61,709 bases of DNA, taken from contig JACQJP010000032.1 of assembly GCA_016204975.1 (NCBI GenBank), positions 1-61,709 on the forward strand, written 5' to 3'. The notes below the pieces were generated by a model. It had not been told where the DNA came from. It saw only the letters and a program-made list of their open reading frames with translations, and did no database searches. The position numbers were made by a program, and so were the translations under genes. Below, in pieces: positions 1 to 61,709 of this stretch (within the stretch, counting starts at the first letter, position 1; each line of letters opens with the position of its first letter). The stretch is from Elusimicrobiota bacterium. GTDB lineage: Bacteria > Elusimicrobiota > Elusimicrobia > JACQJP01.

Positions 1-777
1 CTCGTCCACGAACATCCCGCAAACCCCTTTCTTCCAAAAATTCCCCGGCCAAAAGTCGCCATCGGCATTCCTTCGGGAGTTACCGAGGTCGAACGCCGGG
101 CGGTGCAGGAAGCGGCGATTGTCGCCGGCGCGCGGGCCGCATTTCTCATCGAGGAGCCGATGGCAGCAGCAATTGGCGCCGGACTCCCGATACTTGAGAG
201 CCAGGGCACGTTTATCTGCGACATCGGTGGGGGAACAAGTGAAATTGCCGTCCTTAGTTTGGGCGGTATTGTCGTAAACCGCAGTGTCCGGGTCGCGGGA
301 GACGAAATGGATGAGGCCATCTCCCAGCATTTTAAGCGAAGGTATAACTTGGTCATCGGAGAGACGACCGCAGAGGATGTTAAAATTCATATCGGCTCCG
401 TTTTTCCGATGAAGGAGGAAAAAACTCTGGAAGTTAAAGGAAGGGATCAGGCGACCGGTTTACCAAAAACAGTACAGATCACATCCGAGGAGATTCGTCA
501 GGCTTTGATGGAGCCTGTCCATTTGATTATTGATGTGGTGAAGGCTACCTTAGAGGAGACCCCTGCGGAGCTTTCCGCAGATTTGGTGGATCGCGGAATG
601 GTTTTGGCGGGGGGAGGCTCGCTGGTTCGGGGCATGCCGGAGCTTATTCGACAGGAGACGGAGCTGCCTGTCCATCGGGCTCCAGACCCTTTAAGTTGTG
701 TGGCCATTGGGACCGGAAAGTTTCTTGAGGAACTGGATAACCTGGTTCCCAAGAAGGCGGGTTTTGCCTCCATCTGA
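1..777 (+). CDS. mreB: Rod shape-determining protein MreB (5' end cut by window edge)
   Basis: Frame 1 is open from base 1 (..VAIGIPSGVTEVERRAVQEAA..). Actin-like ATPase motifs DIGGGTSEIAV and LAGGGSL. Followed by mreC-mreD-mrdA-rodA. Confidence 0.95.
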   Translation, partial: LVHEHPANPFLPKIPRPKVAIGIPSGVTEVERRAVQEAAIVAGARAAFLIEEPMAAAIGAGLPILESQGTFICDIGGGTSEIAVLSLGGIVVNRSVRVAGDEMDEAISQHFKRRYNLVIGETTAEDVKIHIGSVFPMKEEKTLEVKGRDQATGLPKTVQITSEEIRQALMEPVHLIIDVVKATLEETPAELSADLVDRGMVLAGGGSLVRGMPELIRQETELPVHRAPDPLSCVAIGTGKFLEELDNLVPKKAGFASI

Positions 778-825
778 AGTTCCTTCCTTACTAGCTTCGC
801 CGTTTGAAATTCTTGGGAATCCACC

Positions 826-1671
826 ATGATTCTTCCTTCACGCAAAACAGAAAACGTTGTTTTGTTCGGTTTGATCGCGATCTGTGCGGTATTTTTGAGC
901 CTGCCCACCGCCCGATGGGTTCAGGCCATAAAATCTTTTGGATTTTATTGCCTGTCTTACGGACCTTTTTTGGGGGCGAGGACCTTTGAACAGATGGATG
1001 GGATTCCGGAGAATGTCCGGCAGTTGCTGAGGGCTCGCGAGGAGAATGAGGAGCTGAGAGCGAAGCTTCGGGAGGGGAAGTGGCTCCAACAACAACTTCA
1101 GGCGCTCCGCCTGGAAAATGAAAGGTTGCGCGAGATTTTTCAGCTGCGGGGGTCGCTTCGCTGGAGCTGGATTTTAGCTCGGGTGCAGGGCCGGGAGGCG
1201 AGCGAGTGGTTTCGCAGTTTCCTGGTGGACCGTGGAGAAAGAGACGGGGTGTCCGTCAATGATGTGGTGTTGGGGGAGTGGGAGGGACGAGTGGGGTTGG
1301 TGGGTCGGGTGGTGGAGGTGGCTCCCCGCGTTTCTAAGGTTCTGCTGATTACCGATGCCCTCTCCGCGGCGGCCGCTCACTTGAGCCGCAATAAAGAGCA
1401 GGGGCTGGTCGAGGGAAAGGATTTGGAAAGATTGAGCTTTAATTATCTCTCGGAAACCGCCGACATCCGTCCCGCAGATGAGGTGGTGACCTCGGGCATC
1501 AGCCAGGTTTTTCCGCCTTTCATTCCCATCGGTTCGGTTAGGCGAGTTTTGCCCCCGGATCCTGATCTGCGTTATCGCTCCGCGGTGCTTACCCCTATTG
1601 TTCCTCCGTCTCGCTTAAGAGAGGTGCTGATTTTACGGCATATTGCGCCGGGAGACGATGCGGTGCGATGA
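826..1671 (+). CDS. mreC: Rod shape-determining protein MreC
   Basis: N-terminal TM helix, then coiled coil (ENEELRAKLRE..LRLENERLRE), then beta-rich C-terminal domain. Sits between mreB and mreD. Confidence 0.9.
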   Translation: MILPSRKTENVVLFGLIAICAVFLSLPTARWVQAIKSFGFYCLSYGPFLGARTFEQMDGIPENVRQLLRAREENEELRAKLREGKWLQQQLQALRLENERLREIFQLRGSLRWSWILARVQGREASEWFRSFLVDRGERDGVSVNDVVLGEWEGRVGLVGRVVEVAPRVSKVLLITDALSAAAAHLSRNKEQGLVEGKDLERLSFNYLSETADIRPADEVVTSGISQVFPPFIPIGSVRRVLPPDPDLRYRSAVLTPIVPPSRLREVLILRHIAPGDDAVR

Positions 1672-2144
1672 ACGCTCGACGCCTGGTGCTGTTTCTGGCT
1701 TTTTCGATGGCTTGGCAATGGCTCTGGTCCACCTTTCTTTCCTTCTTTGGAATTTTTCCGAATTGGTTGTTGGTCTGGACGGTGCTTTTGGCTCTCTGGC
1801 GAGGCCCTTTGGCAGGGGAATGTATGGGATTTTGTTTTGGAATGGTTTTAGATTTTCTTTCGCCTGCTTTCTTCGGCCTAAACGCTCTGGCTTTGACGGG
1901 GGTGGGTTATGGAGCGGGCCGCTTGCACCGCCAGATGGATATTGACCCCTTGGGCAACCAGGTCGCCCTGACAGGCATTGTTTCTCTTGTTTTCTATGTC
2001 TTCTGGTATTTTTTGCAGGTTCTTCTGTGGGGAAAGCCCCTGGGAGGCGGGTGGCGCCTTTTCTTGGTGCTACCGGTTTATAATGCCTCGGTGGCCCCGG
2101 TTGCCTTTTGGATCCTTACGAGGTTTCTATCGGGTAAAAGATGA
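1668..2144 (+). CDS. mreD: Rod shape-determining protein MreD
   Basis: 158-aa polytopic membrane protein. ATGA overlap with mreC stop and with mrdA start. Canonical operon position. Confidence 0.85.
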   Translation: MNARRLVLFLAFSMAWQWLWSTFLSFFGIFPNWLLVWTVLLALWRGPLAGECMGFCFGMVLDFLSPAFFGLNALALTGVGYGAGRLHRQMDIDPLGNQVALTGIVSLVFYVFWYFLQVLLWGKPLGGGWRLFLVLPVYNASVAPVAFWILTRFLSGKR

Positions 2145-3943
2145 TAGCATCCGAGGCTCTGGTTCATTCTAAATTGAGTTTTCTGTGGAAGATCTGCGTG
2201 GCTTTTACTTTAATTTTTTCGGCCCGCTTATTTTACCTGCAGGTAGTGCGGTCGCGACATTATCACTTGGCCGCGGAAGGAAATCGCACCCAACTTCTTT
2301 TTCGGAATGCGCCCAGGGGGCGGATTTGGGATCTTCAAAAAACCCTGCTGGCGGGGAATAAACCCTCCTTCAGTTTTTATTTTTTGCCTGGATCTGAAGA
2401 GGATCGGGACTATCTGGAACGGTTCAGCCGGAAGCTGGAGCCCTACCTGGGGTTTTCCAGGTCGGAGGTGCTGAAGGATTTGCAGGAATCTTATCAGAAG
2501 CGTTCTCCAATGAAACTAGCGGAGTCTTTAAGCGGTGCCAATATGTTCCGGCTGGCGGAGCTAAGACCTCTTTATCCGGGGATGGAGTTGGTCCTGGAGG
2601 CCCAGCGCGACTATCCTTATGGGGCCCACGCCAGCCATGTCTTAGGGTATATTGCGGAGATGGATCCGGCCGGCTGGAGCCGCTACCGCCACGAGGGTTA
2701 TCGGCTCCAGGAGCGTGTGGGCAAGATGGGGGTGGAAAGAATTTATGAGAAGGATCTGCGGGGCCGCGTGGGGGGGATCCGCGTCGAGGTGGACTCCCGG
2801 GGGAGGCTTCAGGGGATTTTAGAAAGTGTGTCCTGGGAGCGTGGCAACGATATACATTTATGGATCAATCATCGCCTCCAGGAGGTTGCCGAAGAGGCTC
2901 TGCGCCGTTCTCCGAGCGGGGTGGGAGCGGTGGTGGGGATCCGCCCGTCGGATGGGGCGGTTTTGATTTTGGCTTCTATTCCGGATTTTGATCCCAACGC
3001 CTATCTGCTTCCCCCGAGGCACCAGGCCCGCCAGAGGCTCCTCCAGGCTACGGAGTTCAACCGGGCCGTGCAGGGTACTTATGCCCCCGCCTCCACCTTC
3101 AAGCTCATTACTCTGGCGGCGGCTTTGGAGGAAGGTGTGGTGGACCCTGAAAATTCGACGCTCCATTGCCCGGGTTATTTTCGGTTGGGACGCCGCGTGG
3201 CCGCCTGTTGGAAAAAAGAAGGGCATGGGAAGATCGATCTGTTGCGGGCGGTGGCCCAGTCCTGCGACGTTTATTTTTATCAGTTGGGTTTGAGGGTGGG
3301 GGGTGAGCGCCTCGCGGCGTATGCCCGGAGGTTCCGTTTGGGGATGCGGACCTACGCCGGCTTTTCCGGAGAGGCTCAGGGTTTCGTCCCCAGCCCCGGA
3401 GAGCGGGCCGCTTCCGGGCAATCCTGGTATGAGGGCGATACCCTGAATATGGCCATTGGGCAAGGGGAGCTTCTAACCACGCCGCTCCAAATGGCCCTGG
3501 TGGTCAGCGCCATCGCAGCCCGGGGGCAGATGTTTCGCCCGCGCGCAGTGGATGCGGTGAGGGGCGCAGACGGACGCGTTTTGCTTCAGACACAACCGGA
3601 GTTGCTGGCTCGGGTCCGTTTCAGCGAGGCCACCTGGGATATTTTGCAGCAGGGGATGGCCTTGGCGGTCCGGGAGGGGACGGCGCAAGGAGCTCAGTGG
3701 AGGGGACTGGAGGTTTCCGGAAAGACGGGGACCGCGGAAAACCCTCTGGGGAAAGATCACGCCTGGTTTCTGGCCTTTGTCGGGCTTCCGGAAGGTCCTC
3801 CGGGACTGGCCTTGTCGGTTTTGGTCGAGCATGGGGGGATGGGGGCCGCGGCCGCGGTGCCGGTCGCCCGGCAGGTGATTGCCGCTTTTGCAGAAGGCCT
3901 GCATTCTGAACGGGAGGAGTGGAGTGAGACTTTATCCAATTGA
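2141..3943 (+). CDS. mrdA: Penicillin-binding protein 2 (elongasome transpeptidase)
   Basis: N-terminal TM helix, PBP dimerisation domain, and transpeptidase motifs STFK, SCD(V) and KTGT(AE). Confidence 0.93.
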   Translation: MIASEALVHSKLSFLWKICVAFTLIFSARLFYLQVVRSRHYHLAAEGNRTQLLFRNAPRGRIWDLQKTLLAGNKPSFSFYFLPGSEEDRDYLERFSRKLEPYLGFSRSEVLKDLQESYQKRSPMKLAESLSGANMFRLAELRPLYPGMELVLEAQRDYPYGAHASHVLGYIAEMDPAGWSRYRHEGYRLQERVGKMGVERIYEKDLRGRVGGIRVEVDSRGRLQGILESVSWERGNDIHLWINHRLQEVAEEALRRSPSGVGAVVGIRPSDGAVLILASIPDFDPNAYLLPPRHQARQRLLQATEFNRAVQGTYAPASTFKLITLAAALEEGVVDPENSTLHCPGYFRLGRRVAACWKKEGHGKIDLLRAVAQSCDVYFYQLGLRVGGERLAAYARRFRLGMRTYAGFSGEAQGFVPSPGERAASGQSWYEGDTLNMAIGQGELLTTPLQMALVVSAIAARGQMFRPRAVDAVRGADGRVLLQTQPELLARVRFSEATWDILQQGMALAVREGTAQGAQWRGLEVSGKTGTAENPLGKDHAWFLAFVGLPEGPPGLALSVLVEHGGMGAAAAVPVARQVIAAFAEGLHSEREEWSETLSN

Positions 3944-5282
3944 AAGGCACATCTGGATCGAACGATGGGGAACCCATGTGGACTGGAGGCTGGCAGCAGC
4001 CGTTTTGGGACTTTTGGCGTTGGGAACTTCGGCGGTGCTCTCCTCCGCCTCCAGTTTGCCCTTTTACAATCAGGTTATGTCCAGACATTTCTTGGCCTTG
4101 GGAATCGGATTTTTGGCCTTTCTCTTCGGGCTTTTGGTCGATTACCAGTTTTATGCGGAGATGCGCTGGCCCATTTTTATTTTGAGCGCCGGCCTTTTGT
4201 TGGCGGTTCTGTTTTTTGGACAGGCGCTCAGGGGTTCCAGGGCCTGGCTCAATCTGGGATGGATTTATTTTCAACCTGCGGAGGCCGTTCGGATCCTGAC
4301 GGTGCTCCTCTTATCCAGCTATCTTCAACAGCAGATTCGGCGAAACCGTCGGATTGCCATTTCTTTGGGTTTTTGGGGCTATCTTCTCCCCCTGGTGGGA
4401 TTGATTTTATTGCAGCCGGATTTCTCCTCCACCCTGCCGTTTTTTTTCATGGCCACAGTCCTGCTTTACTGCGCCGGAATGGAGCTTTATCCACTTTTTA
4501 TGTTGACCGGTTTCGGAGCCATGGCCTTGGCCTTCCCTTTATTCTGGACATTTTTGGAGATCCGCGTCGCTCAGCTGAGGCCTCAGCCTATTGTGGATTT
4601 CCTGCTTCAGGTTCGGGAATTGGGAGGCGCCACTTTTCTTTGCATCGGAGGAGTCTTCTTGGTGACGGCGGCCTCAGCCTGGATTCTCAGGCCCTTCCGC
4701 ACTCCCGTAACCATGGGGCGGGCGATTCTGGTGTCTACGGTTTTTGCGTTAAGTCTGCTGGCCGGGATTGGGGCGGACCATGCGATGAAAGGGTATCAGA
4801 AGAGGAGATTTTTGGCGTTTGTCAGTCCGATGGCCGATCCTTTGGGAGCGGGGTATCATCTCATTCAATCTCAAATTGCAATTGGGTCTGGGGGATTCTG
4901 GGGCAAGGGCCTTTTTTCGGGCACCCAGTCCCATTTGGGCTTTTTACCCGAGAGGCATACCGATTTTATTTTTGCGGTCATTGGTGAGGAGCTGGGATTT
5001 GTCGGGGCGATGGCGGTTTTGGGACTCTATCTTTTTTTGATCTGGCGCCTGCTCTGTATCTCCCGGATTTCCAGGGATCTATTTGGGACGCTTTTCTCGT
5101 GCGGCATGGCGGCCCTCTTTGGGTTCTATCTTTTTGCCAATACGGGGATGGCCATGGGCATGCTTCCGGTTGCGGGGCTCCCCCTGCCCCTCCTATCTTA
5201 TGGGGGATCTTCCATGGTGTGTTCCTTGTGGGGTTTGGGGGTTGTCGGTTCGGTATACTGGAGAAGAGTCACTTTAAGGTAA
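3924..5282 (+). CDS. rodA: Peptidoglycan glycosyltransferase RodA (SEDS family)
   Basis: About 10-TM SEDS protein with ..PERHTDFIFAVIGEELGF.. and ..LPLPLLSYGGSS.. motifs. The track ORF starts at ATG 3879 inside mrdA; GTG 3924 is a shorter alternative. The start is uncertain; the stop is firm. Confidence 0.9.
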   Translation: MRLYPIERHIWIERWGTHVDWRLAAAVLGLLALGTSAVLSSASSLPFYNQVMSRHFLALGIGFLAFLFGLLVDYQFYAEMRWPIFILSAGLLLAVLFFGQALRGSRAWLNLGWIYFQPAEAVRILTVLLLSSYLQQQIRRNRRIAISLGFWGYLLPLVGLILLQPDFSSTLPFFFMATVLLYCAGMELYPLFMLTGFGAMALAFPLFWTFLEIRVAQLRPQPIVDFLLQVRELGGATFLCIGGVFLVTAASAWILRPFRTPVTMGRAILVSTVFALSLLAGIGADHAMKGYQKRRFLAFVSPMADPLGAGYHLIQSQIAIGSGGFWGKGLFSGTQSHLGFLPERHTDFIFAVIGEELGFVGAMAVLGLYLFLIWRLLCISRISRDLFGTLFSCGMAALFGFYLFANTGMAMGMLPVAGLPLPLLSYGGSSMVCSLWGLGVVGSVYWRRVTLR

Positions 5283-5317
5283 GGGTCTAATGGATTTGTA
5301 TAGGGGAGGATTGAACC

Positions 5318-6751
5318 ATGAAAAAGGAAGTGTTGGGCAATTGTGAACCCGAGGAAACGCGGGTAGCAATTCTGGAGGATGGGCATCTGGCGGAGCTTCT
5401 GTGGGAGCGCCATGCCCTCAAGGGCATCGTCGGCAACGTTTATAAGGGGCGGGTGGAGAATGTCATTCCTGGCATCTCCAGCGCTTTTGTCAACATCGGA
5501 TACGAAAAGAACGCTTATCTCTATATCACAGACGTCATCAGAAACAGCCACAATTCCCCAATCGATCACCTGCTTAAAAAAGGGCAGGAGATCATGGTCC
5601 AGGTCGCCAAAGAGGCGATTGGGACAAAGGGGATGAAGATTACAATGGATCTTTCTATTCCGGGTAGGTATCTGGTTTATATGCCTTTTCAGGAGCATGT
5701 GGGGGTTTCCAAGAATATTCAGGAGGATGCCGAGAGGGATCGCCTGAGCTCCCTGGTGGAGAAGTACCTTCGGTCCGTTTTAGGCAGCGGGGGATGCATC
5801 GTCCGAACGGAGGCGGAGGGGGCGGAGGAATGGGAGCTGGAAAGGGAAATTAAGTATCTTCACCGCGTGTGGGATTCCGTGCGCAAGAAGTTTGATTCCC
5901 TGCCCTCTCCCTGTCTGTTGCATCAGGATCTGAGTCTCACCCTGCAGGTCGCCCGGGACTTGTTGTCTGAAGAGATCGGAATTTATCTTTTGGATTCCAA
6001 GGAGCGGTATGAGGAAGTGGTGGAGTTTGTGGAAAAGCTGGCTCCGGAGCTTTTGCCTCGGGTAAAGCTCTATACCGCCAAGACGGCCATCTATGAGGCC
6101 TTTCATGTGGATCCGGCCATTGTGGCCATGCGGCAGAGCAAGATTTCCTTGCCCAGCGGAGGGACCATCGTCATCCAGGAGGCGGAATCCCTGTGCGCTG
6201 TGGACGTCAATACGGGTCGCTTTACGGGATCTAAGTCTCAAGAAGAAACGGTGACGCAGACCAATCTGGAGGCGGCTCAGGAGATTGCGCGGCAGATTCG
6301 GTTGCGCAACATCGGCGGGATCATCGTCATTGATTTTATTGATATGCGCAAAGCCTCCAACCGCCACCGGGTGGTGGAGACGCTGACTAACGCGGTTCGC
6401 CGGGATCGCGCCAAGACGCGTATTTTGCCCATCACCCGCCTGGGGCTGGTGGAGATGACCCGCGAACGCAAACGGGAAAGCACGATGAGCCTGATCACCG
6501 AGGAGTGTCCGGAGTGCAATGCCTCGGGGAGGGTGCTGTCTAAGGAGTCCATGTTGATTCTGATTCAGAGGGAGATTCGCAAGCTCACCCGGGGAAAGCC
6601 CGGGGGGAGCGTGCGGGTCCTGGTCAAACCTGCGGTGGCCGAGGTTTTGCGGTCCCATCTCCAGAGTTTTGAGCGCAATGTCCACCGGGCGGTTCGCATT
6701 CAGTCCGATCCCAGTTTGAATTGGGAAGATTACAAAATCATCATTGAATAG
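5318..6751 (+). CDS. rng: Ribonuclease G / RNase E-G family endoribonuclease
   Basis: S1 domain (GNVYKGRVENVIPGISSAFVNIG) plus RNase E/G catalytic core (..AVDVNTGRF..IGGIIVIDFIDM..). Conserved position after the mre/mrd genes. Confidence 0.9.
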   Translation: MKKEVLGNCEPEETRVAILEDGHLAELLWERHALKGIVGNVYKGRVENVIPGISSAFVNIGYEKNAYLYITDVIRNSHNSPIDHLLKKGQEIMVQVAKEAIGTKGMKITMDLSIPGRYLVYMPFQEHVGVSKNIQEDAERDRLSSLVEKYLRSVLGSGGCIVRTEAEGAEEWELEREIKYLHRVWDSVRKKFDSLPSPCLLHQDLSLTLQVARDLLSEEIGIYLLDSKERYEEVVEFVEKLAPELLPRVKLYTAKTAIYEAFHVDPAIVAMRQSKISLPSGGTIVIQEAESLCAVDVNTGRFTGSKSQEETVTQTNLEAAQEIARQIRLRNIGGIIVIDFIDMRKASNRHRVVETLTNAVRRDRAKTRILPITRLGLVEMTRERKRESTMSLITEECPECNASGRVLSKESMLILIQREIRKLTRGKPGGSVRVLVKPAVAEVLRSHLQSFERNVHRAVRIQSDPSLNWEDYKIIIE

Positions 6752-6761
6752 TTTCTCTCGC

Positions 6762-8291
6762 ATGCTGCTTTGTGGGGGCGTCAGGATTTTGGTTTTTTTA
6801 TTTCTGCAAGGTGCGGGTGTTCTCTTTGCGGCGGGACTTTCCCAGCTGCCCGCTGTGGTCAATGGGGAATATCTCGAGAAGGTACAGATTTATGAGGCGG
6901 GGAGGCATAAGTATTTGAGCGCCGAGGCCGTGGGCAAGATTTACGGAGCCAGGGTGTATTGGTATCAGGTTGCCGGCCGCGTGGTCTTTAGCTGGGAGAA
7001 TCGGAGACTGGAACTGTGGGTGGGAACGCCCAGGGTTCTCATGGGGGAGAAGGAGATCCGCTTAGGACGTCCCGTCTTGCTGCGGGGAGGGCAGGCTTAC
7101 CTCCCCCTGGAATTCCTCCTCCACCGGGATTTCTCCGATTGGGCGGGATATGACAGCTCCTATGACTTCGGTCGAGAGGTTTTGACGGTGGATCGCCGCA
7201 GCAACCTGGGCTCTCCGCGTTACTTCTCCTATCCGGACCGTCTGCGCATGGCATTGGAGTTGGGCCCGGAGGTGTCTTACCATCCCCTGAGGCGTGCCCG
7301 CGGGCGTCTGGAGATTTTATTGATGGGGGGGGTGCCGTCCAAAAGTCGGCAATGGAGGTTGGAGGATCCGGCGGTCCATTCCTTTGGTTTGGTCGAGCAG
7401 AAACGCTTGTCCCGGCTCTGGATCAGTTTGGGTAAAGAGGCCATGCGCTGGGAGCTGCAGGAAAAAAGGAATCCTCGGCGCCTTATCCTGGATGTGTACC
7501 GCCGGACCGCAGCTTCTGCGGCTCCGCAAACGTCTCCCTCGGTTTTTTTCCAAAAAGGAGAGGGAAAATCGAACCAAAAAAGAAGAATCGCAATAGATGC
7601 AGGGCATGGAGGCAGGGATGGAGGGGCGGTGGGCAGGCGTGGAACCTTGGAGAAGGATATCAATCTGCGGGTGGCCAGGGACTTGGCGGAGCTTCTCCGC
7701 CAAGAGGATCAGTTCGAGGTGTTGTTGACCCGCAGAAAGGATGCCACCCTCTCCTTGCTGGAACGCACCAGAAAAGCCAACCGGTGGGATGCGGATCTCT
7801 TCATCTCCATCCACTGTAACGCCGCCACAGACTCCGCGATGTCCGGTTTCGAGGTCTATTATCTATCCGAGCAGGCCTCCGATCCTAGAGCCGCAGCGGT
7901 AGCCAGATTTGAGAATGCCTCCGGGCGCGAGGATCTCAAAGCTTTGGAGAAGGAGTTTAAGGCCTTGGAGATTTTAAGTTCCATGCATCTCACTGAAAAA
8001 ATCAATGAATCCAGCGTGTGGGGTGGGCTTTTGGTTCGGGAGCTCCAGATGCGGGTGGATCTCGCCAAGAGGGGGTTGAAACAGGCCCATTTTTATGTTT
8101 TAAGAGGGAATCGCTCCCCCTCGGTGTTGGTGGAGCTGGGTTTCTTAACCCATGCGGCGGATGAGGCAAAGCTGCAAAATCCCAGGTTCCGCAAGAAGCT
8201 GGTGGATGGAATCTATGCCGGGATCATCGCTTATTCCCAGCGGAGATGGTGGGAACAGGCGGCGCTAAGCTCCTCCGCATCCAAAAAATGA
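6762..8291 (+). CDS. N-acetylmuramoyl-L-alanine amidase (Amidase_3) with N-terminal targeting domain
   Basis: Signal peptide after ATG 6762 (track ORF starts at TTG 6744). C-terminal IAIDAGHGGRDGGAVG..DLFISIHCNA..ELGFLTH Amidase_3 motifs. Confidence 0.88.
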   Translation: MLLCGGVRILVFLFLQGAGVLFAAGLSQLPAVVNGEYLEKVQIYEAGRHKYLSAEAVGKIYGARVYWYQVAGRVVFSWENRRLELWVGTPRVLMGEKEIRLGRPVLLRGGQAYLPLEFLLHRDFSDWAGYDSSYDFGREVLTVDRRSNLGSPRYFSYPDRLRMALELGPEVSYHPLRRARGRLEILLMGGVPSKSRQWRLEDPAVHSFGLVEQKRLSRLWISLGKEAMRWELQEKRNPRRLILDVYRRTAASAAPQTSPSVFFQKGEGKSNQKRRIAIDAGHGGRDGGAVGRRGTLEKDINLRVARDLAELLRQEDQFEVLLTRRKDATLSLLERTRKANRWDADLFISIHCNAATDSAMSGFEVYYLSEQASDPRAAAVARFENASGREDLKALEKEFKALEILSSMHLTEKINESSVWGGLLVRELQMRVDLAKRGLKQAHFYVLRGNRSPSVLVELGFLTHAADEAKLQNPRFRKKLVDGIYAGIIAYSQRRWWEQAALSSSASKK

Positions 8292-9097
8292 ATCGTTCCT
8301 CAGACCGTCGGCCGATTGGGGTTTTTGACTCCGGCGTCGGAGGTCTGACGGTGGTCAGAGCCCTGTGGAGGATTCTCCCCGGCCAGGACATCATTTATTT
8401 TGGAGATATGGCCCGGCTTCCCTACGGATCCAAGTCCGGGGAGGCGGTCACCCGTTTTTCTTTGGAGATTGCAAATTTTTTGAGGCGGCGGGGAGTGAAG
8501 ATGATTTTGGTGGCCTGCAACACCGCATCGGCTTACGCTTTGGGAACCCTTCAGCGCAGGTTTCGCCTGCCTGTTTTAGGGGTGATAGGGCCCGGAGCTA
8601 AAGCCGCCGCCCAGGCTTATCCTAGGGGCAGGATCGGGGTGGTGGGGACCTCCGGTACCGTTCACAGCCGGTCTTTTCAAAAGGCGTTGAGGAGATACGC
8701 CTCAGGGAGCAAGGTCCGGGCAGTGGCCTGCCCCCTGCTGGTCCCTTTGGTGGAGGAGGGTTGGTGGCGAGGTCCGGTGACGGAGACGGTGGCCCGAGGC
8801 TATCTGCAGCCCTTCCGAGGGTGGCGGCCGGATGCCTTGATTTTGGGTTGTACACATTATCCCCTGCTGCGCGGACTTTTTGGGAAGATACTGGGCCGAA
8901 GGGTTTTTTTGATTGATCCGGGAGAGCGGATGGTTCAAAGAGCCAGAGAGATTTTAAAGGGAGCGGGATGGAAACGAGCGGGTAGGCGAAGGGGCCGGAC
9001 TCAGTTTTACGTCAGTGACAATCCAGAGCAGTTTCGGAGGCTGGGGGGCCGGTTTTTGGGAAAGAAGATAGGGAAGGTTTATTTAAAGAGGTTTTAG
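8288..9097 (+). CDS. murI: Glutamate racemase
   Basis: IGVFDSGVGGLTV..LVACNTAS..LGCTHYPLL catalytic Cys motifs. ATGA overlap with the upstream amidase stop. Confidence 0.93.
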   Translation: MNRSSDRRPIGVFDSGVGGLTVVRALWRILPGQDIIYFGDMARLPYGSKSGEAVTRFSLEIANFLRRRGVKMILVACNTASAYALGTLQRRFRLPVLGVIGPGAKAAAQAYPRGRIGVVGTSGTVHSRSFQKALRRYASGSKVRAVACPLLVPLVEEGWWRGPVTETVARGYLQPFRGWRPDALILGCTHYPLLRGLFGKILGRRVFLIDPGERMVQRAREILKGAGWKRAGRRRGRTQFYVSDNPEQFRRLGGRFLGKKIGKVYLKRF

Positions 9098-9750
9098 TGG
9101 AGAAGAAAAAAGCGGTCATTTTGGTTTCGGGAGGGATGGATTCCGCAGTCTGTTTGTATTGGGCCATGGCAAAGGGCTATGATTGCCAGGCTCTGAGCTT
9201 CGATTATGGGCAGCGCCATCGACGGGAACTGGGGTTTGCCGAGCGACTTTGCCGCAGGGCGGGAGTTCCCCGGCGCACGGTCCGTTTGAGACTGCCCTGG
9301 CTCAAGACGAATGCCCTGAACAACCGCAGGATGAAAATCCCTGCCCGCAAACTCAAGGTCATTGCTGCCGACGGAATTCCTCCCACCTACGTGCCCGGAA
9401 GAAACACCGTTTTTTTGAGCCTGGCCATGTCTCTGTCGGATGCGACGGGGGCCTCCGCCATCGTCATCGGGGCCAACGCCCTGGATTTCTCCGGATATCC
9501 GGATTGCCGGCCGGCCTTCTACCGCGCCTTTCAGCGGGTTCTCATGCGGGGCAGCCGCTCCGCGGCGCAGGGGCGAGGGATTCGGGTGTTGGCACCGCTT
9601 CTGAGGCTCTCCAAGGCCCAGATCGTGCGGCTGGGAAGACGTTTGGGGGTTCCTCTGGATACGACCTGGTCTTGTTATGCGGGGAGGGCAAGGCCTTGCG
9701 GACGCTGCGATGCTTGCTTGCTGCGGGCAAAGGGATTTCGGGAGGCCTGA
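9097..9750 (+). CDS. queC: 7-cyano-7-deazaguanine synthase
   Basis: GTG start overlapping the murI stop. SGGMDS PP-loop. C-terminal Zn cysteines CYAGRARPCGRCDAC. Confidence 0.93.
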   Translation: MEKKKAVILVSGGMDSAVCLYWAMAKGYDCQALSFDYGQRHRRELGFAERLCRRAGVPRRTVRLRLPWLKTNALNNRRMKIPARKLKVIAADGIPPTYVPGRNTVFLSLAMSLSDATGASAIVIGANALDFSGYPDCRPAFYRAFQRVLMRGSRSAAQGRGIRVLAPLLRLSKAQIVRLGRRLGVPLDTTWSCYAGRARPCGRCDACLLRAKGFREA

Positions 9751-9761
9751 GGAGGCCTAAG

Positions 9762-10445
9762 ATGCGGGTGGTGGAGATTTTTTCTTCTCTTCAGGGAGAG
9801 GGGCCCTGGGTGGGGGAGCGGCAGATTTTTATCCGTTTTGGAGGCTGCAATCTCCATTGTGACTACTGCGATGAGCCCCACACCATTCCTTTAGATGCAG
9901 GGCGCGAAATGTGTTTAGGAGAGATTCAAAATCATGTTCTGGGGCTGCAGGCTCGGCGGCTCCACAGCTGGGTGTCGCTGACTGGAGGAGAACCACTCCT
10001 GCAGGCTGCCCGCTTGGGTTCGCTTTTGCCCTGGCTGAAGGAGCAGGGATTGCGGGTCTATCTGGAGACCAACGGCACTCTTTCCCGCGCCTTGGCCTGT
10101 GTTTTGGAGTGGGTGGATGTGGTGGCGATGGACTTGAAACTCCCTTCCGCCACGGAAAGGGAGTGCTGGTTGCCGCACGAGGACTGTTTGAAGCTGGCCG
10201 GGAAAAAAGCATTTGTAAAGGTGGTCTTGACTGAAGCCAGCCAGGAGGGGGAGTGGGAGAGGGTCTTGAAATTGGTGTCTGGGGTTACGCCGGTGCCCAC
10301 GCTCATCCTCCAACCTGCCACTCCCACGGCCGGCGCAGCGGCACCTCATCCGGGCCAGGTTTTGAGATGGTTTCAGGAGGCGCGCCTGAAACTTCCGGAT
10401 GCGCGGTTGGGTTTTCAGTGGCACCCTCTCTGGGGGATGCCCTGA
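9762..10445 (+). CDS. queE: 7-carboxy-7-deazaguanine synthase (radical SAM)
   Basis: MRVVEIFSSLQGEGPWVGERQIFIRFGGCNLHCDYCDEP (CxxxCxxC). The upstream part of track ORF 9183..10445 is an alternate-frame overlap of queC and is not counted. Confidence 0.9.
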   Translation: MRVVEIFSSLQGEGPWVGERQIFIRFGGCNLHCDYCDEPHTIPLDAGREMCLGEIQNHVLGLQARRLHSWVSLTGGEPLLQAARLGSLLPWLKEQGLRVYLETNGTLSRALACVLEWVDVVAMDLKLPSATERECWLPHEDCLKLAGKKAFVKVVLTEASQEGEWERVLKLVSGVTPVPTLILQPATPTAGAAAPHPGQVLRWFQEARLKLPDARLGFQWHPLWGMP

Positions 10446-11302
10446 TGCCCGCCTGCCTGCTTGGGATTCTAGCACCCTCCGCAGCGCTTCGGGTACCAGC
10501 CGGGCTCGCAGAGCTCGCCAGCGTCCTAGCACTGTCGCTTTTCTTTTTTAGTTGCGGTTCGCAGGAGTTGGCGGAGAATGTTCCCCCGCCGGTCCGCATC
10601 CTCATCGATCCGGGACATGGGGGATATGATCCCGGCGCGATGCGCAAGATTGAAGGCCAGTGGGTTCGGGAGAAGCAGGTAGCCTTGAGCATCTCTTTGA
10701 ATCTGGCAGAGCGTTTCCAGAAAGATTCCCGTTTTCTGGTTTCCCTCACCCGCTATGGAGACAGCCACCTCTCTCTTTACAGACGCTCCTCGATGGCGCA
10801 CCGGGAAAGGCCGGATCTTTTCGTCTCCGTCCACTTAAACGCCGCCGGCAGCCGCCACAAGCAGGGGATAGAGATCTTCGTGCATTCCGATTATCCTATG
10901 AACTCCCGGGGGCGCCGGGTCCGCCGCTATTCCCCTTGCGATGAGGATCGGACCAAGAAGGTGCTGCCCCTGTCGCCTGCTGAGATGCGCCGCCAGTGGA
11001 ACCGGGAGGCCTCCTTGGCGGGGCATCAGATTCAGAAGGCTTTGCGGGAGGAGACGGGGATGCGGAATATCTGGCTCAAGAAGCGGGATTTCTTCGTATT
11101 GCGCTGTGTGCCGGCTCCGGCGGTTCTGATGGAGTTGGGTTTTTTGTCCAACCCCAAAGACGCGGAGAGAATTGTAGAGGGCCGTTTTCGGGAGCAGTTG
11201 GTGAATGGAATCTATCGGGGGATTCTTGCTTATTTGGAGCAAAGATCCTCGCAGTCGCGGGAGGCTTCCGTCTCCGGAGCCCAGGGACCAGAACCGGGGT
11301 AA
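10445..11302 (+). CDS. N-acetylmuramoyl-L-alanine amidase (Amidase_3), lipoprotein
   Basis: ATG 10445 overlaps the queE stop (ATGA-type). Lipobox-like FFFSC. ILIDPGHGGYDPGA..DLFVSVHLNA..ELGFLSN. The signal peptide carries a Family-2 repeat. Confidence 0.85.
   Translation: MPACLLGILAPSAALRVPAGLAELASVLALSLFFFSCGSQELAENVPPPVRILIDPGHGGYDPGAMRKIEGQWVREKQVALSISLNLAERFQKDSRFLVSLTRYGDSHLSLYRRSSMAHRERPDLFVSVHLNAAGSRHKQGIEIFVHSDYPMNSRGRRVRRYSPCDEDRTKKVLPLSPAEMRRQWNREASLAGHQIQKALREETGMRNIWLKKRDFFVLRCVPAPAVLMELGFLSNPKDAERIVEGRFREQLVNGIYRGILAYLEQRSSQSREASVSGAQGPEPG
10469..10532 (-). repeat. Family-2 57-nt mini-element, copy a (inside amidase signal-peptide coding region)
   Basis: ctagcaccctccgcagcgcttcgggtaccagccggg..ccagcgtcctagcac. 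ctagcac at 10469 and 10526 (57 nt apart). Confidence 0.85.
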
Positions 11303-11312
11303 GAAAAATTTT

Positions 11313-11341
11313 TTGACTCGGGGGGATTTTTTTAGTAGGCT
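11313..11341 (+). promoter_or_regulatory. Candidate promoter in the amidase-amidase spacer
   Basis: TTGACT (11313-18), 17-nt spacer, TAGGCT (11336-41). The predicted transcription start is near ATG 11349. Confidence 0.3.
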
Positions 11342-11470
11342 ATCCGCCATGGTCTTCTTCCGGAGATCTTCCTGCTTGATGGGGGATGCCTGTCAGTGCA
11401 TGGGCTTTGGCATGTGTTGCCCAACAGCCCTTCGCGGATAGGCGGGTTTTCCGGAAGTTTTGAAGTCTTT

Positions 11471-11499
11471 AAACCCACTGTCCGCGAGTGGGTTTTTTT
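11471..11499 (+). terminator. Rho-independent terminator-like hairpin
   Basis: AAACCCAC-tgtccgcga-GTGGGTTT followed by a T run (7 T in total). Ends 1 nt before ATG 11500. Confidence 0.6.
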
Positions 11500-12384
11500 A
11501 TGGTGATTTTTTCTTTCATTCTTCTTTTTGCAGCCACCTTGCAGAGCTCGGGGGCGGAGGAAGCGCCAGGGGTGCGTGCCGAGCTTTGGGCGTCAGTCGC
11601 TCAGGCCCAGGATTTTGGGCGCCTTTCCCCAGAAACCCTCTCCGGCTGGAGGGGAGCGGCTGTCCACCTGGAAGAGCGCCGGTTGCGGCGTCCGGTCCGC
11701 ATCGTCATTGACCCCGGGCACGGGGGATTTTTCCCGGGCGCCCAGGGAAAGAAGAGAGCGGGGCAGGAGCGCACCCTGGAGAAAGACGTCAATCTTCGGT
11801 ATGCGCTCACGCTGTATGCCCTTCTCAAGGAGGATGCTCGCTTCGCGCCCTATTTAACCCGCAGCGGGGATGAGACGGTGCTTTTAGTGGAGCGTGTGGA
11901 GTTTGCCGTTCAAAAACAGGCGGATATGTTTATTTCCCTGCATGCCAACGGGAGATATCCCGAAGCTCATCCTCAGGTCAACGGCGGGGTGGAGATTTAT
12001 GTCTTGTCTGCGCAGATGAAGAATTTGGAGTTGTGCGACAATGAGCGGGAGAAGCGGGCGCTCCGAAAAATCCTTCCGGATATTCCGGATCGGGGGATTC
12101 CCCTTCCCGGAGCCGAGTTGAGGCTGCTCAATGTCCAAGCGGTGGAAAGGCTTCAGGGGGTTTTTGCGGAAAGGCTTCGGCCCCTGGTGGGGGAGATTCG
12201 GGTCCTGCGCCGGGATCACTTCGTGCTGCGCTGCGCCCCGATGCCTTCGGTCTTGGTGGAGATGGGCTTTTTGACCAACCCGATGGAGGAGGGGCGGCTG
12301 CTGGAGGACCGCTTTCGAACCTCTTTTACCTACCTGCTCTATCGTTCCCTGGTCCGGTATTTCTTTGAGCCCTCATCCCCTTAG
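11500..12384 (+). CDS. N-acetylmuramoyl-L-alanine amidase (Amidase_3)
   Basis: Signal peptide MVIFSFILLFAATLQSSGA, then IVIDPGHGGFFPGA..MFISLHANG..EMGFLTN. The track start GTG 11488 lies inside a terminator stem, so ATG 11500 is preferred. Confidence 0.85.
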   Translation: MVIFSFILLFAATLQSSGAEEAPGVRAELWASVAQAQDFGRLSPETLSGWRGAAVHLEERRLRRPVRIVIDPGHGGFFPGAQGKKRAGQERTLEKDVNLRYALTLYALLKEDARFAPYLTRSGDETVLLVERVEFAVQKQADMFISLHANGRYPEAHPQVNGGVEIYVLSAQMKNLELCDNEREKRALRKILPDIPDRGIPLPGAELRLLNVQAVERLQGVFAERLRPLVGEIRVLRRDHFVLRCAPMPSVLVEMGFLTNPMEEGRLLEDRFRTSFTYLLYRSLVRYFFEPSSP

Positions 12385-14130
12385 AGGGGGCGGTCCGGGG
12401 CGTCCGAATCGGCGGGCCAACTCCGACCGGGAAAGGGTCAGGAGGCTGGGTCGGCCGTGGGGACACGAGAGGCTGTTTTGGCACCGGGCCAGGTCCTCCA
12501 GGAGTTGCAGCGCTTCTTTTTCGGCAAGCGGGTCGTGGGCTTTGACGGCTGCCCGGCAGGCCAGGCCGGCCAGGTATTCGCCCCGCTCCTCTGCCAGGGC
12601 CGGGAGGCTCCCCAGAGACTCACAGATCGCCTCTAGGAATTTTTCCAGCTCCATATCCTTGGAAAAAAAAACCGCCGGCACGCCTTCCGCGCTCCACGCT
12701 CGAGGTCCTCGGGGACGGAGCTCAAAACCCATTCGGGTGGCCCACTCCAGATGGTCCTGTAGTTTTTGAGCCTGGGAAGCACTCGTTTCCCATAAGACGG
12801 GAACGAGGAGCTTCTGGACCGGAATCTGTCCGCGGCGGGCTTGGGCGAGATACCTCTCAAAGAGTACGCGTTCCGCCGCCGCGTGCTGGTCCATCAGGCA
12901 GAGTCCGCCTTGGGATTCCCAGACCAGGTAGGTTTTCTCAATGGGTCCGAGGAACCGGAAGGGGGGGCGGTACCAGTCCGGGGAGGTTTCGGTCGCAGGA
13001 CCCAAAGGGAGGAGGGGGCCTTCTTGGACGCAAGCTCTCAGCGAAGGGGCTGCGGAGGGTACCGGATCCCAGCGTGTAGGTATCAAGGGAGCGGTCTTTC
13101 TTTCTTTTTCGAGCGTGGCGAGGACAGCCCTCAGGACGTAGTCATGGACGGCTCTTTCCTCTCTAAAGCGGACCTCCCTTTTGGCGGGGTGGACATTGAC
13201 GTCGAGTTGGAGGGGGTCTATCTCCAAAAAAAGCGCCCCCTGGGGGCGCAGATCCTGTCGGTGCAGGCGCCGGTAGGCTTCCAGCAGGGCGTGCTGCAAA
13301 AGACGCGAGAAGATGGGGCGCCGGTTCACAAACCAAAACAGATGCCCTCTTCGGGCTTGTCCCGAATGGATGGGTGCCAGCAAGCCGAAGAAGCGAAGGG
13401 GGTGACTCTGGGAAAGAAATGGGATCAGCGGCTCCAGGGCTCTGGTTCCCAGGAGCGCCTCCGCTCTTTTTCTAAAGGGGTCCATCGAAAAGGGGTCGCC
13501 CTTTTTCCCTTGCGGGGCCAGGCGGAGGATGGATCTTTGGTCGCCGTCAAAATCCAGGCGGAGCCAGGGATGGGCCAGGGCGGTTTCTTCCGCGATGCGC
13601 AGCAGATGGCTTTTTTCGGTCGCCTCGCTCTTGAGGAACTTGGCCCGAGCGGGAGTGTTGAAGAACAGGCCTTGGACCTCCACCGCCGTTCCCTTTTTGG
13701 GCGGGGCCTCCCTTTCGAAGAGGATTTTGGGTCCCTTCCGCGTGATCTGCCACCCGGTGGGGGCTTGGGCGACGCAGCTGGTGAGGGTGAAGTGGGAGAT
13801 GGAGGCGATGGCGGGAAGGGCTTCCCCGCGAAACCCGAAGGTTTGAAGCTGCTCTAAGTCACCGAGCGATCGAATTTTGCTGGTGGCGTGTCTCTGCAGG
13901 GCCAGGCGGCATTCCTCCGGGGGCATTCCGCATCCGTCGTCGCTGACCCGGATGCGCTTTTTTCCCGCTTCCTCAATGGAGATTTGGATGTGGGCGGCTC
14001 CCGCATCCAGGGAATTTTCCAGGAGCTCCTTTAGAACGGAGGCGGGCCTTTCCACCACCTCCCCGGCCGCTATCTGGGAGACTGTTTCTTCCGAAAGGGG
14101 ACGTATCCTGGTTACTGTGGATTGTTCCAT
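12373..14130 (-). CDS. mutL: DNA mismatch repair protein MutL
   Basis: GHKL ATPase N-terminus (IAAGEVVERPASVLKELLENSLDAG) and C-terminal dimerisation/endonuclease region. Start overlaps the mutS stop. Confidence 0.93.
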   Translation of the reverse strand: MEQSTVTRIRPLSEETVSQIAAGEVVERPASVLKELLENSLDAGAAHIQISIEEAGKKRIRVSDDGCGMPPEECRLALQRHATSKIRSLGDLEQLQTFGFRGEALPAIASISHFTLTSCVAQAPTGWQITRKGPKILFEREAPPKKGTAVEVQGLFFNTPARAKFLKSEATEKSHLLRIAEETALAHPWLRLDFDGDQRSILRLAPQGKKGDPFSMDPFRKRAEALLGTRALEPLIPFLSQSHPLRFFGLLAPIHSGQARRGHLFWFVNRRPIFSRLLQHALLEAYRRLHRQDLRPQGALFLEIDPLQLDVNVHPAKREVRFREERAVHDYVLRAVLATLEKERKTAPLIPTRWDPVPSAAPSLRACVQEGPLLPLGPATETSPDWYRPPFRFLGPIEKTYLVWESQGGLCLMDQHAAAERVLFERYLAQARRGQIPVQKLLVPVLWETSASQAQKLQDHLEWATRMGFELRPRGPRAWSAEGVPAVFFSKDMELEKFLEAICESLGSLPALAEERGEYLAGLACRAAVKAHDPLAEKEALQLLEDLARCQNSLSCPHGRPSLLTLSRSELARRFGRPGPPPLRG

Positions 14131-16640
14131 GGTTCTTTGAAGGGCAGGGAGCGCTCAAGATGGGAGGCGGGCTCTGCCCGCTTTTCCTCCAGTTTCTGGA
14201 GGATCTCCCAGGCGCGTCCGATGAGACTTTTGGGAAGGCCGGCCAGCTCCGCCACGTGGATTCCGTAGGAGCGGTCCGCGGGCCCCGGGGCGATTTTATA
14301 TAGAAAAAGGATTTCAGTCTTTCCGCTCTCTTTCGTCCACTCCCGAACCCCTACGTGGACGTTGCGGATTCTAGGGTAGATCTCCGCCAGTTCCGTCAGC
14401 TCAAAGTAGTGGGTGGCAAAGAGGACCTTGGGGCCTGACCGACAGCCTTCCTTTTCCCAGGTGCGGTAGAGGTGCTCCAATACCGCCCAGGCGATGGAGA
14501 TGCCGTCGTAGGTGGAGGTTCCTCGTCCCACCTCATCTAATAGGAGGAGGCTTCTGGGGGTGGCGCTCTGGAGAATCGAAGCGGTCTCGCGCATCTCCAC
14601 CATAAAGGTGGACTCCCCTCGGGCAATGGCGTCCTGGGCTCCGATGCGTGTCAGGATTTGATCCACCAAGCCGATCCGGGCAAAGCGCGCCGGCACAAAG
14701 CATCCCATCTGAGCCAGCAGGACGATCAGGGCGTTTTGCCTAAGATAAGTGCTTTTTCCGGACATGTTGGGGCCGGTCAAGACGAGAATCTGCTTTTGAG
14801 AGCCGTCTAGGAGCAGATCGTTGGGCACGAAGGGAGCTCCGGCCAGAGACTGCTCGACTGTGGGATGGCGGCCATCCTGGATATCCAAAAGGGGGCCTTC
14901 CTCCAGCTTCGGCTTGACGTAGTTGTTTTCCTGGCTCACTTGGGCCAGACTGGCCAGGACGTCCAGGGTGGCCAGGTTTTGGGCCAGGGTCTTGAGGGGT
15001 TTTAGCTTGCAGAGAACCTCTTGGGCCAGTCTCCTCCAGAGCTCCCCCTCCAGGCGATGGATTTTTTCTTCGGCCCCTAGAATTTTGGTTTCCATCTCCT
15101 TCAGTTCCGGGGTGAGGAAACGTTCCGCATTCACCAGGGTTTGTTTGCGCTCGTAGTTTTTGGGCACCTTGGAAAGGTGCGCGCGGGTCACCTCCAGGTA
15201 ATATCCGAAAACCGAATTGTACCCCACTCTCAAAGAGGGGATCTTGGTGCGGGCCCTTTCTTGAGCCTCCAGGCCGGCTATCTGGCGCTGGCCCTCTCCA
15301 GCGGCTCGGCGGGCCTCGTCTAGGGCCGGGTCCCAGCCGTCCTGGAAGATCCCACCGTCTGAGAGTTTGGCTGGAGGATTTTCCACCAGGGCGCGGCTGA
15401 GCCGTGCCTGGAGGGTCTGAAGCTCCCCCAGAAGTTCCGGATCAAGGAATTTTACGGTCGTTTCCGTGGCGAGGTTTTTGGCGGAGAGGATTTGAAGAGA
15501 GCTTTGGATCTCCGGGATAGAGTTCAGGGTCTTTCGCAAACCCACCAGGTCCCTCGGCGAGGCGCTGCCGTTTGCCAGGCGGGAGAGGATGCGCTCGATG
15601 TCGTAGGTTTGAGACAGGGTTTCTTGTACCCGCTTTCTTTCGGAGGCCTCCTCCATCAGGCACTCCACCCAGTTTTGCCTTGCTTCCAGGGCTTGGAGAT
15701 CGCAGAGAGGATGGGACATCCAGTCCTTCATCTTCCTGGAGCCTACGGCGGTTCGGGTGGTATCTAAGACGCGGAAAAGGGCCTCCAGCTCCAATGTTTG
15801 CATGGCAGACTCGTCCATCTGTAGGTGGCGCTTGAGATGGCGCCACTGCGGTTGGGGAAGGTGGGGGGCCAGGGAGGGTTGGTTTTCCAAGACGTAGCCC
15901 CGCAGGAGACGGCAGGCCTTCGCCGCCAGGGGGCGGTTTTCCAAAAATGTGGGCAGCTCCGTGGGAAAGCTCTGAGTGGGGGGGACCTTGGCTTCAGAAA
16001 TTGTACAGCGGGGCGTGAGGGACTGGAGCTGCTTTTTCAATTCTTCCGGGGCCTGGAGTCCTTCCTCCAGGAGAACCTCGGCGGGTTTGAGGCGCACGAT
16101 TTCGGAAAGGAGAAGCCGCCATTGCGGGTCCCGGTGTTCTTCGGCGGTCCAGAAGTCGTAGGTGGAGACATCCATGGTGGCCATCCCCCAGCCCAGCCCT
16201 TCTTGGAGGCAGAGGCCCACCAGAAAGTTGGCTCCTCTCTGGGGAACAATCTCCTGCTCCACCGCCGTCCCGGGGGTCAGCACCCGCAGCACTTGCCGGC
16301 GGACGATGCCTACCGCCTGCGCGGGGTCTTCGGTTTGTTCGCAGACGGCCACCTTTTCACCCGCATCCAGCAGGCGGCGGATGTAGTTGGAAGAGGCATG
16401 GAAGGGGACCCCGCACATGGGCACGCCTTGCCGGGAGGTCAAAACCAGCTGCAGGATGCGGCTGGCCCTGCGGGCGTCCTCCCCGAACATCTCGTAGAAG
16501 TCCCCCAGGCGGAAAAAGAGGATGGCGTGGGGGTATTGGGCCTTGATCTTTTGATACTGCTGCATGAGGGGGGTGTCCGGCGATCCTTGCGGTATTTTGC
16601 GTGTCAGCTGGGTTTGTTTGGCGCGAGGCATATTTTCCAT
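14112..16640 (-). CDS. mutS: DNA mismatch repair protein MutS
   Basis: TPLMQQY..FFRLGDFYEMF mismatch-binding motif, Walker A GPNMSGKST, and DEVGRGTSTYDG. Confidence 0.95.
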   Translation of the reverse strand: MENMPRAKQTQLTRKIPQGSPDTPLMQQYQKIKAQYPHAILFFRLGDFYEMFGEDARRASRILQLVLTSRQGVPMCGVPFHASSNYIRRLLDAGEKVAVCEQTEDPAQAVGIVRRQVLRVLTPGTAVEQEIVPQRGANFLVGLCLQEGLGWGMATMDVSTYDFWTAEEHRDPQWRLLLSEIVRLKPAEVLLEEGLQAPEELKKQLQSLTPRCTISEAKVPPTQSFPTELPTFLENRPLAAKACRLLRGYVLENQPSLAPHLPQPQWRHLKRHLQMDESAMQTLELEALFRVLDTTRTAVGSRKMKDWMSHPLCDLQALEARQNWVECLMEEASERKRVQETLSQTYDIERILSRLANGSASPRDLVGLRKTLNSIPEIQSSLQILSAKNLATETTVKFLDPELLGELQTLQARLSRALVENPPAKLSDGGIFQDGWDPALDEARRAAGEGQRQIAGLEAQERARTKIPSLRVGYNSVFGYYLEVTRAHLSKVPKNYERKQTLVNAERFLTPELKEMETKILGAEEKIHRLEGELWRRLAQEVLCKLKPLKTLAQNLATLDVLASLAQVSQENNYVKPKLEEGPLLDIQDGRHPTVEQSLAGAPFVPNDLLLDGSQKQILVLTGPNMSGKSTYLRQNALIVLLAQMGCFVPARFARIGLVDQILTRIGAQDAIARGESTFMVEMRETASILQSATPRSLLLLDEVGRGTSTYDGISIAWAVLEHLYRTWEKEGCRSGPKVLFATHYFELTELAEIYPRIRNVHVGVREWTKESGKTEILFLYKIAPGPADRSYGIHVAELAGLPKSLIGRAWEILQKLEEKRAEPASHLERSLPFKEPWNNPQ

Positions 16641-16665
16641 CCTGCATTATATCCGACCGACGCAA

Positions 16666-16736
16666 GGGGGTCCATAGGCCTTTTGGTCCCTTTTTCCGGG
16701 CCTTTGGACCTAGGCAAAAGGTGGGACTTTTTTTCG
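16666..16736 (+). repeat. Family-3 intergenic GGACC/GGTCC-rich terminator-like repeat, copy 1 (between ychF and mutS)
   Basis: gggggtccataggccttttggtccctttttccgggcctttggacctaggcaaaaggtgggacttttttt aligns with the 43311 copy (reverse complement). Confidence 0.7.
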
Positions 16737-16760
16737 TTCCAAAGCGGGGCTTCGGGGGGA

Positions 16761-17834
16761 TCAGGAGGGTTTTTGGAATTTGAAAAACATTACGTCGCCT
16801 TCCCGGACCGTGTAGTCCTTGCCTTCCGTCCGGATCAACCCCTTCTCCCGCAAGGCCGCCTCGGAGCCTATCCGGTCGAGGTCCTCAAAGGGGTAAACCT
16901 CTACCCGAATGAAGCCCTTCTGCATGTCGCTATGGATTTTTCCGGCGGCCTCCGGGGCTTTGGCTCCTCGGGAAACGGTCCAGGCGCGCGACTCCTTGGG
17001 GCCGGCGGTGAAAAATGTGATTAAGTCCAGAAGTTTGTAGGCTTCTCGGATCAAGAGATTTAATCCCGGTTCCTCCAGTCCCATCTCCGCAAGGAAATCT
17101 TGACGTTCCGCTTCCTGTAGCTGGGCGATCTCCGCCTCAATTTTCCCGGATAGGATGAGAAAGGGAAGGTCTTGTTGCTGTGCCCAGGCCTGAAACCGCT
17201 GCGCAATCTCGGAGCGTGGGTCGTGGGTGTTTCCAACTAAGAGAATGGGTTTGTCGGTCAAAAGGCCGAGGGGCTTTGTGGCCTGTGGGCTGAGTTGGAG
17301 TGTTCTGGCTGAGTTTCCTTGGGAAAGGGCCGCTTTGATCTTTTCAAGCAAGGCTAGTCTCTCCTGGGCGGCTTTCTCGCCGGTCTTGGCCTGCACTTGC
17401 GTTTTTTCTATCTGTCTTTCCACGGAGGCCAAGTCCGCCAAGGCCAACTCCGTCTCAATGACTCCGGCGTCTCTTTGGGGGTCCACATGGCCCAGGGTAT
17501 GCATGACGTCCGGGTTCTCGAAAAGCCGAATGAGGTGCAACACCGCATCCACTTCTCGGATGTGGGCCAAAAACTGATTTCCGAGTCCTTCCCCACGGCT
17601 GGCGCCTTGAACCAGTCCTGCGATGTCCACGAAACGGACGGCGGCGGGGGTGATTTTTTCAGAGTGGAAGATCTGCCCCAGGCGCCGAAGCCTGGAGTCG
17701 GGAACCTGGGCGACGCCCAGGTTGGGGTCGATGGTTGTGAAGGGATAGTTGGAGCTGGCGGCATTGGCGCTGGTCAAGGCGTTGAAGAGCGTGGATTTTC
17801 CGACGTTGGGAAGGCCGACGATTCCGATCTCCAT
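16761..17834 (-). CDS. ychF: Redox-regulated ATPase YchF (Obg-like)
   Basis: GIVGLPNVGKSTLFNALT G1 motif and C-terminal TGS-like domain (FIRVEV..). Confidence 0.93.
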   Translation of the reverse strand: MEIGIVGLPNVGKSTLFNALTSANAASSNYPFTTIDPNLGVAQVPDSRLRRLGQIFHSEKITPAAVRFVDIAGLVQGASRGEGLGNQFLAHIREVDAVLHLIRLFENPDVMHTLGHVDPQRDAGVIETELALADLASVERQIEKTQVQAKTGEKAAQERLALLEKIKAALSQGNSARTLQLSPQATKPLGLLTDKPILLVGNTHDPRSEIAQRFQAWAQQQDLPFLILSGKIEAEIAQLQEAERQDFLAEMGLEEPGLNLLIREAYKLLDLITFFTAGPKESRAWTVSRGAKAPEAAGKIHSDMQKGFIRVEVYPFEDLDRIGSEAALREKGLIRTEGKDYTVREGDVMFFKFQKPS

Positions 17835-17915
17835 GGGGAGGTCCAGAGGATTTCATTTTAGTAAAATCCAGCTCGTGTGTCTCATGCACGGGTACGGCTC
17901 TGTGTCCGCAGTTCA

Positions 17916-17924
17916 TGCTACAAT
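17916..17924 (+). promoter_or_regulatory. Candidate extended -10 element (TGcTACAAT) for the TPR gene
   Basis: TGnTACAAT lies 12 nt upstream of Family-2 copy b. No good -35 seen. Confidence 0.3.
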
Positions 17925-17935
17925 AGGGAGGAGGA

Positions 17936-17997
17936 CTGGCGGAGTCGTCCCGCCTCTGGCGGGCCGCCGTACCCGGAGCACTGCGGAGGGTGCTAGG
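17936..17997 (+). repeat. Family-2 mini-element, copy b (5' UTR of TPR gene, ends at the start codon)
   Basis: ctggcggagtcgtCCCGCCtctGGCGGGccgccgtacccggagcactgcggagggtgctagg, followed directly by ATG. Confidence 0.85.
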
Positions 17998-18558
17998 ATG
18001 TCATTGATTCGTTTGGGCGCAGTTGCCGGAACGGCTTTTTTACTGGCTACCTCTTGGGCTGCGCAGGGCGCCAGCACGCTGGACCCCTCTGGGGTCCCGG
18101 CGGGTACCCGGAGCTCTGCGCAGGGTGCGCGCCAAGAGGCGCTCAAGCTTCTGGAACCCTATCGGGAAAACCGGGTGATCTCCAACCTGCTGGATTGGTC
18201 CGCCCGGAAAGAGGAAAACCGACCAGCGGCGCCGCAGGAACGGGAGCTTTTGGAGGCGGTCCAAATTTTGGAGAGGCTGTCTATTGAGAACCCAACCAAC
18301 GATTGGTTCTCCGGCCTGTTGACGGTGCTCTACCAACGGCAGGGGAGGGCGGCGGATGCGGAGAAGGCCTTCGAGCGTCTGCGCACCCTGCGCCCCCGGG
18401 ACCCTCACATCTACCAGATGCTGGCGTTGGTTTACGAAAAGCAAGGCAAGAAGGAGGATGCCCTCCAGGCCTGGCGGAAGCTGCTCGAGCTCGAAGCTCC
18501 GGAGCCTTTGAGACGGCTGGCCCAGAAGCATATTGCCCATTTGCAAAATGTTCCCTAA
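17998..18558 (+). CDS. Secreted TPR-repeat protein
   Basis: Signal peptide MSLIRLGAVAGTAFLLATSWAAQGA and C-terminal TPR-like helices. A GGAGGG SD lies 7 nt upstream. A Family-2 repeat sits just after the signal peptide. Confidence 0.7.
   Translation: MSLIRLGAVAGTAFLLATSWAAQGASTLDPSGVPAGTRSSAQGARQEALKLLEPYRENRVISNLLDWSARKEENRPAAPQERELLEAVQILERLSIENPTNDWFSGLLTVLYQRQGRAADAEKAFERLRTLRPRDPHIYQMLALVYEKQGKKEDALQAWRKLLELEAPEPLRRLAQKHIAHLQNVP
18059..18133 (+). repeat. Family-2 mini-element, copy c (inside TPR CDS just after the signal peptide)
   Basis: ctgcgcaggg at 18059 and 18116 (57 nt apart). Stem GGACCCC tct GGGGTCC. Confidence 0.88.
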
Positions 18559-19183
18559 ATCTCCTATCCCCTGTCTCCTATCTCTCGTTTTAATTGGGTG
18601 TGCGGGTCCTCAGGTGGCGGTCAACCGCCATTATGATTTCAGCCGGGTTCGGCGGGTCGCGGTGGTCTCTTTTTCCGGTCCCGGGGGGGACGCCGCGGCG
18701 GATTTTTTGGCTCAGAATCTGTTGGCGGCCGGGGTGGAGGTGGTGGAGAGACGTCAACTGGAGCAGATTCTGAAGGAACACCGGCTGGCAGGCTCTGGGG
18801 CCCTGAATCCCGCGACGCTGCAGGAGGTGGGAAGGATTCTTGGGGTGGATGCCCTATTTACAGGGACAGTCACCACCTATCAGCCTCCTCAAGGCTACCT
18901 GATTTTTCCAGGCAGCGGGCTGGGAGCCGTGGCAGCGACGCCGGTGGGGACGGGTTCCGTCTACAGCCGGGGCACCTTGTTTGCCGCTTCGCAGAGCGAG
19001 GTGATCGCCTCCGCTGCGGTGGTGGGGCTTTCGGCTAGAATGGTCAGCGTGGAAAACACCGCACTTTTGTGGGCTGCCCATCAGGTGTATGAAGGGTTTG
19101 ATGTCCCCAGCGCCATGCAGTCCATCGCCTCCTCCTTTGTGCGTTCCCTCCTTCCTATTTGGCCTACCCTTTCGAAGCAATGA
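18548..19183 (+). CDS. CsgG/HfaB-family lipoprotein
   Basis: Lipobox LVLIGC. Family signature VAVVSF..LAQNLLAAGVEVVERRQLEQILKEHRLAGSG..VGRILGVDALFTGTV. Confidence 0.7.
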   Translation: MFPKSPIPCLLSLVLIGCAGPQVAVNRHYDFSRVRRVAVVSFSGPGGDAAADFLAQNLLAAGVEVVERRQLEQILKEHRLAGSGALNPATLQEVGRILGVDALFTGTVTTYQPPQGYLIFPGSGLGAVAATPVGTGSVYSRGTLFAASQSEVIASAAVVGLSARMVSVENTALLWAAHQVYEGFDVPSAMQSIASSFVRSLLPIWPTLSKQ

Positions 19184-20826
19184 TTCTCTGGCCTTTGCTG
19201 GTTTCGGGGGTCCTGGCGGCCCCCGTGCGGCAAACGGGCTCCACTCTCTGGGATGAGATCATGGCCCGGCAGGCCACCTGGCATGCCCAGGAAGGGGTCC
19301 TTCGGATGCGTGGGGGAGATTACCCCGCTGCGGTGCGTTTTCTATCCAAGGCGGTGGTCTCTAACCCTCAGGATCCGGATTTGAGGGTTCTTTTTGGGGT
19401 GGCCCAGTACTGGGCGGGGGAGGTAGATCAGGCCATGGCCTCTTATCGGGAGGCCATCCGGATGGATTTTCACAACGACAATGCCTATTCGCTTTTAGGG
19501 ATTGCCCATGCCTGGAAGGGGGAGCTTGGGAAGGCGCTGGAAATGTTTCTGAAGGCGGTGGAGTTGGCCCCCCAGCGCGCCGATATCCAGATGGATTTAG
19601 GGTCGGTATACGAGGCGTTAGGTTGGAAGAGCCGGGCCCTGGACTATTTTCGCCGGGCCGTGCAGTTGTCGCCGCAGGAGCCCTTGTACCATTACCAACT
19701 GGGGGTGCTTTACGTTCGGCTGGGTCGGGAGGGGGAGGCCATCGAATCCCTGGAAAAGGCGGCGCAGATTTTCCCGAGTTTTCAGGACGCCATCTTGGAG
19801 TTGGCCGCCGTCCGGCAAAGGAGGGGGGAACTCGCTCAGGCCCTTGCGCTCTTCCAAAAGGCGGTTCGCCTCAAGCCTCTGGATGCCGTGGCACGTTTGC
19901 GTTTGGGGTTGGCTTATCTGGAGAATGAAGAGCCACACAAGGCCCGGGCAGTTTTTCGGCCCGCCTTCCGCTTGACCCCTTTGGGGGAGGGGGGGCGGCT
20001 TGCCCTTTCGGTGGCCTATGCCGGCCAGACCCCTTCGAAAGGAAGGGGAGAGAGTCGCTCCAGCGAGGAGATGCCGGAGAAATCAGGCCCTCTGGGTCCG
20101 CTGCGGAAAAATTTGGAACAGATCCCGCCCGATCGCGAGGCCATGGTGACGGTGGAGGTGGCCTACCATCCTAAGGAACAGGCGCCTGCCTCCGCTTCCG
20201 GCGGGGAGCTGAAGAGGGCTTTGGAGAAAAGGCTGGCCTCGGCGCCGGTGATGGGGTTACGGCGTCAGGTCCATCTTCCGGCTGACCAGCCTGAGTTTCG
20301 GGCCAGGCAGGTTCGGGCGCTGCTCTCGGAGCTGGAGGCTCTTTTTGAAAAGGCACAGGAAGGCTCCGACCTCCGGTTGGGTCTGGAGGTTTCCTATCCG
20401 GAGGCGTCTCGCGCCGGCGCTCCGGCGCCTGGAGAAAAAAGCCAGAAGAAGGTTGGCTTTGAGCCACGGCGCGTCGGCAATGACCTGGGGCTGTGGGTGT
20501 TGGGCACCGGTTGGTCCGCCTTGGTGGAGGAGGCCATGGATCGGATCGGACATCTCCCGGGCCAGGGGCCGGAGAGGTGGACGGCCCTGGGGCTGGCCCA
20601 CATCGCGTTGGGGGAAACCTCTGAGGCCCTGGAGATTTTTGGGCGCGCGCTTCAGGAAAGCCCTCTTTCGGTGGACGCCCACTTAGGGATGGCGGTGGCC
20701 TGGGTGGAGTCCGGAGAGGAGCGGCGGGCGGTGCGACTGTACCAGAAGGTTCTGCAGGAGGATCCCAAAAATGAGATTGCCCAAGAGGCTCTTAAGTGGC
20801 TTGCACCGGATTTTCCAGCGGAGTGA
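19180..20826 (+). CDS. Secreted multi-TPR protein
   Basis: ATGA overlap with the upstream stop (track ORF starts at 19159). Signal peptide. At least 8 TPR units at the N- and C-termini around a low-complexity linker. Confidence 0.75.
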   Translation: MILWPLLVSGVLAAPVRQTGSTLWDEIMARQATWHAQEGVLRMRGGDYPAAVRFLSKAVVSNPQDPDLRVLFGVAQYWAGEVDQAMASYREAIRMDFHNDNAYSLLGIAHAWKGELGKALEMFLKAVELAPQRADIQMDLGSVYEALGWKSRALDYFRRAVQLSPQEPLYHYQLGVLYVRLGREGEAIESLEKAAQIFPSFQDAILELAAVRQRRGELAQALALFQKAVRLKPLDAVARLRLGLAYLENEEPHKARAVFRPAFRLTPLGEGGRLALSVAYAGQTPSKGRGESRSSEEMPEKSGPLGPLRKNLEQIPPDREAMVTVEVAYHPKEQAPASASGGELKRALEKRLASAPVMGLRRQVHLPADQPEFRARQVRALLSELEALFEKAQEGSDLRLGLEVSYPEASRAGAPAPGEKSQKKVGFEPRRVGNDLGLWVLGTGWSALVEEAMDRIGHLPGQGPERWTALGLAHIALGETSEALEIFGRALQESPLSVDAHLGMAVAWVESGEERRAVRLYQKVLQEDPKNEIAQEALKWLAPDFPAE

Positions 20827-21628
20827 GGCGCAGGAAGGCCTCTTGGGCTTTGGACTGTACCCGGGGATCCGGATCGTTGCGAAGGCCTTTTATTTTTTCT
20901 TTGGCCGGGGGATAGCTCATCAGGCCCAGGGCGGCGCAGGTATGGGCTCGCACCCGGGGGTGGGAATCCTGGAGAAGCGGGTAGAGATGAGGCGCATCCT
21001 CCCTTTTGGCGATGCGTCCCAAAAGATAGACGGCCCGAATGCGCAGTTCCGCATCCGGGTCTCGGAGGCTTCGCAGCAGCGTAGGCTGCGCCCGCTCCCC
21101 AAGAAAATAGACGATCTCCAGCACCTGGGGATCGGGGTGGCGCAAGAGCTCAGGGAGAATCTGCAACAAAGGCGTCACCGACTCCTCTTGGTCAATTTTG
21201 GCCAGGGCGAGGGCCGCCTGTGTCCGAACGGAAAAATCCCGGTCCTGGAGGAGGGGCACAAGCGCGGAGATCGCCTCCTCGACTTTCAGAGAGCCTAGAT
21301 GAAACGCCGCCTGGGCCCTTTGGGGGGAGGAGAGTTTTTTGAGCAGCTCATCTTGAAAGCCCCAGTGGAGAAATATCCGCCGGAGTCTCTCCAGCATTTC
21401 TCCCTCCAGATGGGGGGCCAGGGCCAGCAGGCTCTGCCGGACTTGGGCCTGCGCCCGCGGGTCCCTGATCCAGGGGGGCGCCACCTCGAACGCCTCAGAG
21501 GCGAGCTGCGCAAAGAGCCAGGTGCGGCAGTTTTGGGGGGAGCGGCGGAGGATTTTTTGCAGGGTCCAAAAAAACAACAGAAAGGCGAGGCTGCTCAGCA
21601 GCAGGGGTATCCAAACCTCAGGCGCCAT
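20792..21628 (-). CDS. HEAT-repeat (PBS-lyase-like) membrane-anchored protein
   Basis: N-terminal TM helix. Repeated ..D.D..VR..A..ALG.. units (DRDFSVRTQAALALA, DPDAELRIRAVYLLG, DSHPRVRAHTCAALG, DPDPRVQSKA). Confidence 0.7.
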   Translation of the reverse strand: MAPEVWIPLLLSSLAFLLFFWTLQKILRRSPQNCRTWLFAQLASEAFEVAPPWIRDPRAQAQVRQSLLALAPHLEGEMLERLRRIFLHWGFQDELLKKLSSPQRAQAAFHLGSLKVEEAISALVPLLQDRDFSVRTQAALALAKIDQEESVTPLLQILPELLRHPDPQVLEIVYFLGERAQPTLLRSLRDPDAELRIRAVYLLGRIAKREDAPHLYPLLQDSHPRVRAHTCAALGLMSYPPAKEKIKGLRNDPDPRVQSKAQEAFLRLTPLENPVQAT

Positions 21629-22355
21629 GGGTTTTCGTAGAGGTTTTTCTATCTTACTTCATTTCTTCCTCCTCTGCCAGGGCGCTCTTTTTCGTGCGGG
21701 GGATGGGGAGGCTCAGGGGTTTGATCTGAAAAACTCCGAAGTCCATCTGCAGCTTTTTTATTTTTCCTCCCACCCACGCGAGCCCGGATGGATTCAAAAG
21801 CAGATGGAGGATTCCGAGATCGAGGAAGCATTCCGAACCGCCGTCTCCGGCACGATTTTGGAGGAGCTGATGAAACAGAAAAACCGGCAGGAGTTGGAAA
21901 GGCGTTGGATTTGGACCCAGCGTTCCGGCATCGAGATGCATGAGGATCAGAAGCTGATTTTGGACGCCTACAACCTGGGTGGTCAGCCCAGGGAGCTGTT
22001 GCTGCAGCCGCAAGCTCTGGGCCGCCCGGAGGCGGAGATCCGTCTGAGGGTTCCGGAGGCCTCTATCGAGTGGAAATGGGGTTGGCTGGGTCTCCACCGC
22101 TTTGTTCGCGGCATTCGTCCCGCCCGCTACCGCTTGAGCTTGAAGGCTTTGAAAGATTTCCAGCAAGAGCCCGGCCCTTCCACCTATGTCATCCGTCCGG
22201 GAGGTTTTTTTGGAACGCCGGAGACGATCCGCGTCTGGCCGATGCCCTTAAGCTCGCAGGGCTTCCAGGATCTGGAGGAGTATCGCCGGTGGCTTTACCA
22301 GCGCTCCTCCACCGTCACCCCTAAGACTTTAGACACGCCACAGCCTGTGCCTTGA
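21627..22355 (+). CDS. Hypothetical secreted protein
   Basis: Signal-peptide-like N-terminus MGFRRGFSILLHFFLLCQGALF. No family recognised. Divergent from the HEAT gene. Confidence 0.5.
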   Translation: MGFRRGFSILLHFFLLCQGALFRAGDGEAQGFDLKNSEVHLQLFYFSSHPREPGWIQKQMEDSEIEEAFRTAVSGTILEELMKQKNRQELERRWIWTQRSGIEMHEDQKLILDAYNLGGQPRELLLQPQALGRPEAEIRLRVPEASIEWKWGWLGLHRFVRGIRPARYRLSLKALKDFQQEPGPSTYVIRPGGFFGTPETIRVWPMPLSSQGFQDLEEYRRWLYQRSSTVTPKTLDTPQPVP

Positions 22356-23688
22356 TCTGCCGGGCTGCCTTCTCCCAACGGTAGTCTTGGCTGGCCTCAA
22401 AGGCGTGGTCTCCCATCTGCTTCCTCTGAGTCTGTGTCAGCTGCAGCATCCTTTGCAGGCCCTCTGTGAGGACCTGGGGCGCTCCTCTGCGGCTGGGATA
22501 GGTGACCAGGATCGCGTAGCCGGGCTTGAGGAGCGCTTGCGCGCCGTAATGCGCGCAGCTCAGGATGGGACATCTGGCCTGCATGGCCTCCAGAATGGTC
22601 AGCCCGAAGCTTTCGTGCCAGGAAGGGGAGATGAAGAAGTCCGAGAGCTGGAGAAAGGCCGTTTTCTGGACCTCCGTGAGGTGCCCGGGGAAATCCACTC
22701 GGATCTTTTTGAGCTTTCCCGCCAACTTTCTGAGCCGGTGAGAGTAGGCCGCCCCTCTCATGAAGGCCGGTTCGCCGCAGAGAAAGACTCGCAGGGGGGT
22801 GTCCGTCCTTCTTTCCAGATTTCCCAGGGATTCCAGCAGGATGTCCAAACCCTTCTCCGGAGAAAGTCGCCCGATGCAGGTGGCGACCATTTCCCCGTCT
22901 TCTACTGAGTAATCCTTGCGGATTTTCTGAGTTTCCTGCGCAACTGTCTCGGCATCGGCGAGGTTTCGGGCGGCAATCCCCCAGGGCACGATTTCGATTT
23001 TAGCGCGCAGCTCCTTTTCTTTTAGAAGATGGCGGTAGTTTTCAACCAACACCTCTTTCATGGCCGCAGAGGGAACCAGGAGCTTTTGGCAGTACCGCAC
23101 GGCGTGCTGCTCTTTCTCAAAGACCAGCCTCAGAACCTCCGGAACCAGAGATCTTAGCCGAAGCCGCTCTAGGCGATGGAAGAGGCGGGTGTAGAGGGAA
23201 TTTGGGAGAAGGCCTTTGAGGTAGATCTTTCCGAAGTAGTCCACTACGTCCACGTGGAGGATGGTCAGGCAGGGCACTCCCCAGCGCGCCAGCTTTTTAA
23301 AGTCCGGCCCCTCCGAGATGTCGTTGGAGACGAGGACCAGGGAGGAGGTGCGGATATGGGGGAGTATTTTTTCTTCGATGGCTTTTTCAAAGGCGCGGCA
23401 AAACCGGGCGTATTGCATCTCGTTGAGCCGGACCAGAGGCCGGGCCCCTAAGGCGTGTTGAGCCGGCACTCCCCGACCGTAGTCGGGTCCCGCAGGCTGA
23501 AGGTCCGTGGGGATAGGCAGGGTCTGGTAGAAGGGTTCCCTCCAGGAGTTGCCGGGGCCTAGGACGCTGAGTTCGAGGTCCGGATCGTTTTGCCATCTCA
23601 GGCTCAACTCCCTGGCCACCCGGGCTCCTCCTCCCAATGGAAGGTCTTCCGGAAATCCGGAGTGGGCGGCGGTGTAGATTAGATGCAC
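22321..23688 (-). CDS. Glycosyltransferase family 1 (GT-B, GT4-like)
   Basis: C-terminal GT1 core (..RLSPEKGLD..FISPSWHESFGLTILEAM..). GTG start abuts the stop of the upstream GYF gene. Carries one antisense Family-1 repeat (..PAGPDYGRGVPAQHALGARP..). Confidence 0.85.
   Translation of the reverse strand: MHLIYTAAHSGFPEDLPLGGGARVARELSLRWQNDPDLELSVLGPGNSWREPFYQTLPIPTDLQPAGPDYGRGVPAQHALGARPLVRLNEMQYARFCRAFEKAIEEKILPHIRTSSLVLVSNDISEGPDFKKLARWGVPCLTILHVDVVDYFGKIYLKGLLPNSLYTRLFHRLERLRLRSLVPEVLRLVFEKEQHAVRYCQKLLVPSAAMKEVLVENYRHLLKEKELRAKIEIVPWGIAARNLADAETVAQETQKIRKDYSVEDGEMVATCIGRLSPEKGLDILLESLGNLERRTDTPLRVFLCGEPAFMRGAAYSHRLRKLAGKLKKIRVDFPGHLTEVQKTAFLQLSDFFISPSWHESFGLTILEAMQARCPILSCAHYGAQALLKPGYAILVTYPSRRGAPQVLTEGLQRMLQLTQTQRKQMGDHAFEASQDYRWEKAARQIKAQAVACLKS
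23437..23497 (+). repeat. Family-1 57-nt mini-element, copy A (antisense inside glycosyltransferase CDS)
   Basis: aggccgggcccctaaggcgtgttgagccggcactccccgaccgtagtcgggtcccgcaggc. Flanking AGGC repeats are 57 nt apart. Confidence 0.9.
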
Positions 23689-25800
23689 CTATGGTTCCGT
23701 GGGGTCCGGGGGGTAGGTCAGATCCGCTTCTTGGGATGGCCGCTCTTCGGGGACCTCTTCAGGAGGAGGGGGTTGGGAGGTAGGGGGTTCGGCAATCTCC
23801 GGAATATTTTTCGGGATTCCAGGCAGGATAAATTCCGCCTCCTTCGCCGGTGCCGGAGGGGGCGCCTGCGGAGTTTTTTTCCGAGCGACCCTTTGGGCTC
23901 TTTCCTTTTTCGGGGCAGCGGGGTAGGCGCCGGCCAACAGCTCGTTGGCCTTTTTATTGAGGCCTTTCACCGATTTTTTATTCATGTCCACCTCAAAGAG
24001 ATAGATGAACTCCTGGGCGGAGCGTTGGTTTTTAGAAACCCCAAGCCGGTACTGCACCGCAAAGGTTTGGGCCTCAATGAGCACCACGGACCAGTCCGAT
24101 TGGAAATCTTTGGAGTTTTCTGGGACATGCAGGGATTGAATCAGGGCGACCAGGCGTCTTTTGTCGTTGGGGAGTTGGTAGTTTTGCAGGAAGGAAATGA
24201 CCGCGTCGCGGCTGGGAGGTTCTGTGCCTTCCGCCGGCTCCATCTCCGGGATGGGCAGGGTGGATCGTGAGGCCTGGATCTGCAAGGTTCCGGACGTGCC
24301 GGCACCCTCCGCAGGGCTTTGGGTGCCCTCTGGCCCCGGTGCGACACCGGGGGGCGCGCCGGATTCTCCGATCGCCTTGGCGATGGAAAGGGAGTCGGGT
24401 TCGGGTTTGGGCAACTCTTTCTGGATGCGGGCCAAGTTCCGGCTGTCCTGGTACAGGGTGATGACCGCCAGGGCGGTCAACACCAGCAGGACCCCGCCAA
24501 ATCCTACGATCAGAACCTTGGAGGTTTTGCGGGAGGGTTTCTTTTGAGGTTCCAGGGCTTCAAAGGGCTCCTCGGGAAGCTCCGCAGGACCCTTTTCTTG
24601 AGACCTCTCTGCCGTCATCTCCTCCCGGGTTTCTGGAGGGGGTTCGCCGGCTTCTGGTTCCGGATAGAGCTGGGGTTCGACCATAGTGTCTTCTGGCGGA
24701 GCAGCCCCGCCTATGGCGGGCCGCCGTACCCGGAGCTCGTCAGGCCCCACTGGGGCTTCAAACGTTCCTGAGCGCTGTGAAGGGGCTGCGGAAGGTGCTG
24801 GCGGTTGGGAGCGAAGGTCCTCCGGGGTTCCCATGGGCGGTGTGGGTTCTGCGGAGGCGGGAGTCGCAGCTTCCGAAGGTGAGGCGCCGAAGAAAGCGTT
24901 GGGATCCTCCAGGGGGGAACCCATAAAGAGGCTCTCCGTACTTGCGGGAGCTGGTTGGGGAAAAGCGCTGGAAGTTTCCTGGAGAGGCGCGGAAGGTTTC
25001 AGTTTTTTTAATTCTTCGCCGGCCTGGACGACGGCCTCTTGGGCCTCCTGCAGATCCCTGTTTTTTTGATCAATCTCCCCGATTTTTTTATGCAGGTCCT
25101 CTCGGGTCGAATCCAGCTTGTTTTGCAGTTCCTGGAGCCTGTTTTGCAGAAATCCCTTTTCCTCTTGGAGGACCTTGAGCAGGCCTTCCGTCTGCCCCAG
25201 TTTATATTTTGAGACCTCATCTTCCTTGGCGGTTTCTTTCAGGCGCATCTCCAGCTCGCGGATGCGGTCTTTGCTTCTATTCAGGACGGAGGCCACCTCC
25301 ACCTCTTGTTTTTGGAGTTTTTGCTGGCTTTGCTGGAGTTGGGACTCCAACTGGCCGATGCGCGTCCAGGACTGCTCCAGTGTCTGTTCCTTTTTGAGCA
25401 GATCGGTTTTGAGGGAGTCTAAATGTTGGAGGGCCGATTGAGCTTTCTGAAGTTCTTCATTGACTTTTTCCAGGTGGAGGCGCAGGGTGCTGTTTTCCTT
25501 CTCCAGGGTCTCCAAATCTTTGATCTCCCTGGAACCCGTCGGGGTTGGAAAATCCGCTAGAGCCGGCAGGTGGCTCAAGGAGACGGAGGCCGGGTTGAGC
25601 CGTTGGCTCTTAAAGACAGACTCCAGCTCCGGCAGGGTTTCTGCCCGCACCCAGTCCCCCTCGCTTTCCCCGGTGGCTCCCTCGGGACACAGGAGCAGGT
25701 CCTGGTGGAAGCCCGCCACCTTGGCGAGCTCTTCTGGAGGGTGCGGTCCTACGACCTGCCCTTGGAGGTAGGCCCAGTATTTCATCGAAACGCGCTCCAA
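23689..25800 (-). CDS. GYF_2-domain / long coiled-coil / Pro-rich / single-TM protein
   Basis: N-terminus YWAYLQGQVVGPHPPEELAKV..WVRAETLPEL (GYF-like). About 200 aa of heptad-rich coiled coil. Pro/Ala-rich linker, one TM helix (VLIVGFGGVLLVLTALAVITL) and a C-terminal globular domain. Contains two Family-2 repeats. Confidence 0.7.
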   Translation of the reverse strand: MERVSMKYWAYLQGQVVGPHPPEELAKVAGFHQDLLLCPEGATGESEGDWVRAETLPELESVFKSQRLNPASVSLSHLPALADFPTPTGSREIKDLETLEKENSTLRLHLEKVNEELQKAQSALQHLDSLKTDLLKKEQTLEQSWTRIGQLESQLQQSQQKLQKQEVEVASVLNRSKDRIRELEMRLKETAKEDEVSKYKLGQTEGLLKVLQEEKGFLQNRLQELQNKLDSTREDLHKKIGEIDQKNRDLQEAQEAVVQAGEELKKLKPSAPLQETSSAFPQPAPASTESLFMGSPLEDPNAFFGASPSEAATPASAEPTPPMGTPEDLRSQPPAPSAAPSQRSGTFEAPVGPDELRVRRPAIGGAAPPEDTMVEPQLYPEPEAGEPPPETREEMTAERSQEKGPAELPEEPFEALEPQKKPSRKTSKVLIVGFGGVLLVLTALAVITLYQDSRNLARIQKELPKPEPDSLSIAKAIGESGAPPGVAPGPEGTQSPAEGAGTSGTLQIQASRSTLPIPEMEPAEGTEPPSRDAVISFLQNYQLPNDKRRLVALIQSLHVPENSKDFQSDWSVVLIEAQTFAVQYRLGVSKNQRSAQEFIYLFEVDMNKKSVKGLNKKANELLAGAYPAAPKKERAQRVARKKTPQAPPPAPAKEAEFILPGIPKNIPEIAEPPTSQPPPPEEVPEERPSQEADLTYPPDPTEP
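24296..24362 (-). repeat. Family-2 mini-element, copy d (inside GYF coiled-coil CDS)
   Basis: gtgccggcaccctccgcagggctttgggtgccctctggcccc... The flanking repeat spacing here appears to be 60 rather than 57 nt. Confidence 0.7.
24693..24745 (+). repeat. Family-2 mini-element, copy e (partial, inside GYF coiled-coil CDS)
   Basis: ctggcggagcagcCCCGCCtatGGCGGGccgccgtacccggagc is nearly identical to copy b over about 45 nt. The 3' part has diverged. Confidence 0.7.
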
Positions 25801-25890
25801 ATCCCCTGTCGGCGGGCAGGTGGATGGCTTTAGCCAGCCAACCGTAAGATAACAGGAAAGCCCATCTGTTGCAATGGTTTTTTGAAGGTC

Positions 25891-26451
25891 CTAAAACTCC
25901 ACCTTGGGGGGCTGGGAGGCCGCCTCCTCCATCTGGAAGTAGGCGTCGCTTTTCTCAAAACCGAACAGTCGCGCGGCCAGGTTGGAGGGGAAACGGCGCA
26001 CCAGGATGTTGTATCTGCGCACGGTATCGTTGTAGCGTCTACGTTCTACCGCGATGCGGTTTTCTGTTCCCGACAGCTCATCCTGGAGTTTTAGGAAGTT
26101 TTGGTTGGCCTTCAGGTTAGGATATCGTTCCACCACCAGCAGCAGCCTGGAAAGCGCCGCCTCCAAGGATTGGGCCGCTTGGAGCTTGGCTTGAGGGGAT
26201 CGGGCGGCTCCCCACTGGCTTCTGAGGCGGGTCACCTCGGTCAAAAGCTCCATTTCATGCTTCATATAGCCCTTGACGGTGCGCACGAGGTTGGGGATGA
26301 GGTCATAGCGCCTCTGTAGGACGTTTTCCACTTGGGCCCATTGGCCATCGATGCCTTCGCTCAAAGAAACCAGCCGGTTGTAGGAAGATCCGAAGATCAG
26401 ACTGACCAGGACGACCAGCCCTAAGACGATCCAGAGTCCCTTGTTTTTCAT
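25891..26451 (-). CDS. lemA: LemA family protein
   Basis: N-terminal TM helix plus SYNRLVSL..VENVLQRRYDLIPNLV..L.GTENRIAVERRRYN signature. Confidence 0.9.
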   Translation of the reverse strand: MKNKGLWIVLGLVVLVSLIFGSSYNRLVSLSEGIDGQWAQVENVLQRRYDLIPNLVRTVKGYMKHEMELLTEVTRLRSQWGAARSPQAKLQAAQSLEAALSRLLLVVERYPNLKANQNFLKLQDELSGTENRIAVERRRYNDTVRRYNILVRRFPSNLAARLFGFEKSDAYFQMEEAASQPPKVEF

Positions 26452-26462
26452 CGCATTCTCCT

Positions 26463-27209
26463 TTAATAACTTTTTACCTTCTCACTTGGTGAGGTCGGGT
26501 CCTTGATCCAGGCGTCCACGGCGTCCGCCGCTTTTTCCACGGTTTGAAAGTATCTGGCTATCCAGGGGTCCACCTCCTCCTTGAGAGCCCAGGGGTCCTT
26601 CCGCTTCAGACGCTCGATATAGGCAAAGACCTCTACATCCACCGAAAGATGCTGGGAGAGGATCTGGGGCACCTGGCTTTTCGGAGGCAGGGGGGATAGG
26701 TTCAGGAGCCTGAGGAAGCTCCGGAAAAGCACCAGGAAGGTGGAGCTGGAGCGGATCATCAGATTTCGGACCTCTTTGGGTTGGTCCGCAATCACCAGAT
26801 AGGATTGCCGAAGCTTGATTAGGTTGGTTTTTAGTTCCCTTTCCAATTCCAACCGAAGGTTATCCGCATGGATCTCGAGCTCCGTAAAGGGGTCGTCCCC
26901 ATAGAGGACGCGATGGTTTTCACGGATGTCCAGCAACTCAATCGGAAAGACATCCTCGGAGCGTTCCAGTCTCTCCCACGTGAGCAGGAGCGGTGAGGGG
27001 TTTCCGGCCTTTGTCCAGGCGCGGAGGGTTTGGGCGCTTTTTTTGAAGGTCGCCAGGTCAAAGCGGTTCAGGAGAATCAGGGTATTGAAGTCTGAATAAT
27101 CCTTGCTGTATCCCCCGGCGACGGCCGAGCCGTACAGGATCATTGATTTGAGATTGTCCCCGTAAAGGGTTCTGAGCTCTTCGGTCAGTTTTTCCGGCGT
27201 TTGTCTCAT
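26463..27209 (-). CDS. Nucleotidyltransferase-domain protein (Pol-beta fold) with helical C-terminal domain
   Basis: ILYGSAVAGG..SDFNTLILL (G-S and D-x-D-like NTase motifs). Start moved to ATG 27209 so it does not overlap the TPM gene. Confidence 0.65.
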   Translation of the reverse strand: MRQTPEKLTEELRTLYGDNLKSMILYGSAVAGGYSKDYSDFNTLILLNRFDLATFKKSAQTLRAWTKAGNPSPLLLTWERLERSEDVFPIELLDIRENHRVLYGDDPFTELEIHADNLRLELERELKTNLIKLRQSYLVIADQPKEVRNLMIRSSSTFLVLFRSFLRLLNLSPLPPKSQVPQILSQHLSVDVEVFAYIERLKRKDPWALKEEVDPWIARYFQTVEKAADAVDAWIKDPTSPSEKVKSY

Positions 27210-27228
27210 GGTATGACCTCCGTGGATA

Positions 27229-27969
27229 CTACCATCTTCCGCTGGCTCCTCCGCCTCCCGAAAGCCCTCCGCCGAAGCCTCCAAAGCCGCCTCCCATCCC
27301 AAATCCCCCTCCCCCCCGCACGCCTCTGGGAGCCATCAGAAACAGAAAGAGAAAGGGATTTCGGAGAAAGAATGGGAAGAGAATAAGAAGGAGTAGTAGT
27401 AGCCACCACCCTCCGCCGGAGTCCCGGTGCGGTGAGGAAGAGACTAGGGAAGAGAAGGCCTGGGGCGCAGAAAGGGAGACCCCGGCGCTTTGGGCGACGA
27501 TTTGAGCGATGGAGAAGGCCCCTTGGAGTATCCCCCCGGCATAATCTTGCTGCTGAAAGCGGGGGATCATTTTCTCACGCAGGATCCGGCCTGCCAGGCC
27601 GTCCGGCAGGATGGGTTCTAAGCCGTAGCCTACCTCGATCCTGGCGGCTCGCTCCTGAATGGATACAAGAATCAAGGCCCCGTTATCCTTTCCTTTGGCG
27701 CCGATCCCCCAGCGCTCATAGAGCAGGGTGGCGAAATCCTCCAGATTCTCCCCCTCCAGGCTGGGCAGGGTGACCACGGCGATCTCTGCGCCTGTTTTGA
27801 TCTGGACCTCCCTTAAAAATTGCCGGAGTTGATTTCTGTGGGCTGTTTCCAAGACCTCGGCCAGGTCATTCACCCATCCCTGGGGAGGGGGGAGTTGTTC
27901 GGGAGCCAGAGCCGGGGCCGGCGCAGAGAGAAAGAATGCGGCGGAAAACAATAACAGTTTTTTCCTCAC
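27229..27969 (-). CDS. TPM-domain (YgcG-like) membrane protein
   Basis: Signal peptide. WVNDLAEVL..IAVVTLPSLEG..WGIGAKGKDNGALILVSIQERAARIEVGYGLE TPM signature. C-terminal TM helix and Gly-rich tail. Confidence 0.88.
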   Translation of the reverse strand: MRKKLLLFSAAFFLSAPAPALAPEQLPPPQGWVNDLAEVLETAHRNQLRQFLREVQIKTGAEIAVVTLPSLEGENLEDFATLLYERWGIGAKGKDNGALILVSIQERAARIEVGYGLEPILPDGLAGRILREKMIPRFQQQDYAGGILQGAFSIAQIVAQSAGVSLSAPQAFSSLVSSSPHRDSGGGWWLLLLLLILFPFFLRNPFLFLFLMAPRGVRGGGGFGMGGGFGGFGGGLSGGGGASGRW

Positions 27970-28032
27970 GGGCCTCTCATTGTAGCCAATTCCTTCTTCG
28001 GTTGGAAATGATACAATGCGGCTTGTCTAACC

Positions 28033-29121
28033 ATGCCGCGCAGAGTCCGATGGGTGGTGGGGATGTTTTTGCTCCTGGGGCCGCCGGAGCTGGGCTGGAC
28101 CCAGGATGTGGGGGAGTCCCTGCGGTTTCAACAGCGGGTCCCACAGGCCGGGCCCCAAGGGCGTGTGGAGCCGGCACTCCCCGACCGTAGTCGGGTCCCA
28201 CAGGCCGGGGCCCCTCCGGGGACGGTGGTGTTCGAGACGGTGGCCAGCGACCCTCCAGTCGCTGCCTTTAACGCCCTTTTGTTTCACGGAATCCTCACCA
28301 CCGACCGGATTGAATTTCAGGCCTCGATCCAAACAGAGGATGGAACTTGGAGCCCGTGGAAAAAAGCCTATCTGAAGCGCCACCCCAACGGCCGTTTTTG
28401 GGCCCGGGTCCGCTGGAAACAGATGCACCAGGCTCCGGTCAAGCTCCGGGCGGTCAGTCTGGGCATCTCCGGCGAGTGGACCCTGCAGGTGTTGGATGTA
28501 GAGGTTTTCTTACATGAAGAAGGAGATTCTTCGGGTTCCGGGCTTTTGCCCTCATTGCAATCCCTGCCCCCTTCCTGGATCCTCCGGGATCGGTGGGGGG
28601 CGTATCCTCCCCGCGAGCCCTATGAGCCTCACGTGCCGGATCGGATCACGCTGCACCATACCGCGGGACTTCAGACCTTTGCCTTGGAAGATTCCCTGGC
28701 GGAGGTGCGCTGGATCCAGGATTTCCACCAAAACGGCAGGGGCTGGAACGACATCGGCTACCACTTTTTGGTGGATGGGGAGGGAAGGGTTTTTCAGGGA
28801 AGGCCGGTTCAGGCGGTGGGAGCCCACGTCAAGGACGGCAATGCCGGAAACGTGGGGATTGCGCTGTTGGGATATTTTCACGCTCCGGTTTCGGATCAAC
28901 CCAGCGAGCTTCAGCTTCAGGGATTTATCCAGGCTGGGCGTTGGGTGGTGCGGAGTTTTGGGGCAGGCTCGGAGACTTTGCGGGGACACAGGGACTACAA
29001 CCCCACGGCCTGCCCGGGCGATTTTCTCTACCCCCGCCTGGAATTTTTGAGGGAGCAGCTTCATTGGGATCTTATTCCCAGTTTTGACCCCACCGCTTTT
29101 TCCTTTCTCTTGCCTAAATAA
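28033..29121 (+). CDS. N-acetylmuramoyl-L-alanine amidase (Amidase_2 / PGRP fold)
   Basis: ITLHHTAG..WNDIGYHFLVDGEGRVFQGR..GAHV..GNVGIALLG..LRGHRDYNPTACPG. A sense Family-1 repeat sits after the signal peptide (RVPQAGPQGRVEPALPDRSRVPQAG). Confidence 0.88.
   Translation: MPRRVRWVVGMFLLLGPPELGWTQDVGESLRFQQRVPQAGPQGRVEPALPDRSRVPQAGAPPGTVVFETVASDPPVAAFNALLFHGILTTDRIEFQASIQTEDGTWSPWKKAYLKRHPNGRFWARVRWKQMHQAPVKLRAVSLGISGEWTLQVLDVEVFLHEEGDSSGSGLLPSLQSLPPSWILRDRWGAYPPREPYEPHVPDRITLHHTAGLQTFALEDSLAEVRWIQDFHQNGRGWNDIGYHFLVDGEGRVFQGRPVQAVGAHVKDGNAGNVGIALLGYFHAPVSDQPSELQLQGFIQAGRWVVRSFGAGSETLRGHRDYNPTACPGDFLYPRLEFLREQLHWDLIPSFDPTAFSFLLPK
28136..28208 (+). repeat. Family-1 mini-element, copy B (sense inside Amidase_2 CDS)
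   Basis: A 16-nt direct repeat gggtcccacaggccgg at 28136 and 28193 (57 nt apart) brackets the conserved core. Confidence 0.92.
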
Positions 29122-29122
29122 C

Positions 29123-29509
29123 CTACTTTTGGGTGGGTTCGGATTCCGGAAGGAGCTTGTGGATTTTTCCCATCAGACGCTGCGTCTGAATGGGTTTGGT
29201 AAGGTAGTCGGTTGCCCCCGCCGCGAAAGCCTTCTCGACGCTGCCCATTTTCTCCAGGGAGGTAAGCACCAGAATGGGGATCTTGGAGGTGAGCTGGTTT
29301 TGCTTGAGCATCTGGCAGACCTGAAAGCCGTCTAGCCTTGGCAGCAGCAGATCCAGGAGGATGAGATCGGGGGGATTTTGTTTGGCGGTTAAGACGGCGG
29401 TTTTTCCGTCCCGTGCCACCTCCGTCTGGAACCCCTTGATCTCCAGAATGGACTGCAGGGTCTCGGCGGTGTGCGGTTCGTCCTCCACGATCAGGATCTT
29501 TAGTTTCAT
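29123..29509 (-). CDS. Stand-alone response-regulator receiver (CheY-like)
   Basis: 128 aa. ILIVEDE..DLILLDLLLP..D(G)..PILVLTS..DYLTKP. No output domain. Confidence 0.9.
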   Translation of the reverse strand: MKLKILIVEDEPHTAETLQSILEIKGFQTEVARDGKTAVLTAKQNPPDLILLDLLLPRLDGFQVCQMLKQNQLTSKIPILVLTSLEKMGSVEKAFAAGATDYLTKPIQTQRLMGKIHKLLPESEPTQK

Positions 29510-29530
29510 ACGGAGTTCCTACTGAAAGAA

Positions 29531-29593
29531 GGCCTGTGGGACCCGACTACGGTCGGGGAGTGCCGGCTCAACACGCCTTTGGGGCCCGGCCTG
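29531..29593 (-). repeat. Family-1 mini-element, copy C (intergenic, 21 nt upstream of receiver gene 29123..29509, sense to it)
   Basis: The reverse complement matches the consensus. GGCCTG repeats at 29531 and 29588 are 57 nt apart. Confidence 0.92.
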
Positions 29594-29717
29594 ATGCCTC
29601 GGCTTCCAGAGTCTAGAATAGCCGATTTGAAATCCTACAATCAAGCTGGTGCCGGTTTCTTGCACCACCCGACCTTAGCGGGCCCCGTGTCTCCGAGGCG
29701 GATAAAGTCTCACGCCA

Positions 29718-30446
29718 TCACAGGGATTGAATTCCACCCCAGAGGATCTTTACAGCCATCAGAAAAAGAAACCCCAGGATGAATTGCCGGAATCGTTTCA
29801 CCGGGAGCCTTTGCAGCACTTGCTTTCCGACACGTGCTCCCAGAAAGGATGCCAGGGCGAGGCCTGCACAAAGGGGAATGTCTTGCGAGCGCGTAAAGTG
29901 CTGGCCGGTATAGGCGGCAATGCGCGTCAAGTCGATGATGAGGGCGATCAGGGCGGAGGTCGCGACGAAGCTTTCCTTTTCCAGAGGAAAGTTGAGCAGG
30001 AAAGCGGCGCGGATGGCGCCTCCCGTTCCAATCAAGCCCGTGACAAATCCCGTGAATATCCCTCCCCAGGCAATCGTTTTAGGGGTGGCCGCCAGTTGCA
30101 ACTTGAAGGAAAAAAAGGAGGAGAGAACATACAAGAGGAGAAAAGCTCCGAAAAGAATCTGGACCCAAACGGCCTGGAGAGTTCCGGTCAGCAGGGCCCC
30201 TCCCGCAGTGAAAAGGAGGGCCCAGGCGGCAAAGGGAACGGCGATCTTCCAATGCACATGCCCCCGGAGCCAAAAGATCCGGGAGGCGTTTCCGGCGGCA
30301 TGGTAGATGGCCACAAGCGCTATCGCCCGCTTGACCTCCATCCAGGGAATGGCGATGGCGGTCAAGATCGTGGCCGAGCCGAAGCCCGCCGTGGTTCCGA
30401 TGACATCTCCCAAAAAAGCCAGTAGGAGAAAAAGCGATAGATTCAT
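29718..30446 (-). CDS. TauE/SafE (TSUP) family anion exporter
   Basis: 242-aa, about 8-TM protein with duplicated G-rich TSUP motifs (GTTAGFGSA.., GLIGTGGAI..). Confidence 0.8.
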   Translation of the reverse strand: MNLSLFLLLAFLGDVIGTTAGFGSATILTAIAIPWMEVKRAIALVAIYHAAGNASRIFWLRGHVHWKIAVPFAAWALLFTAGGALLTGTLQAVWVQILFGAFLLLYVLSSFFSFKLQLAATPKTIAWGGIFTGFVTGLIGTGGAIRAAFLLNFPLEKESFVATSALIALIIDLTRIAAYTGQHFTRSQDIPLCAGLALASFLGARVGKQVLQRLPVKRFRQFILGFLFLMAVKILWGGIQSL

Positions 30447-30467
30447 TATTGCCGGACTTTTATAAAT

Positions 30468-31589
30468 CTATTGGTCCTTCAAGACCTTCCACATGATCTC
30501 GAAAAGTTCTGTGTTGTCCAGGGTGCCGTGGATCCGACGCGCTCCCTTTCCGATGGCGTAGGTGTGGATATCCACGCCGGTGTGGTCCGCGAACTCCTTT
30601 TTCACCGGGCTTTGGGGGCCGGTGGCGAAGCTGAGGTATGGCAGGAGGTCTTCGTCATGGGAAGGGTAGCCGTTAATGGCTAGCCCTCCGGTTTCGTGAT
30701 CGGCGGTGACCAAAAGAAGGGTCTCTTTAAGGCGGGCCAGGCGAATGGCCGTCCGGACGGCGTGGTCCAGCTCCAGCGTTTCCGAGATGGCGTGCCGGGC
30801 CAGGTTTTCATGCTCGGCAAGGTCAATGCGCCCTCCCTCTACCATCAGGAAATACCCTTTTTCATTCTGACTCAGCTTCTGGAGGGCAAAAGAGGTCAAA
30901 TCTGAAAGGGTGGGTTGGCTGCGGTGGGAGACATCCCGATCGGCCATATAGGTCAGATGGTCCGGTTGGAACAGGCCCAAAAGGGGGCGCTCCGTTCGCA
31001 AGCCCTTCTGGAACAGCTCCTGCCGGGTGTAGACCACAGTGAATTTTTTGTTTGCCTGAAGGGCCTCGGAGTTGAATTTCTTGAGCCCTCCTCCCAAAAA
31101 TAGATCGAATGCGGACTCCAGGAGTTGCCGGGCGATCTCGTTTTCCTGTTCCCGATGGTGGACGTGGGCGTAGAAGGCGGCGGGCGTGGCATGGGTGATG
31201 CGGGTGGTCGTCACGATCCCAACGGCCTTGCCCATCTCCCGGGCGATCTCCGCGATGGTTTTTAGATTTTTTCCGTTCTTTTTTCCGGGAATGCTCGTCA
31301 CGTCCTGGCTGAGGGCGTTGTTTTTGGTTTTTTGACCGGTGGCGATCGCGGTGGCGCCTGCGGCAGAGTCGGTGACCCTATTGTCGGCGGAATAGGTTTT
31401 GGTGATAGCCACGTAGGGAAGGGAGTCGAGGATGAGGGAGCCTGCGGCCCCCTTGTGGTAAAGGCGGGTGGCGGTGAGGACCGCCGGTCCCATGCCGTCT
31501 CCAATGAACAAAATAACGTTTTTAGCAAGTAGCGGGGGCGGACCTCCGCTCAGCAGTAGAATGGTAAGCAACATCCATCGGGTGCTCAT
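30468..31589 (-). CDS. Alkaline phosphatase (PhoA family)
   Basis: Signal peptide. NVILFIGDGMG..VTDSAAGATA (active-site Ser context)..ADHETGG..HTG metal ligands. Confidence 0.88.
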   Translation of the reverse strand: MSTRWMLLTILLLSGGPPPLLAKNVILFIGDGMGPAVLTATRLYHKGAAGSLILDSLPYVAITKTYSADNRVTDSAAGATAIATGQKTKNNALSQDVTSIPGKKNGKNLKTIAEIAREMGKAVGIVTTTRITHATPAAFYAHVHHREQENEIARQLLESAFDLFLGGGLKKFNSEALQANKKFTVVYTRQELFQKGLRTERPLLGLFQPDHLTYMADRDVSHRSQPTLSDLTSFALQKLSQNEKGYFLMVEGGRIDLAEHENLARHAISETLELDHAVRTAIRLARLKETLLLVTADHETGGLAINGYPSHDEDLLPYLSFATGPQSPVKKEFADHTGVDIHTYAIGKGARRIHGTLDNTELFEIMWKVLKDQ

Positions 31590-31590
31590 C

Positions 31591-32253
31591 TTATGGGCCT
31601 CCTGGTGCTGTGTCTATGGAATTTTGAGATTGCCGCTGCATCTGCTTGGTTTTTTGCAATTCCCTCCGGGCGCTCTCTTCTTGGCCCAGCCGGAGGTAGG
31701 TCTCGTAGAGATACTCATGGGTGAGAGCGTTTTGAGGAGCTATCTCCGCGGATTTTTCCAGAAGTCTTCTGGATTTTTTCACATCCCCTCCCAAGAGCCT
31801 GGGGAGCTTAAAATAAAGCCTTCCCAGCACTCGGTAAGCTCCCCCCTCGGAGTAAGCGGGATCCAGCTCCAGGACTTTCTGCATCTCCTCTTCCAGAATG
31901 CGGACATACCGGAATCGGCTCAGAAAAGAGCTCGCCTCAGCCAGCCGCCCGCTGGCCAGTCCCCGCCAGTAGTGTGCCGCGGCGCTTTCGGGATTTTCCC
32001 GGACCCACCGGGTCGCCAGCTCAAAGGCCGGGTGATATTGCTTCTGACGGTAGTGCTCCTGAACTCGTGCCGGCACGCTGGGGGCCTCTGGCCCCCCGGC
32101 CGGTACTTGTAGCACTGCGGAAAGTGCCGGCACGCCTGGCGCCTCGGCGGGGTCCCTGGCTAAGAAAGAGGGGCTCTGCTGTGCAACAGAATGGGAAGAG
32201 AAAATGAATAGCCAGATGAGCGAGGCAAATATCCCGGAGCCTTTCGAGTTCAA
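31591..32253 (-). CDS. Secreted TPR-like (TatT-like) protein
   Basis: Signal peptide. Helical-repeat C-terminus (..GGAYRVLGRLYFKLPRLLGGDVKKSRRLLEKS..). Stop is adjacent to the phosphatase start. A Family-2 repeat follows the signal peptide. Confidence 0.6.
   Translation of the reverse strand: MNSKGSGIFASLIWLFIFSSHSVAQQSPSFLARDPAEAPGVPALSAVLQVPAGGPEAPSVPARVQEHYRQKQYHPAFELATRWVRENPESAAAHYWRGLASGRLAEASSFLSRFRYVRILEEEMQKVLELDPAYSEGGAYRVLGRLYFKLPRLLGGDVKKSRRLLEKSAEIAPQNALTHEYLYETYLRLGQEESARRELQKTKQMQRQSQNSIDTAPGGP
32067..32141 (+). repeat. Family-2 mini-element, copy h (inside TatT-like CDS, which is on the minus strand)
   Basis: gtgccggcacgc at 32067 and 32124 (57 nt apart). Stem GGGGGCC tct GGCCCCC. 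Confidence 0.88.
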
Positions 32254-32365
32254 AGCATGGGCATTCTATAAAATTTTTAGGGCTTTCAAAAATTGGGCAA
32301 GAGACAGCTGAAGTGCCGTAAAAGAAAAATTTACAAGGGTTTTTAGAATTGGATAGAATGGGAGG

Positions 32366-32830
32366 GTGGGTGCTAGATTTCTCCTTCCTTGTCTGCTGGC
32401 GCTGTGGATCTGGGCGCCGGTCACCTCTGCCGATGAGGTCAGCGTTTTTTTTCTTCCATGGGTTTCCTCCTCCTTGGCGGCGGAGATTCAGTGGGAGAGA
32501 GTGGAGGTTTCCACCCGCGCCGCCCGGTTTCCGGGCATTCCGGTTTTTTCGGTGGAGATTTCTACGCCGGTGGAGCACCTGGAGCTTCGGATCTATGACG
32601 TCTCCCTGGCGCCGGTCTGGGCCCAGGACTTTCGGCATTCGACTCGCATTCGAGGAGGGAAGGGCCTCTATGAGTACGTCTGGAGGGAGTCCAGCGGAAC
32701 CCCGAAGGGGGTTTATTTTTATCTCCTGAGGGCTGCGAAAGAGGGGTATGAGACGGTGGAATACCTCAACCATTTCCGCTGGGAAGGAGCCGGCGCGCCG
32801 AGCTCCTCAGAGGGCAAGAAGACTCGATAG
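32366..32830 (+). CDS. Hypothetical secreted beta-rich protein
   Basis: GTG start and signal peptide ARFLLPCLLALWIWAPVTSA. C-terminal ..GKGLYEYVW..GVYFYLLRA.. resembles FlgD-Ig / T9SS-like beta-sandwich tails. Family not assigned. Confidence 0.5.
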   Translation: MGARFLLPCLLALWIWAPVTSADEVSVFFLPWVSSSLAAEIQWERVEVSTRAARFPGIPVFSVEISTPVEHLELRIYDVSLAPVWAQDFRHSTRIRGGKGLYEYVWRESSGTPKGVYFYLLRAAKEGYETVEYLNHFRWEGAGAPSSSEGKKTR

Positions 32831-32856
32831 AAAATTCCTTAAGGAGGACGGGGCTA

Positions 32857-33300
32857 ATGACTTTTCGCAGAAGAAAATACTGGATCCTGCCTGATTTTCA
32901 AGGCCGGATGATCCGGAGGTGGGTGGGATTGGTGTTTTTGGCGATTGTGTTTACCAATTTGGTGACGCTGGGTTTTGTATGGTACCAGGACCTTCAGACC
33001 CGGGGCTCTTTCTTTTATGTCTCACATGAGTTGGGAACCGATCCGATCATCGTGCCGCGTTGGGAGATCATCCTACCCTCCCTTTTGGTTGCCTTGGGAA
33101 TCGGTTTTCTCCTGACGGTCTTGGCGGGGATCTTTTACTCCCACCGCCTGGCGGGCCCCCTCTACCGGATTCACACAGCGCTTCAGGAGTTTGCGGCGGG
33201 GAAGTCTCCGGGCCCCATTCAACTCAGAAAGAACGATGAGCTCAAGGAACTGGCGGAGGATATCAACCGCCTTTTGATAGGCAAGGGAAAAATCCCTTAA
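32857..33300 (+). CDS. Two-TM membrane protein with HAMP-like linker
   Basis: Two TM helices followed by SHRLAGPLYRIHTALQEFAAGK..LRKNDELKELAEDINRLL (HAMP-like amphipathic helices). No output domain. Confidence 0.55.
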   Translation: MTFRRRKYWILPDFQGRMIRRWVGLVFLAIVFTNLVTLGFVWYQDLQTRGSFFYVSHELGTDPIIVPRWEIILPSLLVALGIGFLLTVLAGIFYSHRLAGPLYRIHTALQEFAAGKSPGPIQLRKNDELKELAEDINRLLIGKGKIP

Positions 33301-33315
33301 GCGAGGGCGCGACGG

Positions 33316-35997
33316 GTGAACAGTTTTTCCAGCCGCAGGGTTTTGAAGGTGGAGGGTGAGGGCTATGAGATCTGCAGCCTCCGGGCCTTGGAAGAAAGAA
33401 AAATCGGCCGGGTTTCATGCCTGCCCTTTTCGATCAAGATCCTCTTGGAAAATCTTCTGAGGCATGAGGACGGATTGCGGGTTCGCAAGGAGGATATTGA
33501 GTCTGTCGCCGCTTGGGACCCTCAACGGGTTTGGGACCTGGAGATCAGTTTTCAGCCGGCCCGGGTCCTGCTTCAGGATTTTACCGGTGTTCCGGTCGCG
33601 GTGGATCTGGCCGCCATGCGCGACCAGATGGCGGAGTGGGGAGGGGATCCCACCAGGGTCAATCCCGTTTGCCCGGTGGACCTGGTGATTGATCATTCGG
33701 TGCAGGTGGATGCCTATGGAAGCAGCCAGGCGTTGCGGATCAACTCCGCCAAAGAGTTTGAGCGCAACCGGGAGCGGTATCTTTTTTTGCGTTGGGGAGG
33801 AAAGGCTTTCAAAAATTTTCGGGTGGTTCCTCCCGCCACCGGCATCGTGCACCAGGTGAACCTCGAGTACCTGGCCTCGGTCGTTTTTTGCGGAGGATCT
33901 TCTTCCGGAGCAAGGTCGGCCTATCCGGATACCCTGGTGGGGACCGATTCCCACACCACGATGATCAACGGCTTGGGCGTCTTGGGATGGGGGGTCGGCG
34001 GCATTGAGGCGGAGGCGGCCTTGCTGGGGCAGCCCCTCTCCTTTTTGGTGCCGCAGGTGGTGGGGGTTCGGCTTTCCGGGGAGCTTCCGGAGGGCTCCAC
34101 CGCCACGGACCTGGTTTTGACCATCACCCAGATCTTGAGAAAGAAAGGAGTGGTGGGAAAGTTTGTGGAGTTTTTTGGTCCGGGGCTTTCCTCCTTGACG
34201 CTTCCGGATCGCGCCACCCTCTCCAATATGTGTCCGGAATACGGGGCAACGGTGGGTTTTTTCCCGGTGGATGCCGAAACCCTTTCCTATCTTCGGCTCA
34301 CGGGTCGGGAGGAAAAACATGTGAAGCTGGCAGAGGCCTATCTGAAGCACCAGGGGCTTTTCCGCACCTCTCAGACACCCGATCCGGACTACTCCGATAC
34401 CGTGGAGGTGGACTTAAGGACGGTCGGTCCCAGCCTGGCCGGTCCCAGAAGGCCCCAGGATCTGGTGCCTTTAGCTGAGGTGCGCAGTTCCTTCCAACAG
34501 GCCTTGTCTTCCTTCGCAGGGGTGGGGGGGGGGAGTTTGGCCAAAAAATACCCCGTAGAAACGGAGAAGGGGCAGTTTGAGATTGGGCACGGGACGGTGG
34601 TGATTGCGGCCATCACCAGCTGCACCAACACCTCCAACCCGGAGGTGATGCTGGAGGCCGGGCTTTTGGCTAAAAAGGCGGTGGAGCGCGGGCTCCGGGT
34701 CCCTCCCTGGGTCAAGACCAGCTTGGCTCCGGGGTCTAAGGTGGTGATGGATTATCTTGCAGACAGCGGGCTCCTGGTTTTTTTGGAGAAGCTGGGATTT
34801 TACCTGGTGGGATATGGCTGCACGACCTGCATCGGAAATTCCGGTCCTTTGGCGGAGCCCATCGAGAAGGCCATTCGGGAAAAAAATCTCGCTGTGGTGG
34901 CGGTGCTCTCCGGCAATCGTAATTTTGAGGGCCGGATCCATCCCGCGGTGAGCGCCAGCTACCTGGCCTCCCCTCCTTTGGCTGTGGCCTATGCCCTGGC
35001 CGGCCAGGTGGACCTGGATTTGACCCGGGAACCTTTGGGGAAGGACTCCTCCGGCCGGCCCGTCTATCTCAAAGAGATCTGGCCGGGCCGCCGGGAGGTT
35101 CGGGAGGCCATTCGGATGCATGTCCGGGCCCAGATGTTTCATCGACAGTATGCCACTGTTTTTGAGGGTAACGAGACCTGGAGCGCCTTGCCCACTCCGG
35201 AGGGCGGTCGCTACCGATGGGAGGCGGGGTCCACTTACGTTCGCCGCCCCTCTTTTTTGGAGAAGGTTCCTCGAACCCCTCCCCCTTCAGACAAGTTGCA
35301 AGGAGCTAGGGTCCTGGCCCTTTTGGGAGATTCGGTCACCACCGACCATATCTCCCCCGCAGGCAGCATCTCCCCGGAAAGCCCGGCGGGGCGCTACCTC
35401 ATCACCTGTGGCGTGGCTCCTCAGGAATTTAACTCCTATGGGTCCCGCCGAGGCAACCACGAGGTCATGGTGCGCGGGACATTTTCCAATCCGCGCTTGC
35501 GCAACCATTTGATTCCGGGAACCGAGGGAGGCTGGACCCGACACCTTCCGGATGGGGAAAGGATGACTCTCTATGATGCCGCGGTCCGGTACCGGAAAGA
35601 AAAGGTTCCTTTGGTGATCCTCGCTGGGAAGGAGTACGGTTCGGGATCTTCCCGGGACTGGGCGGCGAAGGGTCCCGCCCTTCTGGGGGTGCGGATCGTC
35701 TTGGCGGAGAGCTTTGAGCGCATCCATCGCTCGAACCTCATCGGCATGGGGATTCTACCCCTTGAGTTTCGATCCGGGGAAGGGGTGAAGTCCCTGGGAC
35801 TCACCGGGGAGGAGGTCTTTGATTTGGAGGAGCTCCCAAATAAGTTCGCTCCGGGGATGGTCCTCAGGGTTTTCTACCGGACGCCGAAAGATAAAAAGAC
35901 GTTCGAGGCGATCAGCCGCATTGATACCCCGCAGGAATGGGAATATTATGGGAGTGGCGGCATCCTGCCCTCTGTTTTGAGAAAGCTTCGGGGATAG
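33316..35997 (+). CDS. acnA: Aconitate hydratase A
   Basis: 893 aa. ..LLQDFTGVP..DLVIDHSVQVD..GTDSHTTM..ITSCTNTSNP..GCTTCIGNSG.. Fe-S ligand motifs and swivel domain. Confidence 0.95.
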   Translation: MNSFSSRRVLKVEGEGYEICSLRALEERKIGRVSCLPFSIKILLENLLRHEDGLRVRKEDIESVAAWDPQRVWDLEISFQPARVLLQDFTGVPVAVDLAAMRDQMAEWGGDPTRVNPVCPVDLVIDHSVQVDAYGSSQALRINSAKEFERNRERYLFLRWGGKAFKNFRVVPPATGIVHQVNLEYLASVVFCGGSSSGARSAYPDTLVGTDSHTTMINGLGVLGWGVGGIEAEAALLGQPLSFLVPQVVGVRLSGELPEGSTATDLVLTITQILRKKGVVGKFVEFFGPGLSSLTLPDRATLSNMCPEYGATVGFFPVDAETLSYLRLTGREEKHVKLAEAYLKHQGLFRTSQTPDPDYSDTVEVDLRTVGPSLAGPRRPQDLVPLAEVRSSFQQALSSFAGVGGGSLAKKYPVETEKGQFEIGHGTVVIAAITSCTNTSNPEVMLEAGLLAKKAVERGLRVPPWVKTSLAPGSKVVMDYLADSGLLVFLEKLGFYLVGYGCTTCIGNSGPLAEPIEKAIREKNLAVVAVLSGNRNFEGRIHPAVSASYLASPPLAVAYALAGQVDLDLTREPLGKDSSGRPVYLKEIWPGRREVREAIRMHVRAQMFHRQYATVFEGNETWSALPTPEGGRYRWEAGSTYVRRPSFLEKVPRTPPPSDKLQGARVLALLGDSVTTDHISPAGSISPESPAGRYLITCGVAPQEFNSYGSRRGNHEVMVRGTFSNPRLRNHLIPGTEGGWTRHLPDGERMTLYDAAVRYRKEKVPLVILAGKEYGSGSSRDWAAKGPALLGVRIVLAESFERIHRSNLIGMGILPLEFRSGEGVKSLGLTGEEVFDLEELPNKFAPGMVLRVFYRTPKDKKTFEAISRIDTPQEWEYYGSGGILPSVLRKLRG

Positions 35998-36006
35998 TGG
36001 TATAAT
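35977..36006 (+). promoter_or_regulatory. Candidate sigma70-type promoter for korAB
   Basis: TTGAGA (35977-82), 18-nt spacer, TGgTATAAT (extended -10, TATAAT at 36001-06). Lies only 10-16 nt upstream of the candidate start codons. Confidence 0.4.
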
Positions 36007-36015
36007 CCGGGATAG

Positions 36016-37986
36016 GTGGGTATGTCCGTTAAAAATCACAAAGACTTTTTTTCCTGGGTGATCGGGGGGCCCCAGGGCAGCGGCATCAACCTCTCGGCGG
36101 AGCTTTTCGCAAAGGCCCTGTCTCGGGCGGGCCTGAAGGTCTTCGCCAATATCGAGTACCACTCCAACATCAAGGGCAAGCACAGCGACTACCGCTTGAC
36201 CATCGGGCAGACCCAACCCCGCTCCCATGACGACCCCATAGATTTTCTGGTTGCCCTGGATGAGGAGACCCTCTGCGGCGATCTTTACCACCAGTATCCT
36301 ACCCATCGCGGGCTGAGCGGCTGGGTGGTGGAAGGCGGAGGCATCCTCTACGACTCCGCCATTGGAAACATGGAGGACCGGGTGGAAAAGCGCAACATCC
36401 ATCTTTTTCCCATGCCATATCTGGACGTTTTAGAGGAAGCCTTGCGGGAGTTGGGAAAAGTAAACCAGGCTCAGGCCTATAAGATCATGAAAAACGTCGT
36501 GGCCTTTGGGGCTTCGGCGGGGGCCGTGGATTTTGACTTCTCGTTTTTGGAGGAGGTGATTCGGGGGGGGTTTCCAGAAAGAAAAAAGCATCTGGCGGAT
36601 ATGAATGTGGTGGCGGCCCGGAAAGGATATGAGTACGCCCGGAGGGAATTTGCGAAGACGCTCAACCGGAAGTTCCATCCCCTCCCAAAAGAAAAGCGGC
36701 AGAGGCAGATGGTGATCTCTGGAACCCAGGCGGTCGCCATCGCCAAGCTTCGGGCGGGCTGCGCCCTTCAAACCTATTATCCGATTTCCCCGGCCACCGA
36801 TGAGAGCGCCTATTTAGAAAAGCATCAGCGAAGCTACCCCCTGGTCATTGTCCAAACGGAGGACGAGGTCTCCGCGGTGGACATGGCCTCGGCGGCGGCC
36901 CTGGGGGGGGTGCGGGCCTCGACCTCCACCTCCGGACCGGGTTTTGCCTTGATGCCGGAGGGGATTGGGTTTGCTTCCATTACCGAAGCGGGGGGGCCCG
37001 TCCTTTGCCTCTACCAAAGAAGCGGCCCCTCCACCGGCATACCCACGCGGACGGAGCAGGCGGACCTGCGTTTTGCCCTCCATGCGGGTCAAGGGGATTT
37101 CCCAAAACTTGTTTTGGCGGCGGGGGATATTCAAGAATGTTTTGAGATGACCTTTGAGGCGTTCAACTGGGCCGATCGCTACCAGATGCCGGTGCTGCTT
37201 CTTTTTGACAAACACCTGGCCAGCCAGATGGTGACCCTGCCCCCTTTTCCGGTGCATGGCCTTCGGGTGGACCGAGGCCGGTGGTTCGATCCGAGCCGGA
37301 AAAACGGCCCCTATCTTCGCTATGCCTTGACGGAAGATGGGATCAGCCCCCGTTCGCGCCCGGGTCTTGCCGGCGGCCAGTTTTGGGCTACCAGCGACGA
37401 GCACAATGAGACCGGGCATATCAGCGAGGGTGTCGCCAACCGCATCGCCATGATGGCCAAACGGATGGGCAAGGAGCCCAAGGCCCTCTCTGAGATTGCG
37501 GTGAAATACCAGTATGAACTTTGGGGGCCGGAGAGTGCCGAATGGACCTGGGTCTTTTGGGGCTCTTCCAAGGGGGTGCTTCAAGACGCCGCGGGTCTGG
37601 TCTCTAAAAAGGTCCGGCTTTTGCAGATCAAGCTGCTGCATCCTTTTCCACGGGAGGCGGTCCGGAAGATTTTGTCGCGCTCTAAGAAAACGATCTGCTT
37701 TGACCAAAACTATTCCTCTCAGTTGGCCGGCCTGGTCCGCGAGAAGACGGGCCTATCCATGGATTCTCATGTCGTAAAATACGATGGCCGTCCGATCTCG
37801 CGCTCGGAGGTATTGGCGGCGCAGGCCGCCGCGCAGAGGGGCACCGAGCGGATCGTGGTTTCCGAAGGCAGGGTGCGTCGGGAGGAGGAGGGAATTCGGG
37901 AGGTTCGGGATCTGGTCCGTCTTCGGGAAAACTCCCGCCGGATGCAGCCCACGCCGGTTCCCATTCCGCCGGGATATAATCAATAA
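36016..37986 (+). CDS. korA: 2-oxoacid:ferredoxin oxidoreductase, fused gamma-alpha subunit
   Basis: N-terminal POR-gamma-like segment (GGPQGSGINLSAELFAKAL), then alpha domain (ISGTQAVA..YYPISPAT..). ATG 36022 is an alternative start. Confidence 0.88.
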   Translation: MGMSVKNHKDFFSWVIGGPQGSGINLSAELFAKALSRAGLKVFANIEYHSNIKGKHSDYRLTIGQTQPRSHDDPIDFLVALDEETLCGDLYHQYPTHRGLSGWVVEGGGILYDSAIGNMEDRVEKRNIHLFPMPYLDVLEEALRELGKVNQAQAYKIMKNVVAFGASAGAVDFDFSFLEEVIRGGFPERKKHLADMNVVAARKGYEYARREFAKTLNRKFHPLPKEKRQRQMVISGTQAVAIAKLRAGCALQTYYPISPATDESAYLEKHQRSYPLVIVQTEDEVSAVDMASAAALGGVRASTSTSGPGFALMPEGIGFASITEAGGPVLCLYQRSGPSTGIPTRTEQADLRFALHAGQGDFPKLVLAAGDIQECFEMTFEAFNWADRYQMPVLLLFDKHLASQMVTLPPFPVHGLRVDRGRWFDPSRKNGPYLRYALTEDGISPRSRPGLAGGQFWATSDEHNETGHISEGVANRIAMMAKRMGKEPKALSEIAVKYQYELWGPESAEWTWVFWGSSKGVLQDAAGLVSKKVRLLQIKLLHPFPREAVRKILSRSKKTICFDQNYSSQLAGLVREKTGLSMDSHVVKYDGRPISRSEVLAAQAAAQRGTERIVVSEGRVRREEEGIREVRDLVRLRENSRRMQPTPVPIPPGYNQ

Positions 37987-38014
37987 ACGGATAAACGGTC
38001 GTCAGGTTTTCGCA

Positions 38015-38968
38015 ATGGAAGAGCAGGCTGTGCAGGAAAAAAAGTATGCGGTTCAGGATTATAAATCAGATCTCCACAACGATTGGTGTCCGGGTTGCGG
38101 TGATTTTGGGATCTTGACCGCTCTTCAGAACGCCTTGGCGAATCTGGGGCTGGCCCCGCATCAGGTGGCGGTCGTTTCCGGGGTCGGCTGTTCCGGGAAG
38201 ACCCCGCATTATCTGAACACCTATGGCTTTCACACCCTGCACGGAAGGGTCCTGCCTATGGCCACCGGCATTAAGCTGGCCAATCGGGAGATTACACTGG
38301 TGGCGGTGGGAGGTGATGGTGACGGCTATGGCATCGGAGGGGGGCAGTTTGTGGCCGGGGGGCGCCGGAATCTGGATTTTACCTATATCATTTACAACAA
38401 CGATGTCTACGCCTTGACCAAAGGGCAGGCTTCTCCCACGGTGGCCAGGGGCAAAAAGACGAAATCCATGCCGGAGCCCTCGATACTGGAGCCCATCCAT
38501 CCGGTTGCCCTGGCGCTCTCCTCCGGTTACACCTTTGTCGCCCGGGGCTACGCCTTGGATGTCAAACACTTGACGGGTCTTATCCAACGGGGGATTGAGC
38601 ATCGGGGCAGCGCCCTCATTGATGTTTACCAAACCTGCCCGACCTACAACGATTTGCACAGCCGGGCGTGGTATGCGGGCAAGGATCGCGGCGGGAAATC
38701 CAGAATTCGATATTTGGACCAGATGCAGTATGATCCGGTGGTAAAAAATCCGGAGGATGCCCGTGAGGTGGCGCAAAAAAAGCTTCAGGCTCTGGAGAAG
38801 GCCTGGAGCGCTGACGAGGAAGTGACCCTCGGCGTCTACTACCAAATCCGTCTTCCGACCCTTGAGGAAAACCTAGCCCAAAAGATGCCTGCCCTTCAGG
38901 ATGCGCCCTTGGCGGAGCAAAGGCTTTGGGAGAGGGACATCGCTCCTCTTTTTGAGGAGCTCACTTAA
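38015..38968 (+). CDS. korB: 2-oxoacid:ferredoxin oxidoreductase beta subunit (TPP-binding)
   Basis: WCPGCGDFGIL..GGDGDGYGIGG..NNDVYALTKGQ TPP motif. The upstream part of track ORF 37784 overlaps korA and is not counted. Confidence 0.9.
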   Translation: MEEQAVQEKKYAVQDYKSDLHNDWCPGCGDFGILTALQNALANLGLAPHQVAVVSGVGCSGKTPHYLNTYGFHTLHGRVLPMATGIKLANREITLVAVGGDGDGYGIGGGQFVAGGRRNLDFTYIIYNNDVYALTKGQASPTVARGKKTKSMPEPSILEPIHPVALALSSGYTFVARGYALDVKHLTGLIQRGIEHRGSALIDVYQTCPTYNDLHSRAWYAGKDRGGKSRIRYLDQMQYDPVVKNPEDAREVAQKKLQALEKAWSADEEVTLGVYYQIRLPTLEENLAQKMPALQDAPLAEQRLWERDIAPLFEELT

Positions 38969-38991
38969 AATTTCTTCGGCCTCTCAGTCTT

Positions 38992-39162
38992 TTAAGACTG
39001 TTGCTGCCCGTACTTGGCCACAAACTTTTTAATATCCTCTATGTGTTCCAGGATCAGGCGGGCTTTGGAGAGTCCAAACTGGAACGGGAAGCGATCTTCC
39101 GGACTACGGGTTAGGACCAGCACGGGGTTTCCCTTGAATTCCGACTCTTTGGCGATGCCCAT
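38992..39162 (-). CDS. Unannotated 56-aa ORF (below the ORF-track length cut-off)
   Basis: Read by hand on the minus strand: AAGGAGG-N6-ATG, MGIAKESEFKGNPVLVLTRSPEDRFPFQFGLSKARLILEHIEDIKKFVAKYGQQQS, then TAA. It fills an otherwise empty 247-nt gap. Confidence 0.55.
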   Translation of the reverse strand: MGIAKESEFKGNPVLVLTRSPEDRFPFQFGLSKARLILEHIEDIKKFVAKYGQQQS

Positions 39163-39215
39163 AAGGATGCCTCCTTGGGAAGCTTCTTTCGCATTGTACT
39201 AAAAAACAAGGTTCG

Positions 39216-40736
39216 ATGAGGCTTCAAGATCACCGAGGATTTTTTCTTTGGTTTTTTCCTGCGGCGCTTTTCTTCGGCTGTTTCCCTCTGTCCTATGCGG
39301 CGGGGGGAGAAAAATTTTTCCGGGGGGAGAGCTGCGCGGTTTGCCATGCCAGGATCCGGGATCGGCAGGCCCCCTCTGTTGCGGGCAGGACGCTGGAGGA
39401 CCCGATCTCAGTCAAGGAGCCCTACGATGTGGTCGTGGTGGGGGGAGGTTTTTCGGGGCTTTCCGCCGCTTATTTTTTGAAGGATCGGAAGGTCCTGGTT
39501 TTGGAGAAGGAGGACCGCCCGGGGGGGCACGGGCGGGCGGAGTCCTGGCGGGGGATCCCCTATCCGACGGGGACCGTGTATTTTAATTCCGAACCCTATG
39601 AAGCTTGGAAGACATTGTTCGAGGATCTGCATCTCAAACCCCACAAGGTTCCCTCGCCCGTCAACCTCTTAATGGTCAACGGGCAGCTGGTGGAGGATTT
39701 TTTAGGGGAGGGCGCCTCCCGACTTCCCTACGACCCGCAGACCCGGGCCGGCTTTCTTCGCCTATGGAAATTTCTCCGTCAGGCCTATGAGGAGGACCGT
39801 TTTTCCTTTTCGTTCCGCGCGGGGGATCTCGAGTCGCAGAGGTTGGAAGAGGAAACATTTTGGGATCACCTGGTCCGGGAGTATGGGGGGATGGTCGCCT
39901 CCCATTATGACCGCTTCCTCCAAGACATGCTGGGGGCCGGCATCCGCGAGATCTCAGCCTTCGCCGGATTTTTGATGCTCAACAGCGAAGAGGATTTTTA
40001 CACCTGGGAGGACGGAACCTATACTGCCGTGCGGGCGTTGGCTAAGAGCCTCTCGGAGCGTTTGAAGACCGGTGCCTGGGTTACCCGGGTCTGGCAGGAT
40101 GGCTCCGGAGTGAACATCCTCTATGAACAAGATGGAAAAAACCTCCAGGTGCGCTCTCGGACGGCTGTTTTGGCTATTCCCGCCCATGTGATCTTGAGTA
40201 TCCTGCAGGGAATGCCCCGGGAAAAAGAAAAGGCCTTGGCCCAGGTGCGCTACTCGGCCTATGTGGTAACCATGCTGGGTTTTCGGGAGCCGGTCTGGAC
40301 GAAGTCCTACATGCTGTGGGCCAATGACGCCATCTTCACCTCCCTTGTGTTCACGGATTTTCCAAAGTATGGAACCAGCAAGAGGAGGGGACCCCAGGTG
40401 GCCTTGGCCTATATGCCCATGGGGTCGGAGGCGGCTCGGAGAAGGCTCCTCCAAACCGGTGATGCTGAGCTCAAGACCGCTCTTCTGCGGGATCTGGAGA
40501 AGGTGATTCCAGGTTCTTCTCAAAAAGTGGAGGAGGTGCGCATCATGCGATGGGGCCATGCCGAGCCCATCCCCTATCCCGGCTACTTAAGTCGCGTGCG
40601 CCCGAGGGTGGCCCAGCCTTGGGGGCGTATTTTTTTTGCAGGGGAGGCCACGCAGATTCCGGCCATGGAGGGGGCGATTCTTTCCGGGCACCGCGCCAGC
40701 CAAGAGGCACGCAGGTTTTTAGAAGCGAATAGGTAG
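39216..40736 (+). CDS. FAD-dependent amine oxidase-family oxidoreductase with N-terminal signal peptide and CxxCH motif
   Basis: Dinucleotide fold YDVVVVGGGFSGLSAAYFL..LEKEDRPGGH and C-terminal ..IFFAGEAT.. amine-oxidase motif. The 60-aa N-terminal extension has a hydrophobic segment and CAVCH. The start is uncertain. Confidence 0.75.
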   Translation: MRLQDHRGFFLWFFPAALFFGCFPLSYAAGGEKFFRGESCAVCHARIRDRQAPSVAGRTLEDPISVKEPYDVVVVGGGFSGLSAAYFLKDRKVLVLEKEDRPGGHGRAESWRGIPYPTGTVYFNSEPYEAWKTLFEDLHLKPHKVPSPVNLLMVNGQLVEDFLGEGASRLPYDPQTRAGFLRLWKFLRQAYEEDRFSFSFRAGDLESQRLEEETFWDHLVREYGGMVASHYDRFLQDMLGAGIREISAFAGFLMLNSEEDFYTWEDGTYTAVRALAKSLSERLKTGAWVTRVWQDGSGVNILYEQDGKNLQVRSRTAVLAIPAHVILSILQGMPREKEKALAQVRYSAYVVTMLGFREPVWTKSYMLWANDAIFTSLVFTDFPKYGTSKRRGPQVALAYMPMGSEAARRRLLQTGDAELKTALLRDLEKVIPGSSQKVEEVRIMRWGHAEPIPYPGYLSRVRPRVAQPWGRIFFAGEATQIPAMEGAILSGHRASQEARRFLEANR

Positions 40737-40754
40737 GCAAAAGGTCCTATCGCG

Positions 40755-41630
40755 ATGAATCCTTGGGTCTGGCTGACCCCCACTTTGCTGGCGTTGTTCT
40801 TTTATGGCATCGGGGAGGGGTTGGCCAAGAAATATATCGGGGACGTCTCCCCTGCCTGGTTTTGCCTCTGCTACGTTGCAGCCAAAAGCGTAGTCAACTT
40901 GGGTTTTTTCTTCACCCGGAATCATCCCCCGCCTTTTTCCGCTGAGGGCCAGGAGTTCTTCGTGCTGGGTCTAGTGGCTTGCATCCTGGACGGCATCGGC
41001 TGGATTCTTTTTTTTGAGTCTATCGTCACTGGTCCCATCTCCATCGTCGGCACGCTATCGGCTGCCTATCCTGCTCTAACGGTGTTGTTTGCCCGGCTGT
41101 TTTTGAGCGAGGTGCTGCTTCCTTTGCAGTATCCGGGGGTTCTACTGGTCATACTTGGCTGCATCGGTCTTTCCTACGCGCCTGCTGATCCCAATGCCGC
41201 TATCTCCGACAAACGCTGGATCCCTTTGGCAATTGCCGCTCTCATCATCTGGGCCGCGGTCCATGTGATCGTCAAATACGCTTATGGGTTACCGGGTGCC
41301 AGCGAAGCCAACCTCTCGCTATTTAATGTCCTTGGGAGCCTGGTGACTTTGGGGGTCTATGGTTTTCTGCGGGGGAGGCAGGGCCCCCACCCTGGCCGTG
41401 GATGGGGTTGGAGTTTCCTCCCCACGGCCCTGTTGGCGGGAGCAGATCTCAGCGTCATCATAGCCACCCGGTGGGGTCCCGTCTCCATTGTCACTCCGCT
41501 CAGCGGAGCCTATCCGCTCGTGACAATCGCCTTTGCCTGGATGATTCTGAAGGAAAAAATAACCCGGCTTCAATGGGCCTGTATTGCGGCGGTTTTGGCG
41601 GGAATATTGCTCGCCACCCCACGAGCCTAA
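40755..41630 (+). CDS. EamA/DMT-family transporter
   Basis: 291 aa, 10 predicted TM helices in two EamA-like halves. Confidence 0.8.
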   Translation: MNPWVWLTPTLLALFFYGIGEGLAKKYIGDVSPAWFCLCYVAAKSVVNLGFFFTRNHPPPFSAEGQEFFVLGLVACILDGIGWILFFESIVTGPISIVGTLSAAYPALTVLFARLFLSEVLLPLQYPGVLLVILGCIGLSYAPADPNAAISDKRWIPLAIAALIIWAAVHVIVKYAYGLPGASEANLSLFNVLGSLVTLGVYGFLRGRQGPHPGRGWGWSFLPTALLAGADLSVIIATRWGPVSIVTPLSGAYPLVTIAFAWMILKEKITRLQWACIAAVLAGILLATPRA

Positions 41631-41660
41631 CCTTCCGTCTGGTTCGTCAATCTTCGCCCG

Positions 41661-42377
41661 CTATTTTTTATGCCCGTTGAGCAAAACCTGTCCTTTTATG
41701 CAAGGGGGCGCGCTGGCCAGGGCCTTCTCGAACAACTTATCCAGTACCTCCAGCGTGGCTCGGGAGCCCAGACCGACTCCACAGAGGATTTCCTTCAGGC
41801 AGGGCCTTTGATTCAGTAGGGACTCGGCAGACTCCCAAAGCCATCGGGAATGCTCGATGTCTGCCTCCAGGTGTTCGTCAATATAGCGCAGGTCCCCCCC
41901 GGGTGTTCTCTCGAACTGTTTGCGGGCCAACCGGAACAGATCCAGCGTCAACTCCTCCGCGGCCAGAAGCCACCCGGCAATCTGGGCCTCCGAGAGCCTC
42001 CGGGCGATGCTGATCGTCCCATTGAGGTTGGGGCCACTGTCCAAGGATGCGGGGATGCCGAGGCTTTCTAGAAACTCCAGGCAGAGGGTAACGTGGGAGT
42101 CTTTTTGGGCCCCCGTTTCATCCAGGATATTGTCCCAGATCGCTTCCCTGAGTTTGGTGTTTTGGACACGGCCCCGCATGGCAGTCAGCATGGGAGGCCA
42201 CTGCCAGCTGTCCGCAAATAGGTACAGTGCAAACTCCTGGGCGATCTCTCGGGGCAGTCGCCCTTGCTCGATGAAGGAACCTAAGGGGTGTTCCTGTAGC
42301 TCTTTTCGGTAGAATTCAATACACTGATGAATCCCTGCAAGTTTTGTATTCTTCTTCGCATAGGCGTCTGATTTCAT
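41661..42377 (-). CDS. Heme-oxygenase-like fold protein (iron-containing redox enzyme / PqqC-TenA-CADD superfamily)
   Basis: All-helical 238-aa protein with E/D..H pairs spaced as in Haem_oxygenase_2 proteins (..NILDETGAQKDSHVT.., ..IDEHLEADIEHSRW..). Confidence 0.55.
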   Translation of the reverse strand: MKSDAYAKKNTKLAGIHQCIEFYRKELQEHPLGSFIEQGRLPREIAQEFALYLFADSWQWPPMLTAMRGRVQNTKLREAIWDNILDETGAQKDSHVTLCLEFLESLGIPASLDSGPNLNGTISIARRLSEAQIAGWLLAAEELTLDLFRLARKQFERTPGGDLRYIDEHLEADIEHSRWLWESAESLLNQRPCLKEILCGVGLGSRATLEVLDKLFEKALASAPPCIKGQVLLNGHKK

Positions 42378-42433
42378 GGTTGGCCCTCCCAGGGACAGAT
42401 TTTCTGCCTCTAAAACTAAGTCTAATGACAGGT

Positions 42434-43204
42434 TTATTTTGGCCTGGCTACAACGGGCGTGCCGCCCGGCCTCTCTAAGACCGCAAGGATGGGCCCACCA
42501 GTTTGAGTGGCATATATATTCAGCTGTTGGATGATCTCATTCTCCGCTTTTTCTGCGGCTGCTCTGATTTCGGAAACCGTATCTTGCTGCTTGGTCCCAT
42601 CCAAAGCCTGCATAATCCTGTTCATGTCCCGAACGTAGTGGGGTGCATCTTCTGGGTCCGACTGCAGCTTTATCAGGAGGCCCGTGTAAATCTCCTGGAG
42701 CTGTATGGCCGCCAGGATGGCTGGGTCGGCAAAACTGACGTACCCGGTCCGCGTGTGGTAACTGCCATTCCCTCCTCGGGTGAGTCGAAGGGCTCCGATG
42801 AGTGTAGAGACTGCTTCTCCAAAGATGGCCGGGTTGTCGGTTTTTTGGGCGATTCTGCCCAAAGAGCTCACGACGTAAGATTGCCTCCGGGTGCTGCCCC
42901 CGAAAAAGCTCATACATAGCTCGAAGCGCTTTGTGTTGGGATTTGTACAGTATCCAGCATATTTTTGCACAGCCCGGAGGGCAACGTTGGGATAATCAGA
43001 GCTTAGCGCAACTTGTTCCAAGAAGCTGGAGAAGTCATGGAAACTGGAATCACTTTCCGTTACGCCCATTTGGTCCCATACGCTATCCACCAAATTCCTC
43101 AATTCGCCCTCTGTATAGTTTAACACCAGGGCTGCTCCCTCGCTCTGGGCAAGAGCGGGTTGGAACAAACCCAGCAGAGCCGCTAGACCTAGAATTTTTC
43201 TCAT
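42434..43204 (-). CDS. Hypothetical secreted protein
   Basis: Signal peptide MRKILGLAALLGLFQPALA. No recognisable family. G+C looks lower than the neighbours. Confidence 0.5.
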   Translation of the reverse strand: MRKILGLAALLGLFQPALAQSEGAALVLNYTEGELRNLVDSVWDQMGVTESDSSFHDFSSFLEQVALSSDYPNVALRAVQKYAGYCTNPNTKRFELCMSFFGGSTRRQSYVVSSLGRIAQKTDNPAIFGEAVSTLIGALRLTRGGNGSYHTRTGYVSFADPAILAAIQLQEIYTGLLIKLQSDPEDAPHYVRDMNRIMQALDGTKQQDTVSEIRAAAEKAENEIIQQLNIYATQTGGPILAVLERPGGTPVVARPK

Positions 43205-43310
43205 CGCTTCTTTACCTCCTATGGGCGAGCCGTATATATCCAGCTCCCCGATCGCTCATCACTTTACAAGGAAACCTAAAGTTTTGCATGGGCCCAAGGG
43301 GTAAAAAATT

Positions 43311-43376
43311 AAGAAAAAAAGACCTACCTTTTGGGTGGGTCCAAGGTCCTACGGGGTTGGACCAAAGGTCCTAGGG
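43311..43376 (-). repeat. Family-3 repeat, copy 2 (downstream of the aldehyde dehydrogenase gene)
   Basis: Reverse complement: cctaggacctttggtccaaccccgtaggaccttggacccacccaaaaggtaggtcttttttt. Confidence 0.7.
43314..43341 (-). terminator. Rho-independent terminator after the gabT / aldehyde dehydrogenase operon
   Basis: Minus-strand RNA: GACCCACC-caaaa-GGUAGGUC (one mismatch) followed by U7. Begins 46 nt past the stop codon. Confidence 0.65.
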
Positions 43377-43386
43377 AGGGTGGATG

Positions 43387-44868
43387 TTAGCGGCTCAGGG
43401 CGAGGGTGTGCCAGGGCTTGCGGGCCTGGCCGGTCGTATCGGCCATCACGTGCTTGATCTGGGTGTATTCCTCCAAGGCGTGCTTGGAGAGGTCTTTTCC
43501 GAAGCCGCTTTGCTTGAAGCCTCCGTGAGGCATCTCCGACGCCAGGGGCAGGTGGTCGTTGATCCAGACTGTGCCGAAGCGCAGGGCGGAAGAGACTCGA
43601 AGGGCGCGGGGCACGTTTTGCGTCCAGACGCTGGCCGCCAGGCCGTAGCGCACGTCGTTTCCGAGAGAAACCGCCTCCTCCTCTTTCTGGAAGGATAGTA
43701 CGCAGGCGACCGGCCCGAAGACCTCGTTTTGCACGATCTCGGATTTTTGCGTGGCGCCGGTCAAGAGGGTGGGCAGGTAGAAGAAGCCGTTTTGGAGAGC
43801 CCCGTTTTTTGGCCTTTTGGCCCCGCAAAGCGCCTTGGCCCCCTGCTTGAGGGCCCTTTCCACAAAGCGCTCCACCCGGGCCCGTTGCTCTGAGGAGATG
43901 AGGGGTCCCATGTTTGTTTGGGGATCAGTGGGCAGGCCGACCCGGACCGATTCCAGCAGTTGCGTGAGGCGGTCCAGGAATTTTTTGAAGATCGGTTGCG
44001 CCACATAAAGCCGGGTGGCTGCGGTGCAGTCTTGGCCGGCGTTGAGGGTGGAAGCCACGGCCGCGCCGCGGGCGGCGGCTTCGAGATCCGCATCCTCAAA
44101 GACGAGGAAGGGGGCTTTGCCCCCCAGCTCGAGATGGCATTTCTTCAGGGTAGGGGCCGCCTGCAGCATGATTTTCTTTCCGGTTTCGGTATCTCCGGTG
44201 AAAGAGACCATGTCCACCTGCGGATGGGAGGTCAGAACGGCTCCGGTGGCCTCCGCTCCCGTCACCACCTGAAAAACGCCTTCCGGAATTCCGGCCTCCC
44301 GGGCCAGTCTTTCCAACTCCAGGGCCGTCAGGGGCGTCCATTCGGCAGGTTTGAGGACCACGCAGTTTCCGGCCGCCAGGGCGGGGGCCATCTTCCAGAC
44401 GGCCATCAGGATGGGGTAGTTCCAAGGGGCGACCGAACCCACCACCCCGATGGGCTCTCTTCGCAGGAAGCTGACGGTACCGCTCACGTACTCCTGGCCG
44501 GCCGCTCCTTCCAGGACGCGCAGGGCCCCCGCAAAAAATCGGAGGTTATCTATGGCGAAAGGGATATCCCCTTCCTGAACCAGCTTCCGTGGCTTTCCGG
44601 TGTTTTGGACCTCCAGCGAAATCAGCTTTTCTTGATTTTGTTCCATCAGATTCGCCAGTTTGAAAAGGATGGCGGAGCGCTCGGCGGGGTTTTTTCCGGA
44701 CCAGCATTTGTCCTCGAATGCTCGGCGGGCTTTTTGAATGGTTTTCTCTACCTCGCCGGCCGTCCAGTCCGGAATTTCCGTGATGGGTTTTCCTGTGGCC
44801 GGGTTAAAAATTTGGCGTTTGGCACGTTGGGGGCCTGCGGATTTCCGATCTAATGTCGTAGCTCTCAT
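43387..44868 (-). CDS. NAD-dependent aldehyde dehydrogenase, gamma-aminobutyraldehyde dehydrogenase-like
   Basis: ALDH motifs ..VAPWNYP..LELGGKAP..(E268-like) and ..NAGQDCTAA.. (catalytic Cys). IDNLRFFAGA segment as in PatD-type enzymes. Adjacent to gabT. Confidence 0.85.
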   Translation of the reverse strand: MRATTLDRKSAGPQRAKRQIFNPATGKPITEIPDWTAGEVEKTIQKARRAFEDKCWSGKNPAERSAILFKLANLMEQNQEKLISLEVQNTGKPRKLVQEGDIPFAIDNLRFFAGALRVLEGAAGQEYVSGTVSFLRREPIGVVGSVAPWNYPILMAVWKMAPALAAGNCVVLKPAEWTPLTALELERLAREAGIPEGVFQVVTGAEATGAVLTSHPQVDMVSFTGDTETGKKIMLQAAPTLKKCHLELGGKAPFLVFEDADLEAAARGAAVASTLNAGQDCTAATRLYVAQPIFKKFLDRLTQLLESVRVGLPTDPQTNMGPLISSEQRARVERFVERALKQGAKALCGAKRPKNGALQNGFFYLPTLLTGATQKSEIVQNEVFGPVACVLSFQKEEEAVSLGNDVRYGLAASVWTQNVPRALRVSSALRFGTVWINDHLPLASEMPHGGFKQSGFGKDLSKHALEEYTQIKHVMADTTGQARKPWHTLALSR

Positions 44869-44894
44869 GGCTCAGTAAACGGTCGGCGTTGTTT

Positions 44895-46226
44895 TTAGAT
44901 CTTCTGGATCTCTTGCAGAGCGGACTCTATGATCTCCAGCCCTTGGGCCACCTCGGATTCTTTCGCCACCAGGGGAACCAGAGTGCGCAGGACATTGTTA
45001 TGAAGCCCTGCCTTGAGGAGCAGGAGCCCCTTGCCCTCGCAGAGAAACAGTATCCGCTTCATCTTTTCCTCGGGATAGGGTTTTTTGCTCTCTCGGTCCT
45101 GCACCAGCTCCAGGGCCTGCATGGCCCCCAGTCCCCTGGCCTCGCCCACGAAGGGAAATTTTTGAGCTAAGCGTTGAAAGGCTTCCCCGATGATTTTTCC
45201 AAGTTTTTGGGAGCGCTCCAGGAGGTTTTCCTCCTTGAAGATTTCGAAGACGGCCAGGGCCGCCGCGCAGGCCACGGGATTTCCGCCGTAGGTAGATCCC
45301 AGGCCTCCGGGCTCCGGGGCATCCAAAACTTCGGCGCGCCCCACGATCCCGCTTAAGGGGAATCCGGCGGCCAGGGATTTGGCCACGGTCATCAGGTCCG
45401 GAATAGTTGCGGTTCTTTCACAGGCAAACATCCATCCGGTCCTGCCGAATCCGCTTTGAATCTCATCGAGGATCAGGAGGATGCCGTGCTGGTCGCAGAG
45501 CTTGCGGAGCCTCGGCAGAAAATCTTCCGGAGGAACCACGAACCCTCCCTCCCCCAGGATGGGCTCAACCAAAATGGCGGCCACCTTCTGGGGCTCAATT
45601 TGTGTCTCGAAGATCCTTTCCAGGCTATCCATGGCGTTTTGGGTCACCTGGGAGGGGTTCACCCCTTCCGGAGGACGGTAGGGGTAGGGATACACTGCGT
45701 GGTAGACCTCGGTGGCTAGGGGGCCGAAGCCATGTTTGTAGGGTTTTTCCTTTCCGGTCAAGGTCAGAGCCAGGAGGGTCCTTCCGTGGAAGGAGTAGTC
45801 GAAGGCGAGTACCCCTGGCCGTCGGGTGAAGTAGCGGGCCAGCTTGACCGCGTTTTCGACCGCTTCGGCGCCGCTGTTGAAGAACACCGCTTTCTTGGGA
45901 AATTTTCCCGGCATGGCCTCGCAGAGCTTTTGGCAAAGGCGCAGGTAAGGCTCATAGCTGGCCACATGGAAACAGGTGTGGATCAGCTTTTCCATCTGGG
46001 CGCGGGCCGCCTGCAGGACCTTGGGATGGCAGTGGCCGACGTTCAAGGCGCCGATCCCCCCCGCAAAGTCAATGTATTCCCGGCCGCTCCGGTCCCAGAC
46101 CCGCGCTCCCTGTCCTTTTTCTAGCTCCAGAGGGCTGTAGCGGTAGATGGCCCGGGTGGTGAAGCGCTCCAGTTCCTTGAGGGATTCGGTCGCGGAGAAG
46201 TTTTTTTCGGAGGTTTTTATCGTCAT
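44895..46226 (-). CDS. gabT: 4-aminobutyrate aminotransferase (class III PLP)
   Basis: ..DFAGGIGALNVGH..NSGAEAVE..LDEIQSGFGRTG..DLMTVAKSLA (PLP Lys). Confidence 0.88.
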   Translation of the reverse strand: MTIKTSEKNFSATESLKELERFTTRAIYRYSPLELEKGQGARVWDRSGREYIDFAGGIGALNVGHCHPKVLQAARAQMEKLIHTCFHVASYEPYLRLCQKLCEAMPGKFPKKAVFFNSGAEAVENAVKLARYFTRRPGVLAFDYSFHGRTLLALTLTGKEKPYKHGFGPLATEVYHAVYPYPYRPPEGVNPSQVTQNAMDSLERIFETQIEPQKVAAILVEPILGEGGFVVPPEDFLPRLRKLCDQHGILLILDEIQSGFGRTGWMFACERTATIPDLMTVAKSLAAGFPLSGIVGRAEVLDAPEPGGLGSTYGGNPVACAAALAVFEIFKEENLLERSQKLGKIIGEAFQRLAQKFPFVGEARGLGAMQALELVQDRESKKPYPEEKMKRILFLCEGKGLLLLKAGLHNNVLRTLVPLVAKESEVAQGLEIIESALQEIQKI

Positions 46227-46270
46227 GGAGGAACTTATTGTAGCATTTCCCCAGGCGTCGGGAAACTGGT

Positions 46271-49200
46271 ATGCTGTGGGGCAGACAGATGCTCAGCGTC
46301 CAGTACGGCCCCTTTCACCCCATCTTGGAGGAAGCCCTTGTGGAGAAGCTGCAGAGCCTCAAGGCGGCAGATCCTTTTTGCCGGGTGGTGGTCGTGGCGC
46401 CTTCCCGAAGGCTCTGTGACCGGCTCCAGAGGCTTTTGGCCGTAGAGAAGGGGCTGGCCGTTTTCAACGTCCATTTCCATACCTTCTACAGCCTCGCTTT
46501 CCAGATTATCCGGGAGGGGGACCCTCGTCCGGTTACCTTGCTCTCGGACCGCCTGTTCCATGACTTTTTGGTGGATCACTTGTTGGAGGAAGATTTCCGG
46601 CCTCCGGGGTCCCACAGGCCGGGCCCCAAAGGCGTGTGGAGCCGGCACTCCCCGACCGTAGTCGGGTCCCGCAGGCCGAAGGGCTTTTTGCCCGCTTTGC
46701 GCGCCAGCCTCAAGGACTTGGTAGATTCCGGAGTGGAGCCGGAGAGGGTCCGGGAGCTTTTGGCCGAGACCGAGGAGTCCGGCAGGCCTCTGGTTCGGCT
46801 GGACCCGGAGGAGGCGAGGCGGCTTTTGGAGCTTCTGGATCTGCAGGAGCGCTACCAAAAGCATTTGGAGGAGCTGGGCGTGACTGTTCCCAGCGGCATG
46901 ATCCGGCTGGCGACGGAGCTGGCGCCGGGCTCTGCGTACCTGAAAGAATTTCAGGAGATTCTCTATTACGGTTTTTATGATCTGACCGGCATCCAGACCG
47001 ATTTTTTTGAGGCGGTCTCCAGACACCATCCGGCGACCTTGTTTTTTCCCTACCGCCATGGACACCCGGCCTTCGCTTTTGCCCGGAGGTTTTTCGAGGA
47101 GAAGCTTCATGCTGCGGGCCGAGTCCCCATCGCCCTGCAACCAGATGAGGGACGGCCTCCCGCGCCGGCACCCTCCGCAGGGCTGCGAGTACCGGCCGGG
47201 AGGCCAAAGGCCTCCAGCGTGCCGGTTCGGGTGTGGAATGCGGCGGGTCCCCGGGAGGAGTCCTGGACGGTGGCCAAGGAAATCTTAAAACTGGTTCGAG
47301 GAGGCTGCGCCTTTCACCAAATCGGTATTGTGGCGCGTACCCTGGAGCCCTACCGGATGGTTTTGCGCCAGGTCTTGGAGGAAAACCGGATACCGGCCTG
47401 CTTTTCCTCCGGAAGGCCTCTGCTGAGCCATCCGCTGCCCCGTTTTTGTTTCTCCCTGCTTTCTTTTAAGCAGAGGGCCTTTCCGGCCATCCTTTTTGAG
47501 GACCTGCTTTCCTCCCCTTATCTTTGCACACAGAGTTGGGGAGATCCGGAAAGACAGAAGCTCCTCCGGCGTGGCTTCAAGAGGCTGGCACAGAGGCTTC
47601 GGATTCAGCGCGGGTGGCTTCAATGGGAAGGCAAGGTGAGGAGCTTTCTGGAAGGCGGACTCTCTTTAGAAGGGGAGGAGCCGGAGCGGGAGGGCCGCCT
47701 GCTTTGGGAGTGGATCCGGGAGGTCCGCCGGAATCTGATCTGGGCTTTGCAGGAGCCAGCCCCTTGGAAGGTCCGAATTCAGCGTGCTCAACAGGTTTTG
47801 GAAAGGTACTTCCGGCTTCCTGCAGATGCGACCGATTTGGAGAAGCGTCTTTGGGACGGGACCTGTGCGACGCTTCAGGAGCTGGAGCCATTGGAGCTTC
47901 TGGGCATCGGTGCGGAGGAAGAGGTTTTTTTGGAAGCCTGGGAGGATAAGCTAAAGGCCGCAGAGTTTCAGGAGTTTCCAGGGGAGAATTTGGGAGTTCG
48001 GGTTTTGGATGCCATGTCCGCTCGGGGGGAGAGCTTTGCCTATCTTTTTTTGATTGGACTTCAGGAGGGGCTTTTCCCGCGCAAGGTGCGGGAGGACCCC
48101 TTGCTGCGCGATTCGGTGCGCCGGGTGCTGAGCTCCCCTGGAGGGTACGGGATTCGCCCCAAGCTGGAGGGATATGAGGAGGAGCGGCTCTTGTTTCATC
48201 TGCTGACTTCTTCAGCCCGGAAGGGGCTCTTCTGCATCTATTCCCGTTCTGACGAGGAAGGGAGGGCAAAGATTGCCTCCGTCTACCTGCAGGAACTGGC
48301 GCGCACCAGAGACATCTGTTTGGAGGATTCCAAGAAAAATAGAAGCATCTTGAAGCAGCCCCTGGCTAAGATTCGAGGAGAGCCTTGGGAGGTCTTGAGT
48401 CCCAAGGAGGTTTCCTTGCGGCTGGCCTTTTCCGGGCAATCCCCGGGCGGTTTTTTGGAAAGCCTGGGGAAGGAGGCGGAGCTCTTTCGCGGCCCGGCTG
48501 AGGCCTTGGAGGCCATGAATACCTACGGAAATCCCGGCGAATTTGATGGCCGGATCGGTCCCCCCCGACCGTTTCTAAAGGCGCTTCGCCGCTCCGGGCT
48601 CTCTCCCAGCGCCCTGGCCAGTTTGGCGCGTTGCCCCTTTCAGTTTTTTGCCTCCCGGGTGTTGAAGTTGGGGGAGGTGGAGGAGCCCCAGGAGCCGGGG
48701 ACCCTGTCTTCAAAGGATACCGGAAAAATCTACCATCGGGTTCTGGAACTTTTTTATCGGAAGCTTTTGGAGCAGGGATACTGGAAGGGGAAACGCTCCG
48801 GGTTTCCCCGGCAGGTTTTTGAAGAGTGCGAACAGCAGGTATTTCGTCAATACCACTGGAAGAGTCTGGGATTGTATCCCGTTTTGTGGGAGGTTTTGCG
48901 CGAACGGATGCTTGCGCATTTGAGAGAATTTCTCCTTGGGGACATTCAGAGGGTTCGGGAGAGTGGGCATCTTCCTGTATATTTTGAGCAGGAGTTTTCG
49001 GCGTCTTCTTCCCAAACCCTCTTGGGAAAGGGCCGGGAGCTTCTTTTGCACGGTTTTCCGGACCGGGTGGACTTAGATGAGGTCCGGAGGCGTTTTTGGG
49101 TCTTTGATTACAAGACGAGGGGTAAGAAGGGAAATCTCTTGGCGGAGGTTTTACGGGGCAACCAGCTCCAGCCTTTACTTTACCTGGAAATTCTTCTGGC

Positions 49201-49555
49201 TGCCTTGAAGCGGGAGAAGGGTCCGGGCTGGGAGCCTCAGGGGACTGCCTTTTTAATTTTGGAGCAGGACCCCAACGGCTCGGAGGCAAAAACCATCCAA
49301 GAGATCCCTTGGCCCGAGTTTCGGGCCTGGCGGACCCGGGCGGCCAGGCATCTGGAAATTTTTCTAGGGCTTTTGTTTCGGGGGGAGTTTTGGATCTACC
49401 CCAAGGAGGGGGCGGGGGGGCACTGCCAGTGGTGCGCTTTCTCGCGGAGTTGCCGGAAGGGCCATTGGGCCACCCGGCTGCGCGCGAGATGCGGAGCCGG
49501 CTTTCAGGGGTTTCATGCGGTGAAGAATTTTTCTTTCAAAAAAGTTCTATCGTGA
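46271..49555 (+). CDS. addB: AddB-like helicase-nuclease subunit B (PD-(D/E)XK nuclease with Fe-S cysteines)
   Basis: 1094 aa. C-terminal nuclease motif ..RVDLDEV..WVFDYKT..LQPLLY.. and cysteines CPFQFF..CQWCAFSRSC. Overlaps addA (GTGA). Carries one Family-1 and one Family-2 repeat in frame. Confidence 0.85.
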   Translation: MLWGRQMLSVQYGPFHPILEEALVEKLQSLKAADPFCRVVVVAPSRRLCDRLQRLLAVEKGLAVFNVHFHTFYSLAFQIIREGDPRPVTLLSDRLFHDFLVDHLLEEDFRPPGSHRPGPKGVWSRHSPTVVGSRRPKGFLPALRASLKDLVDSGVEPERVRELLAETEESGRPLVRLDPEEARRLLELLDLQERYQKHLEELGVTVPSGMIRLATELAPGSAYLKEFQEILYYGFYDLTGIQTDFFEAVSRHHPATLFFPYRHGHPAFAFARRFFEEKLHAAGRVPIALQPDEGRPPAPAPSAGLRVPAGRPKASSVPVRVWNAAGPREESWTVAKEILKLVRGGCAFHQIGIVARTLEPYRMVLRQVLEENRIPACFSSGRPLLSHPLPRFCFSLLSFKQRAFPAILFEDLLSSPYLCTQSWGDPERQKLLRRGFKRLAQRLRIQRGWLQWEGKVRSFLEGGLSLEGEEPEREGRLLWEWIREVRRNLIWALQEPAPWKVRIQRAQQVLERYFRLPADATDLEKRLWDGTCATLQELEPLELLGIGAEEEVFLEAWEDKLKAAEFQEFPGENLGVRVLDAMSARGESFAYLFLIGLQEGLFPRKVREDPLLRDSVRRVLSSPGGYGIRPKLEGYEEERLLFHLLTSSARKGLFCIYSRSDEEGRAKIASVYLQELARTRDICLEDSKKNRSILKQPLAKIRGEPWEVLSPKEVSLRLAFSGQSPGGFLESLGKEAELFRGPAEALEAMNTYGNPGEFDGRIGPPRPFLKALRRSGLSPSALASLARCPFQFFASRVLKLGEVEEPQEPGTLSSKDTGKIYHRVLELFYRKLLEQGYWKGKRSGFPRQVFEECEQQVFRQYHWKSLGLYPVLWEVLRERMLAHLREFLLGDIQRVRESGHLPVYFEQEFSASSSQTLLGKGRELLLHGFPDRVDLDEVRRRFWVFDYKTRGKKGNLLAEVLRGNQLQPLLYLEILLAALKREKGPGWEPQGTAFLILEQDPNGSEAKTIQEIPWPEFRAWRTRAARHLEIFLGLLFRGEFWIYPKEGAGGHCQWCAFSRSCRKGHWATRLRARCGAGFQGFHAVKNFSFKKVLS
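46607..46678 (+). repeat. Family-1 mini-element, copy D (sense inside addB)
   Basis: gggtcccRcaggccg at 46607 and 46664 (57 nt apart). Translated as GPKGVWSRHSPTVVGS. Confidence 0.92.
47164..47229 (-). repeat. Family-2 mini-element, copy f (inside addB)
   Basis: gccgg at 47164 and 47221 (57 nt apart). Stem GGAGGCC aaa GGCCTCC. Translated as ..APSAGLRVPAGRPKASSVP... Confidence 0.88.
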
Positions 49556-52500
49556 GCACCCGTCGCAGCCCCCGGGTTTTGACGGACGAGGAGAGCCGTT
49601 GGGCGGCCCGCACGCACTTGGATGGGAACGCCGTGGTGGAGGCCGGCGCGGGGACGGGCAAGACGACGCTGCTGGTGGATCGTCTCATCTTTCTTCTGCT
49701 GGGCCGGCGCTGTCAGATTTCCCGGGCGGTGGCCCTGACCTTCACCGAGAAGGCCGCCGGAGAACTGAAGCGCAGGCTCGCGCAGACCTTGGAGGCGATA
49801 GTCCGTTGGGCGGGGCAGACCAATGGGGTATGCGATCCTCATCTGCTGCAGATCGTGCAGAGACTGCAATCGCAGTGGCGGCGCTCCAAACAGGAGATTG
49901 AGGTGTCGGCCCAGAGGGCGTTGCTAGAGATGGATCGGGCCTCCATCGGAACCCTCCATAGTTTCGCCGCAGATTTGCTGCGCCTGTACCCCTTGGAGTC
50001 GGGGATCTCCCCGGAGTTTCAGGTGGATGAGGGAAGGTCCTTTGAGGAGTTTTTCAGGTCGCAGTGGAGTCTTTGGCTGGACCGCGAGTTGGGGGAGGAG
50101 GCCCCGCGTAAGGGGTTGTGGAAAAAGCTTTTGCCGGAGGTGGGTCTGGAGGATTTGGCCTGCTTGGCCAGAGATTTGTGTCAGCTCAGAAGCTTGGAGG
50201 GGGTTGCCTCGTTGGAAAAAATTCGAGAAGCATTTGAGGTGGTGGGACCTTTTGTGGAAAGGTTTCGGCGAGAGCTTCTCCATAAGGACTGGCTCTCTTT
50301 CGATGGGCTCCTGGTCCGGGCCCGGGAGCTTTTGGTCGGCCATCGGACGGTGCGGGAGGATTTGAAGCGGACTTTTGAGGCCATTCTGATAGATGAGTTT
50401 CAGGACACCGATCCCCTCCAGGGAGAGATTCTGTTTTTCCTGTGCGAGAAAAGAGGGCAATCGGCGCGCTGTTGGGAGGAGGTGAATCTGGAGCCCGGAA
50501 AACTTTTTGTGGTGGGAGACCCCAAGCAGTCCATCTACCATTTTCGGGGGGCCGACATCGTCGCCTACCGCCGGTTCACCAGGCAGATGATTCGGCAAGG
50601 CTCGGAGCTTTTGCACCTGCAGGTCAATTTCAGAAGTCCGGCCGGCATTTTGGATCCGGTGCATGAGATATTTTCCAAAATCATGGACGGCCGCTCCCCC
50701 TATCAGGCGGATTATATCCCCATCTATCCCCATAAGAACTCCGAGCCTGTGGGACCCGACTACGGTCGGGGAGTGCCGGCTCCACACGCCTTTGGGACCC
50801 GGCCTGTGGAAGGTTCTGGGGTGGAGTGGGTTCAGGTGAGCTCCTCAAACCAGGCGGCGCCGGTCTCTGCGGAGGCGACCCGTCAGGCAGAGGCGGCCTG
50901 GATTGCGGAGTGGATTTCCTCCCACTGCTCCAAAAAAATTCTCTTCCGGGATGTGGCCATCCTTTTTAGAACCTCCACGCCTCACCCGCCTTATCTGGAG
51001 GCCTTGAGAGGCGCCGGCATCCCCTATGTAGTGACGGGGGAAAAGTATTTTTATTCGGCTCAGGAGGTGGTGGATTTTCAGAATCTTTTGTGTGCCTTGG
51101 AGGATCCCTATGATCCTGTCTCCCTGGTGGGTCTTTTGCGCTCGCCTTTGGTGGGCTTGACCGACTTGCAACTTTATGAACTCAGCCAAAAGGGCGCTTT
51201 ATGCTATCTTTCCGATCCGCCGAAAAACCTCTCTTGCAGCGCGCGCACAGCGGCTTTCTACCGCATGCTTCGGAGCTTCCACGCCCTCGTGGGCAGGATG
51301 CCCCTGAGCGAGTTGGTCCATCGCCTCTTAAATGATACCCATCTTGTGGAGCTTTGTTCCCTGGCCTACCATCGGGAGCAGACCGCCTCTAACCTCACCA
51401 AGCTTTTGCGCCTGGCTTCTGAGGCCGGGGAGTTTGCCGGCCGAACCCTTCGGGAGTTTGCCGGGGCTTTAGAGGAGGCGGTGGCCGGGCTGGAGGAGGA
51501 GGGGGAAAGCCCTCTGGCGGATGAGAACTTCAATGCGGTCCGAGTTTTAACGGTCCATAAAGCCAAGGGGTTGGAGTTTCCCGTCATTTTCCTTCCCAAT
51601 CTTTCGGCTGCGGTTTCCGGCTCCCGGCAGAGCCCATCCTGCCTTTGGGAGGAGGCCTCCCGGAGGGTGGGTTTTCGGTTGAGGCAGGCGGGGGTGGCCA
51701 CTCCTCAGATGCTCCTTTTAGAACAGGAAAAGAAGCTACGGGAGAAGGAAGAGGAGGTCCGGATTTTGTATGTGGCCATGACCCGCGCCCGGCACAAGCT
51801 CTTTCTCTTATCCAATGAGCATAAGGCCCCCCAGGGCTCTTTGAGCGGCCTGATCCAGAAGGCGGGGACTTTTCGGGCGGCTCGCGTCCATCGGATTTCC
51901 GTGCAGGAGCTAGGCAAGCCGAAGAGTGGAAGACAAGCAAAGGAAAAAACCGATTCTTCACAGGCCGGACCCCAAAGGCGTGTTGAGCCGGCACTCCCCG
52001 ACCGTAGTCGGGTCCCACAGGCTGGGTGGAGGCGTCTGGCTTTGGATTGGAAAGCGCGAGAGAAGAGATGGGCGGCGGTACAGGAGGCCCCGTGCTTTCT
52101 AAGTCCTACGGCGCTTTCCGAAAAGTCTCTCCGGGTCCCACAGGCCGGGCGGACTGGAACGGGATCCGGGCTTTTGGTGGGCCAGCTGTGCCATGCGGTG
52201 CTGGAGGGGTGGGATTTTGGATCCTCCCCTGCAAAACTCAAGGACCCGATCTTGCTAAAGGAGAAAATTCACAAGGCTCTGACGCAGATAGAGCGGGGGC
52301 GTTTTGGAGAGCCGGGGCTGGAGAAGGCTCTTGGAGAGGAGGCGGAGGAGATTCTGCACCGCTTTTTTGAATCCGAGGTTTACCGGCGGATCGCAGGCTC
52401 TCGTATTTTGGGGCGCGAGGTGCCCTTTCTATATCCCTATGGAAACCAGGTGGTCCGGGGCAGTATGGATCTGCTTTATGAGTGGCGGGGCCGCTACAGG

Positions 52501-52728
52501 GTGGCTGATTATAAGACGGACCGCGTGCCGGACCCCAAAGGCGTGTTGAGCCGGCACTCCCCGACCGTAGTCGGGTCCCACAGGCCGGCATTCGAGATGC
52601 GCGCTTGGGCGGGGGAGTACCGGCAGCAGCGCCGGATGTATCTGGAGGCGGTCCGGAGGGGGACCGGGTGGAAGGATTGGAAGTTTGAGGTCATTTTTTT
52701 AAGGTTGGGCAAGAGCGTGATTTTATAG
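49552..52728 (+). CDS. addA: AddA / UvrD-family helicase-nuclease subunit A
   Basis: GTG start overlapping the addB stop. Walker A AGAGTGKTT, DEFQDT, VGDPKQSIY, ..TVHKAKGLEFP.., and C-terminal RecB nuclease ..GSMDLLYE..VADYKTD... Three Family-1 repeats plus one solo repeat end, all in frame. Confidence 0.9.
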   Translation: MSTRRSPRVLTDEESRWAARTHLDGNAVVEAGAGTGKTTLLVDRLIFLLLGRRCQISRAVALTFTEKAAGELKRRLAQTLEAIVRWAGQTNGVCDPHLLQIVQRLQSQWRRSKQEIEVSAQRALLEMDRASIGTLHSFAADLLRLYPLESGISPEFQVDEGRSFEEFFRSQWSLWLDRELGEEAPRKGLWKKLLPEVGLEDLACLARDLCQLRSLEGVASLEKIREAFEVVGPFVERFRRELLHKDWLSFDGLLVRARELLVGHRTVREDLKRTFEAILIDEFQDTDPLQGEILFFLCEKRGQSARCWEEVNLEPGKLFVVGDPKQSIYHFRGADIVAYRRFTRQMIRQGSELLHLQVNFRSPAGILDPVHEIFSKIMDGRSPYQADYIPIYPHKNSEPVGPDYGRGVPAPHAFGTRPVEGSGVEWVQVSSSNQAAPVSAEATRQAEAAWIAEWISSHCSKKILFRDVAILFRTSTPHPPYLEALRGAGIPYVVTGEKYFYSAQEVVDFQNLLCALEDPYDPVSLVGLLRSPLVGLTDLQLYELSQKGALCYLSDPPKNLSCSARTAAFYRMLRSFHALVGRMPLSELVHRLLNDTHLVELCSLAYHREQTASNLTKLLRLASEAGEFAGRTLREFAGALEEAVAGLEEEGESPLADENFNAVRVLTVHKAKGLEFPVIFLPNLSAAVSGSRQSPSCLWEEASRRVGFRLRQAGVATPQMLLLEQEKKLREKEEEVRILYVAMTRARHKLFLLSNEHKAPQGSLSGLIQKAGTFRAARVHRISVQELGKPKSGRQAKEKTDSSQAGPQRRVEPALPDRSRVPQAGWRRLALDWKAREKRWAAVQEAPCFLSPTALSEKSLRVPQAGRTGTGSGLLVGQLCHAVLEGWDFGSSPAKLKDPILLKEKIHKALTQIERGRFGEPGLEKALGEEAEEILHRFFESEVYRRIAGSRILGREVPFLYPYGNQVVRGSMDLLYEWRGRYRVADYKTDRVPDPKGVLSRHSPTVVGSHRPAFEMRAWAGEYRQQRRMYLEAVRRGTGWKDWKFEVIFLRLGKSVIL
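50746..50809 (-). repeat. Family-1 mini-element, copy E (antisense inside addA)
   Basis: cctgtgg at 50746 and 50803 (57 nt apart). Translated as VGPDYGRGVPAPHAFGTRPV. Confidence 0.92.
51959..52025 (+). repeat. Family-1 mini-element, copy F (sense inside addA)
   Basis: cacagg at 51959 and 52016 (57 nt apart). Translated as GPQRRVEPALPDRSRVPQAG. Confidence 0.92.
52133..52149 (+). repeat. Solo Family-1 terminal segment inside addA
   Basis: gggtcccacaggccggg alone, with no core. Translated as RVPQAG, in frame. Confidence 0.6.
52527..52588 (+). repeat. Family-1 mini-element, copy G (sense inside the addA nuclease domain)
   Basis: gccgg at 52527 and 52584 (57 nt apart). Translated as DPKGVLSRHSPTVVGSHRP, immediately after the DYKTD nuclease motif. 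Confidence 0.92.
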
Positions 52729-52758
52729 AGCCGCGCTAATTTCATAGAATAGTTTTAC

Positions 52759-52818
52759 CAGTCCGGGCCCCAAAGGCGAGTTGATCCGGCACTCCCCGAC
52801 CGTAGTCGGGTCCCACAG
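52759..52818 (+). repeat. Family-1 mini-element, copy H (intergenic, 12 nt upstream of receiver gene 52831..53217, sense to it)
   Basis: cagtccgggccccaaaggcgagttgatccggcactccccgaccgtagtcgggtcccacag. The most diverged copy, but the hairpin is intact. Confidence 0.88.
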
Positions 52819-52830
52819 ACAGAGGCGCCA

Positions 52831-53217
52831 ATGAAGAAACGTAGAATTTTTGTGGTGGACGATGATCCGGAGATCCTAAAACTCATCCACTCGGTTTTGG
52901 AAGAGCATGGGTATGAGGTGGAGAGTTTTGATCGGGCTGCCTCCGCCTATGAGGAGCTAAAGAGGAAATCCGCGGATTTGGTCTTTCTGGATGTGGATAT
53001 GCCGGGAACGGACGGCTTGGAGCTTTGCCGCATCTTGAAGAATGACGCCGCATTCCAGAGCACACACATCATTATGCTGACGGCCCATGAAGATATGAAG
53101 ATTGTGGAGCGCGCCTTTAATTTCGGGGCCGAGGATTATCTGGTCAAGCGGATCTTCAACGAGGATTTACTGCTACAGAAGGTCCAGCGGGCCTTCCAGC
53201 CACACCTGCCGCAATAG
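52831..53217 (+). CDS. Stand-alone response-regulator receiver (CheY-like)
   Basis: 128 aa. IFVVDDD..DLVFLDVDMPGTDG..IIMLTA..DYLVK. Confidence 0.9.
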   Translation: MKKRRIFVVDDDPEILKLIHSVLEEHGYEVESFDRAASAYEELKRKSADLVFLDVDMPGTDGLELCRILKNDAAFQSTHIIMLTAHEDMKIVERAFNFGAEDYLVKRIFNEDLLLQKVQRAFQPHLPQ

Positions 53218-53224
53218 TCGCCAG

Positions 53225-53608
53225 CTAGCTAAAGAATAGGGCGACCATGGCGAAGAGAACCTCCAGGTAGGCGACGGGAACGGAGAAAGAAATTCGTTTG
53301 GTCACCCGGCCCATGTAGATCGTGGCCATGATGAGGATGGCGGCGTAGCGCAGTAGAATCCACGGGGTGGGTTGCTCCCATGCCCATAGCTTCACCAGGG
53401 AAGTAAAAAAAAGAATCCCCAGGCAGGTCCACTTCGTTTTGGCAAAGCGCTCCATGAAGGCGTCGGCAATCTCGGAGGGGTGAACCTGATCGGGAAGAGA
53501 TTTGAATATCCGCGGCAGGATGAGAAGGGCCATCAGGATCTCCCCCACGATCCAGATGTTGAGCGCGAGGAGATACAAGGTGTTGACCGCAGCGTAGTGG
53601 AAGTTCAT
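53225..53608 (-). CDS. Small 4-TM membrane protein (hypothetical)
   Basis: 127 aa with four hydrophobic helices. No family assigned. Confidence 0.5.
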   Translation of the reverse strand: MNFHYAAVNTLYLLALNIWIVGEILMALLILPRIFKSLPDQVHPSEIADAFMERFAKTKWTCLGILFFTSLVKLWAWEQPTPWILLRYAAILIMATIYMGRVTKRISFSVPVAYLEVLFAMVALFFS

Positions 53609-53704
53609 GGGGCGGTTGTCTTGGAAAGCTATTTTACCATACCCCGCAGCCTCTTTCGCCCGTGCATTTTATTTTTTATATAATGTTTCCAGCCGGAGAA
53701 ATAT

Positions 53705-54217
53705 ATGGGCATCATCTTAGAGAAACTGCCGGGCATCACCAAGGGGCTTCCAGGGGGAGAACTCCTGCTGACCACGGCGGATGCCTTTATCAATTGGTCC
53801 CGGAAGTCTTCCTTGTGGCCCTTGACATTCGGGCTGGCTTGCTGCGCGATCGAGATGATGGGCTCTTATGCCTCCCGCTTTGATCTGGACCGCTTCGGGA
53901 TCATCCCCCGGCCCTCCGCCCGGCAGGCGGATGTGATGATCATCGCCGGGACGGTGGTCAAGAAAATGGCGGAGCCCATCCGCACCTTGTACCACCAGAT
54001 GCCGGAACCTCGATTTGTGATCTCCATGGGAAGCTGCGCTAACTGCGGGGGGCCTTACTACGACTCCTATTCCGTCGTCAAAGGGGTGGACCGCATCATT
54101 CCGGTGGACGTCTACATCGCGGGATGCCCTCCTAGGCCGGAGGCCCTGCAATACGCCATTGTGAAGCTTCAAGAAAAAATCCAGAAGATGAGGCTCGCCG
54201 ATGCAGCGAGGAGTTAG
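53705..54217 (+). CDS. nuoB: NADH-quinone oxidoreductase subunit B homologue (orphan copy)
   Basis: ..[42 protein letters not shown]: all four N2 [4Fe-4S] cysteine positions are present. No other nuo genes flank it. Confidence 0.85.
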
Positions 54218-55088
54218 TTCCTCCCTCCCCTCTTGGCTCAGGGTCCGCCCTCCCTCCGGGAAAAACTATCACCGCATCCGGGAGCTTTTGGGTCGCTACG
54301 GCCTGCACACGGTTTGTGAGGAGGCGCGCTGCCCCAATGTGGCGGAATGCTGGGGAGGGGGAACGGCCACCTTCATGGTTTTGGGGGACCTCTGCACGCG
54401 GGGATGTCATTTTTGTTCGGTTCAGACTCGCCGGAGGGGGCGCCCCTTGGATCAGGACGAGCCCGCCCATTTGGCGCAGGTCTTGGGGAAGCTGGCCTTA
54501 AGCTATGTGGTTTTGACCTCCGTTTGCCGGGACGATCTCCCCGATCAGGGGGCGGGGCATTTTGCGGAATGCATCCGGCAGGTCAAGCGGGCAAATCCCG
54601 GGATCCTGGTAGAGGTTTTAATTTCGGATTTTGAGGAGGAGGGCTTAGACCGCGTGCTGGGGGCCGGTCCGGACGTGGTGGCGCACAACCTGGAAACGGT
54701 GGAGCGCCTGACCCCTGCGGTGAGGGATCCTCGGGCCGGTTATGTCAAATCCCTGCAGGTTTTAAGGAAACTGAAGCAGAAAAAGCCCGCAGGCTACACG
54801 AAATCCTCCTTGATGGTAGGGTTGGGTGAGAAGGAGGAAGAGTTGGTGGAGGGGATGCGGGATTTGAAGGGGGCGGGAGTGGATATTTTGACCTTAGGCC
54901 AGTATTTGAGGCCTAGCGGCAAGGTCCGGCATCTTCCCGTGACGGAGTTTGTAGCTCCGGAGCGGTTTGTAAGACTTAGGGAAATCGCCCTCTCGCTGGG
55001 TTTTCTCTATGTGGCCAGCGGGCCTTTTGTGCGCAGCTCCTACCGGGCGGGCGAGTTTTTTATGGAGGCTACTTCCCTTGCCGCTTAA
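54201..55088 (+). CDS. lipA: Lipoyl synthase
   Basis: ..[17 protein letters not shown].. (auxiliary cluster) and ..[10 protein letters not shown].. (radical-SAM CxxxCxxC). Overlaps nuoB by 17 nt. Confidence 0.93.
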
Positions 55089-56217
55089 AAGGCTTGCGGA
55101 ATATCGAGTGGAGCGGCTGGAGGTGTTGGATTGCGAAGGCCGCTGCGATCCCGCTTTGAAGCCGCAGTTGCGTCCCGATCAGATCCGCGAGATCTATCGG
55201 CTGATGGTGACTTCTCGCCGCTTCGATGAGAAGGCCTTTAGGCTTCAGCGGCAGGGGCGGCTGGGGACCTATGCTCCGATCTCCGGACAAGAGGCCTCTC
55301 AGGTGGCGCCTCCTTATTGTCTGCAGAAGTCGGACTGGATGGTTCCCACCTATCGGAGCGCCGGAGCCTATTATACCCGGGGTGTGCCCTTCAAGAACAT
55401 TTTGATCTACTGGGGGGGGGATGCCCGGGGAGCCAGGGTCGCGCCGGATCAGAGGGACCTGTTCCCAACCATCTGCATCGCCACCCAGATTCCCTTTGCG
55501 GTGGGGTTGGCTTGGGGAGCCAAGCTCAAGGCGCAGAAGGAAAAAAAGACAAGCGAGGTGGTGCTTTGCTATTTTGGGGATGGGGCCACCTCCAAGGCCG
55601 ATTTTCACGAGGGGCTGAACTTTGCCGGGGTTTTTCGGCTGCCGATCATCTTTGTCTGCGAGAACAACCAATGGGCCATCTCGCTTCCCAGAAGCCGCCA
55701 GACCGCCGCTCCCACCTTTTCTCAAAGAGCCTTTTCCTATGGGATGGAGGGGATTCAGGTGGACGGCAATGACGTCTTTGCCGTGCATCGCGCAACCCAA
55801 GCGGCGGTGGAGCGGGCGCGCGCAGGGAAAGGGCCCACCTTGGTGGAGTGCGAGACCTACCGCCTGGGGGATCACACCACCGCTGATGACGCCTCCCGCT
55901 ACCGCAGTGCGGAGGAGGTCGCCAGGTGGCAAAAGCTGGATCCCATTGTGCGCCTGAAGAAGTATATGCTTCAGGAAAGGCTCTGGAGCGAAGCGGAGGA
56001 GACGAAACTCTCCAGCGAGGCGGATCTGGTTGTAGAGGCGGCGGTGGAGGAGGCGGAGGCTTTTGCGGCTCCAAACCCGGTAAGCTTTTTTGACCATACC
56101 TTTGCGGAGCTTCCCTGGAATGTTTTAGAGCAGAGGAAGGCGCTGGAGGAATATCTAAAGGAAAAGGACTCTAGAAAAGACACTGTGATTTTGGACAAGG
56201 AAGGCCGCTTTCCATGA
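55078..56217 (+). CDS. 2-oxoacid dehydrogenase E1 alpha subunit (PdhA/BkdA/AcoA type, TPP-binding)
   Basis: ..YFGDGATSKADFHEGLNFA..IIFVCENNQWAIS.. TPP motif. Start is uncertain: TTG 55078 is proposed, the track ORF starts at 55009 inside lipA. Confidence 0.85.
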   Translation: MPLKRLAEYRVERLEVLDCEGRCDPALKPQLRPDQIREIYRLMVTSRRFDEKAFRLQRQGRLGTYAPISGQEASQVAPPYCLQKSDWMVPTYRSAGAYYTRGVPFKNILIYWGGDARGARVAPDQRDLFPTICIATQIPFAVGLAWGAKLKAQKEKKTSEVVLCYFGDGATSKADFHEGLNFAGVFRLPIIFVCENNQWAISLPRSRQTAAPTFSQRAFSYGMEGIQVDGNDVFAVHRATQAAVERARAGKGPTLVECETYRLGDHTTADDASRYRSAEEVARWQKLDPIVRLKKYMLQERLWSEAEETKLSSEADLVVEAAVEEAEAFAAPNPVSFFDHTFAELPWNVLEQRKALEEYLKEKDSRKDTVILDKEGRFP

Positions 56218-57263
56218 AGGACCCGGTCTTAGTAAAGGAGAGCGCGGTGCATCCAAAAAAAACCTCCCCGGTCGAGTCTTCTTCTACGAAAGACCTCAAT
56301 CTTGTCCAGGCGGTCAATCTGGGTTTGCGTCAGGAAATGCAAAGGGATGACCGGGTGATCGTTTTGGGGGAGGATGTGGGGGTCAACGGAGGGGTCTTTC
56401 GCGTGACGGAGGGCCTGCAAAAGGAGTTCGGGGAAAGTCGCGTGGTGGATACCCCCTTGGCGGAGTTGGGCATTGTGGGGGCTTCCATCGGGTTGGCGAT
56501 GTATGGCTTGCGGCCGGTGGCCGAGATTCAGTTCGACGGATTTTTGCCGCCCATCTTCGACCAGATCATCTCCCACGCTGGGCGCATGCGCAGTCGCTCT
56601 CTCGGCCGCTTTACGGTTCCCATGGTCGTGCGTTCTCCGCACGGAGGGCTGGTGCATGCCCCAGAGCACCACTCCGAAAGTCCGGAGGCCTATTTCGCCC
56701 ATACCCCGGGCATCAAGGTGGTGATCCCCTCCAATCCCTATGACGCCAAGGGCTTGATCGTCTCGGCGATCCGGGACCCGGATCCGGTCATTTTCTTCGA
56801 GCCCAAGCGGATATACCGCTCGGTGAAAGCTCCCGTGCCGCAAAGGGAATATACGGTTCCCATAGGTCAAGCCCAGGTGGTACGCCCGGGCAAGGAGGTG
56901 ACGCTGATCGCTTGGGGAGCGATGGTGCACACCTGCCTCCAGGCGGCCGCTTACTTGAGTGAGGAGCACGTGGAGGTGGAGGTGGTGGATTTGAGAACCC
57001 TGGCGCCTTTGGATCTGGAGACCATCTTGGAATCCGTCTCTCGAACCGGACGGGCGGTCATCGCTCAGGAGGCTCCGCGCACCTGCAGCCTGGGCTCGGA
57101 GATCAGCGCTTTAATCCATGAGAGGGCGCTGCTCAAACTCCAGGCTCCGGTAGTGCGCGTGACGGGCTATGATGTTCCCACCCCGCTTTATAAGCTGGAA
57201 AAATATTACTTCCCGGATGTGGATCGCGTGGTTCGGGGAATTCGGGAGACCCTCAAGTTTTAG
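56214..57263 (+). CDS. 2-oxoacid dehydrogenase E1 beta subunit
   Basis: Transketolase-like pyrimidine-binding and C-terminal domains (..VVDTPLAELGIVG..IFFEPKRIY..VVDLRTLAPLD..). ATGA overlap with E1 alpha. Confidence 0.9.
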   Translation: MKDPVLVKESAVHPKKTSPVESSSTKDLNLVQAVNLGLRQEMQRDDRVIVLGEDVGVNGGVFRVTEGLQKEFGESRVVDTPLAELGIVGASIGLAMYGLRPVAEIQFDGFLPPIFDQIISHAGRMRSRSLGRFTVPMVVRSPHGGLVHAPEHHSESPEAYFAHTPGIKVVIPSNPYDAKGLIVSAIRDPDPVIFFEPKRIYRSVKAPVPQREYTVPIGQAQVVRPGKEVTLIAWGAMVHTCLQAAAYLSEEHVEVEVVDLRTLAPLDLETILESVSRTGRAVIAQEAPRTCSLGSEISALIHERALLKLQAPVVRVTGYDVPTPLYKLEKYYFPDVDRVVRGIRETLKF

Positions 57264-57271
57264 GAAAAACC

Positions 57272-58453
57272 ATGGCTTTTGAATTTAAACTGCCGGATGT
57301 GGGGGAGGGCTTAAGCGAAGGCGAGATCATCCAATGGCATATCCGCGAGGGGGAAGCGGTCCATGCGGATCAAAAGATGGTGGATGTGTTGACCGATAAG
57401 GCCACGGTGGAGATCTCCAGCCCCAAGGCAGGTACGATACTGAAGATTTTGGCGGACCCCGGCCAGGTGGTCCGGGTGGGGGAGCCCATCGTGGTCATAG
57501 GACAGAAGGGGGAGAGTTTTTCTGCCCAAGGAAACAACCCCATCCCTTCTTCGGCCTCTGCCGGCCGAGGCACTGCATCCGTCGCCCGGATGGTCCCTGC
57601 TTCCGAGGTTCAGGGCGGAGTTTTGGCCACCCCCGCGGTCCGGAACCTGGCGAAGGAGCTCAAGGTGGATTTAAGCCGAATTTCCGGCAAGGGCCCACAA
57701 GGGCGCATTACCGAGGAGGATGTGCGTCGGGTGGCTGCTCCAGCGGAGGCGTCCGCACGCAGACCGGAGGAAAGAATTCCTGTGCGCGGCATCCGCAGGC
57801 GCACCGCGGAGAAGATGGCGGAGTCTTGGGCTAAAATCCCCCACGTCACCCATTTTGAGCAAGCCGATGTCACGGAGCTGGTGGCCTTGCGGGAAGAGCA
57901 AAAAGGCAAGGCGGCCTCCGAGGGAGTCAAACTCACCTACCTGCCCTACATTCTTGTGGCAACCGTGAAGGCGCTCAAGCAGTTTCCCCATCTCAATAGC
58001 TCTTGGGATGAATCAGAGAATGAAATTGTGCTCAAAAGGTACTACTGCCTGGCGGTGGCCACCGCCACCGAGCATGGCCTGTTTACGCCGGTCATCAAGG
58101 ATTGCGACCGCTTGGGAATTTTTGATTTGGCGAAGGAGCTGGACCGTTTGACCCAAAAAGCCAAGAAGAATCAGTTGGAGCTTTCGGAGATTTCAGGGGG
58201 AACCTTTACCGTCACCAACGTAGGCCCCATCGGCGGGGTCTACGCCACCCCCATCATCAACTACCCGGAGGCGGCCATCCTGGGGGTTTTGAAGATCGCT
58301 CAGAAGCCTGTCGTTCGAGAGGGCCAGGTGATCATCCGGGATATTTTAAATCTTGTGCTTTCTTTTGACCACCGGATTTTGGATGGGGCCGAGGCAGCGG
58401 AGTTCATGAAGACCCTGGTCCAGTCCCTAGAAAACCCCCGGACCCTCGTTTAG
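57272..58453 (+). CDS. Dihydrolipoamide acyltransferase E2
   Basis: Lipoyl domain (..VDVLTDKATVEISSP..), E3-binding domain (..ATPAVRNLAKELKVDLS..) and catalytic ..SFDHRILDGA... Confidence 0.92.
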   Translation: MAFEFKLPDVGEGLSEGEIIQWHIREGEAVHADQKMVDVLTDKATVEISSPKAGTILKILADPGQVVRVGEPIVVIGQKGESFSAQGNNPIPSSASAGRGTASVARMVPASEVQGGVLATPAVRNLAKELKVDLSRISGKGPQGRITEEDVRRVAAPAEASARRPEERIPVRGIRRRTAEKMAESWAKIPHVTHFEQADVTELVALREEQKGKAASEGVKLTYLPYILVATVKALKQFPHLNSSWDESENEIVLKRYYCLAVATATEHGLFTPVIKDCDRLGIFDLAKELDRLTQKAKKNQLELSEISGGTFTVTNVGPIGGVYATPIINYPEAAILGVLKIAQKPVVREGQVIIRDILNLVLSFDHRILDGAEAAEFMKTLVQSLENPRTLV

Positions 58454-58480
58454 CCCCCCTTTCCTTCAAAGCACTTGACT

Positions 58481-59902
58481 ATGGCGAGACAGACGCAGAC
58501 TTTGATCATCGGGGCCGGTCCCGGCGGCTACGTCGCGGCCTTAAAGCTGGGTCAGCTGGGGCGCAAGGCGCTTCTGGTGGATAGGGATGCCTTGGGAGGC
58601 GAATGTTTGAATTACGGTTGCATCCCTTCCAAGGCCTTGATCTCGGCGGCCCGTTTGGTTCACAGGGCTAAAAACTCCAAAGAGGCTGGCATTGAGCTGG
58701 AGGGACTTCGCGTCAATCTGGAGAAGCTTCAAGCATGGAAGGAGGGTCTCATCCGAAGCCTCCAGGGCGGCATCCAGACACTTTGCCGGGGAAACCAGGT
58801 GGAGGTTTTGAAGGGAACCGCTCGGTTTCTTTCCCCGAAGGAGGCGGAGGTAGCTTCCGACGGGCAGGGTCCGGAGAAGGTTGCTTTCGAGAATGCCGTC
58901 GTAGCCACCGGTTCCTCTCCTATGGAGCTGCCGAAATTTAAGCTGGATGGCAGTCGGGTCTTGAGCTCCAAGGAGGCCTTGGAGCTTCGACGGCTTCCGC
59001 AGAGGCTCACGGTGATCGGAGGGGGGGTCATTGGATTGGAGATCGGAACGCTTTATGCCCAGCTGGGCAGCCAGGTCACCGTGGTGGAGTACATGGACCA
59101 GCTTCTTGCGGGCATCTCCCCGGATTTGGTTCAGGTGGTGGTCAAGTCTTTGAAAAAAATGGGGGTGGAAGTTTACACCGGGTCTAAGGCCTTGGAATAC
59201 CGGCAAAAGGAGGGAGCGCTGGAAGTCGTCATCCAGACGCCTCAGGGATCGGTTCAAGTCGTCGCCGATCGAATCCTCTTGAGTGTGGGACGAAGGCCCC
59301 ATACGGAGAACTTGGGTCTGGAGGCCCTTGGAGTCCGGTTGGATGAGCAGGGTTTTATCCGGGCGGGAGAGAATTTTGAGACCACGGTTTCTGGAATTTA
59401 TGCCATTGGGGATGTGGCCGGCCCACCCTTCTTGGCCCATAAGGCCTCCCGGGAGGGAGTTCTCTTGGCGGAGTTTTTGTGCGGGAAAGTCCGCTCCCCT
59501 GCCTGGAATGGAATCAAAGGTTTGGTGCCCTGGGCCATTTTTACCGACCCGGAGATCGCTGCGGTGGGATTGAGTGAGAAGGAGGCGAAGGCCGGCGGGC
59601 GGGAGGTTTTGGCGGGAAGGTTCCCTTTCGCCGCCAGCGGTCGGGCCTTGACCTCTCGGGAGCCGGAAGGGTTTGTGAAGGTGATTGCGGATAAGGAGAG
59701 CCAGAAGATTTTGGGGGCGGAGATGGTCGGGCCGGAGGCCTCCGATCTGATCAGCGAGGCGTGTCTGGCGATTCGGCTGGGAGCCACCTTATCCGACGTC
59801 GCCTCCACCATCCACCCCCATCCGACCCTCCCGGAAGCTTTCCATGAGGCTGCCGAGGCGGCCCTAGGTCAGGCCATTCATCTCTTGGCCAAAAAGGCAT
59901 AA
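58481..59902 (+). CDS. lpdA: Dihydrolipoyl dehydrogenase E3
   Basis: GAGPGGY, redox-active GGECLNYGCIPSK and C-terminal ..HPHPTLPE... The track starts at TTG 58475; ATG 58481 is preferred. Confidence 0.93.
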   Translation: MARQTQTLIIGAGPGGYVAALKLGQLGRKALLVDRDALGGECLNYGCIPSKALISAARLVHRAKNSKEAGIELEGLRVNLEKLQAWKEGLIRSLQGGIQTLCRGNQVEVLKGTARFLSPKEAEVASDGQGPEKVAFENAVVATGSSPMELPKFKLDGSRVLSSKEALELRRLPQRLTVIGGGVIGLEIGTLYAQLGSQVTVVEYMDQLLAGISPDLVQVVVKSLKKMGVEVYTGSKALEYRQKEGALEVVIQTPQGSVQVVADRILLSVGRRPHTENLGLEALGVRLDEQGFIRAGENFETTVSGIYAIGDVAGPPFLAHKASREGVLLAEFLCGKVRSPAWNGIKGLVPWAIFTDPEIAAVGLSEKEAKAGGREVLAGRFPFAASGRALTSREPEGFVKVIADKESQKILGAEMVGPEASDLISEACLAIRLGATLSDVASTIHPHPTLPEAFHEAAEAALGQAIHLLAKKA

Positions 59903-59905
59903 CCA

Positions 59906-60565
59906 GTGCTGCTTACCTGTGTTTCCTCAGCGACCTCTGCCGGCTCATTGAAGGGATCAGCCTTTCGAGTTGTCGACTTGGGTTTGCGGGATTACCGGAA
60001 GGTCTGGACCCTGCAAAAGGAACTGGTGCGCAGGAGATCTGCGGGGAAGATTCCGGATACCCTTCTTTTGGTTGAGCACTCCCCTGTCTATACGGTTGGG
60101 AGGGGTTTGCGCAAGGATTCCCAGGATATCCCTTCTTCCATTCCCGTCTATGAGGTGGAGCGTGGAGGGGGCGTCACCTATCATGGCCCCGGCCAGTTGG
60201 CGGGGTACCCCATTCTCCATCTGCAGGAAAAGAACCTTAAAATTTCGGATTATTTTCGGTTGCTGGAGGAGGTGATTCTGCAGACCTTGGCAGCTTTCGA
60301 TATCTCCGGCAATAGGATTCGGGGATTTCGCGGGGTGTGGGTGGAAAAAAAGAAAATCGCCTCCATCGGCATCGCCGTCTCCCAGGGGATCGCCTACCAC
60401 GGTTTTGCGTTGAACGTCAATCCTGACTTGGATTTTTTTGAAAAAATTTGTCCCTGCGGCCTCCAGCCTTCCTCCATGACCTCGATGGAAAAAATTCTAA
60501 ACGGCTCTCCTTCCATGGCGGCGGTCCGGCAGGAACTCTCCTCCACCTTCCGGTCTACTTTCTAG
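59906..60565 (+). CDS. lipB: Octanoyltransferase LipB
   Basis: ..LLLVEHSPVYTVGR..RGGGVTYHGPGQL..KIASIGI..HGFALNV.. motifs. Closes the lipoate/ODH cluster. Confidence 0.88.
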   Translation: MLLTCVSSATSAGSLKGSAFRVVDLGLRDYRKVWTLQKELVRRRSAGKIPDTLLLVEHSPVYTVGRGLRKDSQDIPSSIPVYEVERGGGVTYHGPGQLAGYPILHLQEKNLKISDYFRLLEEVILQTLAAFDISGNRIRGFRGVWVEKKKIASIGIAVSQGIAYHGFALNVNPDLDFFEKICPCGLQPSSMTSMEKILNGSPSMAAVRQELSSTFRSTF

Positions 60566-60628
60566 CACGCTGGCGCCCCCTGGGGGGCGCTTGGCGGGCG
60601 CCCGAAGCACTGCGAAGGGTGCTAAAGG
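60562..60628 (+). repeat. Family-2 mini-element, copy g (intergenic, starts at the lipB stop codon)
   Basis: ctagcacgctgGCGCCCCctgGGGGCGCttggcgggcgcccgaagcactgcgaagggtgcta. Confidence 0.8.
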
Positions 60629-60716
60629 GACCTTTGGTCCCGGAGGTTTTTGGCAAAGGTCCTAGGAACTCCTAGGACCTTTTTCTTTTGTTTTCTAGGA
60701 CTTTGGACCCATAGAG
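60625..60716 (+). repeat. Family-3 repeat, copy 3 (downstream of lipB)
   Basis: gggacctttggtcccggaggtttttggcAAAGGTCCTAGGaactCCTAGGACCTTTttc..ctaggactttggaccc. Contains a perfect 12-bp inverted repeat. Confidence 0.7.
60654..60694 (+). terminator. Rho-independent terminator after lipB
   Basis: 12-bp perfect stem AAAGGTCCTAGG-aact-CCTAGGACCTTT followed by ttttcttttgtttt. Confidence 0.7.
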
Positions 60717-60746
60717 GTTTTATGGGGATGTGGTAGCATTGATTCA

Positions 60747-61079
60747 ATGCCGATTAAGAAAGGGAAACCAGCAGCTACTAAGGAGGATGTAACCAGCGCT
60801 GTAGGTTCCGCTACGAAGGCGCTTCGCACGGAAATCCATAGAGCTGTAGATTCGGCGAAATCAGAGCTTCGCACGGAAATCCGCAGTGTTGACCAAAAGA
60901 CTGACCGGATTGCCAAAGAGTTGGTGAATACACAGTGTGAGATGAGGCAGATGAAGCAAGATCTCTCAAACCTCATCACGGAAGGCAACTCGAGGATTTT
61001 TAAGCTGCTGGAAGATTGTGCCTCGGATATCCGAAAGATTGACCATCGCCAGGTAATCACCACGGGAGGTAAATCATGA
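60747..61079 (+). CDS. Small coiled-coil protein (hypothetical)
   Basis: 110 aa, heptad-rich. An internal 17-nt exact direct repeat (gcttcgcacggaaatcc at 60821 and 60866, 45 nt apart) gives ..LRTEIHRAVDSAKSELRTEIRSV... G+C looks lower than the flanks. Confidence 0.5.
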   Translation: MPIKKGKPAATKEDVTSAVGSATKALRTEIHRAVDSAKSELRTEIRSVDQKTDRIAKELVNTQCEMRQMKQDLSNLITEGNSRIFKLLEDCASDIRKIDHRQVITTGGKS

Positions 61080-61709
61080 TTGCCAAGTTCTTATCCGCCT
61101 TGATTTGTGGGAGTCTCATTTTGACCTCCCCGGGTTTGGGGAGTTATCAATCTTTGGCCGGTGGGTTGCGGAAGGCTCCGGCCGGGAAGGCCGCAGCGGT
61201 AGGGGTGTCTCCTGTTTTGCCCCCTCTCCTTGTTTTTGGGCGAGTCCAATTCCCCCGGTTGATTCAGGTGGATGGGGGATTTGTCCGGCCCTACAATATC
61301 GTTGACGATCAGATCCGCTATGAGCGGATCGGTTTGGAGGAGGCGCAGGGTTTGCTGGAGCAGGGGGTGGAGGCGGTTTCTTTTGCAAGCCCGGAGCTTC
61401 TAGTGAAGGAGAAGGAAGCCTTGAGGGTTTGGGTGGCTCAGGGGCAGAAGACCGCCCGGCAAGAACTGGAGGGTGTGGAAGCGCATTTGCGGCAAGAGGG
61501 CTACGGCGGCATCCTGGATATGGTGGCTTCTCAAGGAGGGACTCCGCAAAACTCAGACAGGTTTGCACAACTTTCTGCGGTTGCCTTTGACTTGAATCAG
61601 CGTGAAGAAAGGCCTGTCTATCCTCAGGAGGTTGCTCCTATCCAGGCCGGGCCCCAAAGGCGTGTTGAGCCGTCACTCCCCGACCGTAGTCGGGTCCCAC
61701 AGGCCGGTC
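61076..61709 (+). CDS. Hypothetical secreted protein (3' end cut by window edge)
   Basis: Read by hand; absent from the track because there is no stop in the window. ATGA overlap with the previous stop. MIAKFLSALICGSLILTSPGLG signal-like N-terminus. The frame stays open to base 61709 and runs through a sense Family-1 repeat (QAGPQRRVEPSLPDRSRVPQAG). Confidence 0.55.
   Translation, partial: MIAKFLSALICGSLILTSPGLGSYQSLAGGLRKAPAGKAAAVGVSPVLPPLLVFGRVQFPRLIQVDGGFVRPYNIVDDQIRYERIGLEEAQGLLEQGVEAVSFASPELLVKEKEALRVWVAQGQKTARQELEGVEAHLRQEGYGGILDMVASQGGTPQNSDRFAQLSAVAFDLNQREERPVYPQEVAPIQAGPQRRVEPSLPDRSRVPQAG
61643..61707 (+). repeat. Family-1 mini-element, copy I (sense inside partial CDS at window end)
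   Basis: caggccgg at 61643 and 61700 (57 nt apart). Confidence 0.9.

Follow-up and report, generated by a model that had tools for sequence, protein, structure and literature searches.

Several described systems resemble the repeats analyzed here. Rickettsia palindromic elements (RPE) are palindromic selfish repeats which lie in frame in unrelated housekeeping genes, are translated, and are tolerated at protein surfaces or termini (PMC10969869). REP and REPIN sequences are tiny G+C-rich hairpins that form subfamilies by complementary stem changes and frequently contain G·T pairs; REPINs often show compensatory changes (PMC3116915), and some REPs are intragenic, notably in genes for DNA repair, uvr and recBCD among them (PMC3733652). 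The REP-associated enzyme, TnpA(REP), reads stems as structure, and the loop, the lower stem and the 5′ tetranucleotide by sequence: complement-swapped stems have little effect, one stem mismatch abolishes cleavage, the loop and lower-stem bases are recognized specifically, and the tetranucleotide 5′ of the hairpin guides the choice of the cleavage site, with cleavage occurring on both hairpin sides, 5′ and 3′ (PMC8266576). Folding of IS200/IS605 elements (IS608, ISDra2) is strand-specific and involves subterminal hairpins without long inverted repeats, the tetranucleotide 5′ of the hairpin foot being complementary to the cut or target site (PMC8266576). Coxiella QMITE, intragenic ERIC and BOX are non-autonomous elements providing in-frame fusions or expression signals (PMC10969869, PMC5896051, PMC2229807).

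The element described here, family-2, is 57 nt long and is present in eight copies in the window, that is, the whole 61,709-nt stretch of Elusimicrobiota bacterium DNA under study (GCA_016204975.1 JACQJP010000032.1:1-61709). It shares with RPE the features named above; however, RPE are ~100-150 bp long and confined to Rickettsia, their sequences are unrelated to that of family-2, which is found in Elusimicrobia, and they lack its modular 5′ half, tandem arrays and defined 57-nt filled/empty site. Like REPs, family-2 is a short G+C-rich imperfect palindrome in many copies (eight in 61.7 kb), but it is mostly genic, whereas REPs are mainly extragenic, and its 25-copy consensus bears no GTAG or CGTC tag, GTAG arising only if the free position 41 is T. 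Moreover, it combines two different hairpins and its arrays run head-to-tail, while a REP is a single hairpin or an inverted doublet, and no RAYT gene has been found near it so far (phmmer with E. coli RayT, window and ~0.45 Mb of loci). The two hairpins per unit are strand-specific and subterminal, as in IS200/IS605, from which family-2 differs in that its hairpins are dissimilar, the same tetranucleotide occurs on both sides, TnpA/TnpB were not seen, and there is no bias of orientation relative to local GC skew (28:27, on short contigs where skew is a weak proxy), which IS200/IS605 elements do show. As to the MITE signals, one family-2 copy is placed as a Shine-Dalgarno sequence and another gives a stop codon, but QMITE, ERIC and BOX are bigger, mostly intergenic and bounded by clear terminal inverted repeats. 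Cyanobacterial small dispersed repeats, reportedly described by Elhai et al. in 2008 as mobile, often nested and ~21-27 nt long, are similarly very small and nested; sequence, size and lineage differ. An integron attC site was rejected as a candidate, since the consensus is devoid of R''/L''...L'/R' cores (GTTRRRY) and copies reside inside housekeeping genes.

A covariance-model scan (filters off, both strands, exhaustive) recovered all eight copies listed in a preliminary description made from the window sequence, and none other above noise. Seven of them scored E values from 8e-16 to 2e-4, and the interrupted copy at 24693 scored E = 0.25; nhmmer gave concordant results, and a 25-nt core allowing <=3 mismatches matched the window four times (0.00 expected from shuffles). 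When 185,579 species genomes were searched with a degenerate 25-nt core, 38 loci matched, 37 of them from nine MAGs, eight labelled Elusimicrobia and one unclassified; the remaining match looks like chance, and there were none in viral contigs. In total ~55 copies were gathered, nearly all from these nine MAGs (Elusimicrobia) and the window. By blastn, the element is the sole DNA that element-bearing loci have in common with the window (81-93% identity). Thus, family-2 is a repeated element restricted to the Elusimicrobia lineage. Rfam gave no match at gathering score for the whole window, and a single 9.7-bit chance match when two copies were searched with E up to 10. The element appears to be previously undescribed, although of an already known kind (REP/MITE/RPE).

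Each unit comprises, from 5′ to 3′, a closing helix P0, a variable-stem hairpin HP1 and a near-invariant hairpin HP2, and its ends are CACGCTGG.../...GGGTG. P0 forms between the initial 4-5 nt (CYRGC) and the 4-5 nt immediately 5′ of HP2, and HP1 is the apical stem of the long irregular hairpin closed in this way. In HP2 (consensus GTACCC-GNA-GC-NCT-GC-GNA-GGGTGC) the stem, the two GNA motifs and the NCT loop hardly vary. HP2 also hosts nested other mini-elements.

Five window copies are of type A. The first (10468..10529, minus strand, 74.7 bits, E = 2.3e-14) lies antisense in the signal peptide region of an Amidase_3 (Pfam) lipoprotein gene (10445-11302, plus strand), is translated as LAPSAALRVPAGLAELASVLAL, and is the only one in the window with an imperfect variable stem. 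The ATG of the amidase gene at 10445 overlaps the upstream TGA. The copy at 18071..18132 (plus, 80.9 bits, E = 1.1e-15), with HP1 GGACCCC tct GGGGTCC at 18081-18097, is in sense orientation directly past the signal peptide of a TPR protein (17998-18558), giving GASTLDPSGVPAGTRSSAQGAR. The copy at 32070..32131 (plus, 81.5 bits, E = 8.3e-16) is antisense in a TatT-like/TPR gene (31591-32253, minus), past the signal peptide, and is translated as PALSAVLQVPAGGPEAPSVPA; its HP1 is GGGGGCC tct GGCCCCC (32080-32096), the stem of its HP2 shows a double compensated change (GTACTT/AAGTGC), and it is followed by CCGGCACGC, the beginning of a further unit. An AddB-like gene (46271-49555, plus) contains an antisense copy at 47164..47225 (minus, 79.6 bits, E = 2.1e-15; HP1 at 47199-47215), corresponding to aa 299-319, PAPSAGLRVPAGRPKASSVPV. 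The last one, at 60562..60626 (plus, 63.6 bits, E = 5.7e-12), has a 4-nt loop in HP1 (GCGCCCC ctgg GGGGCGC, 60573-60590) and is situated after lipB, before a terminator hairpin at 60655-60682; its first four bases, CTAG, supply the lipB stop codon TAG (60563-65).

Two copies are of type B. The one at 17936..17997 (plus, 35.9 bits, E = 4.9e-6), arranged as CTGGCGG-AGTCGT-CCCGCC tct GGCGGG-CCGCC followed by HP2, with the hairpin at 17949-17963, occupies the 5′ UTR of the TPR gene. Its 3′ end, GGAGGG (17985-17990), precedes the ATG at 17998 by 7 nt, a spacing suited to a Shine-Dalgarno sequence. The other, at 24689..24802 (plus, 14 bits, E = 0.25 for 24732-24802), has HP1 CCCGCC tat GGCGGG at 24706-24720; an unrelated insert of ~45-50 nt, itself containing a hairpin, breaks its HP2 after GTACCCGGAGCTCG, the 3′ half GGGCTGCGGAAGGTGC being found at 24783-24798 and the copy ending at ~24798-24802. 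This copy is antisense within a 703-aa ORF (23689-25800, minus) and still keeps the frame. A variant copy at 24298..24358 (minus, 28.6 bits, E = 1.8e-4) is in sense orientation within the same ORF, giving GAPPGVAPGPEGTQSPAEGAG; it has an HP2 of the form GGCACCC.../GGGTGCC and an HP1 of its own, a perfect 8-bp stem CCCCGGTG cga CACCGGGG (plus-strand reading) at 24334-24352.

The six perfect hairpins quoted in the preliminary description were thus all located, at 17949, 18081, 24706, 32080, 47199 and 60573, and its assignment of six copies, in frame, to coding sequences (amidase signal peptide, TPR, two in the 703-aa ORF, TatT-like and AddB-like) and of two to untranslated regions (one 5′ UTR, one directly after lipB) stands, except that the 703-aa ORF, called a GYF protein there, is given no family by Pfam. 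The 5′ architecture beginning agcacgctgg, thought common to all copies, does not extend to 17936 and 24693, which are of type B (CTGGCGG...CCGCC) and have identical stems. Of two stems taken as imperfect or lost, that of 10469 is indeed imperfect, and that of 24296 proved to be the perfect 8-bp one.

The alignment used to assess covariation comprised 25 type-A copies, which came from the window, from eight MAGs and from three metagenome contigs. Pairing was kept in 91.6% of cells, compared to 82.9 +/- 0.8 in shuffles (0/500 reached the observed value). Pairs changed on both sides numbered 9 versus 5.5 +/- 1.1 in shuffles (0/500), the covariation score was 0.292 versus 0.127, and sliding the 3′ partners along lowered pairing to 33-48%. 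The extended HP1 helix was paired in 96.8% of cells, a value reached in 0/500 shuffles, and HP2, which also covaries, in 100%; in P0, positions 3 and 32 form A-U in 16 copies and G-C in 8, one copy being unpaired there. RNAalifold independently yielded the same structure with 8 compensated pairs, and the type-B module was 98.5% paired with 5 compensated pairs. This larger alignment supports a constraint on pairing, in line with the earlier suggestion of selection on structure. The refutation envisaged there, duplication of a few subfamilies, applies in part, as the 25 copies have 12 HP1 stem types, some common to several genomes; linking these recurring types nevertheless still requires ~11 independent paired changes. 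Both the structure and its covariation are directly observed.

Traces of mobility are found in the JACQPE loci, where a type-A copy interrupts a unit of a related array of 57-nt repeats and the neighbouring unit represents the empty site. The filled and the empty site differ by exactly 57 nt. Type-B arrays are head-to-tail with a period of 57-59. Hence the 57-nt filled/empty site and the tandem arrays are directly observed. We lean, with little better than even confidence, towards the view that family-2 is a non-autonomous REP/IS200-like mobile mini-element moved as a folded single strand. This would most likely be single-stranded DNA, and the candidate mover would be a structure-reading HUH/Y1-type enzyme (IS200/IS605 TnpA or the REP-associated TnpA/RAYT), which may read HP2 and the HP1 foot and loop by sequence, and the remainder merely as helix. 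Guide-directed cleavage would take place beside CYRG tetranucleotides able to pair with the four bases preceding the HP2 foot, which is where those systems have their guide, and reinsertion at another CYRG would lengthen the site by 57 nt, leave a CYRG at either side and generate head-to-tail arrays. The published behaviour of TnpA(REP) matches this pattern. A phmmer search of all ORFs of the window and ~0.45 Mb of loci with E. coli RayT and IS5 InsH detected no HUH or other transposase, with no match below E = 0.06; the scanned window ORFs are all housekeeping or without family.

The same flanks could be produced by a classical MITE mobilized by a DDE transposase (IS5/IS701/PIF-like) with a 4-bp duplication at CYRG/CTAG-like targets, the hairpins being incidental or kept for some different reason. 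IS5-group elements duplicate a 4-bp YTAR target, and 4-nt direct repeats flanking family-2 are identical in 8 of the 25 type-A copies (CTAG, CCGG, CTGG, CTGA) and match at 3 of 4 positions in a further 9. In the JACQPE loci the filled copy (L008) has CTGG at 5′ and CTGA at 3′, and in a paralogous filled copy (L024) CTGA stands at either end. The 57-nt difference, ends forming a short imperfect inverted repeat (CACSCT.../...AGGGTG) and the lack of orientation bias are also in line with such an origin. However, the terminal inverted repeats amount to just ~3-6 bp (CAC...GTG, with ~5-6 of 8 positions matching), short of >=10 bp, and no IS5-like ORF was found in the phmmer search just described. 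Column 32 pairs with the 3′-flank column 60 in 25/25 copies and with column 3 in 24/25, which fits either a guide or a closing helix plus a 4-bp duplication; yet the left and right tetranucleotides are often unlike, and the pairing between columns 32 and 60 holds even then, as in CCAG...CTGG. In type B, no complementarity was detected between the guide position and the 3′ flank. As the MITE model leaves unexplained the invariant internal HP2, the strand-specific G·T pairs without A·C and the three-helix covariation across divergent genomes, we regard it as unlikely.

A separate problem is which strand folds, and as what. The 55 non-Watson-Crick cells, spread over 7 pair positions, are without exception G·T when read on one strand, never A·C, which indicates that one specific strand folds. 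The forward strand was more stable in 25/25 copies with RNA parameters, while with DNA energy parameters both strands folded equally well, so that RNA accounts for the asymmetry no less well than DNA does; folding z-scores of single copies were modest (-1.2 to -2.4, one at +0.65). It may be proposed that the folded molecule is RNA, acting in transcripts (stability, processing, protein binding) or spreading through an RNA intermediate, antisense copies being dead on arrival. The exclusive G·U pairs, the RNA-like GNA/GNA internal loop of HP2 with its invariant G and A, and the sense orientation of both untranslated window copies speak for this proposal. On the other hand, ~22 copies are sense and 18 antisense relative to their host genes, so that transcription would fail to produce the folding strand for half of them; the Rfam search up to E = 10 gave no family, no reverse transcriptase came up incidentally in the sampled DNA, and DNA hairpins also tolerate G·T pairs and tandem G·A pairs. 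This RNA reading as a whole is, in our opinion, improbable.

Stem complementarity could also be mechanical rather than selected, if intra-strand template switching at quasi-palindromes copied one arm from the other. The four central base pairs of HP1, free in sequence with pairing kept, take G-C, C-G, A-U and U-A, and show 37 double changes against 1 one-sided (25 type-A copies), including G-C to C-G without a wobble intermediate, as template switching would predict; HP2 changes are mostly one-sided. Such a process does not account for covariation in P0, whose partners are ~29 nt apart, nor for the invariant neighbouring HP1 pairs and loop or the one-strand wobbles, and the HP1 stem shows no relation to the DNA around it. 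As the sole cause it deserves little credence, although it is not exclusive and can act alongside selection.

We attach an equally slender chance to family-2 being neither a REP/IS200 nor a DDE satellite but a new class of mobile element, either a folded RNA (SINE-like) or one moved by a kind of enzyme so far unconnected with transposition, in which an internal tetranucleotide would program the CYRG target and the 19-codon length would have evolved specifically for the colonization of coding sequence. If true, this would imply long-running remodelling of housekeeping proteins across the Elusimicrobia clade.

Insertion in frame into unrelated protein-coding genes is observed for 6 of the 8 window copies and for most copies elsewhere, in long ORFs assignable to known families; only frames free of stop codons are used. 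A conserved peptide-repeat module is effectively refuted, since the many translated copies, with the recurring sense-frame peptide ASTLxxxxAPAGTRSxAxGA, are offset by both orientations, at least 3 frames and unrelated peptides, untranslated copies, nucleotide conservation at every codon position and unrelated host proteins. Copies would be tolerated in genes because they are 19 codons long and encode flexible peptides. Under the mobile mini-element reading, the frames used over the 57 nt encode peptides rich in Ala/Pro/Gly/Ser/Thr, so that in housekeeping proteins selection would spare copies located in linkers, surface loops, termini and signal-peptide regions. Among the host proteins are UvrB, AddA/AddB-like proteins and possibly MutL, as well as GatA, PyrF, Dxs, PrfA and others. 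The comparison of host orthologues for an indel, proposed in the preliminary description, revealed no net length gain for the window AddB copy relative to distant orthologues, but UvrB of JACQWW has a 20-aa insert without counterpart in 119/119 listed orthologues. PyrD likewise has extra residues where the element lies.

All eight copies of the 57-nt element Family-2 that the preliminary description had placed in the window (starting at 10469, 17936, 18059, 24296, 24693, 32067, 47164 and 60562) were found, and the element is well supported as a real one. Twenty-five copies were used to build a covariance model; run over both strands of the window with filters off, it returned exactly these eight, as did nhmmer, and the remaining covariance-model matches were noise. 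E values from the model ranged from 8e-16 to 2e-4 for seven of them and reached 0.25 for copy 24693, whose conserved hairpin HP2 is interrupted by about 45-50 inserted nt. With up to three mismatches allowed, the 25-nt core GTACCCGGAGCACTGCGGAGGGTGC matched the window four times, against 0.00 expected from shuffles.

For the 25 gap-free copies of type A, RNAalifold and the alignment agree on one structure. The closing helix P0 pairs columns 2-5 with 30-33; columns 7-8 pair with 28-29; the variable-stem hairpin HP1 occupies columns 11-17 and 21-27 around a TCT-like loop; HP2, GTACCC and GGGTGC around GNA-GC-NCT-GC-GNA, follows directly. The unit is 57 nt long, column 58 (C) being equivalent to the next unit's column 1, with CYRG tetranucleotides spaced 57 nt apart. 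A terminal stem of columns 1-3 with 59-61 is only 69% paired, and its signal is better explained by pairing of both ends with columns 31-34. HP2 is common to at least three different 5' modules: CYRGCACGCTGG-stem-CCGGCYG in type A, CTGGCGG-N6-CCCGCC tct GGCGGG-CCGCC in type B, and CCGCCGCGCC acc GGCGC-NN-CCGG in type C. In the window, 10469, 18059, 32067, 47164 and 60562 belong to type A. The single architecture originally ascribed to all eight window copies is thus not general, as 17936 and 24693 (type B) have a different 5' module with one stem in common. Copy 24296 is a variant; its stem, reported as imperfect or lost, is a perfect 8-bp stem of another sequence at 24334-24352. The six perfect hairpins quoted earlier are all present. 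Readings of Family-2 as a protein repeat, a CRISPR or an attC site were ruled out on anatomy.

Compensatory change in the stems had been proposed, and in the larger alignment of 25 type-A copies independent variation of the stem positions is refuted. Paired cells made up 91.6%, against 82.9 ± 0.8 in shuffles, and nine pairs showed changes on both sides, against 5.5 ± 1.1; neither value was reached in any of 500 shuffles, and sliding the partners reduced pairing to 33-48%. In HP1 the pair 13-25 is GC in 13 copies, AU in 6 and CG in 6; 14-24 is CG in 11, GC in 7, AU in 4, GU in 1 and unpaired in 2; 15-23 is CG in 15, GC in 7, UA in 1 and unpaired in 2; and 16-22 is CG in 20, UA in 3 and GC in 2. 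These four central pairs account for 37 double changes and a single one-sided one. The P0 pair 3-32 is AU in 16 copies, GC in 8 and unpaired in one. The rival idea of a few subfamilies of already paired variants holds in so far as stems recur (12 types among the 25 copies, some common to different genomes), so that the number of independent events is about 11 rather than 37; these 11 nevertheless remain. HP2 is 100% paired and varies mainly by one-sided G·U steps; window copy 32067 adds a compensated CTT/AAG. In the type-B module, pairing reaches 98.5% and five pairs are compensated, as in CCCGCC/GGCGGG versus CCGACC/GGTCGG in two JACQJN copies with common flanks. Folding energies of single copies are weakly significant relative to shuffles (z from -1.2 to -2.4, one at +0.65); therefore, the case for structure rests on covariation, not on energy. 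A rival account of the perfect HP1 stems, to be set beside the 37 double changes and the one-sided one, is templated correction of one arm. Copying of HP1 from the insertion site, or any relation to it, was rejected, as the longest HP1-flank match was 5.44 nt, and permutations gave 5.39 ± 0.17 (p = 0.46).

All 55 non-Watson-Crick pairs, distributed over seven pair positions, are G·T on the strand on which the element was originally described, and none is A·C. With RNA parameters this strand is the more stable one in 25 of 25 copies (-26.6 versus -20.8 kcal/mol); with DNA parameters no strand difference in stability was seen. No orientation bias was detected with respect to host genes (about 22 sense, about 18 antisense) or to local GC skew (28:27). 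Therefore, one specific single strand of Family-2 is under constraint. That Family-2 is an RNA-level element is a less likely rival reading, for which the stability obtained with RNA parameters speaks and against which the near-equal numbers of sense and antisense copies speak. The searches for tRNA and tmRNA found none, and Rfam yielded no family, either at the gathering threshold over the window or at E up to 10 over two copies.

The degenerate core occurred at 38 loci in a search of 185,579 species genomes. Eight Elusimicrobia MAGs and one unclassified MAG account for 37 of these; the remaining one, from Actinomycetota, is devoid of HP1. Metagenome contigs added a few further loci, and no match to Family-2 or Family-1 cores was found in viral contigs. 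The element is the sole sequence that the other loci have in common with the window, and no orthologue is more than 43% identical to the window AddB; thus, HP2 conservation far exceeds that of the host genomes.

Filled and empty sites can be compared directly. At three JACQPE loci (L006 6720-6900, L008 930-1170, L024 2050-2220) a type-A copy lies inside an array of a related 57-nt unit with a compensated HP2 stem variant, GTCCCC/GGGGGC; the adjacent array unit represents the empty site, and the alignment gap is exactly 57 nt. In L008 this comparison gives CTGG at the 5' side and CTGA at the 3' side, and a paralogous filled copy in L024 is flanked by CTGA at both sides. Arrays of type B run head to tail with a period of 57-59 and partial units at the end, and the opening 8-9 nt of a further unit come after several copies of types A and C. 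The insert in copy 24693 (24739-24782) has its own hairpin, GGCCCC act GGGGCT, and a different insert of about 50 nt occupies the same HP2 point in the JBDRGJ loci L023 (~3430-3480) and L020 (~350-400); therefore, one mini-element can lie nested within another, and at a preferred site.

The tetranucleotides to the left and right of the unit resemble a direct repeat, being identical in 8 of 25 copies and matching at three of four positions in 9, as would suit a DDE MITE with a 4-bp duplication. Both tetranucleotides are complementary to columns 31-34, which immediately precede the HP2 foot on its 5' side: of the 25 copies, 24 pair column 32 with column 3 and all pair it with column 60, non-duplications such as CCAG...CTGG included. 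In IS200/IS605 and REP systems, a tetranucleotide in the same position is the guide selecting cleavage sites. TnpA(REP) accepts stems swapped to their complement but no mismatches, recognises bases of the loop and lower stem, and cleaves both 5' and 3' of the hairpin (PMC8266576), which matches the frozen, free-but-paired and flank-covarying positions of Family-2. Because of this correspondence and the pairing at the guide position, we favour, by analogy, a mechanism in which an HUH/Y1-type enzyme would mobilise Family-2 in the form of folded single-stranded DNA. Counter to the HUH/Y1 reading, type B does not pair with its 3' flank, and the replication-strand bias expected from it is absent. 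No partner enzyme was found by phmmer with E. coli RayT and InsH in 3,580 ORF fragments of the window and loci, and Pfam assigned 30 window ORFs to housekeeping families or to none.

Six of the window copies lie in frame in host ORFs, as had been claimed. Copy 10469 falls in an amidase signal peptide, the ATG of this gene (10445) overlapping the stop codon upstream; the gene (10445-11302) has an adjacent Amidase_3 paralogue (11488-12384) that is free of the element. In a TPR protein, copy 18059 comes after the signal peptide; a TatT-like protein contains 32067 and an AddB-like nuclease 47164. Copies 24296 and 24693, earlier assigned to GYF proteins, do share one ORF, but this 703-aa ORF has no Pfam family. 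Expression signals can also be donated: copy 17936 supplies the Shine-Dalgarno site of the TPR gene (GGAGGG, 7 nt before the ATG), and 60562 the TAG stop codon of lipB. Outside the window, hosts include GatA, UvrB, PyrF, PyrD, Dxs, PrfA and a molybdopterin oxidoreductase, among others. The sense-frame peptide is ASTLxxxxAPAGTRSxAxGA, and the antisense frames give APSAxLRVPAG... or (Q/R)HPxQS..GGPPEA; the other frames either contain stop codons or encode Arg/Leu-rich peptides and are seldom used. This pattern points to an element at the level of DNA, with protein tolerance as the filter.

A 19-aa indel had been predicted relative to orthologues. It is borne out by the JACQWW UvrB, whose 20-aa insert just before the DESH box is absent from all 119 listed orthologues; AddB is ambiguous. 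There, copy 47164-47225 encodes 21 aa (299-319) in a linker of unchanged length, with no net insertion visible; in 59 orthologues, the best 43% identical, this linker has the same length and reads RALGxALDxLFxPG, and native sequence appears to have been replaced by the element, not extended by it. Aligned with PyrD of E. coli, PyrD falls into two blocks, separated at the element by about 37 residues versus 6. Unrelated insertions of 6-25 aa occur between DYF and DFLxxIDESH in UvrB of several other Elusimicrobia (P0187, P0127, P0134, P0162, P0174), which makes this loop an insertion hotspot.

In-frame insertion into housekeeping genes is shared with RPEs (PMC10969869), although the host is not Rickettsia. 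REP/REPIN sequences likewise have subfamilies with complementary stems, G·T pairs and copies inside repair genes (PMC3733652), and show compensatory changes (PMC3116915), but Family-2 has no GTAG/CGTC tag and is not extragenic. It has no long inverted repeats. Our literature search found no paper linking Elusimicrobia to such repeats and no description of Family-2. Selfish DNA inside protein-coding genes, best known from Rickettsia, is thereby extended to a distant uncultivated phylum, in a much smaller unit whose boundaries, structure and target can be read directly from sequence. It offers a test case for how structure-reading transposition shapes sequence, and its frozen positions, free-but-paired positions and one internal base covarying with the flank give testable predictions on the mobilising enzyme. 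Such elements break MAG assemblies, and 19-aa low-complexity inserts in conserved proteins such as UvrB, PyrD, GatA, Dxs and AddB can mislead annotation, alignment and structure prediction.

In mutL (12373-14130, minus strand), a rearranged fragment in the linker (13040-13085) resembles the 3' half of HP2 joined to an inverted 5' end, and a perfect hairpin at 13233-13249 (GCGCCCC ctg GGGGCGC, followed by T7 on the minus strand) has the HP1 stem of 60562; together they may be a decayed ninth copy. Downstream of lipB and copy 60562, a 12-bp perfect hairpin with a T-run (60655-60682) forms a terminator, followed by two tandem 45-nt units (60795-60884). A second repeat family, Family-1 (about 62-72 nt, hairpin CCCGAC-CGTA-GTCGGG), is absent from the other loci and has nine window copies: 23428-23499, 28136-28207, 46607-46678, 51953-52024, 52516-52587, 52751-52822 and 61635-61706, and, on the minus strand, 29532-29593 and 50745-50806. 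Three of them lie in the AddA-like ORF (49309-52728), and relative to 24 orthologues the AddB-like gene gains about 15-20 aa net from its copy.

What the first reader, a model, noticed from the sequence alone, without database searches (positions are those of the whole stretch)
23437..61709. Family-1: a conserved hairpin-bearing mini-element, 9 copies, 7 of them inside intact protein-coding genes in three reading registers
The same roughly 60-nt sequence recurs nine times. Consensus: caggccgggccccaaaggcgtgtKgagccggcactCCCGACcgtaGTCGGGtcccacaggccgg, containing a perfect 6-bp stem with a cgta loop.

Copies are at 23437, 28136, 29531(rc), 46607, 50746(rc), 51959, 52527, 52759 and 61643. Seven lie inside ORFs that otherwise look complete and conserved: a GT1 glycosyltransferase, an Amidase_2, addB, addA (three copies) and the partial ORF at the window end.

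The same DNA is translated three ways:
- ..PQRRVEPALPDRSRVPQAG.. in copies B, F and I.
- ..PKGV(W/L)SRHSPTVVGS.. in copies D and G.
- On the opposite strand, ..VGPDYGRGVPA(P/Q)HA(F/L)G.. in copies A and E.

Conservation of nucleotides across different frames and both orientations rules out a protein motif and argues for a DNA/RNA-level element. By hand translation, 5 of the 6 frames of the consensus are stop-free. The one closed frame (TGA or TAG) is never the one used by a host gene.

The closest precedent I know is the Rickettsia palindromic elements, which also insert in frame into genes, but those are longer and unrelated in sequence. A hairpin combined with a GTAG tetranucleotide also recalls REP elements mobilised by RAYT transposases, but REPs are normally extragenic. 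No transposase is present in this window.
Basis: partly seen in the sequence, partly recalled or inferred. Interest (0 to 1): 0.88.

Follow-up and report, generated by a model that had tools for sequence, protein, structure and literature searches.

The report
19-codon repeat living inside genes
A 57-base hairpin-bearing DNA repeat has copied itself into at least nine places in this groundwater Elusimicrobia genome, mostly inside intact genes, where it adds 19 extra amino acids to a loop; this is a new, very small relative of the "selfish DNA in protein-coding genes" first seen in Rickettsia.

Summary
Nine copies, 91-98% identical, lie at the stated coordinates. Seven are inside intact genes, read in three registers on two strands, and five of the six frames are open.

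Alignments with homologues show the copies are insertions. Exactly 19 residues are extra in the AddA nuclease domain and in the GT4 glycosyltransferase. About 18 are extra in a PduO-type adenosyltransferase elsewhere in the same MAG, and 15-23 in AddB. AlphaFold models the peptide in GT4 as a disordered loop.

New findings:
- The net insert is always one 57-nt unit, flanked by a 3-18-nt direct repeat of its own opposite end. Tandem dimers and a 19-nt "solo" junction also exist. There are no long terminal inverted repeats and no classical target-site duplication.
- Variation is confined to the 5' half. The hairpin-bearing 3' half is nearly invariant.
- The family occurs in a second Elusimicrobia MAG.
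- A sister family (F2) has the same 57-nt unit and compensatory hairpin changes. It is spread over at least six further Elusimicrobia MAGs.

Verdict: this is a translated, non-autonomous interspersed repeat, like RPEs and intragenic REPs in behaviour but a member of neither family. The mobilising activity is unknown. No transposase lies in the window, and the rest of the genome could not be read.

The parts
23434..23498 (+). F1 copy A. It lies inside the GT4 glycosyltransferase gene and is read on the opposite strand as ..PAGPDYGRGVPAQHALGAR.. The direct repeat is about 9 nt.
   Evidence: After removing 19 aa, the spacing matches 13 homologues. AlphaFold pLDDT is below 50 for residues 57-83.
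28135..28214 (+). F1 copy B, about 1.3 units with an 18-nt terminal direct repeat CGGGTCCCACAGGCCGGG. It lies in the N-terminal linker of the Amidase_2 protein, in frame +1.
   Evidence: Homologues start to align only after the element, and their N-termini are 11-21 aa shorter.
29531..29595 (-). F1 copy C. It is intergenic and ends 21 nt before the start codon of the CheY-like response regulator 29123-29509(-), in sense orientation. The direct repeat is CAGGCC.
46607..46678 (+). F1 copy D, with a 15-nt direct repeat GGGTCCCRCAGGCCG. It lies in AddB, in frame +2 (..PGPKGVWSRHSPTVVGSRR..).
   Evidence: Seven AddB orthologues are 15-23 residues shorter at this loop.
50744..50812 (-). F1 copy E. 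It lies in AddA and is read antisense (..VGPDYGRGVPAPHAFGTRP..).
   Evidence: Orthologues are gapped at this variable loop.
51959..52025 (+). F1 copy F. It lies in the AddA linker, in frame +1. It is the GGACCCC variant, shared with copy G.
   Evidence: The region is too variable in orthologues to size the insert.
52132..52150 (+). Solo 19-mer CGGGTCCCACAGGCCGGGC in AddA (..SLRVPQAGRTG..). It is the junction of two units (0.33 unit) and is probably what is left after a unit was lost by recombination between the direct repeats.
52522..52588 (+). F1 copy G. It lies in the AddA nuclease domain, 3 residues after the DYKTD motif, in frame +2. The direct repeat is GCCGG.
   Evidence: All 8 orthologues show a gap of exactly 19 residues.
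52757..52821 (+). F1 copy H. It is intergenic, between the addA stop codon (52728) and the start of the CheY-like response regulator 52831-53217(+). It lies downstream of a promoter-like site at 52722-52750. The direct repeat is CAG.
61641..61707 (+). F1 copy I. It lies at the C-terminal end of the run-off ORF 61076-61709, in frame +1. The contig ends 2 nt after this extent.
   Evidence: (P0006).
22321..23688 (-). Host gene: GT4 glycosyltransferase.
28033..29121 (+). Host gene: Amidase_2 (N-acetylmuramoyl-L-alanine amidase family).
46271..49555 (+). Host gene: addB-like (PD-(D/E)XK). It also carries an F2 copy at 47161-47232.
49555..52728 (+). Host gene: addA-like (UvrD helicase plus nuclease). 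The start is approximate: homology begins near 49570, and the open frame runs back to 49309.
47161..47232 (+). A representative copy of the sister family F2. It is a 57-nt unit with the hairpin GGAGGCC-AAA-GGCCTCC, in frame in AddB. Other window copies lie near 10466-10530(+), 17936-18000(-), 18059-18131(-), 24293-24354(+), 32063-32134(-) and 60562-60626(-).

Best explanation
Family-1 is a small, non-autonomous interspersed repeat of a groundwater Elusimicrobia lineage. It spreads at the DNA level and survives inside genes because it is compatible with coding.

Shown:
- Each copy is a net insertion of one 57-nt unit (19 codons). The unit has no stop codon in five of six frames.
- In the frames actually used (+1, +2, -1) it encodes Pro/Gly/Arg/Ser-rich peptides without Cys or Trp. 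In the one case modelled, the peptide forms a disordered loop.
- Homologues lack these residues.

Inferred: insertions that broke a gene or a fold were removed by selection. What is left is a set of genes 'decorated' with a neutral or nearly neutral 19-residue loop.

Anatomy of the unit: 5'-GGCCGGG CCCC AAAGG CGTGTKGA GCCGGCAC TC [CCCGAC CGTA GTCGGG] TCCCACAG-3'.
- There are no long terminal inverted repeats, only a 6-bp subterminal complement (GGGCCC/GGGTCC).
- There is no target-derived duplication.
- Instead, the unit is bracketed by a 3-18-nt repeat of its own other end. Copies also exist as about 1.3 units, as tandem dimers and as a 0.33-unit solo.

Inferred mechanism: the donor behaves as a circular or tandem template that is copied or integrated in whole units, at sites resembling the unit junction (..CACAGG^CC..). 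The nearly invariant hairpin-bearing 3' half is the cis-acting site recognised by the mobilising activity. That activity is most plausibly a hairpin/ssDNA-specific enzyme of the HUH-Y1 (IS200/IS605-RAYT) type, or another recombinase, encoded elsewhere in the genome. Slippage between the flanking direct repeats then produces the dimers and the solo.
For: **A real and non-random repeat**
- Nine exact cores are found against 0.01 expected.
- Pairwise identity is 91-98%.

**Insertions, not ancestral sequence**
- AddA copy G: an exact 19-residue gap in 8 of 8 orthologues.
- GT4 copy A: 17 residues remain between the anchors after removing 19 aa, the same as in the homologues.
- PduO (P0005): an 18-residue gap against 3ci1.
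- AddB copy D: orthologues are 15-23 residues shorter.

**Read in three registers; five of six frames open**.

**Disordered loop**: pLDDT is below 50 for GT4 residues 57-83 in a model with mean pLDDT 84.7.

**Whole-unit behaviour**
- The register analysis shows a 57-nt period in every copy, with direct repeats of 3 to 18 nt.
- P0001 and P0003 carry tandem dimers.
- A solo junction lies in AddA.
- Direct repeats of 10 nt or more at a spacing of exactly 57 occur three times, against a mean of 0.22 for spacings of 20-150.

**Cis-site**
- There are 24 mismatches in the 5' half and 3 in the 3' half (p=3.5e-5; window copies only, 13 against 2, p=0.007).
- In the sister family F2, 4 of 7 hairpin pairs show compensatory changes, and 0 of 500 shuffles reach the observed score.

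**Found in independent assemblies**: F1 is also in MAG NC_groundwater_1151. F2 is in at least six further Elusimicrobia MAGs, including a Rifle MAG.

**Local spread**: copies F and G share the GGACCCC variant and lie 563 nt apart. Four of the 7 intragenic copies lie in addAB (p=0.003).
Against: - No mobilising enzyme has been seen. The window holds none, and the rest of the source genome could not be fetched.
- No empty-site/filled-site pair is available. The closest homologues are at most 47% identical. Boundaries and target are therefore inferred from the copies themselves.
- The F1 hairpin never varies, so it offers no covariation evidence of its own.
- Whole-element folds are no more stable than shuffles (z from -1.3 to +0.4).
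- The variable repeat length of 3-18 nt is unusual for any known transposase. It would also fit an enzyme-free template-switch process.
- Expression of the decorated proteins has not been tested.
- The copies in the second MAG were found by exact matches to the 3' half, which inflates the asymmetry test. The window-only test avoids this.
Confidence: 0.7

Rival explanations
1. Enzyme-free spread by template switching (a dispersed minisatellite). A nascent strand ending in a few bases that match the unit junction anneals to another copy that has flanking direct repeats or is tandem. It copies exactly one unit, then returns to its original template. No transposase is needed.
For: - The net insert is always one 57-nt unit, whatever the register.
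- The junction microhomology varies from 3 to 18 nt.
- There are dimers, a 0.33-unit solo and about 1.3-unit copies.
- There are no terminal inverted repeats or target-site duplications.
- No transposase lies in the window.
- Copies cluster locally in addA.
Against: - It does not explain why the 3' half and its hairpin are nearly invariant while the 5' half drifts.
- It does not explain why F2 keeps its hairpin through compensatory changes.
- It does not explain why only two sequence families, rather than arbitrary sequences, spread in this way.
- Microhomologies of 3-5 nt (copies G and H) are very short for strand annealing.
Confidence: 0.2
2. It is a bona fide REP element (GTAG class) mobilised by a RAYT, simply found inside genes.
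For: - It has a G+C-rich 6-bp hairpin with a 4-nt loop and a GTAG tetranucleotide.
- Read across the unit junction, GTAG-TC-GGGTCC-CACAGGCC-GGRCCC resembles the GTAG-1/2 layout of tag, dinucleotide and stem-loop described in PMC3733652.
- Intragenic REPs are known and are enriched in recBCD/uvr genes (PMC3733652). Here 4 of 7 intragenic copies are in addAB.
- Sub-families with alternative complementary stems (F2) are typical of REPs.
Against: - GTAG lies inside hairpin 1 (loop plus 3' arm) and is not a terminal tag.
- The junction hairpin is complete only in copies B and D.
- The unit is 57 nt, not 20-40 nt.
- There are no head-to-head or tail-to-tail inverted dimers. The dimers seen are direct tandems.
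- Seven of the 9 copies are intragenic.
- No RAYT has been seen, although this could not be tested beyond the window.
Confidence: 0.15
3. It is a functional cis-regulatory RNA or DNA signal, for example a 5'-UTR hairpin of response-regulator genes. The intragenic copies would be by-products.
For: - Three of the 4 intergenic F1 copies sit just upstream of response-regulator genes, in sense orientation: window copies C and H, and L081/L113.
- Both response-regulator genes of the window carry a copy upstream.
- Copy H lies between a promoter-like site and the start codon.
- One F2 copy (L136) also precedes a response-regulator N-terminus.
- The hairpin half is conserved.
Against: - Most copies are inside unrelated genes, on either strand.
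- There is no Rfam match.
- The distance to the start codon varies from 12 to about 110 nt.
- The sample is small.
Confidence: 0.08
4. It is an assembly or chimera artefact of a short-read MAG.
For: The source is a MAG. The contig ends at copy I, and contigs of the second MAG break inside the element.
Against: - The copies differ by point substitutions and fall into sub-variants.
- All host ORFs stay open.
- The element is shorter than a read.
- F1 is found in a second MAG's assembly and F2 in further data sets, including Rifle.
- Contig breaks at repeats are what real repeats produce.
Confidence: 0.03
5. It is a shared protein module selected at the peptide level.
For: Only 3 of the 5 open frames are used (p=0.03 in the window, 0.001 over 13 loci).
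Against: - Three different peptides arise from the same DNA, on both strands.
- Some copies are intergenic.
- Homologues lack the residues.
- The peptide is predicted to be disordered.
- The frame bias is better explained by selection against the Cys/Trp-containing frames.
Confidence: 0.01

Closest known systems
Rickettsia palindromic elements (RPE; Ogata et al. 2000, as summarised in PMC10969869)
   Same: Both are interspersed repeats that sit in frame inside many unrelated, otherwise intact housekeeping genes. Both add a peptide at tolerated sites. Both exist as several families in one lineage, and no transposase has been identified for either.
   Different: RPEs are about 100-150 bp and palindromic over their whole length. 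They occur in Rickettsia (Alphaproteobacteria), and some carry a CGTC end tag. F1 is 57 nt with one 6-bp hairpin and is not palindromic overall. It is bracketed by a repeat of its own end, forms tandem dimers, and occurs in Elusimicrobia. No sequence relationship to RPEs was found.
Intragenic REPs of the GTAG/CGTC super-families (Di Nocera et al. 2013, PMC3733652)
   Same: Both are short G+C-rich stem-loop repeats found inside ORFs, encoding about 20-30 extra residues. Both are conspicuously frequent in recombination and repair genes (recBCD, uvrABCD); here the hosts are addA and addB. Both include sub-families with complementary stem changes.
   Different: REPs are 20-40 nt units with a terminal GTAG or CGTC tag. 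They are mostly extragenic, often form inverted dimers, and are linked to RAYT genes. In F1 the GTAG is inside the hairpin, the unit is 57 nt, the dimers are direct, and 7 of 9 copies are intragenic.
Mycobacterial interspersed repetitive units (MIRU; from my own knowledge, Supply et al. 1997/2000, not read here)
   Same: Both are dispersed minisatellite-like units of about 50-100 bp, present as one to a few direct tandem copies per locus. Both have unit lengths compatible with reading frames. The dispersal mechanism is unknown for both. MIRUs were first found in a two-component-system operon.
   Different: MIRUs are intergenic within operons and are not embedded in enzyme-coding sequences. They have no conserved hairpin core.
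MITEs and IS200/IS605-derived palindrome-associated elements
   Same: All are small, non-autonomous, multi-copy elements. IS200/IS605 derivatives also lack terminal inverted repeats and target-site duplications, use subterminal hairpins, and insert next to a short specific sequence through a circular ssDNA intermediate.
   Different: MITEs have terminal inverted repeats and target-site duplications of fixed length. IS200/IS605 derivatives have two different hairpin ends and are usually longer than 100 nt. F1 has neither feature, and its flanking repeat varies in length.

Membership tests
Rickettsia palindromic elements (RPE) | In-frame presence inside intact protein-coding genes. | tested here: met
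   Seven of 9 copies lie in open ORFs. Homologues lack the residues.
Rickettsia palindromic elements (RPE) | Element of about 100-150 bp that is palindromic over its length. | tested here: not met
   The unit is 57 nt. Only a 6-bp hairpin and a 6-bp subterminal complement are present. Fold z-scores range from -1.3 to +0.4.
Rickettsia palindromic elements (RPE) | Sequence membership in RPE-1..10, and occurrence in Rickettsiales. | tested here: not met
   All matches to the element are in Elusimicrobia MAGs. Rfam has no match. RPE consensus sequences were not compared directly.
REP (GTAG/CGTC-tagged) elements | Stem-loop unit of 20-40 nt with a terminal GTAG or CGTC tag. | tested here: not met
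   GTAG spans the loop and the 3' arm of the hairpin. CGTC does not occur on either strand. The unit is 57 nt.
REP (GTAG/CGTC-tagged) elements | Association with a RAYT (IS200/IS605-type Y1 transposase) gene flanked by the repeats. | not testable with these tools
   None is present among about 55 window ORFs. The other contigs of the source MAG could not be retrieved.
REP (GTAG/CGTC-tagged) elements | Predominantly extragenic, often as inverted (head-to-head or tail-to-tail) dimers. | tested here: not met
   Seven of 9 copies are intragenic. The only dimers seen are direct tandems (P0001 and P0003).
MITE | Terminal inverted repeats, plus a target-site duplication of fixed length and variable sequence. 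| tested here: not met
   No terminal inverted repeat longer than 6 bp is present. The flanking repeats are 3-18 nt and are always sub-strings of CGGGTCCCACAGGCCGGGCCCC.
IS200/IS605-derived non-autonomous elements | Subterminal hairpins at both ends, insertion 3' of a fixed tetra- or pentanucleotide, and no duplication. | tested here: inconclusive
   One conserved hairpin lies 9 nt from the 3' end. The left flank is CAGG in 6 of 9 copies and GAGG in copy A; the right flank starts with C in 8 of 9 copies. A second hairpin forms only across the unit junction. No TnpA was seen.
Dispersed minisatellite (MIRU-like) | The same unit at many loci, in one to several direct tandem copies. | tested here: met
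   Forms of 0.33, about 1.05-1.4 and about 2.2 units were found.
Dispersed minisatellite (MIRU-like) | Intergenic location within operons, with translational coupling. | tested here: not met
   Most copies lie inside enzyme-coding sequence.

The most novel reading that the evidence does not exclude
F1 and F2 may represent a previously undescribed class of mobile DNA specialised for living inside genes. In this reading they are end-less 19-codon units that propagate from a circular or tandem template in whole-unit steps. A structure-specific enzyme that recognises only a hairpin would drive this (or replication template switching would). Length and frame content would have evolved so that insertion is translated into a harmless loop. 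These units might also have been co-opted, for example as 5'-UTR elements of response-regulator genes or as modifiers of the AddAB recombination nuclease.
Probability: 0.15. Interest if true: 0.85.

Novelty: new variant of a known kind. Interest (0 to 1): 0.58.

Why it matters
Repeats that persist inside functional genes are rare. They show how selfish DNA can create new protein segments. The classic cases are the Rickettsia RPEs and a handful of intragenic REPs.

This case extends the phenomenon to free-living groundwater Elusimicrobia. The element is much smaller (exactly 19 codons) and has an unusual anatomy: whole-unit insertion, repeats of its own end, tandem dimers and solos. That anatomy constrains the possible mechanism.

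There are also practical consequences. Such elements break MAG contigs, create spurious small 'hypothetical proteins', and add non-homologous loops that distort alignments and structure predictions of housekeeping proteins. Here they include three insertions in the AddA helicase-nuclease, one of them next to its catalytic DYK motif.

Tried and rejected
- The first genome-contig scan used a mistyped pattern (CTCCCGAC instead of CTCCCCGAC). Its null result is void. It was replaced.
- **Metagenome, viral, phage and plasmid searches.** Two metagenome-contig scans (20-mer and left arm), viral contigs and phages gave no match. Plasmids gave only chance matches in Streptomyces.
- **Rfam.** There was no match at the gathering threshold or at E<=10. 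No tRNA was found.
- **Other contigs of the source MAG.** Attempts through the look-up of encoding contigs failed. Genome-wide copy number, the genic/intergenic ratio and a transposase search were therefore impossible.
- **Five-frame peptide query against 5.8 billion proteins.** It gave only six short proteins, even at E<=10. It did not recover the window's own long hosts, so the count is a lower bound and not proof of restriction.
- **Empty-site test.** It was not possible, because the nearest homologues are at most 47% identical.
- **Whole-element RNA/DNA structure.** Folds are not better than shuffles, so a large structured RNA is rejected.
- **Homology between F1 and F2.** The evidence is only weak (circular alignment p about 0.05; nhmmer does not cross-detect them). 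I treat them as sharing architecture, not as proven relatives.
- **Sigma-54 or terminator readings of the hairpin.** These were rejected: the spacing is wrong and there is no U-tract.
- **Strand bias relative to replication.** Seven of 9 copies lie on the leading (+) strand as judged by GC skew. This is not significant.
Full report
**1. The observation**

The 16-nt core CCCGACCGTAGTCGGG occurs exactly nine times in the window. The positions are 23472+, 28180+, 29542-, 46651+, 50755-, 51997+, 52560+, 52795+ and 61679+. Shuffles give 0.01 expected matches. A tenth hit with two mismatches at 42628 has no flanking similarity.

The 27-nt left arm is found at the same nine places. The repeat finder groups the copies, and an nhmmer profile finds no further full copy. 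Over 58 nt the copies are 91-98% identical.

Seven copies lie in long open frames. Pfam identifies these as a GT4 glycosyltransferase, an Amidase_2, an AddB-like PD-(D/E)XK protein and an AddA-like UvrD helicase-nuclease with three copies. The seventh is the run-off ORF at the contig end.

The same DNA is read as AGPQRRVEPALPDRSRVPQ in copies B, F and I, and as PGPKGV(L/W)SRHSPTVVGS(H/R)R in copies D and G. On the other strand it is read as VGPDYGRGVPA(Q/P)HA(F/L)G.RP in copies A and E. Five of six frames of the consensus are open.

**2. The copies are insertions**

- AddA orthologues came from eight MAGs, mostly Elusimicrobiota, 28-42% identical. All eight show a gap of exactly 19 residues at copy G, three residues after the DYKTD nuclease motif. 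They are also gapped at copy E. Copy F lies in a linker too variable to judge.
- Seven AddB orthologues are 15-23 residues shorter at copy D.
- In the GT4 protein, removing the 19 element residues leaves 17 residues between the LGxGxx and LVxL anchors. Thirteen homologues have the same spacing.
- Amidase_2 homologues begin to align only after copy B, and their N-termini are 11-21 residues shorter.
- A PduO-type adenosyltransferase from another contig of the same MAG (P0005) carries the element at an 18-residue gap relative to the Lactobacillus reuteri structure 3ci1.
- An AlphaFold model of the GT4 host has mean pLDDT 84.7. Residues 57-83, which include the element peptide at 65-83, are modelled as coil with pLDDT below 50.

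That test fails, so the insertion reading stands.

**3. Source and range**

The window is a whole 61,709-nt contig of an NCBI MAG labelled Elusimicrobia bacterium, with locus tags HY402_. Its gene content is ordinary chromosome: mreBCD, PBP2, RNase G, amidases, mutL, mutS, ychF, addAB, aconitase, PFOR, the PDH complex and lipA/lipB. No transposase, integrase, reverse transcriptase or HUH protein is present.

The other contigs of this MAG could not be fetched. Five more proteins of the same MAG contain the element. Two of them carry tandem dimers (P0001, P0003), and one carries two copies in different frames (P0002). That search cannot detect single copies in long proteins, since it missed the window's own hosts. 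The count is therefore a lower bound.

My first collection scan was mistyped and is void. The correct scans found F1 in one other genome, the MAG NC_groundwater_1151 (GC about 52%, against 58% here). It has one locus split over two contig ends (L081 and L113), upstream of an OmpR-type response regulator. It also has a more diverged copy (L117) with a CTTA loop and nine changes in the left arm. Nothing was found in JGI metagenomes, viral contigs, phages or plasmids, and Rfam has no match.

**4. Anatomy**

I aligned each copy and its flanks to a circularly repeated consensus. In every copy the similarity spans one 57-nt period plus a short re-iteration of the unit's other end. The resulting direct repeat has these lengths:

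| Copy | Direct repeat (nt) |
|---|---|
| H | 3 |
| G | 5 |
| C | 6 |
| I | at least 8 |
| A, E | about 9 |
| F | 10 |
| D | 15 |
| B | 18 |

The repeat is always a sub-string of CGGGTCCCACAGGCCGGGCCCC. It is therefore not a target-derived duplication.

There is no long terminal inverted repeat. Only a 6-bp subterminal complement (GGGCCC/GGGTCC) is present, and it would form a second hairpin across the junction of two units.

A 19-nt solo, CGGGTCCCACAGGCCGGGC, lies at 52132-52150 in addA. It is exactly this junction. It is what recombination between the direct repeats of a 1.3-unit copy would leave. The tandem dimers are the reciprocal product.

Sequence variation is strongly asymmetric. There are 24 mismatches in the 5' half and 3 in the 3' half, which holds the hairpin and the end TCCCACAG (Fisher p=3.5e-5). 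Using window copies only, which avoids ascertainment bias, the counts are 13 and 2 (p=0.007). Whole-element folds are no more stable than shuffles.

**5. A sister family**

A second repeat (F2) has the consensus GCCGGCAC CCTCCGCAGNGCTNCGRGTACC GGCCGGG [stem-ARA-stem] CAGCGT. It has seven copies in the window. One is in frame in addB, at 47161-47232.

In the four window copies where it could be measured, the F2 unit is also exactly 57 nt. Its terminal direct repeat is 7-13 nt and sits at a different point of the unit. All six frames are open.

Its hairpin differs in sequence between copies but stays paired. Four of 7 pairs show compensatory changes, 88.6% of cells are paired against 68% in shuffles, and 0 of 500 shuffles reach the observed value.

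A pattern scan found F2 in ten loci of seven genomes. Six are labelled Elusimicrobia, including a Rifle MAG, and one is labelled only 'bacterium'. Some copies sit at apparently orthologous sites (L133/L136 and L137/L140). Several lie in long ORFs in the same frame, APSAxLRVPAG.

F1 and F2 share short motifs in the same order: GCCGGCAC, CGGGT(A/C)CC, GGCCGGG, A(A/G)AGG and CGTG. The similarity is statistically weak (p about 0.05), and the profiles do not cross-detect each other. I treat them as sharing an architecture, and possibly an origin.

**6. How it most likely works**

Shown: the element is a DNA-level repeat. It has been inserted into many unrelated sites in whole 57-nt units. It is translated-compatible in five frames, and it sits in positions that homologues lack and that are predicted to be disordered.

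Inferred:
- Only insertions that keep the host functional survive. Only three of the five open frames are seen (p=0.03 in the window, 0.001 over 13 loci). These are the frames without Cys or Trp.
- The invariant 3' half with its hairpin is the cis-acting site of whatever mobilises the element.
- The donor behaves as a circular or tandem template, because the ends are not fixed but the length is.
- The preferred target resembles the unit junction. The left flank is CAGG in 6 of 9 copies (GAGG in copy A), and the right flank begins with C in 8 of 9 copies.

A hairpin-specific ssDNA enzyme with a circular intermediate (HUH-Y1, the IS200/IS605-RAYT type) fits best. It could not be looked for.

The main rival is enzyme-free template switching between copies. 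It explains the whole-unit steps and the variable microhomology. It does not explain the conserved or compensated hairpins.

**7. Comparison with what is known**

In behaviour this matches the Rickettsia palindromic elements (PMC10969869) and the intragenic REPs described by Di Nocera et al. (PMC3733652). Those authors noted that such repeats are conspicuously frequent in recBCD and uvr repair genes and encode 20-30 residues. Here 4 of 7 intragenic copies are in addAB, which makes up 10.5% of the window (p=0.003).

The element is not a member of either family. It is not palindromic overall. It has no terminal GTAG or CGTC tag, because the GTAG is inside the hairpin. It is 57 nt long, forms direct rather than inverted dimers, and is mostly intragenic. 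It also fails the MITE definition, having neither terminal inverted repeats nor a fixed target-site duplication.

Its unit-wise behaviour resembles mycobacterial MIRUs (from my own knowledge; I did not read those papers here), but MIRUs are intergenic.

**8. Verdict**

This is a new variant of a known kind: coding-compatible selfish repeats. It occurs in a phylum where none was described in the literature I could search. It has a distinctive end-less 19-codon unit and a clade-wide sister family.

The mechanism remains open. It becomes directly testable once the full MAG and its reads are examined.

Noticed in passing
window 29531-29595(-) and 52757-52821(+); L081 4228-4295(-); L136 4690-4749: Three of the four intergenic F1 copies seen lie just upstream, in sense orientation, of response-regulator genes. 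Both response-regulator genes in the window have one (the chance of that is roughly 1e-3). One F2 copy in another MAG also precedes a response-regulator N-terminus (..RILAVDDEE). This could reflect target preference, a tolerant 5' UTR or a regulatory role; it is unexplained.
   Followed up: partly
window 10466-10530(+), 17936-18000(-), 18059-18131(-), 24293-24354(+), 32063-32134(-), 47161-47232(+), 60562-60626(-): This is a second repeat family (F2). In the four window copies where it could be measured, the unit is also exactly 57 nt. It has terminal direct repeats, all six frames are open, and its hairpin shows compensatory changes. It was found in seven other genomes, six of them labelled Elusimicrobia.
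   Followed up: partly
window 17936-17979 and 24693-24736: A 44-nt repeat, 91% identical between its two copies, abuts or overlaps F2 copies. It looks like an F2 sub-variant with the hairpin CCCGCC-AGA-GGCGGG. The second copy lacks the other half of the unit.
   Followed up: no
window 46271-52728: addB and addA together carry four F1 copies, one F1 solo remnant and one F2 copy. A fifth F1 copy lies immediately after the addA stop codon. Copy G sits three residues after the catalytic DYKTD motif of the nuclease domain.
   Followed up: partly
window 60795-60884: Two tandem 45-nt units, 73% identical, lie inside or next to the small ORF 60695-61063(-), which has no Pfam match.
   Followed up: no
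window 6744-8291, 10253-11302, 11488-12384, 28033-29121: The window holds four peptidoglycan amidase genes (three Amidase_3 and one Amidase_2). They lie near mreBCD and PBP2. The repeat at 10589-10649 and 11692-11752 reflects paralogy between two of the Amidase_3 genes.
   Followed up: no
window 61707-61709; L081 and L113 contig ends: Contigs of both MAGs end inside or right after F1 copies. These repeats fragment short-read assemblies. They probably also create spurious small 'hypothetical proteins' such as P0001-P0004.
   Followed up: partly
whole window: The nearest homologues of the proteins searched here (GT4, Amidase_2, AddA, AddB) are only 37-47% identical, even against 5.8 billion proteins. 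The MAG therefore represents a poorly sampled Elusimicrobia lineage.
   Followed up: no

Follow-up and report, generated by a model that had tools for sequence, protein, structure and literature searches.

Small in-frame repeats with a 57-nt period and junction-like insertion sites in an Elusimicrobiota genome

Introduction

RPEs are short non-coding repeats that lie in frame in unrelated housekeeping genes, where they are tolerated as extra peptide segments, and several families occur per genome (PMC10969869). Young copies of MITEs such as Correia, RUP, ERIC and Nezha carry flanking direct repeats (PMC10969869), and REPINs are very small elements that are mobilised by RAYT (PMC3116915). Small in-frame repeats have been known since the Rickettsia elements; the mode of insertion described below matches no described class.

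Two repeat families, F1 and F2, were analysed in an uncultured groundwater bacterium of the Elusimicrobiota. The sequence surveyed was one window of 61.7 kb, a whole contig of a MEGAHIT-type metagenome assembly, the end of which falls in a repeat. The elements are very probably mobile, with fixed ends and a target that resembles their own junction. The overall explanation, put forward tentatively and falling a little short of being probable, is that both families consist of ultra-small mobile repeats that are non-coding and non-autonomous.

Copies and period of F1

The focal copy (28135-28209) contains the 18-mer CGGGTCCCACAGGCCGGG twice at a spacing of 57 nt. Nine F1 copies were aligned to one consensus without gaps or indels; they share 93-100% pairwise identity, carry exact flanking repeats of 3-18 nt (median 7 nt, longest 18 nt) with a period of 57 nt, and occur at a density of about one copy per 7 kb (Table 1). 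All nine of the 57-nt repeat-to-repeat distances listed in a first-pass annotation were present and exact. Seven of the nine copies are oriented the same way, on the leading strand, which was not significant. As an unbiased check, the spacings of all exact repeats 7 nt or longer were tallied in a histogram over the range of 20-150 nt. Here 57 was the most frequent value (score 25 vs about 14-17 for other spacings divisible by three), the excess was made up of known copies only, and a search for a third family with a 57-nt period found none. The annotation had proposed intergenic copies as a check on the length: 29531 and 52759 are both 57 nt exactly. Tandem dimers were found in proteins P0241, P0243 and P0251, on other contigs of the same genome, with a 19-residue period. 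Intergenic length and dimer period show that the increment of 57 nt is inherent in F1 itself and not due to selection only; the annotation had allowed for either.

Table 1. Repeat copies and related features in the 61.7-kb window
Feature	Position	Strand	Unit	Period (nt)	Flank	Location and remarks
F1 copy	23437..23497	+	23439-23495	57	AGGC	GT1 glycosyltransferase gene 22321-23688, minus strand; copy antisense, in frame
F1 focal copy	28135..28209	+	28147-28203	57	18 nt, CGGGTCCCACAGGCCGGG	Amidase_2 protein gene 28033-29121; in frame directly past signal peptide
F1 copy	29531..29593	-	29534-29590	57	6 nt	intergenic; 22 nt upstream of response-regulator gene
F1 copy	46607..46678	+	46618-46674	57	15 nt, one mismatch	AddB, in frame
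F1 copy	50745..50809	-	50747-50803	57	8 nt	AddA, antisense, in frame
F1 copy	51959..52022	+	51964-52020	57	7 nt	AddA, in frame
Solo 18-mer CGGGTCCCACAGGCCGGG	52132..52150	+				AddA; unit-unit junction without unit; six codons
F1 copy	52527..52588	+	52527-52583	57	GCCGG	AddA
F1 copy, most diverged	52759..52820	+	52762-52818	57	CAG, or 5 nt with one mismatch	intergenic; AddA on one side, response-regulator gene on other
F1 copy	61643..61707	+	61646-61702	57	8 nt	contig end; assembly breaks in repeat
F2 copy	10469..10532	+		57	CTAGCAC (7 nt)	Amidase_3 gene, in frame
F2 variant	17930..18001	-			no 57-nt flank	CCCGCC/GGCGGG hairpin
F2 copy	18059..18127	-		57	10 nt exact, 12 nt with one mismatch	
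F2 copy	24298..24362	+		60	GCCGG	703-residue ORF, antisense, in frame
F2 composite	24693..24804	-		105	CTGGCGG (7 nt)	
F2 copy	32067..32135	-		57	12 nt, GCGTGCCGGCAC	
F2 copy	47164..47225	+		57	GCCGG (5 nt)	AddB, in frame
F2 copy	60562..60624	-		60	3 nt	at stop codon of gene 59906-60565

Insertions in coding sequence

Six, probably seven, of the nine F1 copies lie within coding sequence, as do most F2 copies, and every genic copy of either family in the window preserves the reading frame, in agreement with the annotation. The host genes encode AddA (three copies), AddB (two), Amidase_2, Amidase_3, a GT1 glycosyltransferase, Mfd (three sites) and a cobalamin adenosyltransferase. The host genes use the F1 unit in four different frames and in both orientations, and five of the six frames are free of stop codons. 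Genic persistence would follow from a unit length divisible by three, from these open frames and from Pro/Gly/Arg-rich peptides that come to lie in loops.

Each F1 insertion adds exactly 19 codons to its host, and net gains of this size, in support of the proposed 57-nt insertion, were seen against orthologues. At the AddA copy 52527 a clean 19-residue gap was seen in most of 39 aligned orthologues, and deletion of the 57 nt gives DYKTDRVPA, as in the orthologues. The protein at the AddA 50745 site is 19 residues longer than its orthologues and has orthologue length once the unit is subtracted. A tandem dimer in Mfd accounts for 38-39 residues (about 2 × 19) more than in E. coli Mfd, inside a conserved stretch, and the cobalamin adenosyltransferase shows an 18-19-residue gap against its relatives. 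At the DNA level no empty-site allele was seen, the closest orthologues being only about 42% identical.

Since the genic copies are all in frame, the repeats could be taken as not mobile at all, i.e. as a selected 19-residue peptide module or an RNA motif, or else as an artefact of short-read metagenome assembly, for which the MEGAHIT-type origin of a contig ending in a repeat might be cited. However, the same DNA is used in four frames and both orientations and also stands between genes, so the unit is not a selected peptide, and the AddA insertions fall exactly between conserved residues and leave the flanking host residues intact. No Rfam match was found that would point to an RNA motif; an origin from a ribozyme, riboswitch or tRNA was rejected after Rfam searches (gathering thresholds and permissive E-values) and tRNA/tmRNA scans gave no relevant match. 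An independent Logan contig (run SRR12113384) starts within copy 29531 and carries the identical element-host junction, which is therefore not an assembly artefact. The non-mobile and artefact readings are highly improbable and close to refuted.

An F1 copy of 94-98% identity with the same CACAG end was found in a second genome, a different Elusimicrobia MAG of 53% G+C. The F1 core gave one real match among public genome contigs (L001, from JACQJM01) and none among public viral contigs; in public metagenome contigs a 25-mer search gave 0 matches and a 20-mer search only three chance matches (L003-L005). Two peptide candidates were rejected, namely P0248 (L006), a weak peptide match that is not an F1 copy, and P0252, a protein with a 24-residue tandem repeat that is like an F1 peptide by chance only.

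Ends and target sites

The F1 unit has the fixed ends 5'-GCCGG(G/A)CCCC...GGGTCCC(A/G)CAG-3', and the unit so defined (q12-q68) fits all nine copies. It is inserted with (C)AG on the left and GC on the right. The reconstructed pre-insertion sites read AG^GC (the caret marks the insertion point) in seven of nine cases (P about 3e-14 at an AGGC background of 0.7%); CAG precedes the unit in 7/9 (C at -3 in 7/9) and GC follows it in 8/9. Of the 57 positions of the unit, the flank midpoints take up a stretch of 6 nt (P about 1e-7), and no junctions were seen outside q0-q21. The F1 target resembles the 3' end of the unit joined to its 5' end (CACAG^GCCGG). Flank length varies because the targets resembled this sequence to a varying extent, and not because of a variable target duplication. 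The annotation had considered the flanks too variable for a target-site duplication of fixed length. An ordinary duplication of this kind is indeed not seen, but a genuine variability of the flanks is not supported, all nine copies fitting CACAG^GCCGG. In copy 52527 the host reads GT^GCCGG, and the 5-nt flank GCCGG is original host sequence that encodes a conserved V-P-A.

For most F2 copies the insertion point is the middle of a palindrome of 10 nt, GTGCC^GGCAC or GTGCT^AGCAC. In five of six copies the flanks include its central CG or TA, and in four of six the last bases of the left flank are CCGG or CTAG, with TAG in a fifth (P about 3e-7); 18059 is the sole copy with its flank off the palindrome centre. 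When the four F2 copies reported at 57 nt were remeasured (10469, 18059, 32067 and 47164), the period was again 57, and copy 24296, suspected of 60 nt, proved to have a period of 60. Three further copies had been described as lacking a measurable flank; this does not apply to 60562 (period 60, 3 nt) or 24693 (period 105, 7 nt), and for 17952 (17930..18001) a hand-counted 4-nt flank weakly suggests a period of 63. The 24693..24804 composite contains a nested insert, about 48 nt in length, that has its own hairpin. F2 periods are thus 57 (four copies), 60 (two), 105 (one) and possibly 63 (one), all multiples of three but not one length, and the molecular ruler that the two families had been suggested to share is not borne out.

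A period of 57 could also be made up of a 53-nt element and a 4-bp target duplication, i.e. F1 and F2 could be ordinary MITEs moved by a DDE transposase from elsewhere, with AGGC as the preferred duplicated target of F1 and CCGG or CTAG as that of F2. Target-specific 4-bp duplications (CTAG or YTAR) are produced by the IS5 and IS701 families. A 4-nt core is present in both flanks of seven of nine F1 and four of six F2 copies (3 of 4 nt in a fifth F2 copy), and F2 copies with CTAG on the left carry CTAG on the right too. The two ends of F2 are also short inverted repeats, CAC(C)CT...AG(C)GTG, which together with CCGG form the 10-nt palindrome; the terminal match is weak (CACCCTCC vs CACGCTGG, 5/8, with terminal CAC...GTG). 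Against this explanation, no convincing terminal inverted repeats were found in F1, only subterminal GGGCCCC/GGGTCCC; a duplication of one length fails on flanks of 3-18 nt; and copy 52527 uses a segment different from the core, its host sequence with the conserved V-P-A excluding a fixed AGGC duplication at this site. The flank enrichment moreover extends past 4 nt (C at -3), an element of 53 nt would be unusually small, and no parent insertion sequence was seen in the window. Movement as ordinary MITEs is accordingly considered unlikely. GGCC was also tried as the F1 duplication (a restriction-site-like 4-nt stagger) and rejected, as only five of nine copies fit.

Hairpins and relation of the families

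Both units contain a hairpin close to the 3' end, the distance from hairpin to unit end being 8 nt in F1 and 10 nt in F2. In F2 the stem has changes on both sides in 7/7 pairs, so that the hairpin is kept by compensatory changes, and 88% of stem cells are paired as compared with 57% in shuffles (0/500 shuffles reach 88%). F1 has one clear hairpin, of 6 bp, to the loop of which GTAG is confined; the unit is not palindromic overall and its fold is no better than that of shuffles (z = -0.3). In the single-strand fold of F1 the first five nucleotides lie opposite CCGGC, upstream of the hairpin, and in that of F2 the unit ends pair with each other. Inverted doublets were not present for F1.

The annotation had attached weight to two unrelated families with the same length. 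This weight is not supported: the families may be distant relatives, judging from the motifs GCCGGCAC, GGCCGGG and CCAAAGG that they share in the same order, and a single coincidence among roughly 20 possible lengths divisible by three is weak evidence. Homology of F1 and F2 in a circular alignment was not significant against shuffles (25-151/500 shuffles, P about 0.05-0.3).

Possible routes of spread

No transposase, recombinase or reverse transcriptase gene (RAYT/Y1 HUH included) was found in the 61.7-kb window, a result in favour of enzyme-free spread through microhomology-primed templated copying. Such copying would start from a 3' end, nascent or broken, with a short match to the element; this end would anneal to an existing copy elsewhere, one period would be copied as far as the same match in the flanking repeat of that copy, and the strand would then return to its own template, with hairpins favouring stalling and strand switching. 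The same short match on both sides would automatically give exactly one period, and only sequence duplicated in the donor would be usable, so that junctions would be restricted to the flank zone. In both families a hairpin lies just upstream of this zone, and the identity across the junction (median 7, maximum 18 nt) exceeds that expected of a 2-4-nt core; by this route, however, random targets cannot yield the long flanks. The 6-nt junction cluster is also tighter than the 18-nt duplicated zone allows, and tandem dimers would donate junctions anywhere in the unit, whereas none fall outside q0-q21. Templated copying further gives no account of why this sequence is so abundant (about 1/7 kb) compared with other sequences flanked by direct repeats, and the presence of a nearly identical copy in another genome, with a different G+C content, argues for an active, transferable system. 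An enzyme-free spread is therefore thought doubtful.

The route preferred here is enzyme-mediated. A one-unit intermediate with its ends joined, either a small single-stranded circle or a rolling-circle/tandem copy, would be integrated at junction-like sites by a site-specific enzyme that recognises the hairpin and has its gene elsewhere in the genome. A first guess for this enzyme would be an HUH-type single-strand transposase (IS200/IS605, REP-RAYT, IS91) and a second a small recombinase. Every insertion would regenerate junction-like sites at both borders, and the tandem dimers are proposed to result from this. A specific single-strand or circular route of this kind is possible rather than probable. 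HUH transposases normally read a target of 4-5 nt on one side, whereas the similarity observed here is on both sides of the junction and often extends over 6-8 nt. The mechanism does not account for the solo 18-mer at 52132 or for flanks as long as 15, about 16 and 18 nt. The lack of a mobility gene in the 61.7-kb window, the off-centre flank of F2 18059, and the single clear hairpin and overall fold of F1 also speak against it.

Implications

In its strongest form, the proposal would be an undescribed mobilisation in which the 57-nt unit, in the form of a rolling-circle copy or a single-stranded circle, enters any chromosomal site that matches its own joined ends base by base. This is unlikely; if true, it would be a homology-checked, duplication-free insertion of the smallest autonomous-looking units known in bacteria, and loops of core DNA-repair proteins would be routinely remodelled by F1 and F2. 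Should the more general reading hold, the 57-nt units would be among the smallest mobile units known, lacking a target duplication and, in F1, clear terminal inverted repeats. A target rule based on resemblance to the joined ends of the element would point to an uncharacterised enzyme or repair route. For protein evolution, the insertions show how essential proteins of an uncultured phylum, AddA, AddB and Mfd included, can gain loops of 19 residues directly. The elements also break short-read assemblies (this contig and the contigs of L001 and L002 each terminate in a copy) and create spurious hypothetical proteins in annotation.

Comparison with known systems

Cyanobacterial SDRs (21-27 nt, Nostocales) are said by Elhai et al. 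(2008) to be mobile, with conserved secondary structure and nested insertions. The present repeats are like them in being far smaller than 100 nt and in their structure and nested insertion; to our knowledge, a period divisible by three, a junction-like target and tandem dimers have not been described for SDRs. MIRUs have units of about 50-77 bp, dispersed and in short tandem arrays, with read-through-compatible lengths, and sit between the genes of operons, not inside conserved domains. F1 resembles them in unit size, in a length that permits read-through and in being both dispersed and tandem, and differs in lying inside genes and in its junction-like target, a fixed form of which we do not know from MIRUs.

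REP and IS200/IS605 elements are moved as single-stranded DNA, with cleavage a few nucleotides from the foot of a hairpin by an enzyme acting in trans. F1 and F2 share with REPs, REPINs and IS200/IS605 derivatives a size of tens of nucleotides, a hairpin, precise ends and the lack of a target duplication. REPs are almost wholly extragenic, whereas F1 and F2 lie mostly in coding sequence; REPs begin with GTAG and usually form inverted doublets, whereas F1 has GTAG in the hairpin loop and no doublets; and REPs have only one side of the target recognised, over 4-5 nt. Likeness to IS200/IS605 is seen in the one fixed end pair of F1 (9/9), the 3'-subterminal hairpin of both families and the absence of a target duplication. 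The 4-5-nt target of IS200/IS605 compares with (C)AG on the left in 7-8 of nine F1 copies, CCGG, CTAG or TAG on the left in five of six F2 copies, and GC on the right in eight of nine F1 copies; IS200/IS605 hairpins stand at both ends, as opposed to one clear hairpin per F1 or F2 unit.

Like the present repeats, bacterial MITEs are abundant and non-autonomous, and some lie within genes. A MITE is AT-rich, usually longer than 100 bp and bounded by clear terminal inverted repeats, and the target duplication has a fixed length; F1, in contrast, has no clear terminal inverted repeats, and its flanks are sequence-specific and variable in length. F1 and F2 are like RPEs in being in frame in unrelated protein-coding genes and in occurring as two families in one genome. 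RPEs, which belong to Rickettsia, are palindromic, measure about 100-150 bp and encode one conserved peptide per family, whereas F1 is 57 nt long, not palindromic, read in at least four frames and hosted by the Elusimicrobiota, and is set apart by its fixed ends, its junction-like target and its tandem dimers.

Copies, periods and flanking repeats

The focal sequence CGGGTCCCACAGGCCGGG was confirmed at 28135 with a second occurrence 57 nt on, and the nine listed copies of Family 1 (F1) were all recovered in the window by BLAST with the F1 consensus, the sole extra match being an isolated 18-mer. F1 copies aligned without gaps and were 93–100% identical (mean 95%, n = 9). Eight copies of Family 2 (F2) were found in the window by nhmmer profile search. 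In a blind histogram of every exact repeat ≥7 nt long and spaced 20–150 nt apart (window), spacing 57 ranked highest (score 25 versus approximately 14–17 at other multiples of three); the known copies accounted for the whole excess, which leaves no hidden third family. The junction of copy 29531 with its host was also present in a Logan contig (run SRR12113384), which begins inside this copy and shares the host sequence beside it, so the insertions cannot be put down to a single assembler. F1 repeats break up short-read assemblies of the organism: the window ends inside copy 61643–61709 and the Logan contig (1–30) begins in another.

Repeat copies and other features, with period (repeat-to-repeat distance) and exact flank (direct repeat bordering the copy)
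Feature	Coordinates	Period (nt)	Flank (nt)	Remark
F1	23437	57	4	
F1, focal	28135	57	18	
F1	29531	57	6	
F1	46607	57	7	15 with one mismatch
F1	50745	57	8	in AddA
F1	51959	57	7	
F1	52527	57	5	in AddA
F1	52759	57	3	5 with one mismatch
F1	61643	57	8	
F1 18-mer, solo	52132–52150			in frame in AddA, peptide RVPQAG
F2	10469	57	7	
F2	18059	57	10	12 with one mismatch
F2	32067	57	12	
F2	47164	57	5	
F2	24296	60	5	
F2	60562–60624	60	3	
F2, composite	24693–24804	105	7	
F2	17952	possibly 63	4	weak flank, hand count
addB-addA operon	46271–52728			
Amidase_3 genes	6744–8291, 10253–11302, 11488–12384			paralogous, within 6 kb
Amidase_2 gene	28033–29121			
Inverted repeat, 28 nt	60655–60682			downstream of gene 59906–60565
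Tandem 45-nt units (two)	60795–60884			73% identical
Unannotated ORF pair	60695–61063 (minus), 60747–61079 (plus)			contains the 45-nt units

Three F2 copies showed further detail. Within the composite copy is a nested ~48-nt insert, which has its own hairpin (GGCCCCACTGGGGC) and may be a member of a third small element family. Copy 60562 sits precisely at the stop codon of gene 59906–60565, which now ends at a TAG from the element's GCTAGC end; removal restores TAA. The host flanks of copy 18059 (18040–18150) hold an 8-nt inverted repeat, CCTCTTGG ... CCAAGAGG, immediately outside the element.

The first-pass annotation had proposed a common molecular ruler behind a 57-nt period in both families. 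This was not accepted, because F2 periods are not restricted to 57 nt and the F1–F2 alignment was not significant against shuffles (P ~0.05–0.3). Three motifs, GCCGGCAC, GGCCGGG and CCAAAGG(C), follow one another identically in both families, which also have in common an architecture of subterminal hairpin and junction on a short palindrome. All F1 and F2 periods are multiples of three, which is attributed to selection inside genes, where most copies lie.

Junction anatomy

Mapped on the 57-nt unit, the F1 flank intervals all overlapped, with midpoints within 6 nt (P ~1e-7 on a circle), and one junction (↓), placed between G11 and G12, was compatible with 9/9 copies. Cut at this junction, the F1 unit is 5'-GCCGG(G/A)CCCC...GTCGGGTCCC(A/G)CAG-3', exactly 57 nt; the left host flank ends in AG in 8/9 copies (CAG in 7/9), the right host flank starts with GC in 8/9, and reconstruction of the pre-insertion site gives AG↓GC in 7/9, the frequency of AGGC in the window being 0.7% (P ~3e-14). 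Since all nine copies fit one junction and AG↓GC targets are enriched, the variable direct repeat is best taken as a measure of target likeness to the element's joined ends (3' end followed by 5' end, CACAG↓GCCGG). In five of six measurable F2 copies the flank covered the midpoint of a 10-nt palindrome, GTGCC↓GGCAC or GTGCT↓AGCAC (off centre in copy 18059), and the left host flank has the same CCGG, CTAG or TAG ending as the unit's own 3' end. The ends are fixed, one unit is added per event, target duplication is absent or at most 2 nt, and target likeness to the end-to-end junction extends to both sides.

In formal terms the F1 junction could equally be written as a 53-nt element plus a 4-bp AGGC duplication. 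A DDE-type MITE with a 4-bp target-specific duplication would fit F2 fairly well but F1 poorly, and is considered quite improbable. A fixed AGGC duplication in F1 was ruled out by copy 52527, in which host GT↓GCCGG is ancestral.

Long F1 flanks span unit positions q0–17, q1–15 and about q6–21. Enzyme-free microhomology-primed copying from existing copies accounts for long contiguous matches but for neither the abundance of copies nor the tight junction, and is regarded as unlikely. The solo 18-mer, a perfect CGGGTCCCACAGGCCGGG identical to the focal-copy flanking repeat, lies downstream of copy 51959, 123 nt from the right flanking repeat; the 18-mer's order, 3' end then 5' start, is that of a unit–unit junction without an attached unit. 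Together, long flanks and solo 18-mer were explained by no model considered; they may be dimer remnants after internal deletion.

Net gain in host proteins

Copy 52527 lies in a conserved stretch of AddA, at which most of 39 aligned orthologues show a 19-residue gap. Deletion of 57 nt converts DYKTDRVPDPKGVLSRHSPTVVGSHRPAFEM to DYKTDRVPAFEM, matching the orthologue DYKTDR(V/I)PA; the net gain is exactly 19 codons, and the 5-nt flank GCCGG (codons V-P-A) is host sequence rather than element-borne. At copy 50745 the loop without the 19 residues has 13, versus 12–14 in orthologues. Proteins from other contigs of the same MAG (NCBI locus tags HY402_*) were found by peptide searches: one F1 site in Mfd (P0251) is a tandem dimer that makes a conserved stretch 38–39 residues longer than in E. 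coli Mfd, a cobalamin adenosyltransferase (P0246) differs from solved homologues by an 18–19-residue gap, and in P0241, P0243 and P0244 tandem units recur at a strict 19-residue period. Large DNA-repair enzymes (addB-addA; Mfd, with three F1 sites) seem to accumulate insertions, the enrichment being only marginal.

F1 DNA is read in four frames, two forward and two reverse, and also occurs between genes; the F1 peptide is not the thing selected. Stop-free frames numbered 5/6 in F1 and 4–6 of 6 in the F2 copies checked.

Hairpins and proposed route of insertion

F1 has one invariant 6-bp hairpin (CCCGAC-CGTA-GTCGGG), which stops 8 nt short of the 3' end; the F1 fold as a whole is no better than that of shuffles. 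The F2 hairpin (6–9 bp, ending ~10 nt before the 3' end) varies in sequence among copies with complementarity kept: in 17-mers cut out by eye around each hairpin, two-sided changes were seen in 7/7 pairs, with 88% of cells paired versus 57% in shuffles (0/500 reached this value). Complementarity kept despite sequence change indicates that the F2 hairpin is needed for propagation. No Rfam family matched.

Tandem dimers exist, and copy identity is ~95% on average. We propose that a one-unit intermediate with joined ends would be integrated at junction-like sites by a trans-acting, hairpin-recognizing enzyme, for which an HUH-type single-strand transposase is the first guess and a recombinase the second. 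Because a 57-nt double-stranded circle is physically implausible, the favoured intermediate is single-stranded and circular, or else a rolling-circle or tandem product. Each insertion would recreate junction-like sequence at its borders, making existing copies preferred targets and yielding dimers.

Setting

The contig has ~58% G+C and positive GC skew along its entire 61.7 kb, and its gene set is housekeeping only: cell shape and wall (mreBCD, PBP2/RodA, several cell-wall amidases), RNase E/G, DNA repair (mutS, mutL, addB-addA) and central metabolism (aconitase, 2-oxoacid:ferredoxin oxidoreductase, 2-oxoacid dehydrogenase complex). No transposase, recombinase or reverse transcriptase was found in the window. 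The best AddA/AddB homologues, all from Elusimicrobia/Elusimicrobiota MAGs, are only ~42% identical, so there is no close relative for DNA-level empty-site comparison. The addB-addA operon is ~10% of the window and holds 5/17 repeat copies and the solo 18-mer. Two of the four amidase genes (three Amidase_3, N-acetylmuramoyl-L-alanine amidase, and one Amidase_2) carry repeat insertions near the N-terminus. The 28-nt inverted repeat (93% self-complementary, core GGGACC-TTT-GGTCCC) is probably a terminator; the tandem 45-nt units have no relation to F1 or F2.

Second genome and known elements

An F1 copy (94–98% identical, also ending at CACAG) was found at a contig end (JACQJM010000172.1, 4244–4295) in a different Elusimicrobia MAG (53% G+C, same groundwater study), reflecting horizontal spread of the element or else mis-binning of the contig. 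These small repeat insertions are worth full-genome follow-up, though not as the ruler phenomenon first suggested. F1 and F2 lacked some defining features of MITEs, REPs and RPEs, and showed those of single-strand HUH elements only in part. Functionally closest are the Rickettsia palindromic elements, in-frame selfish DNA in housekeeping genes (PMC10969869); mechanistically closest are REP/REPIN-RAYT and IS200/IS605-derived elements (PMC3116915).
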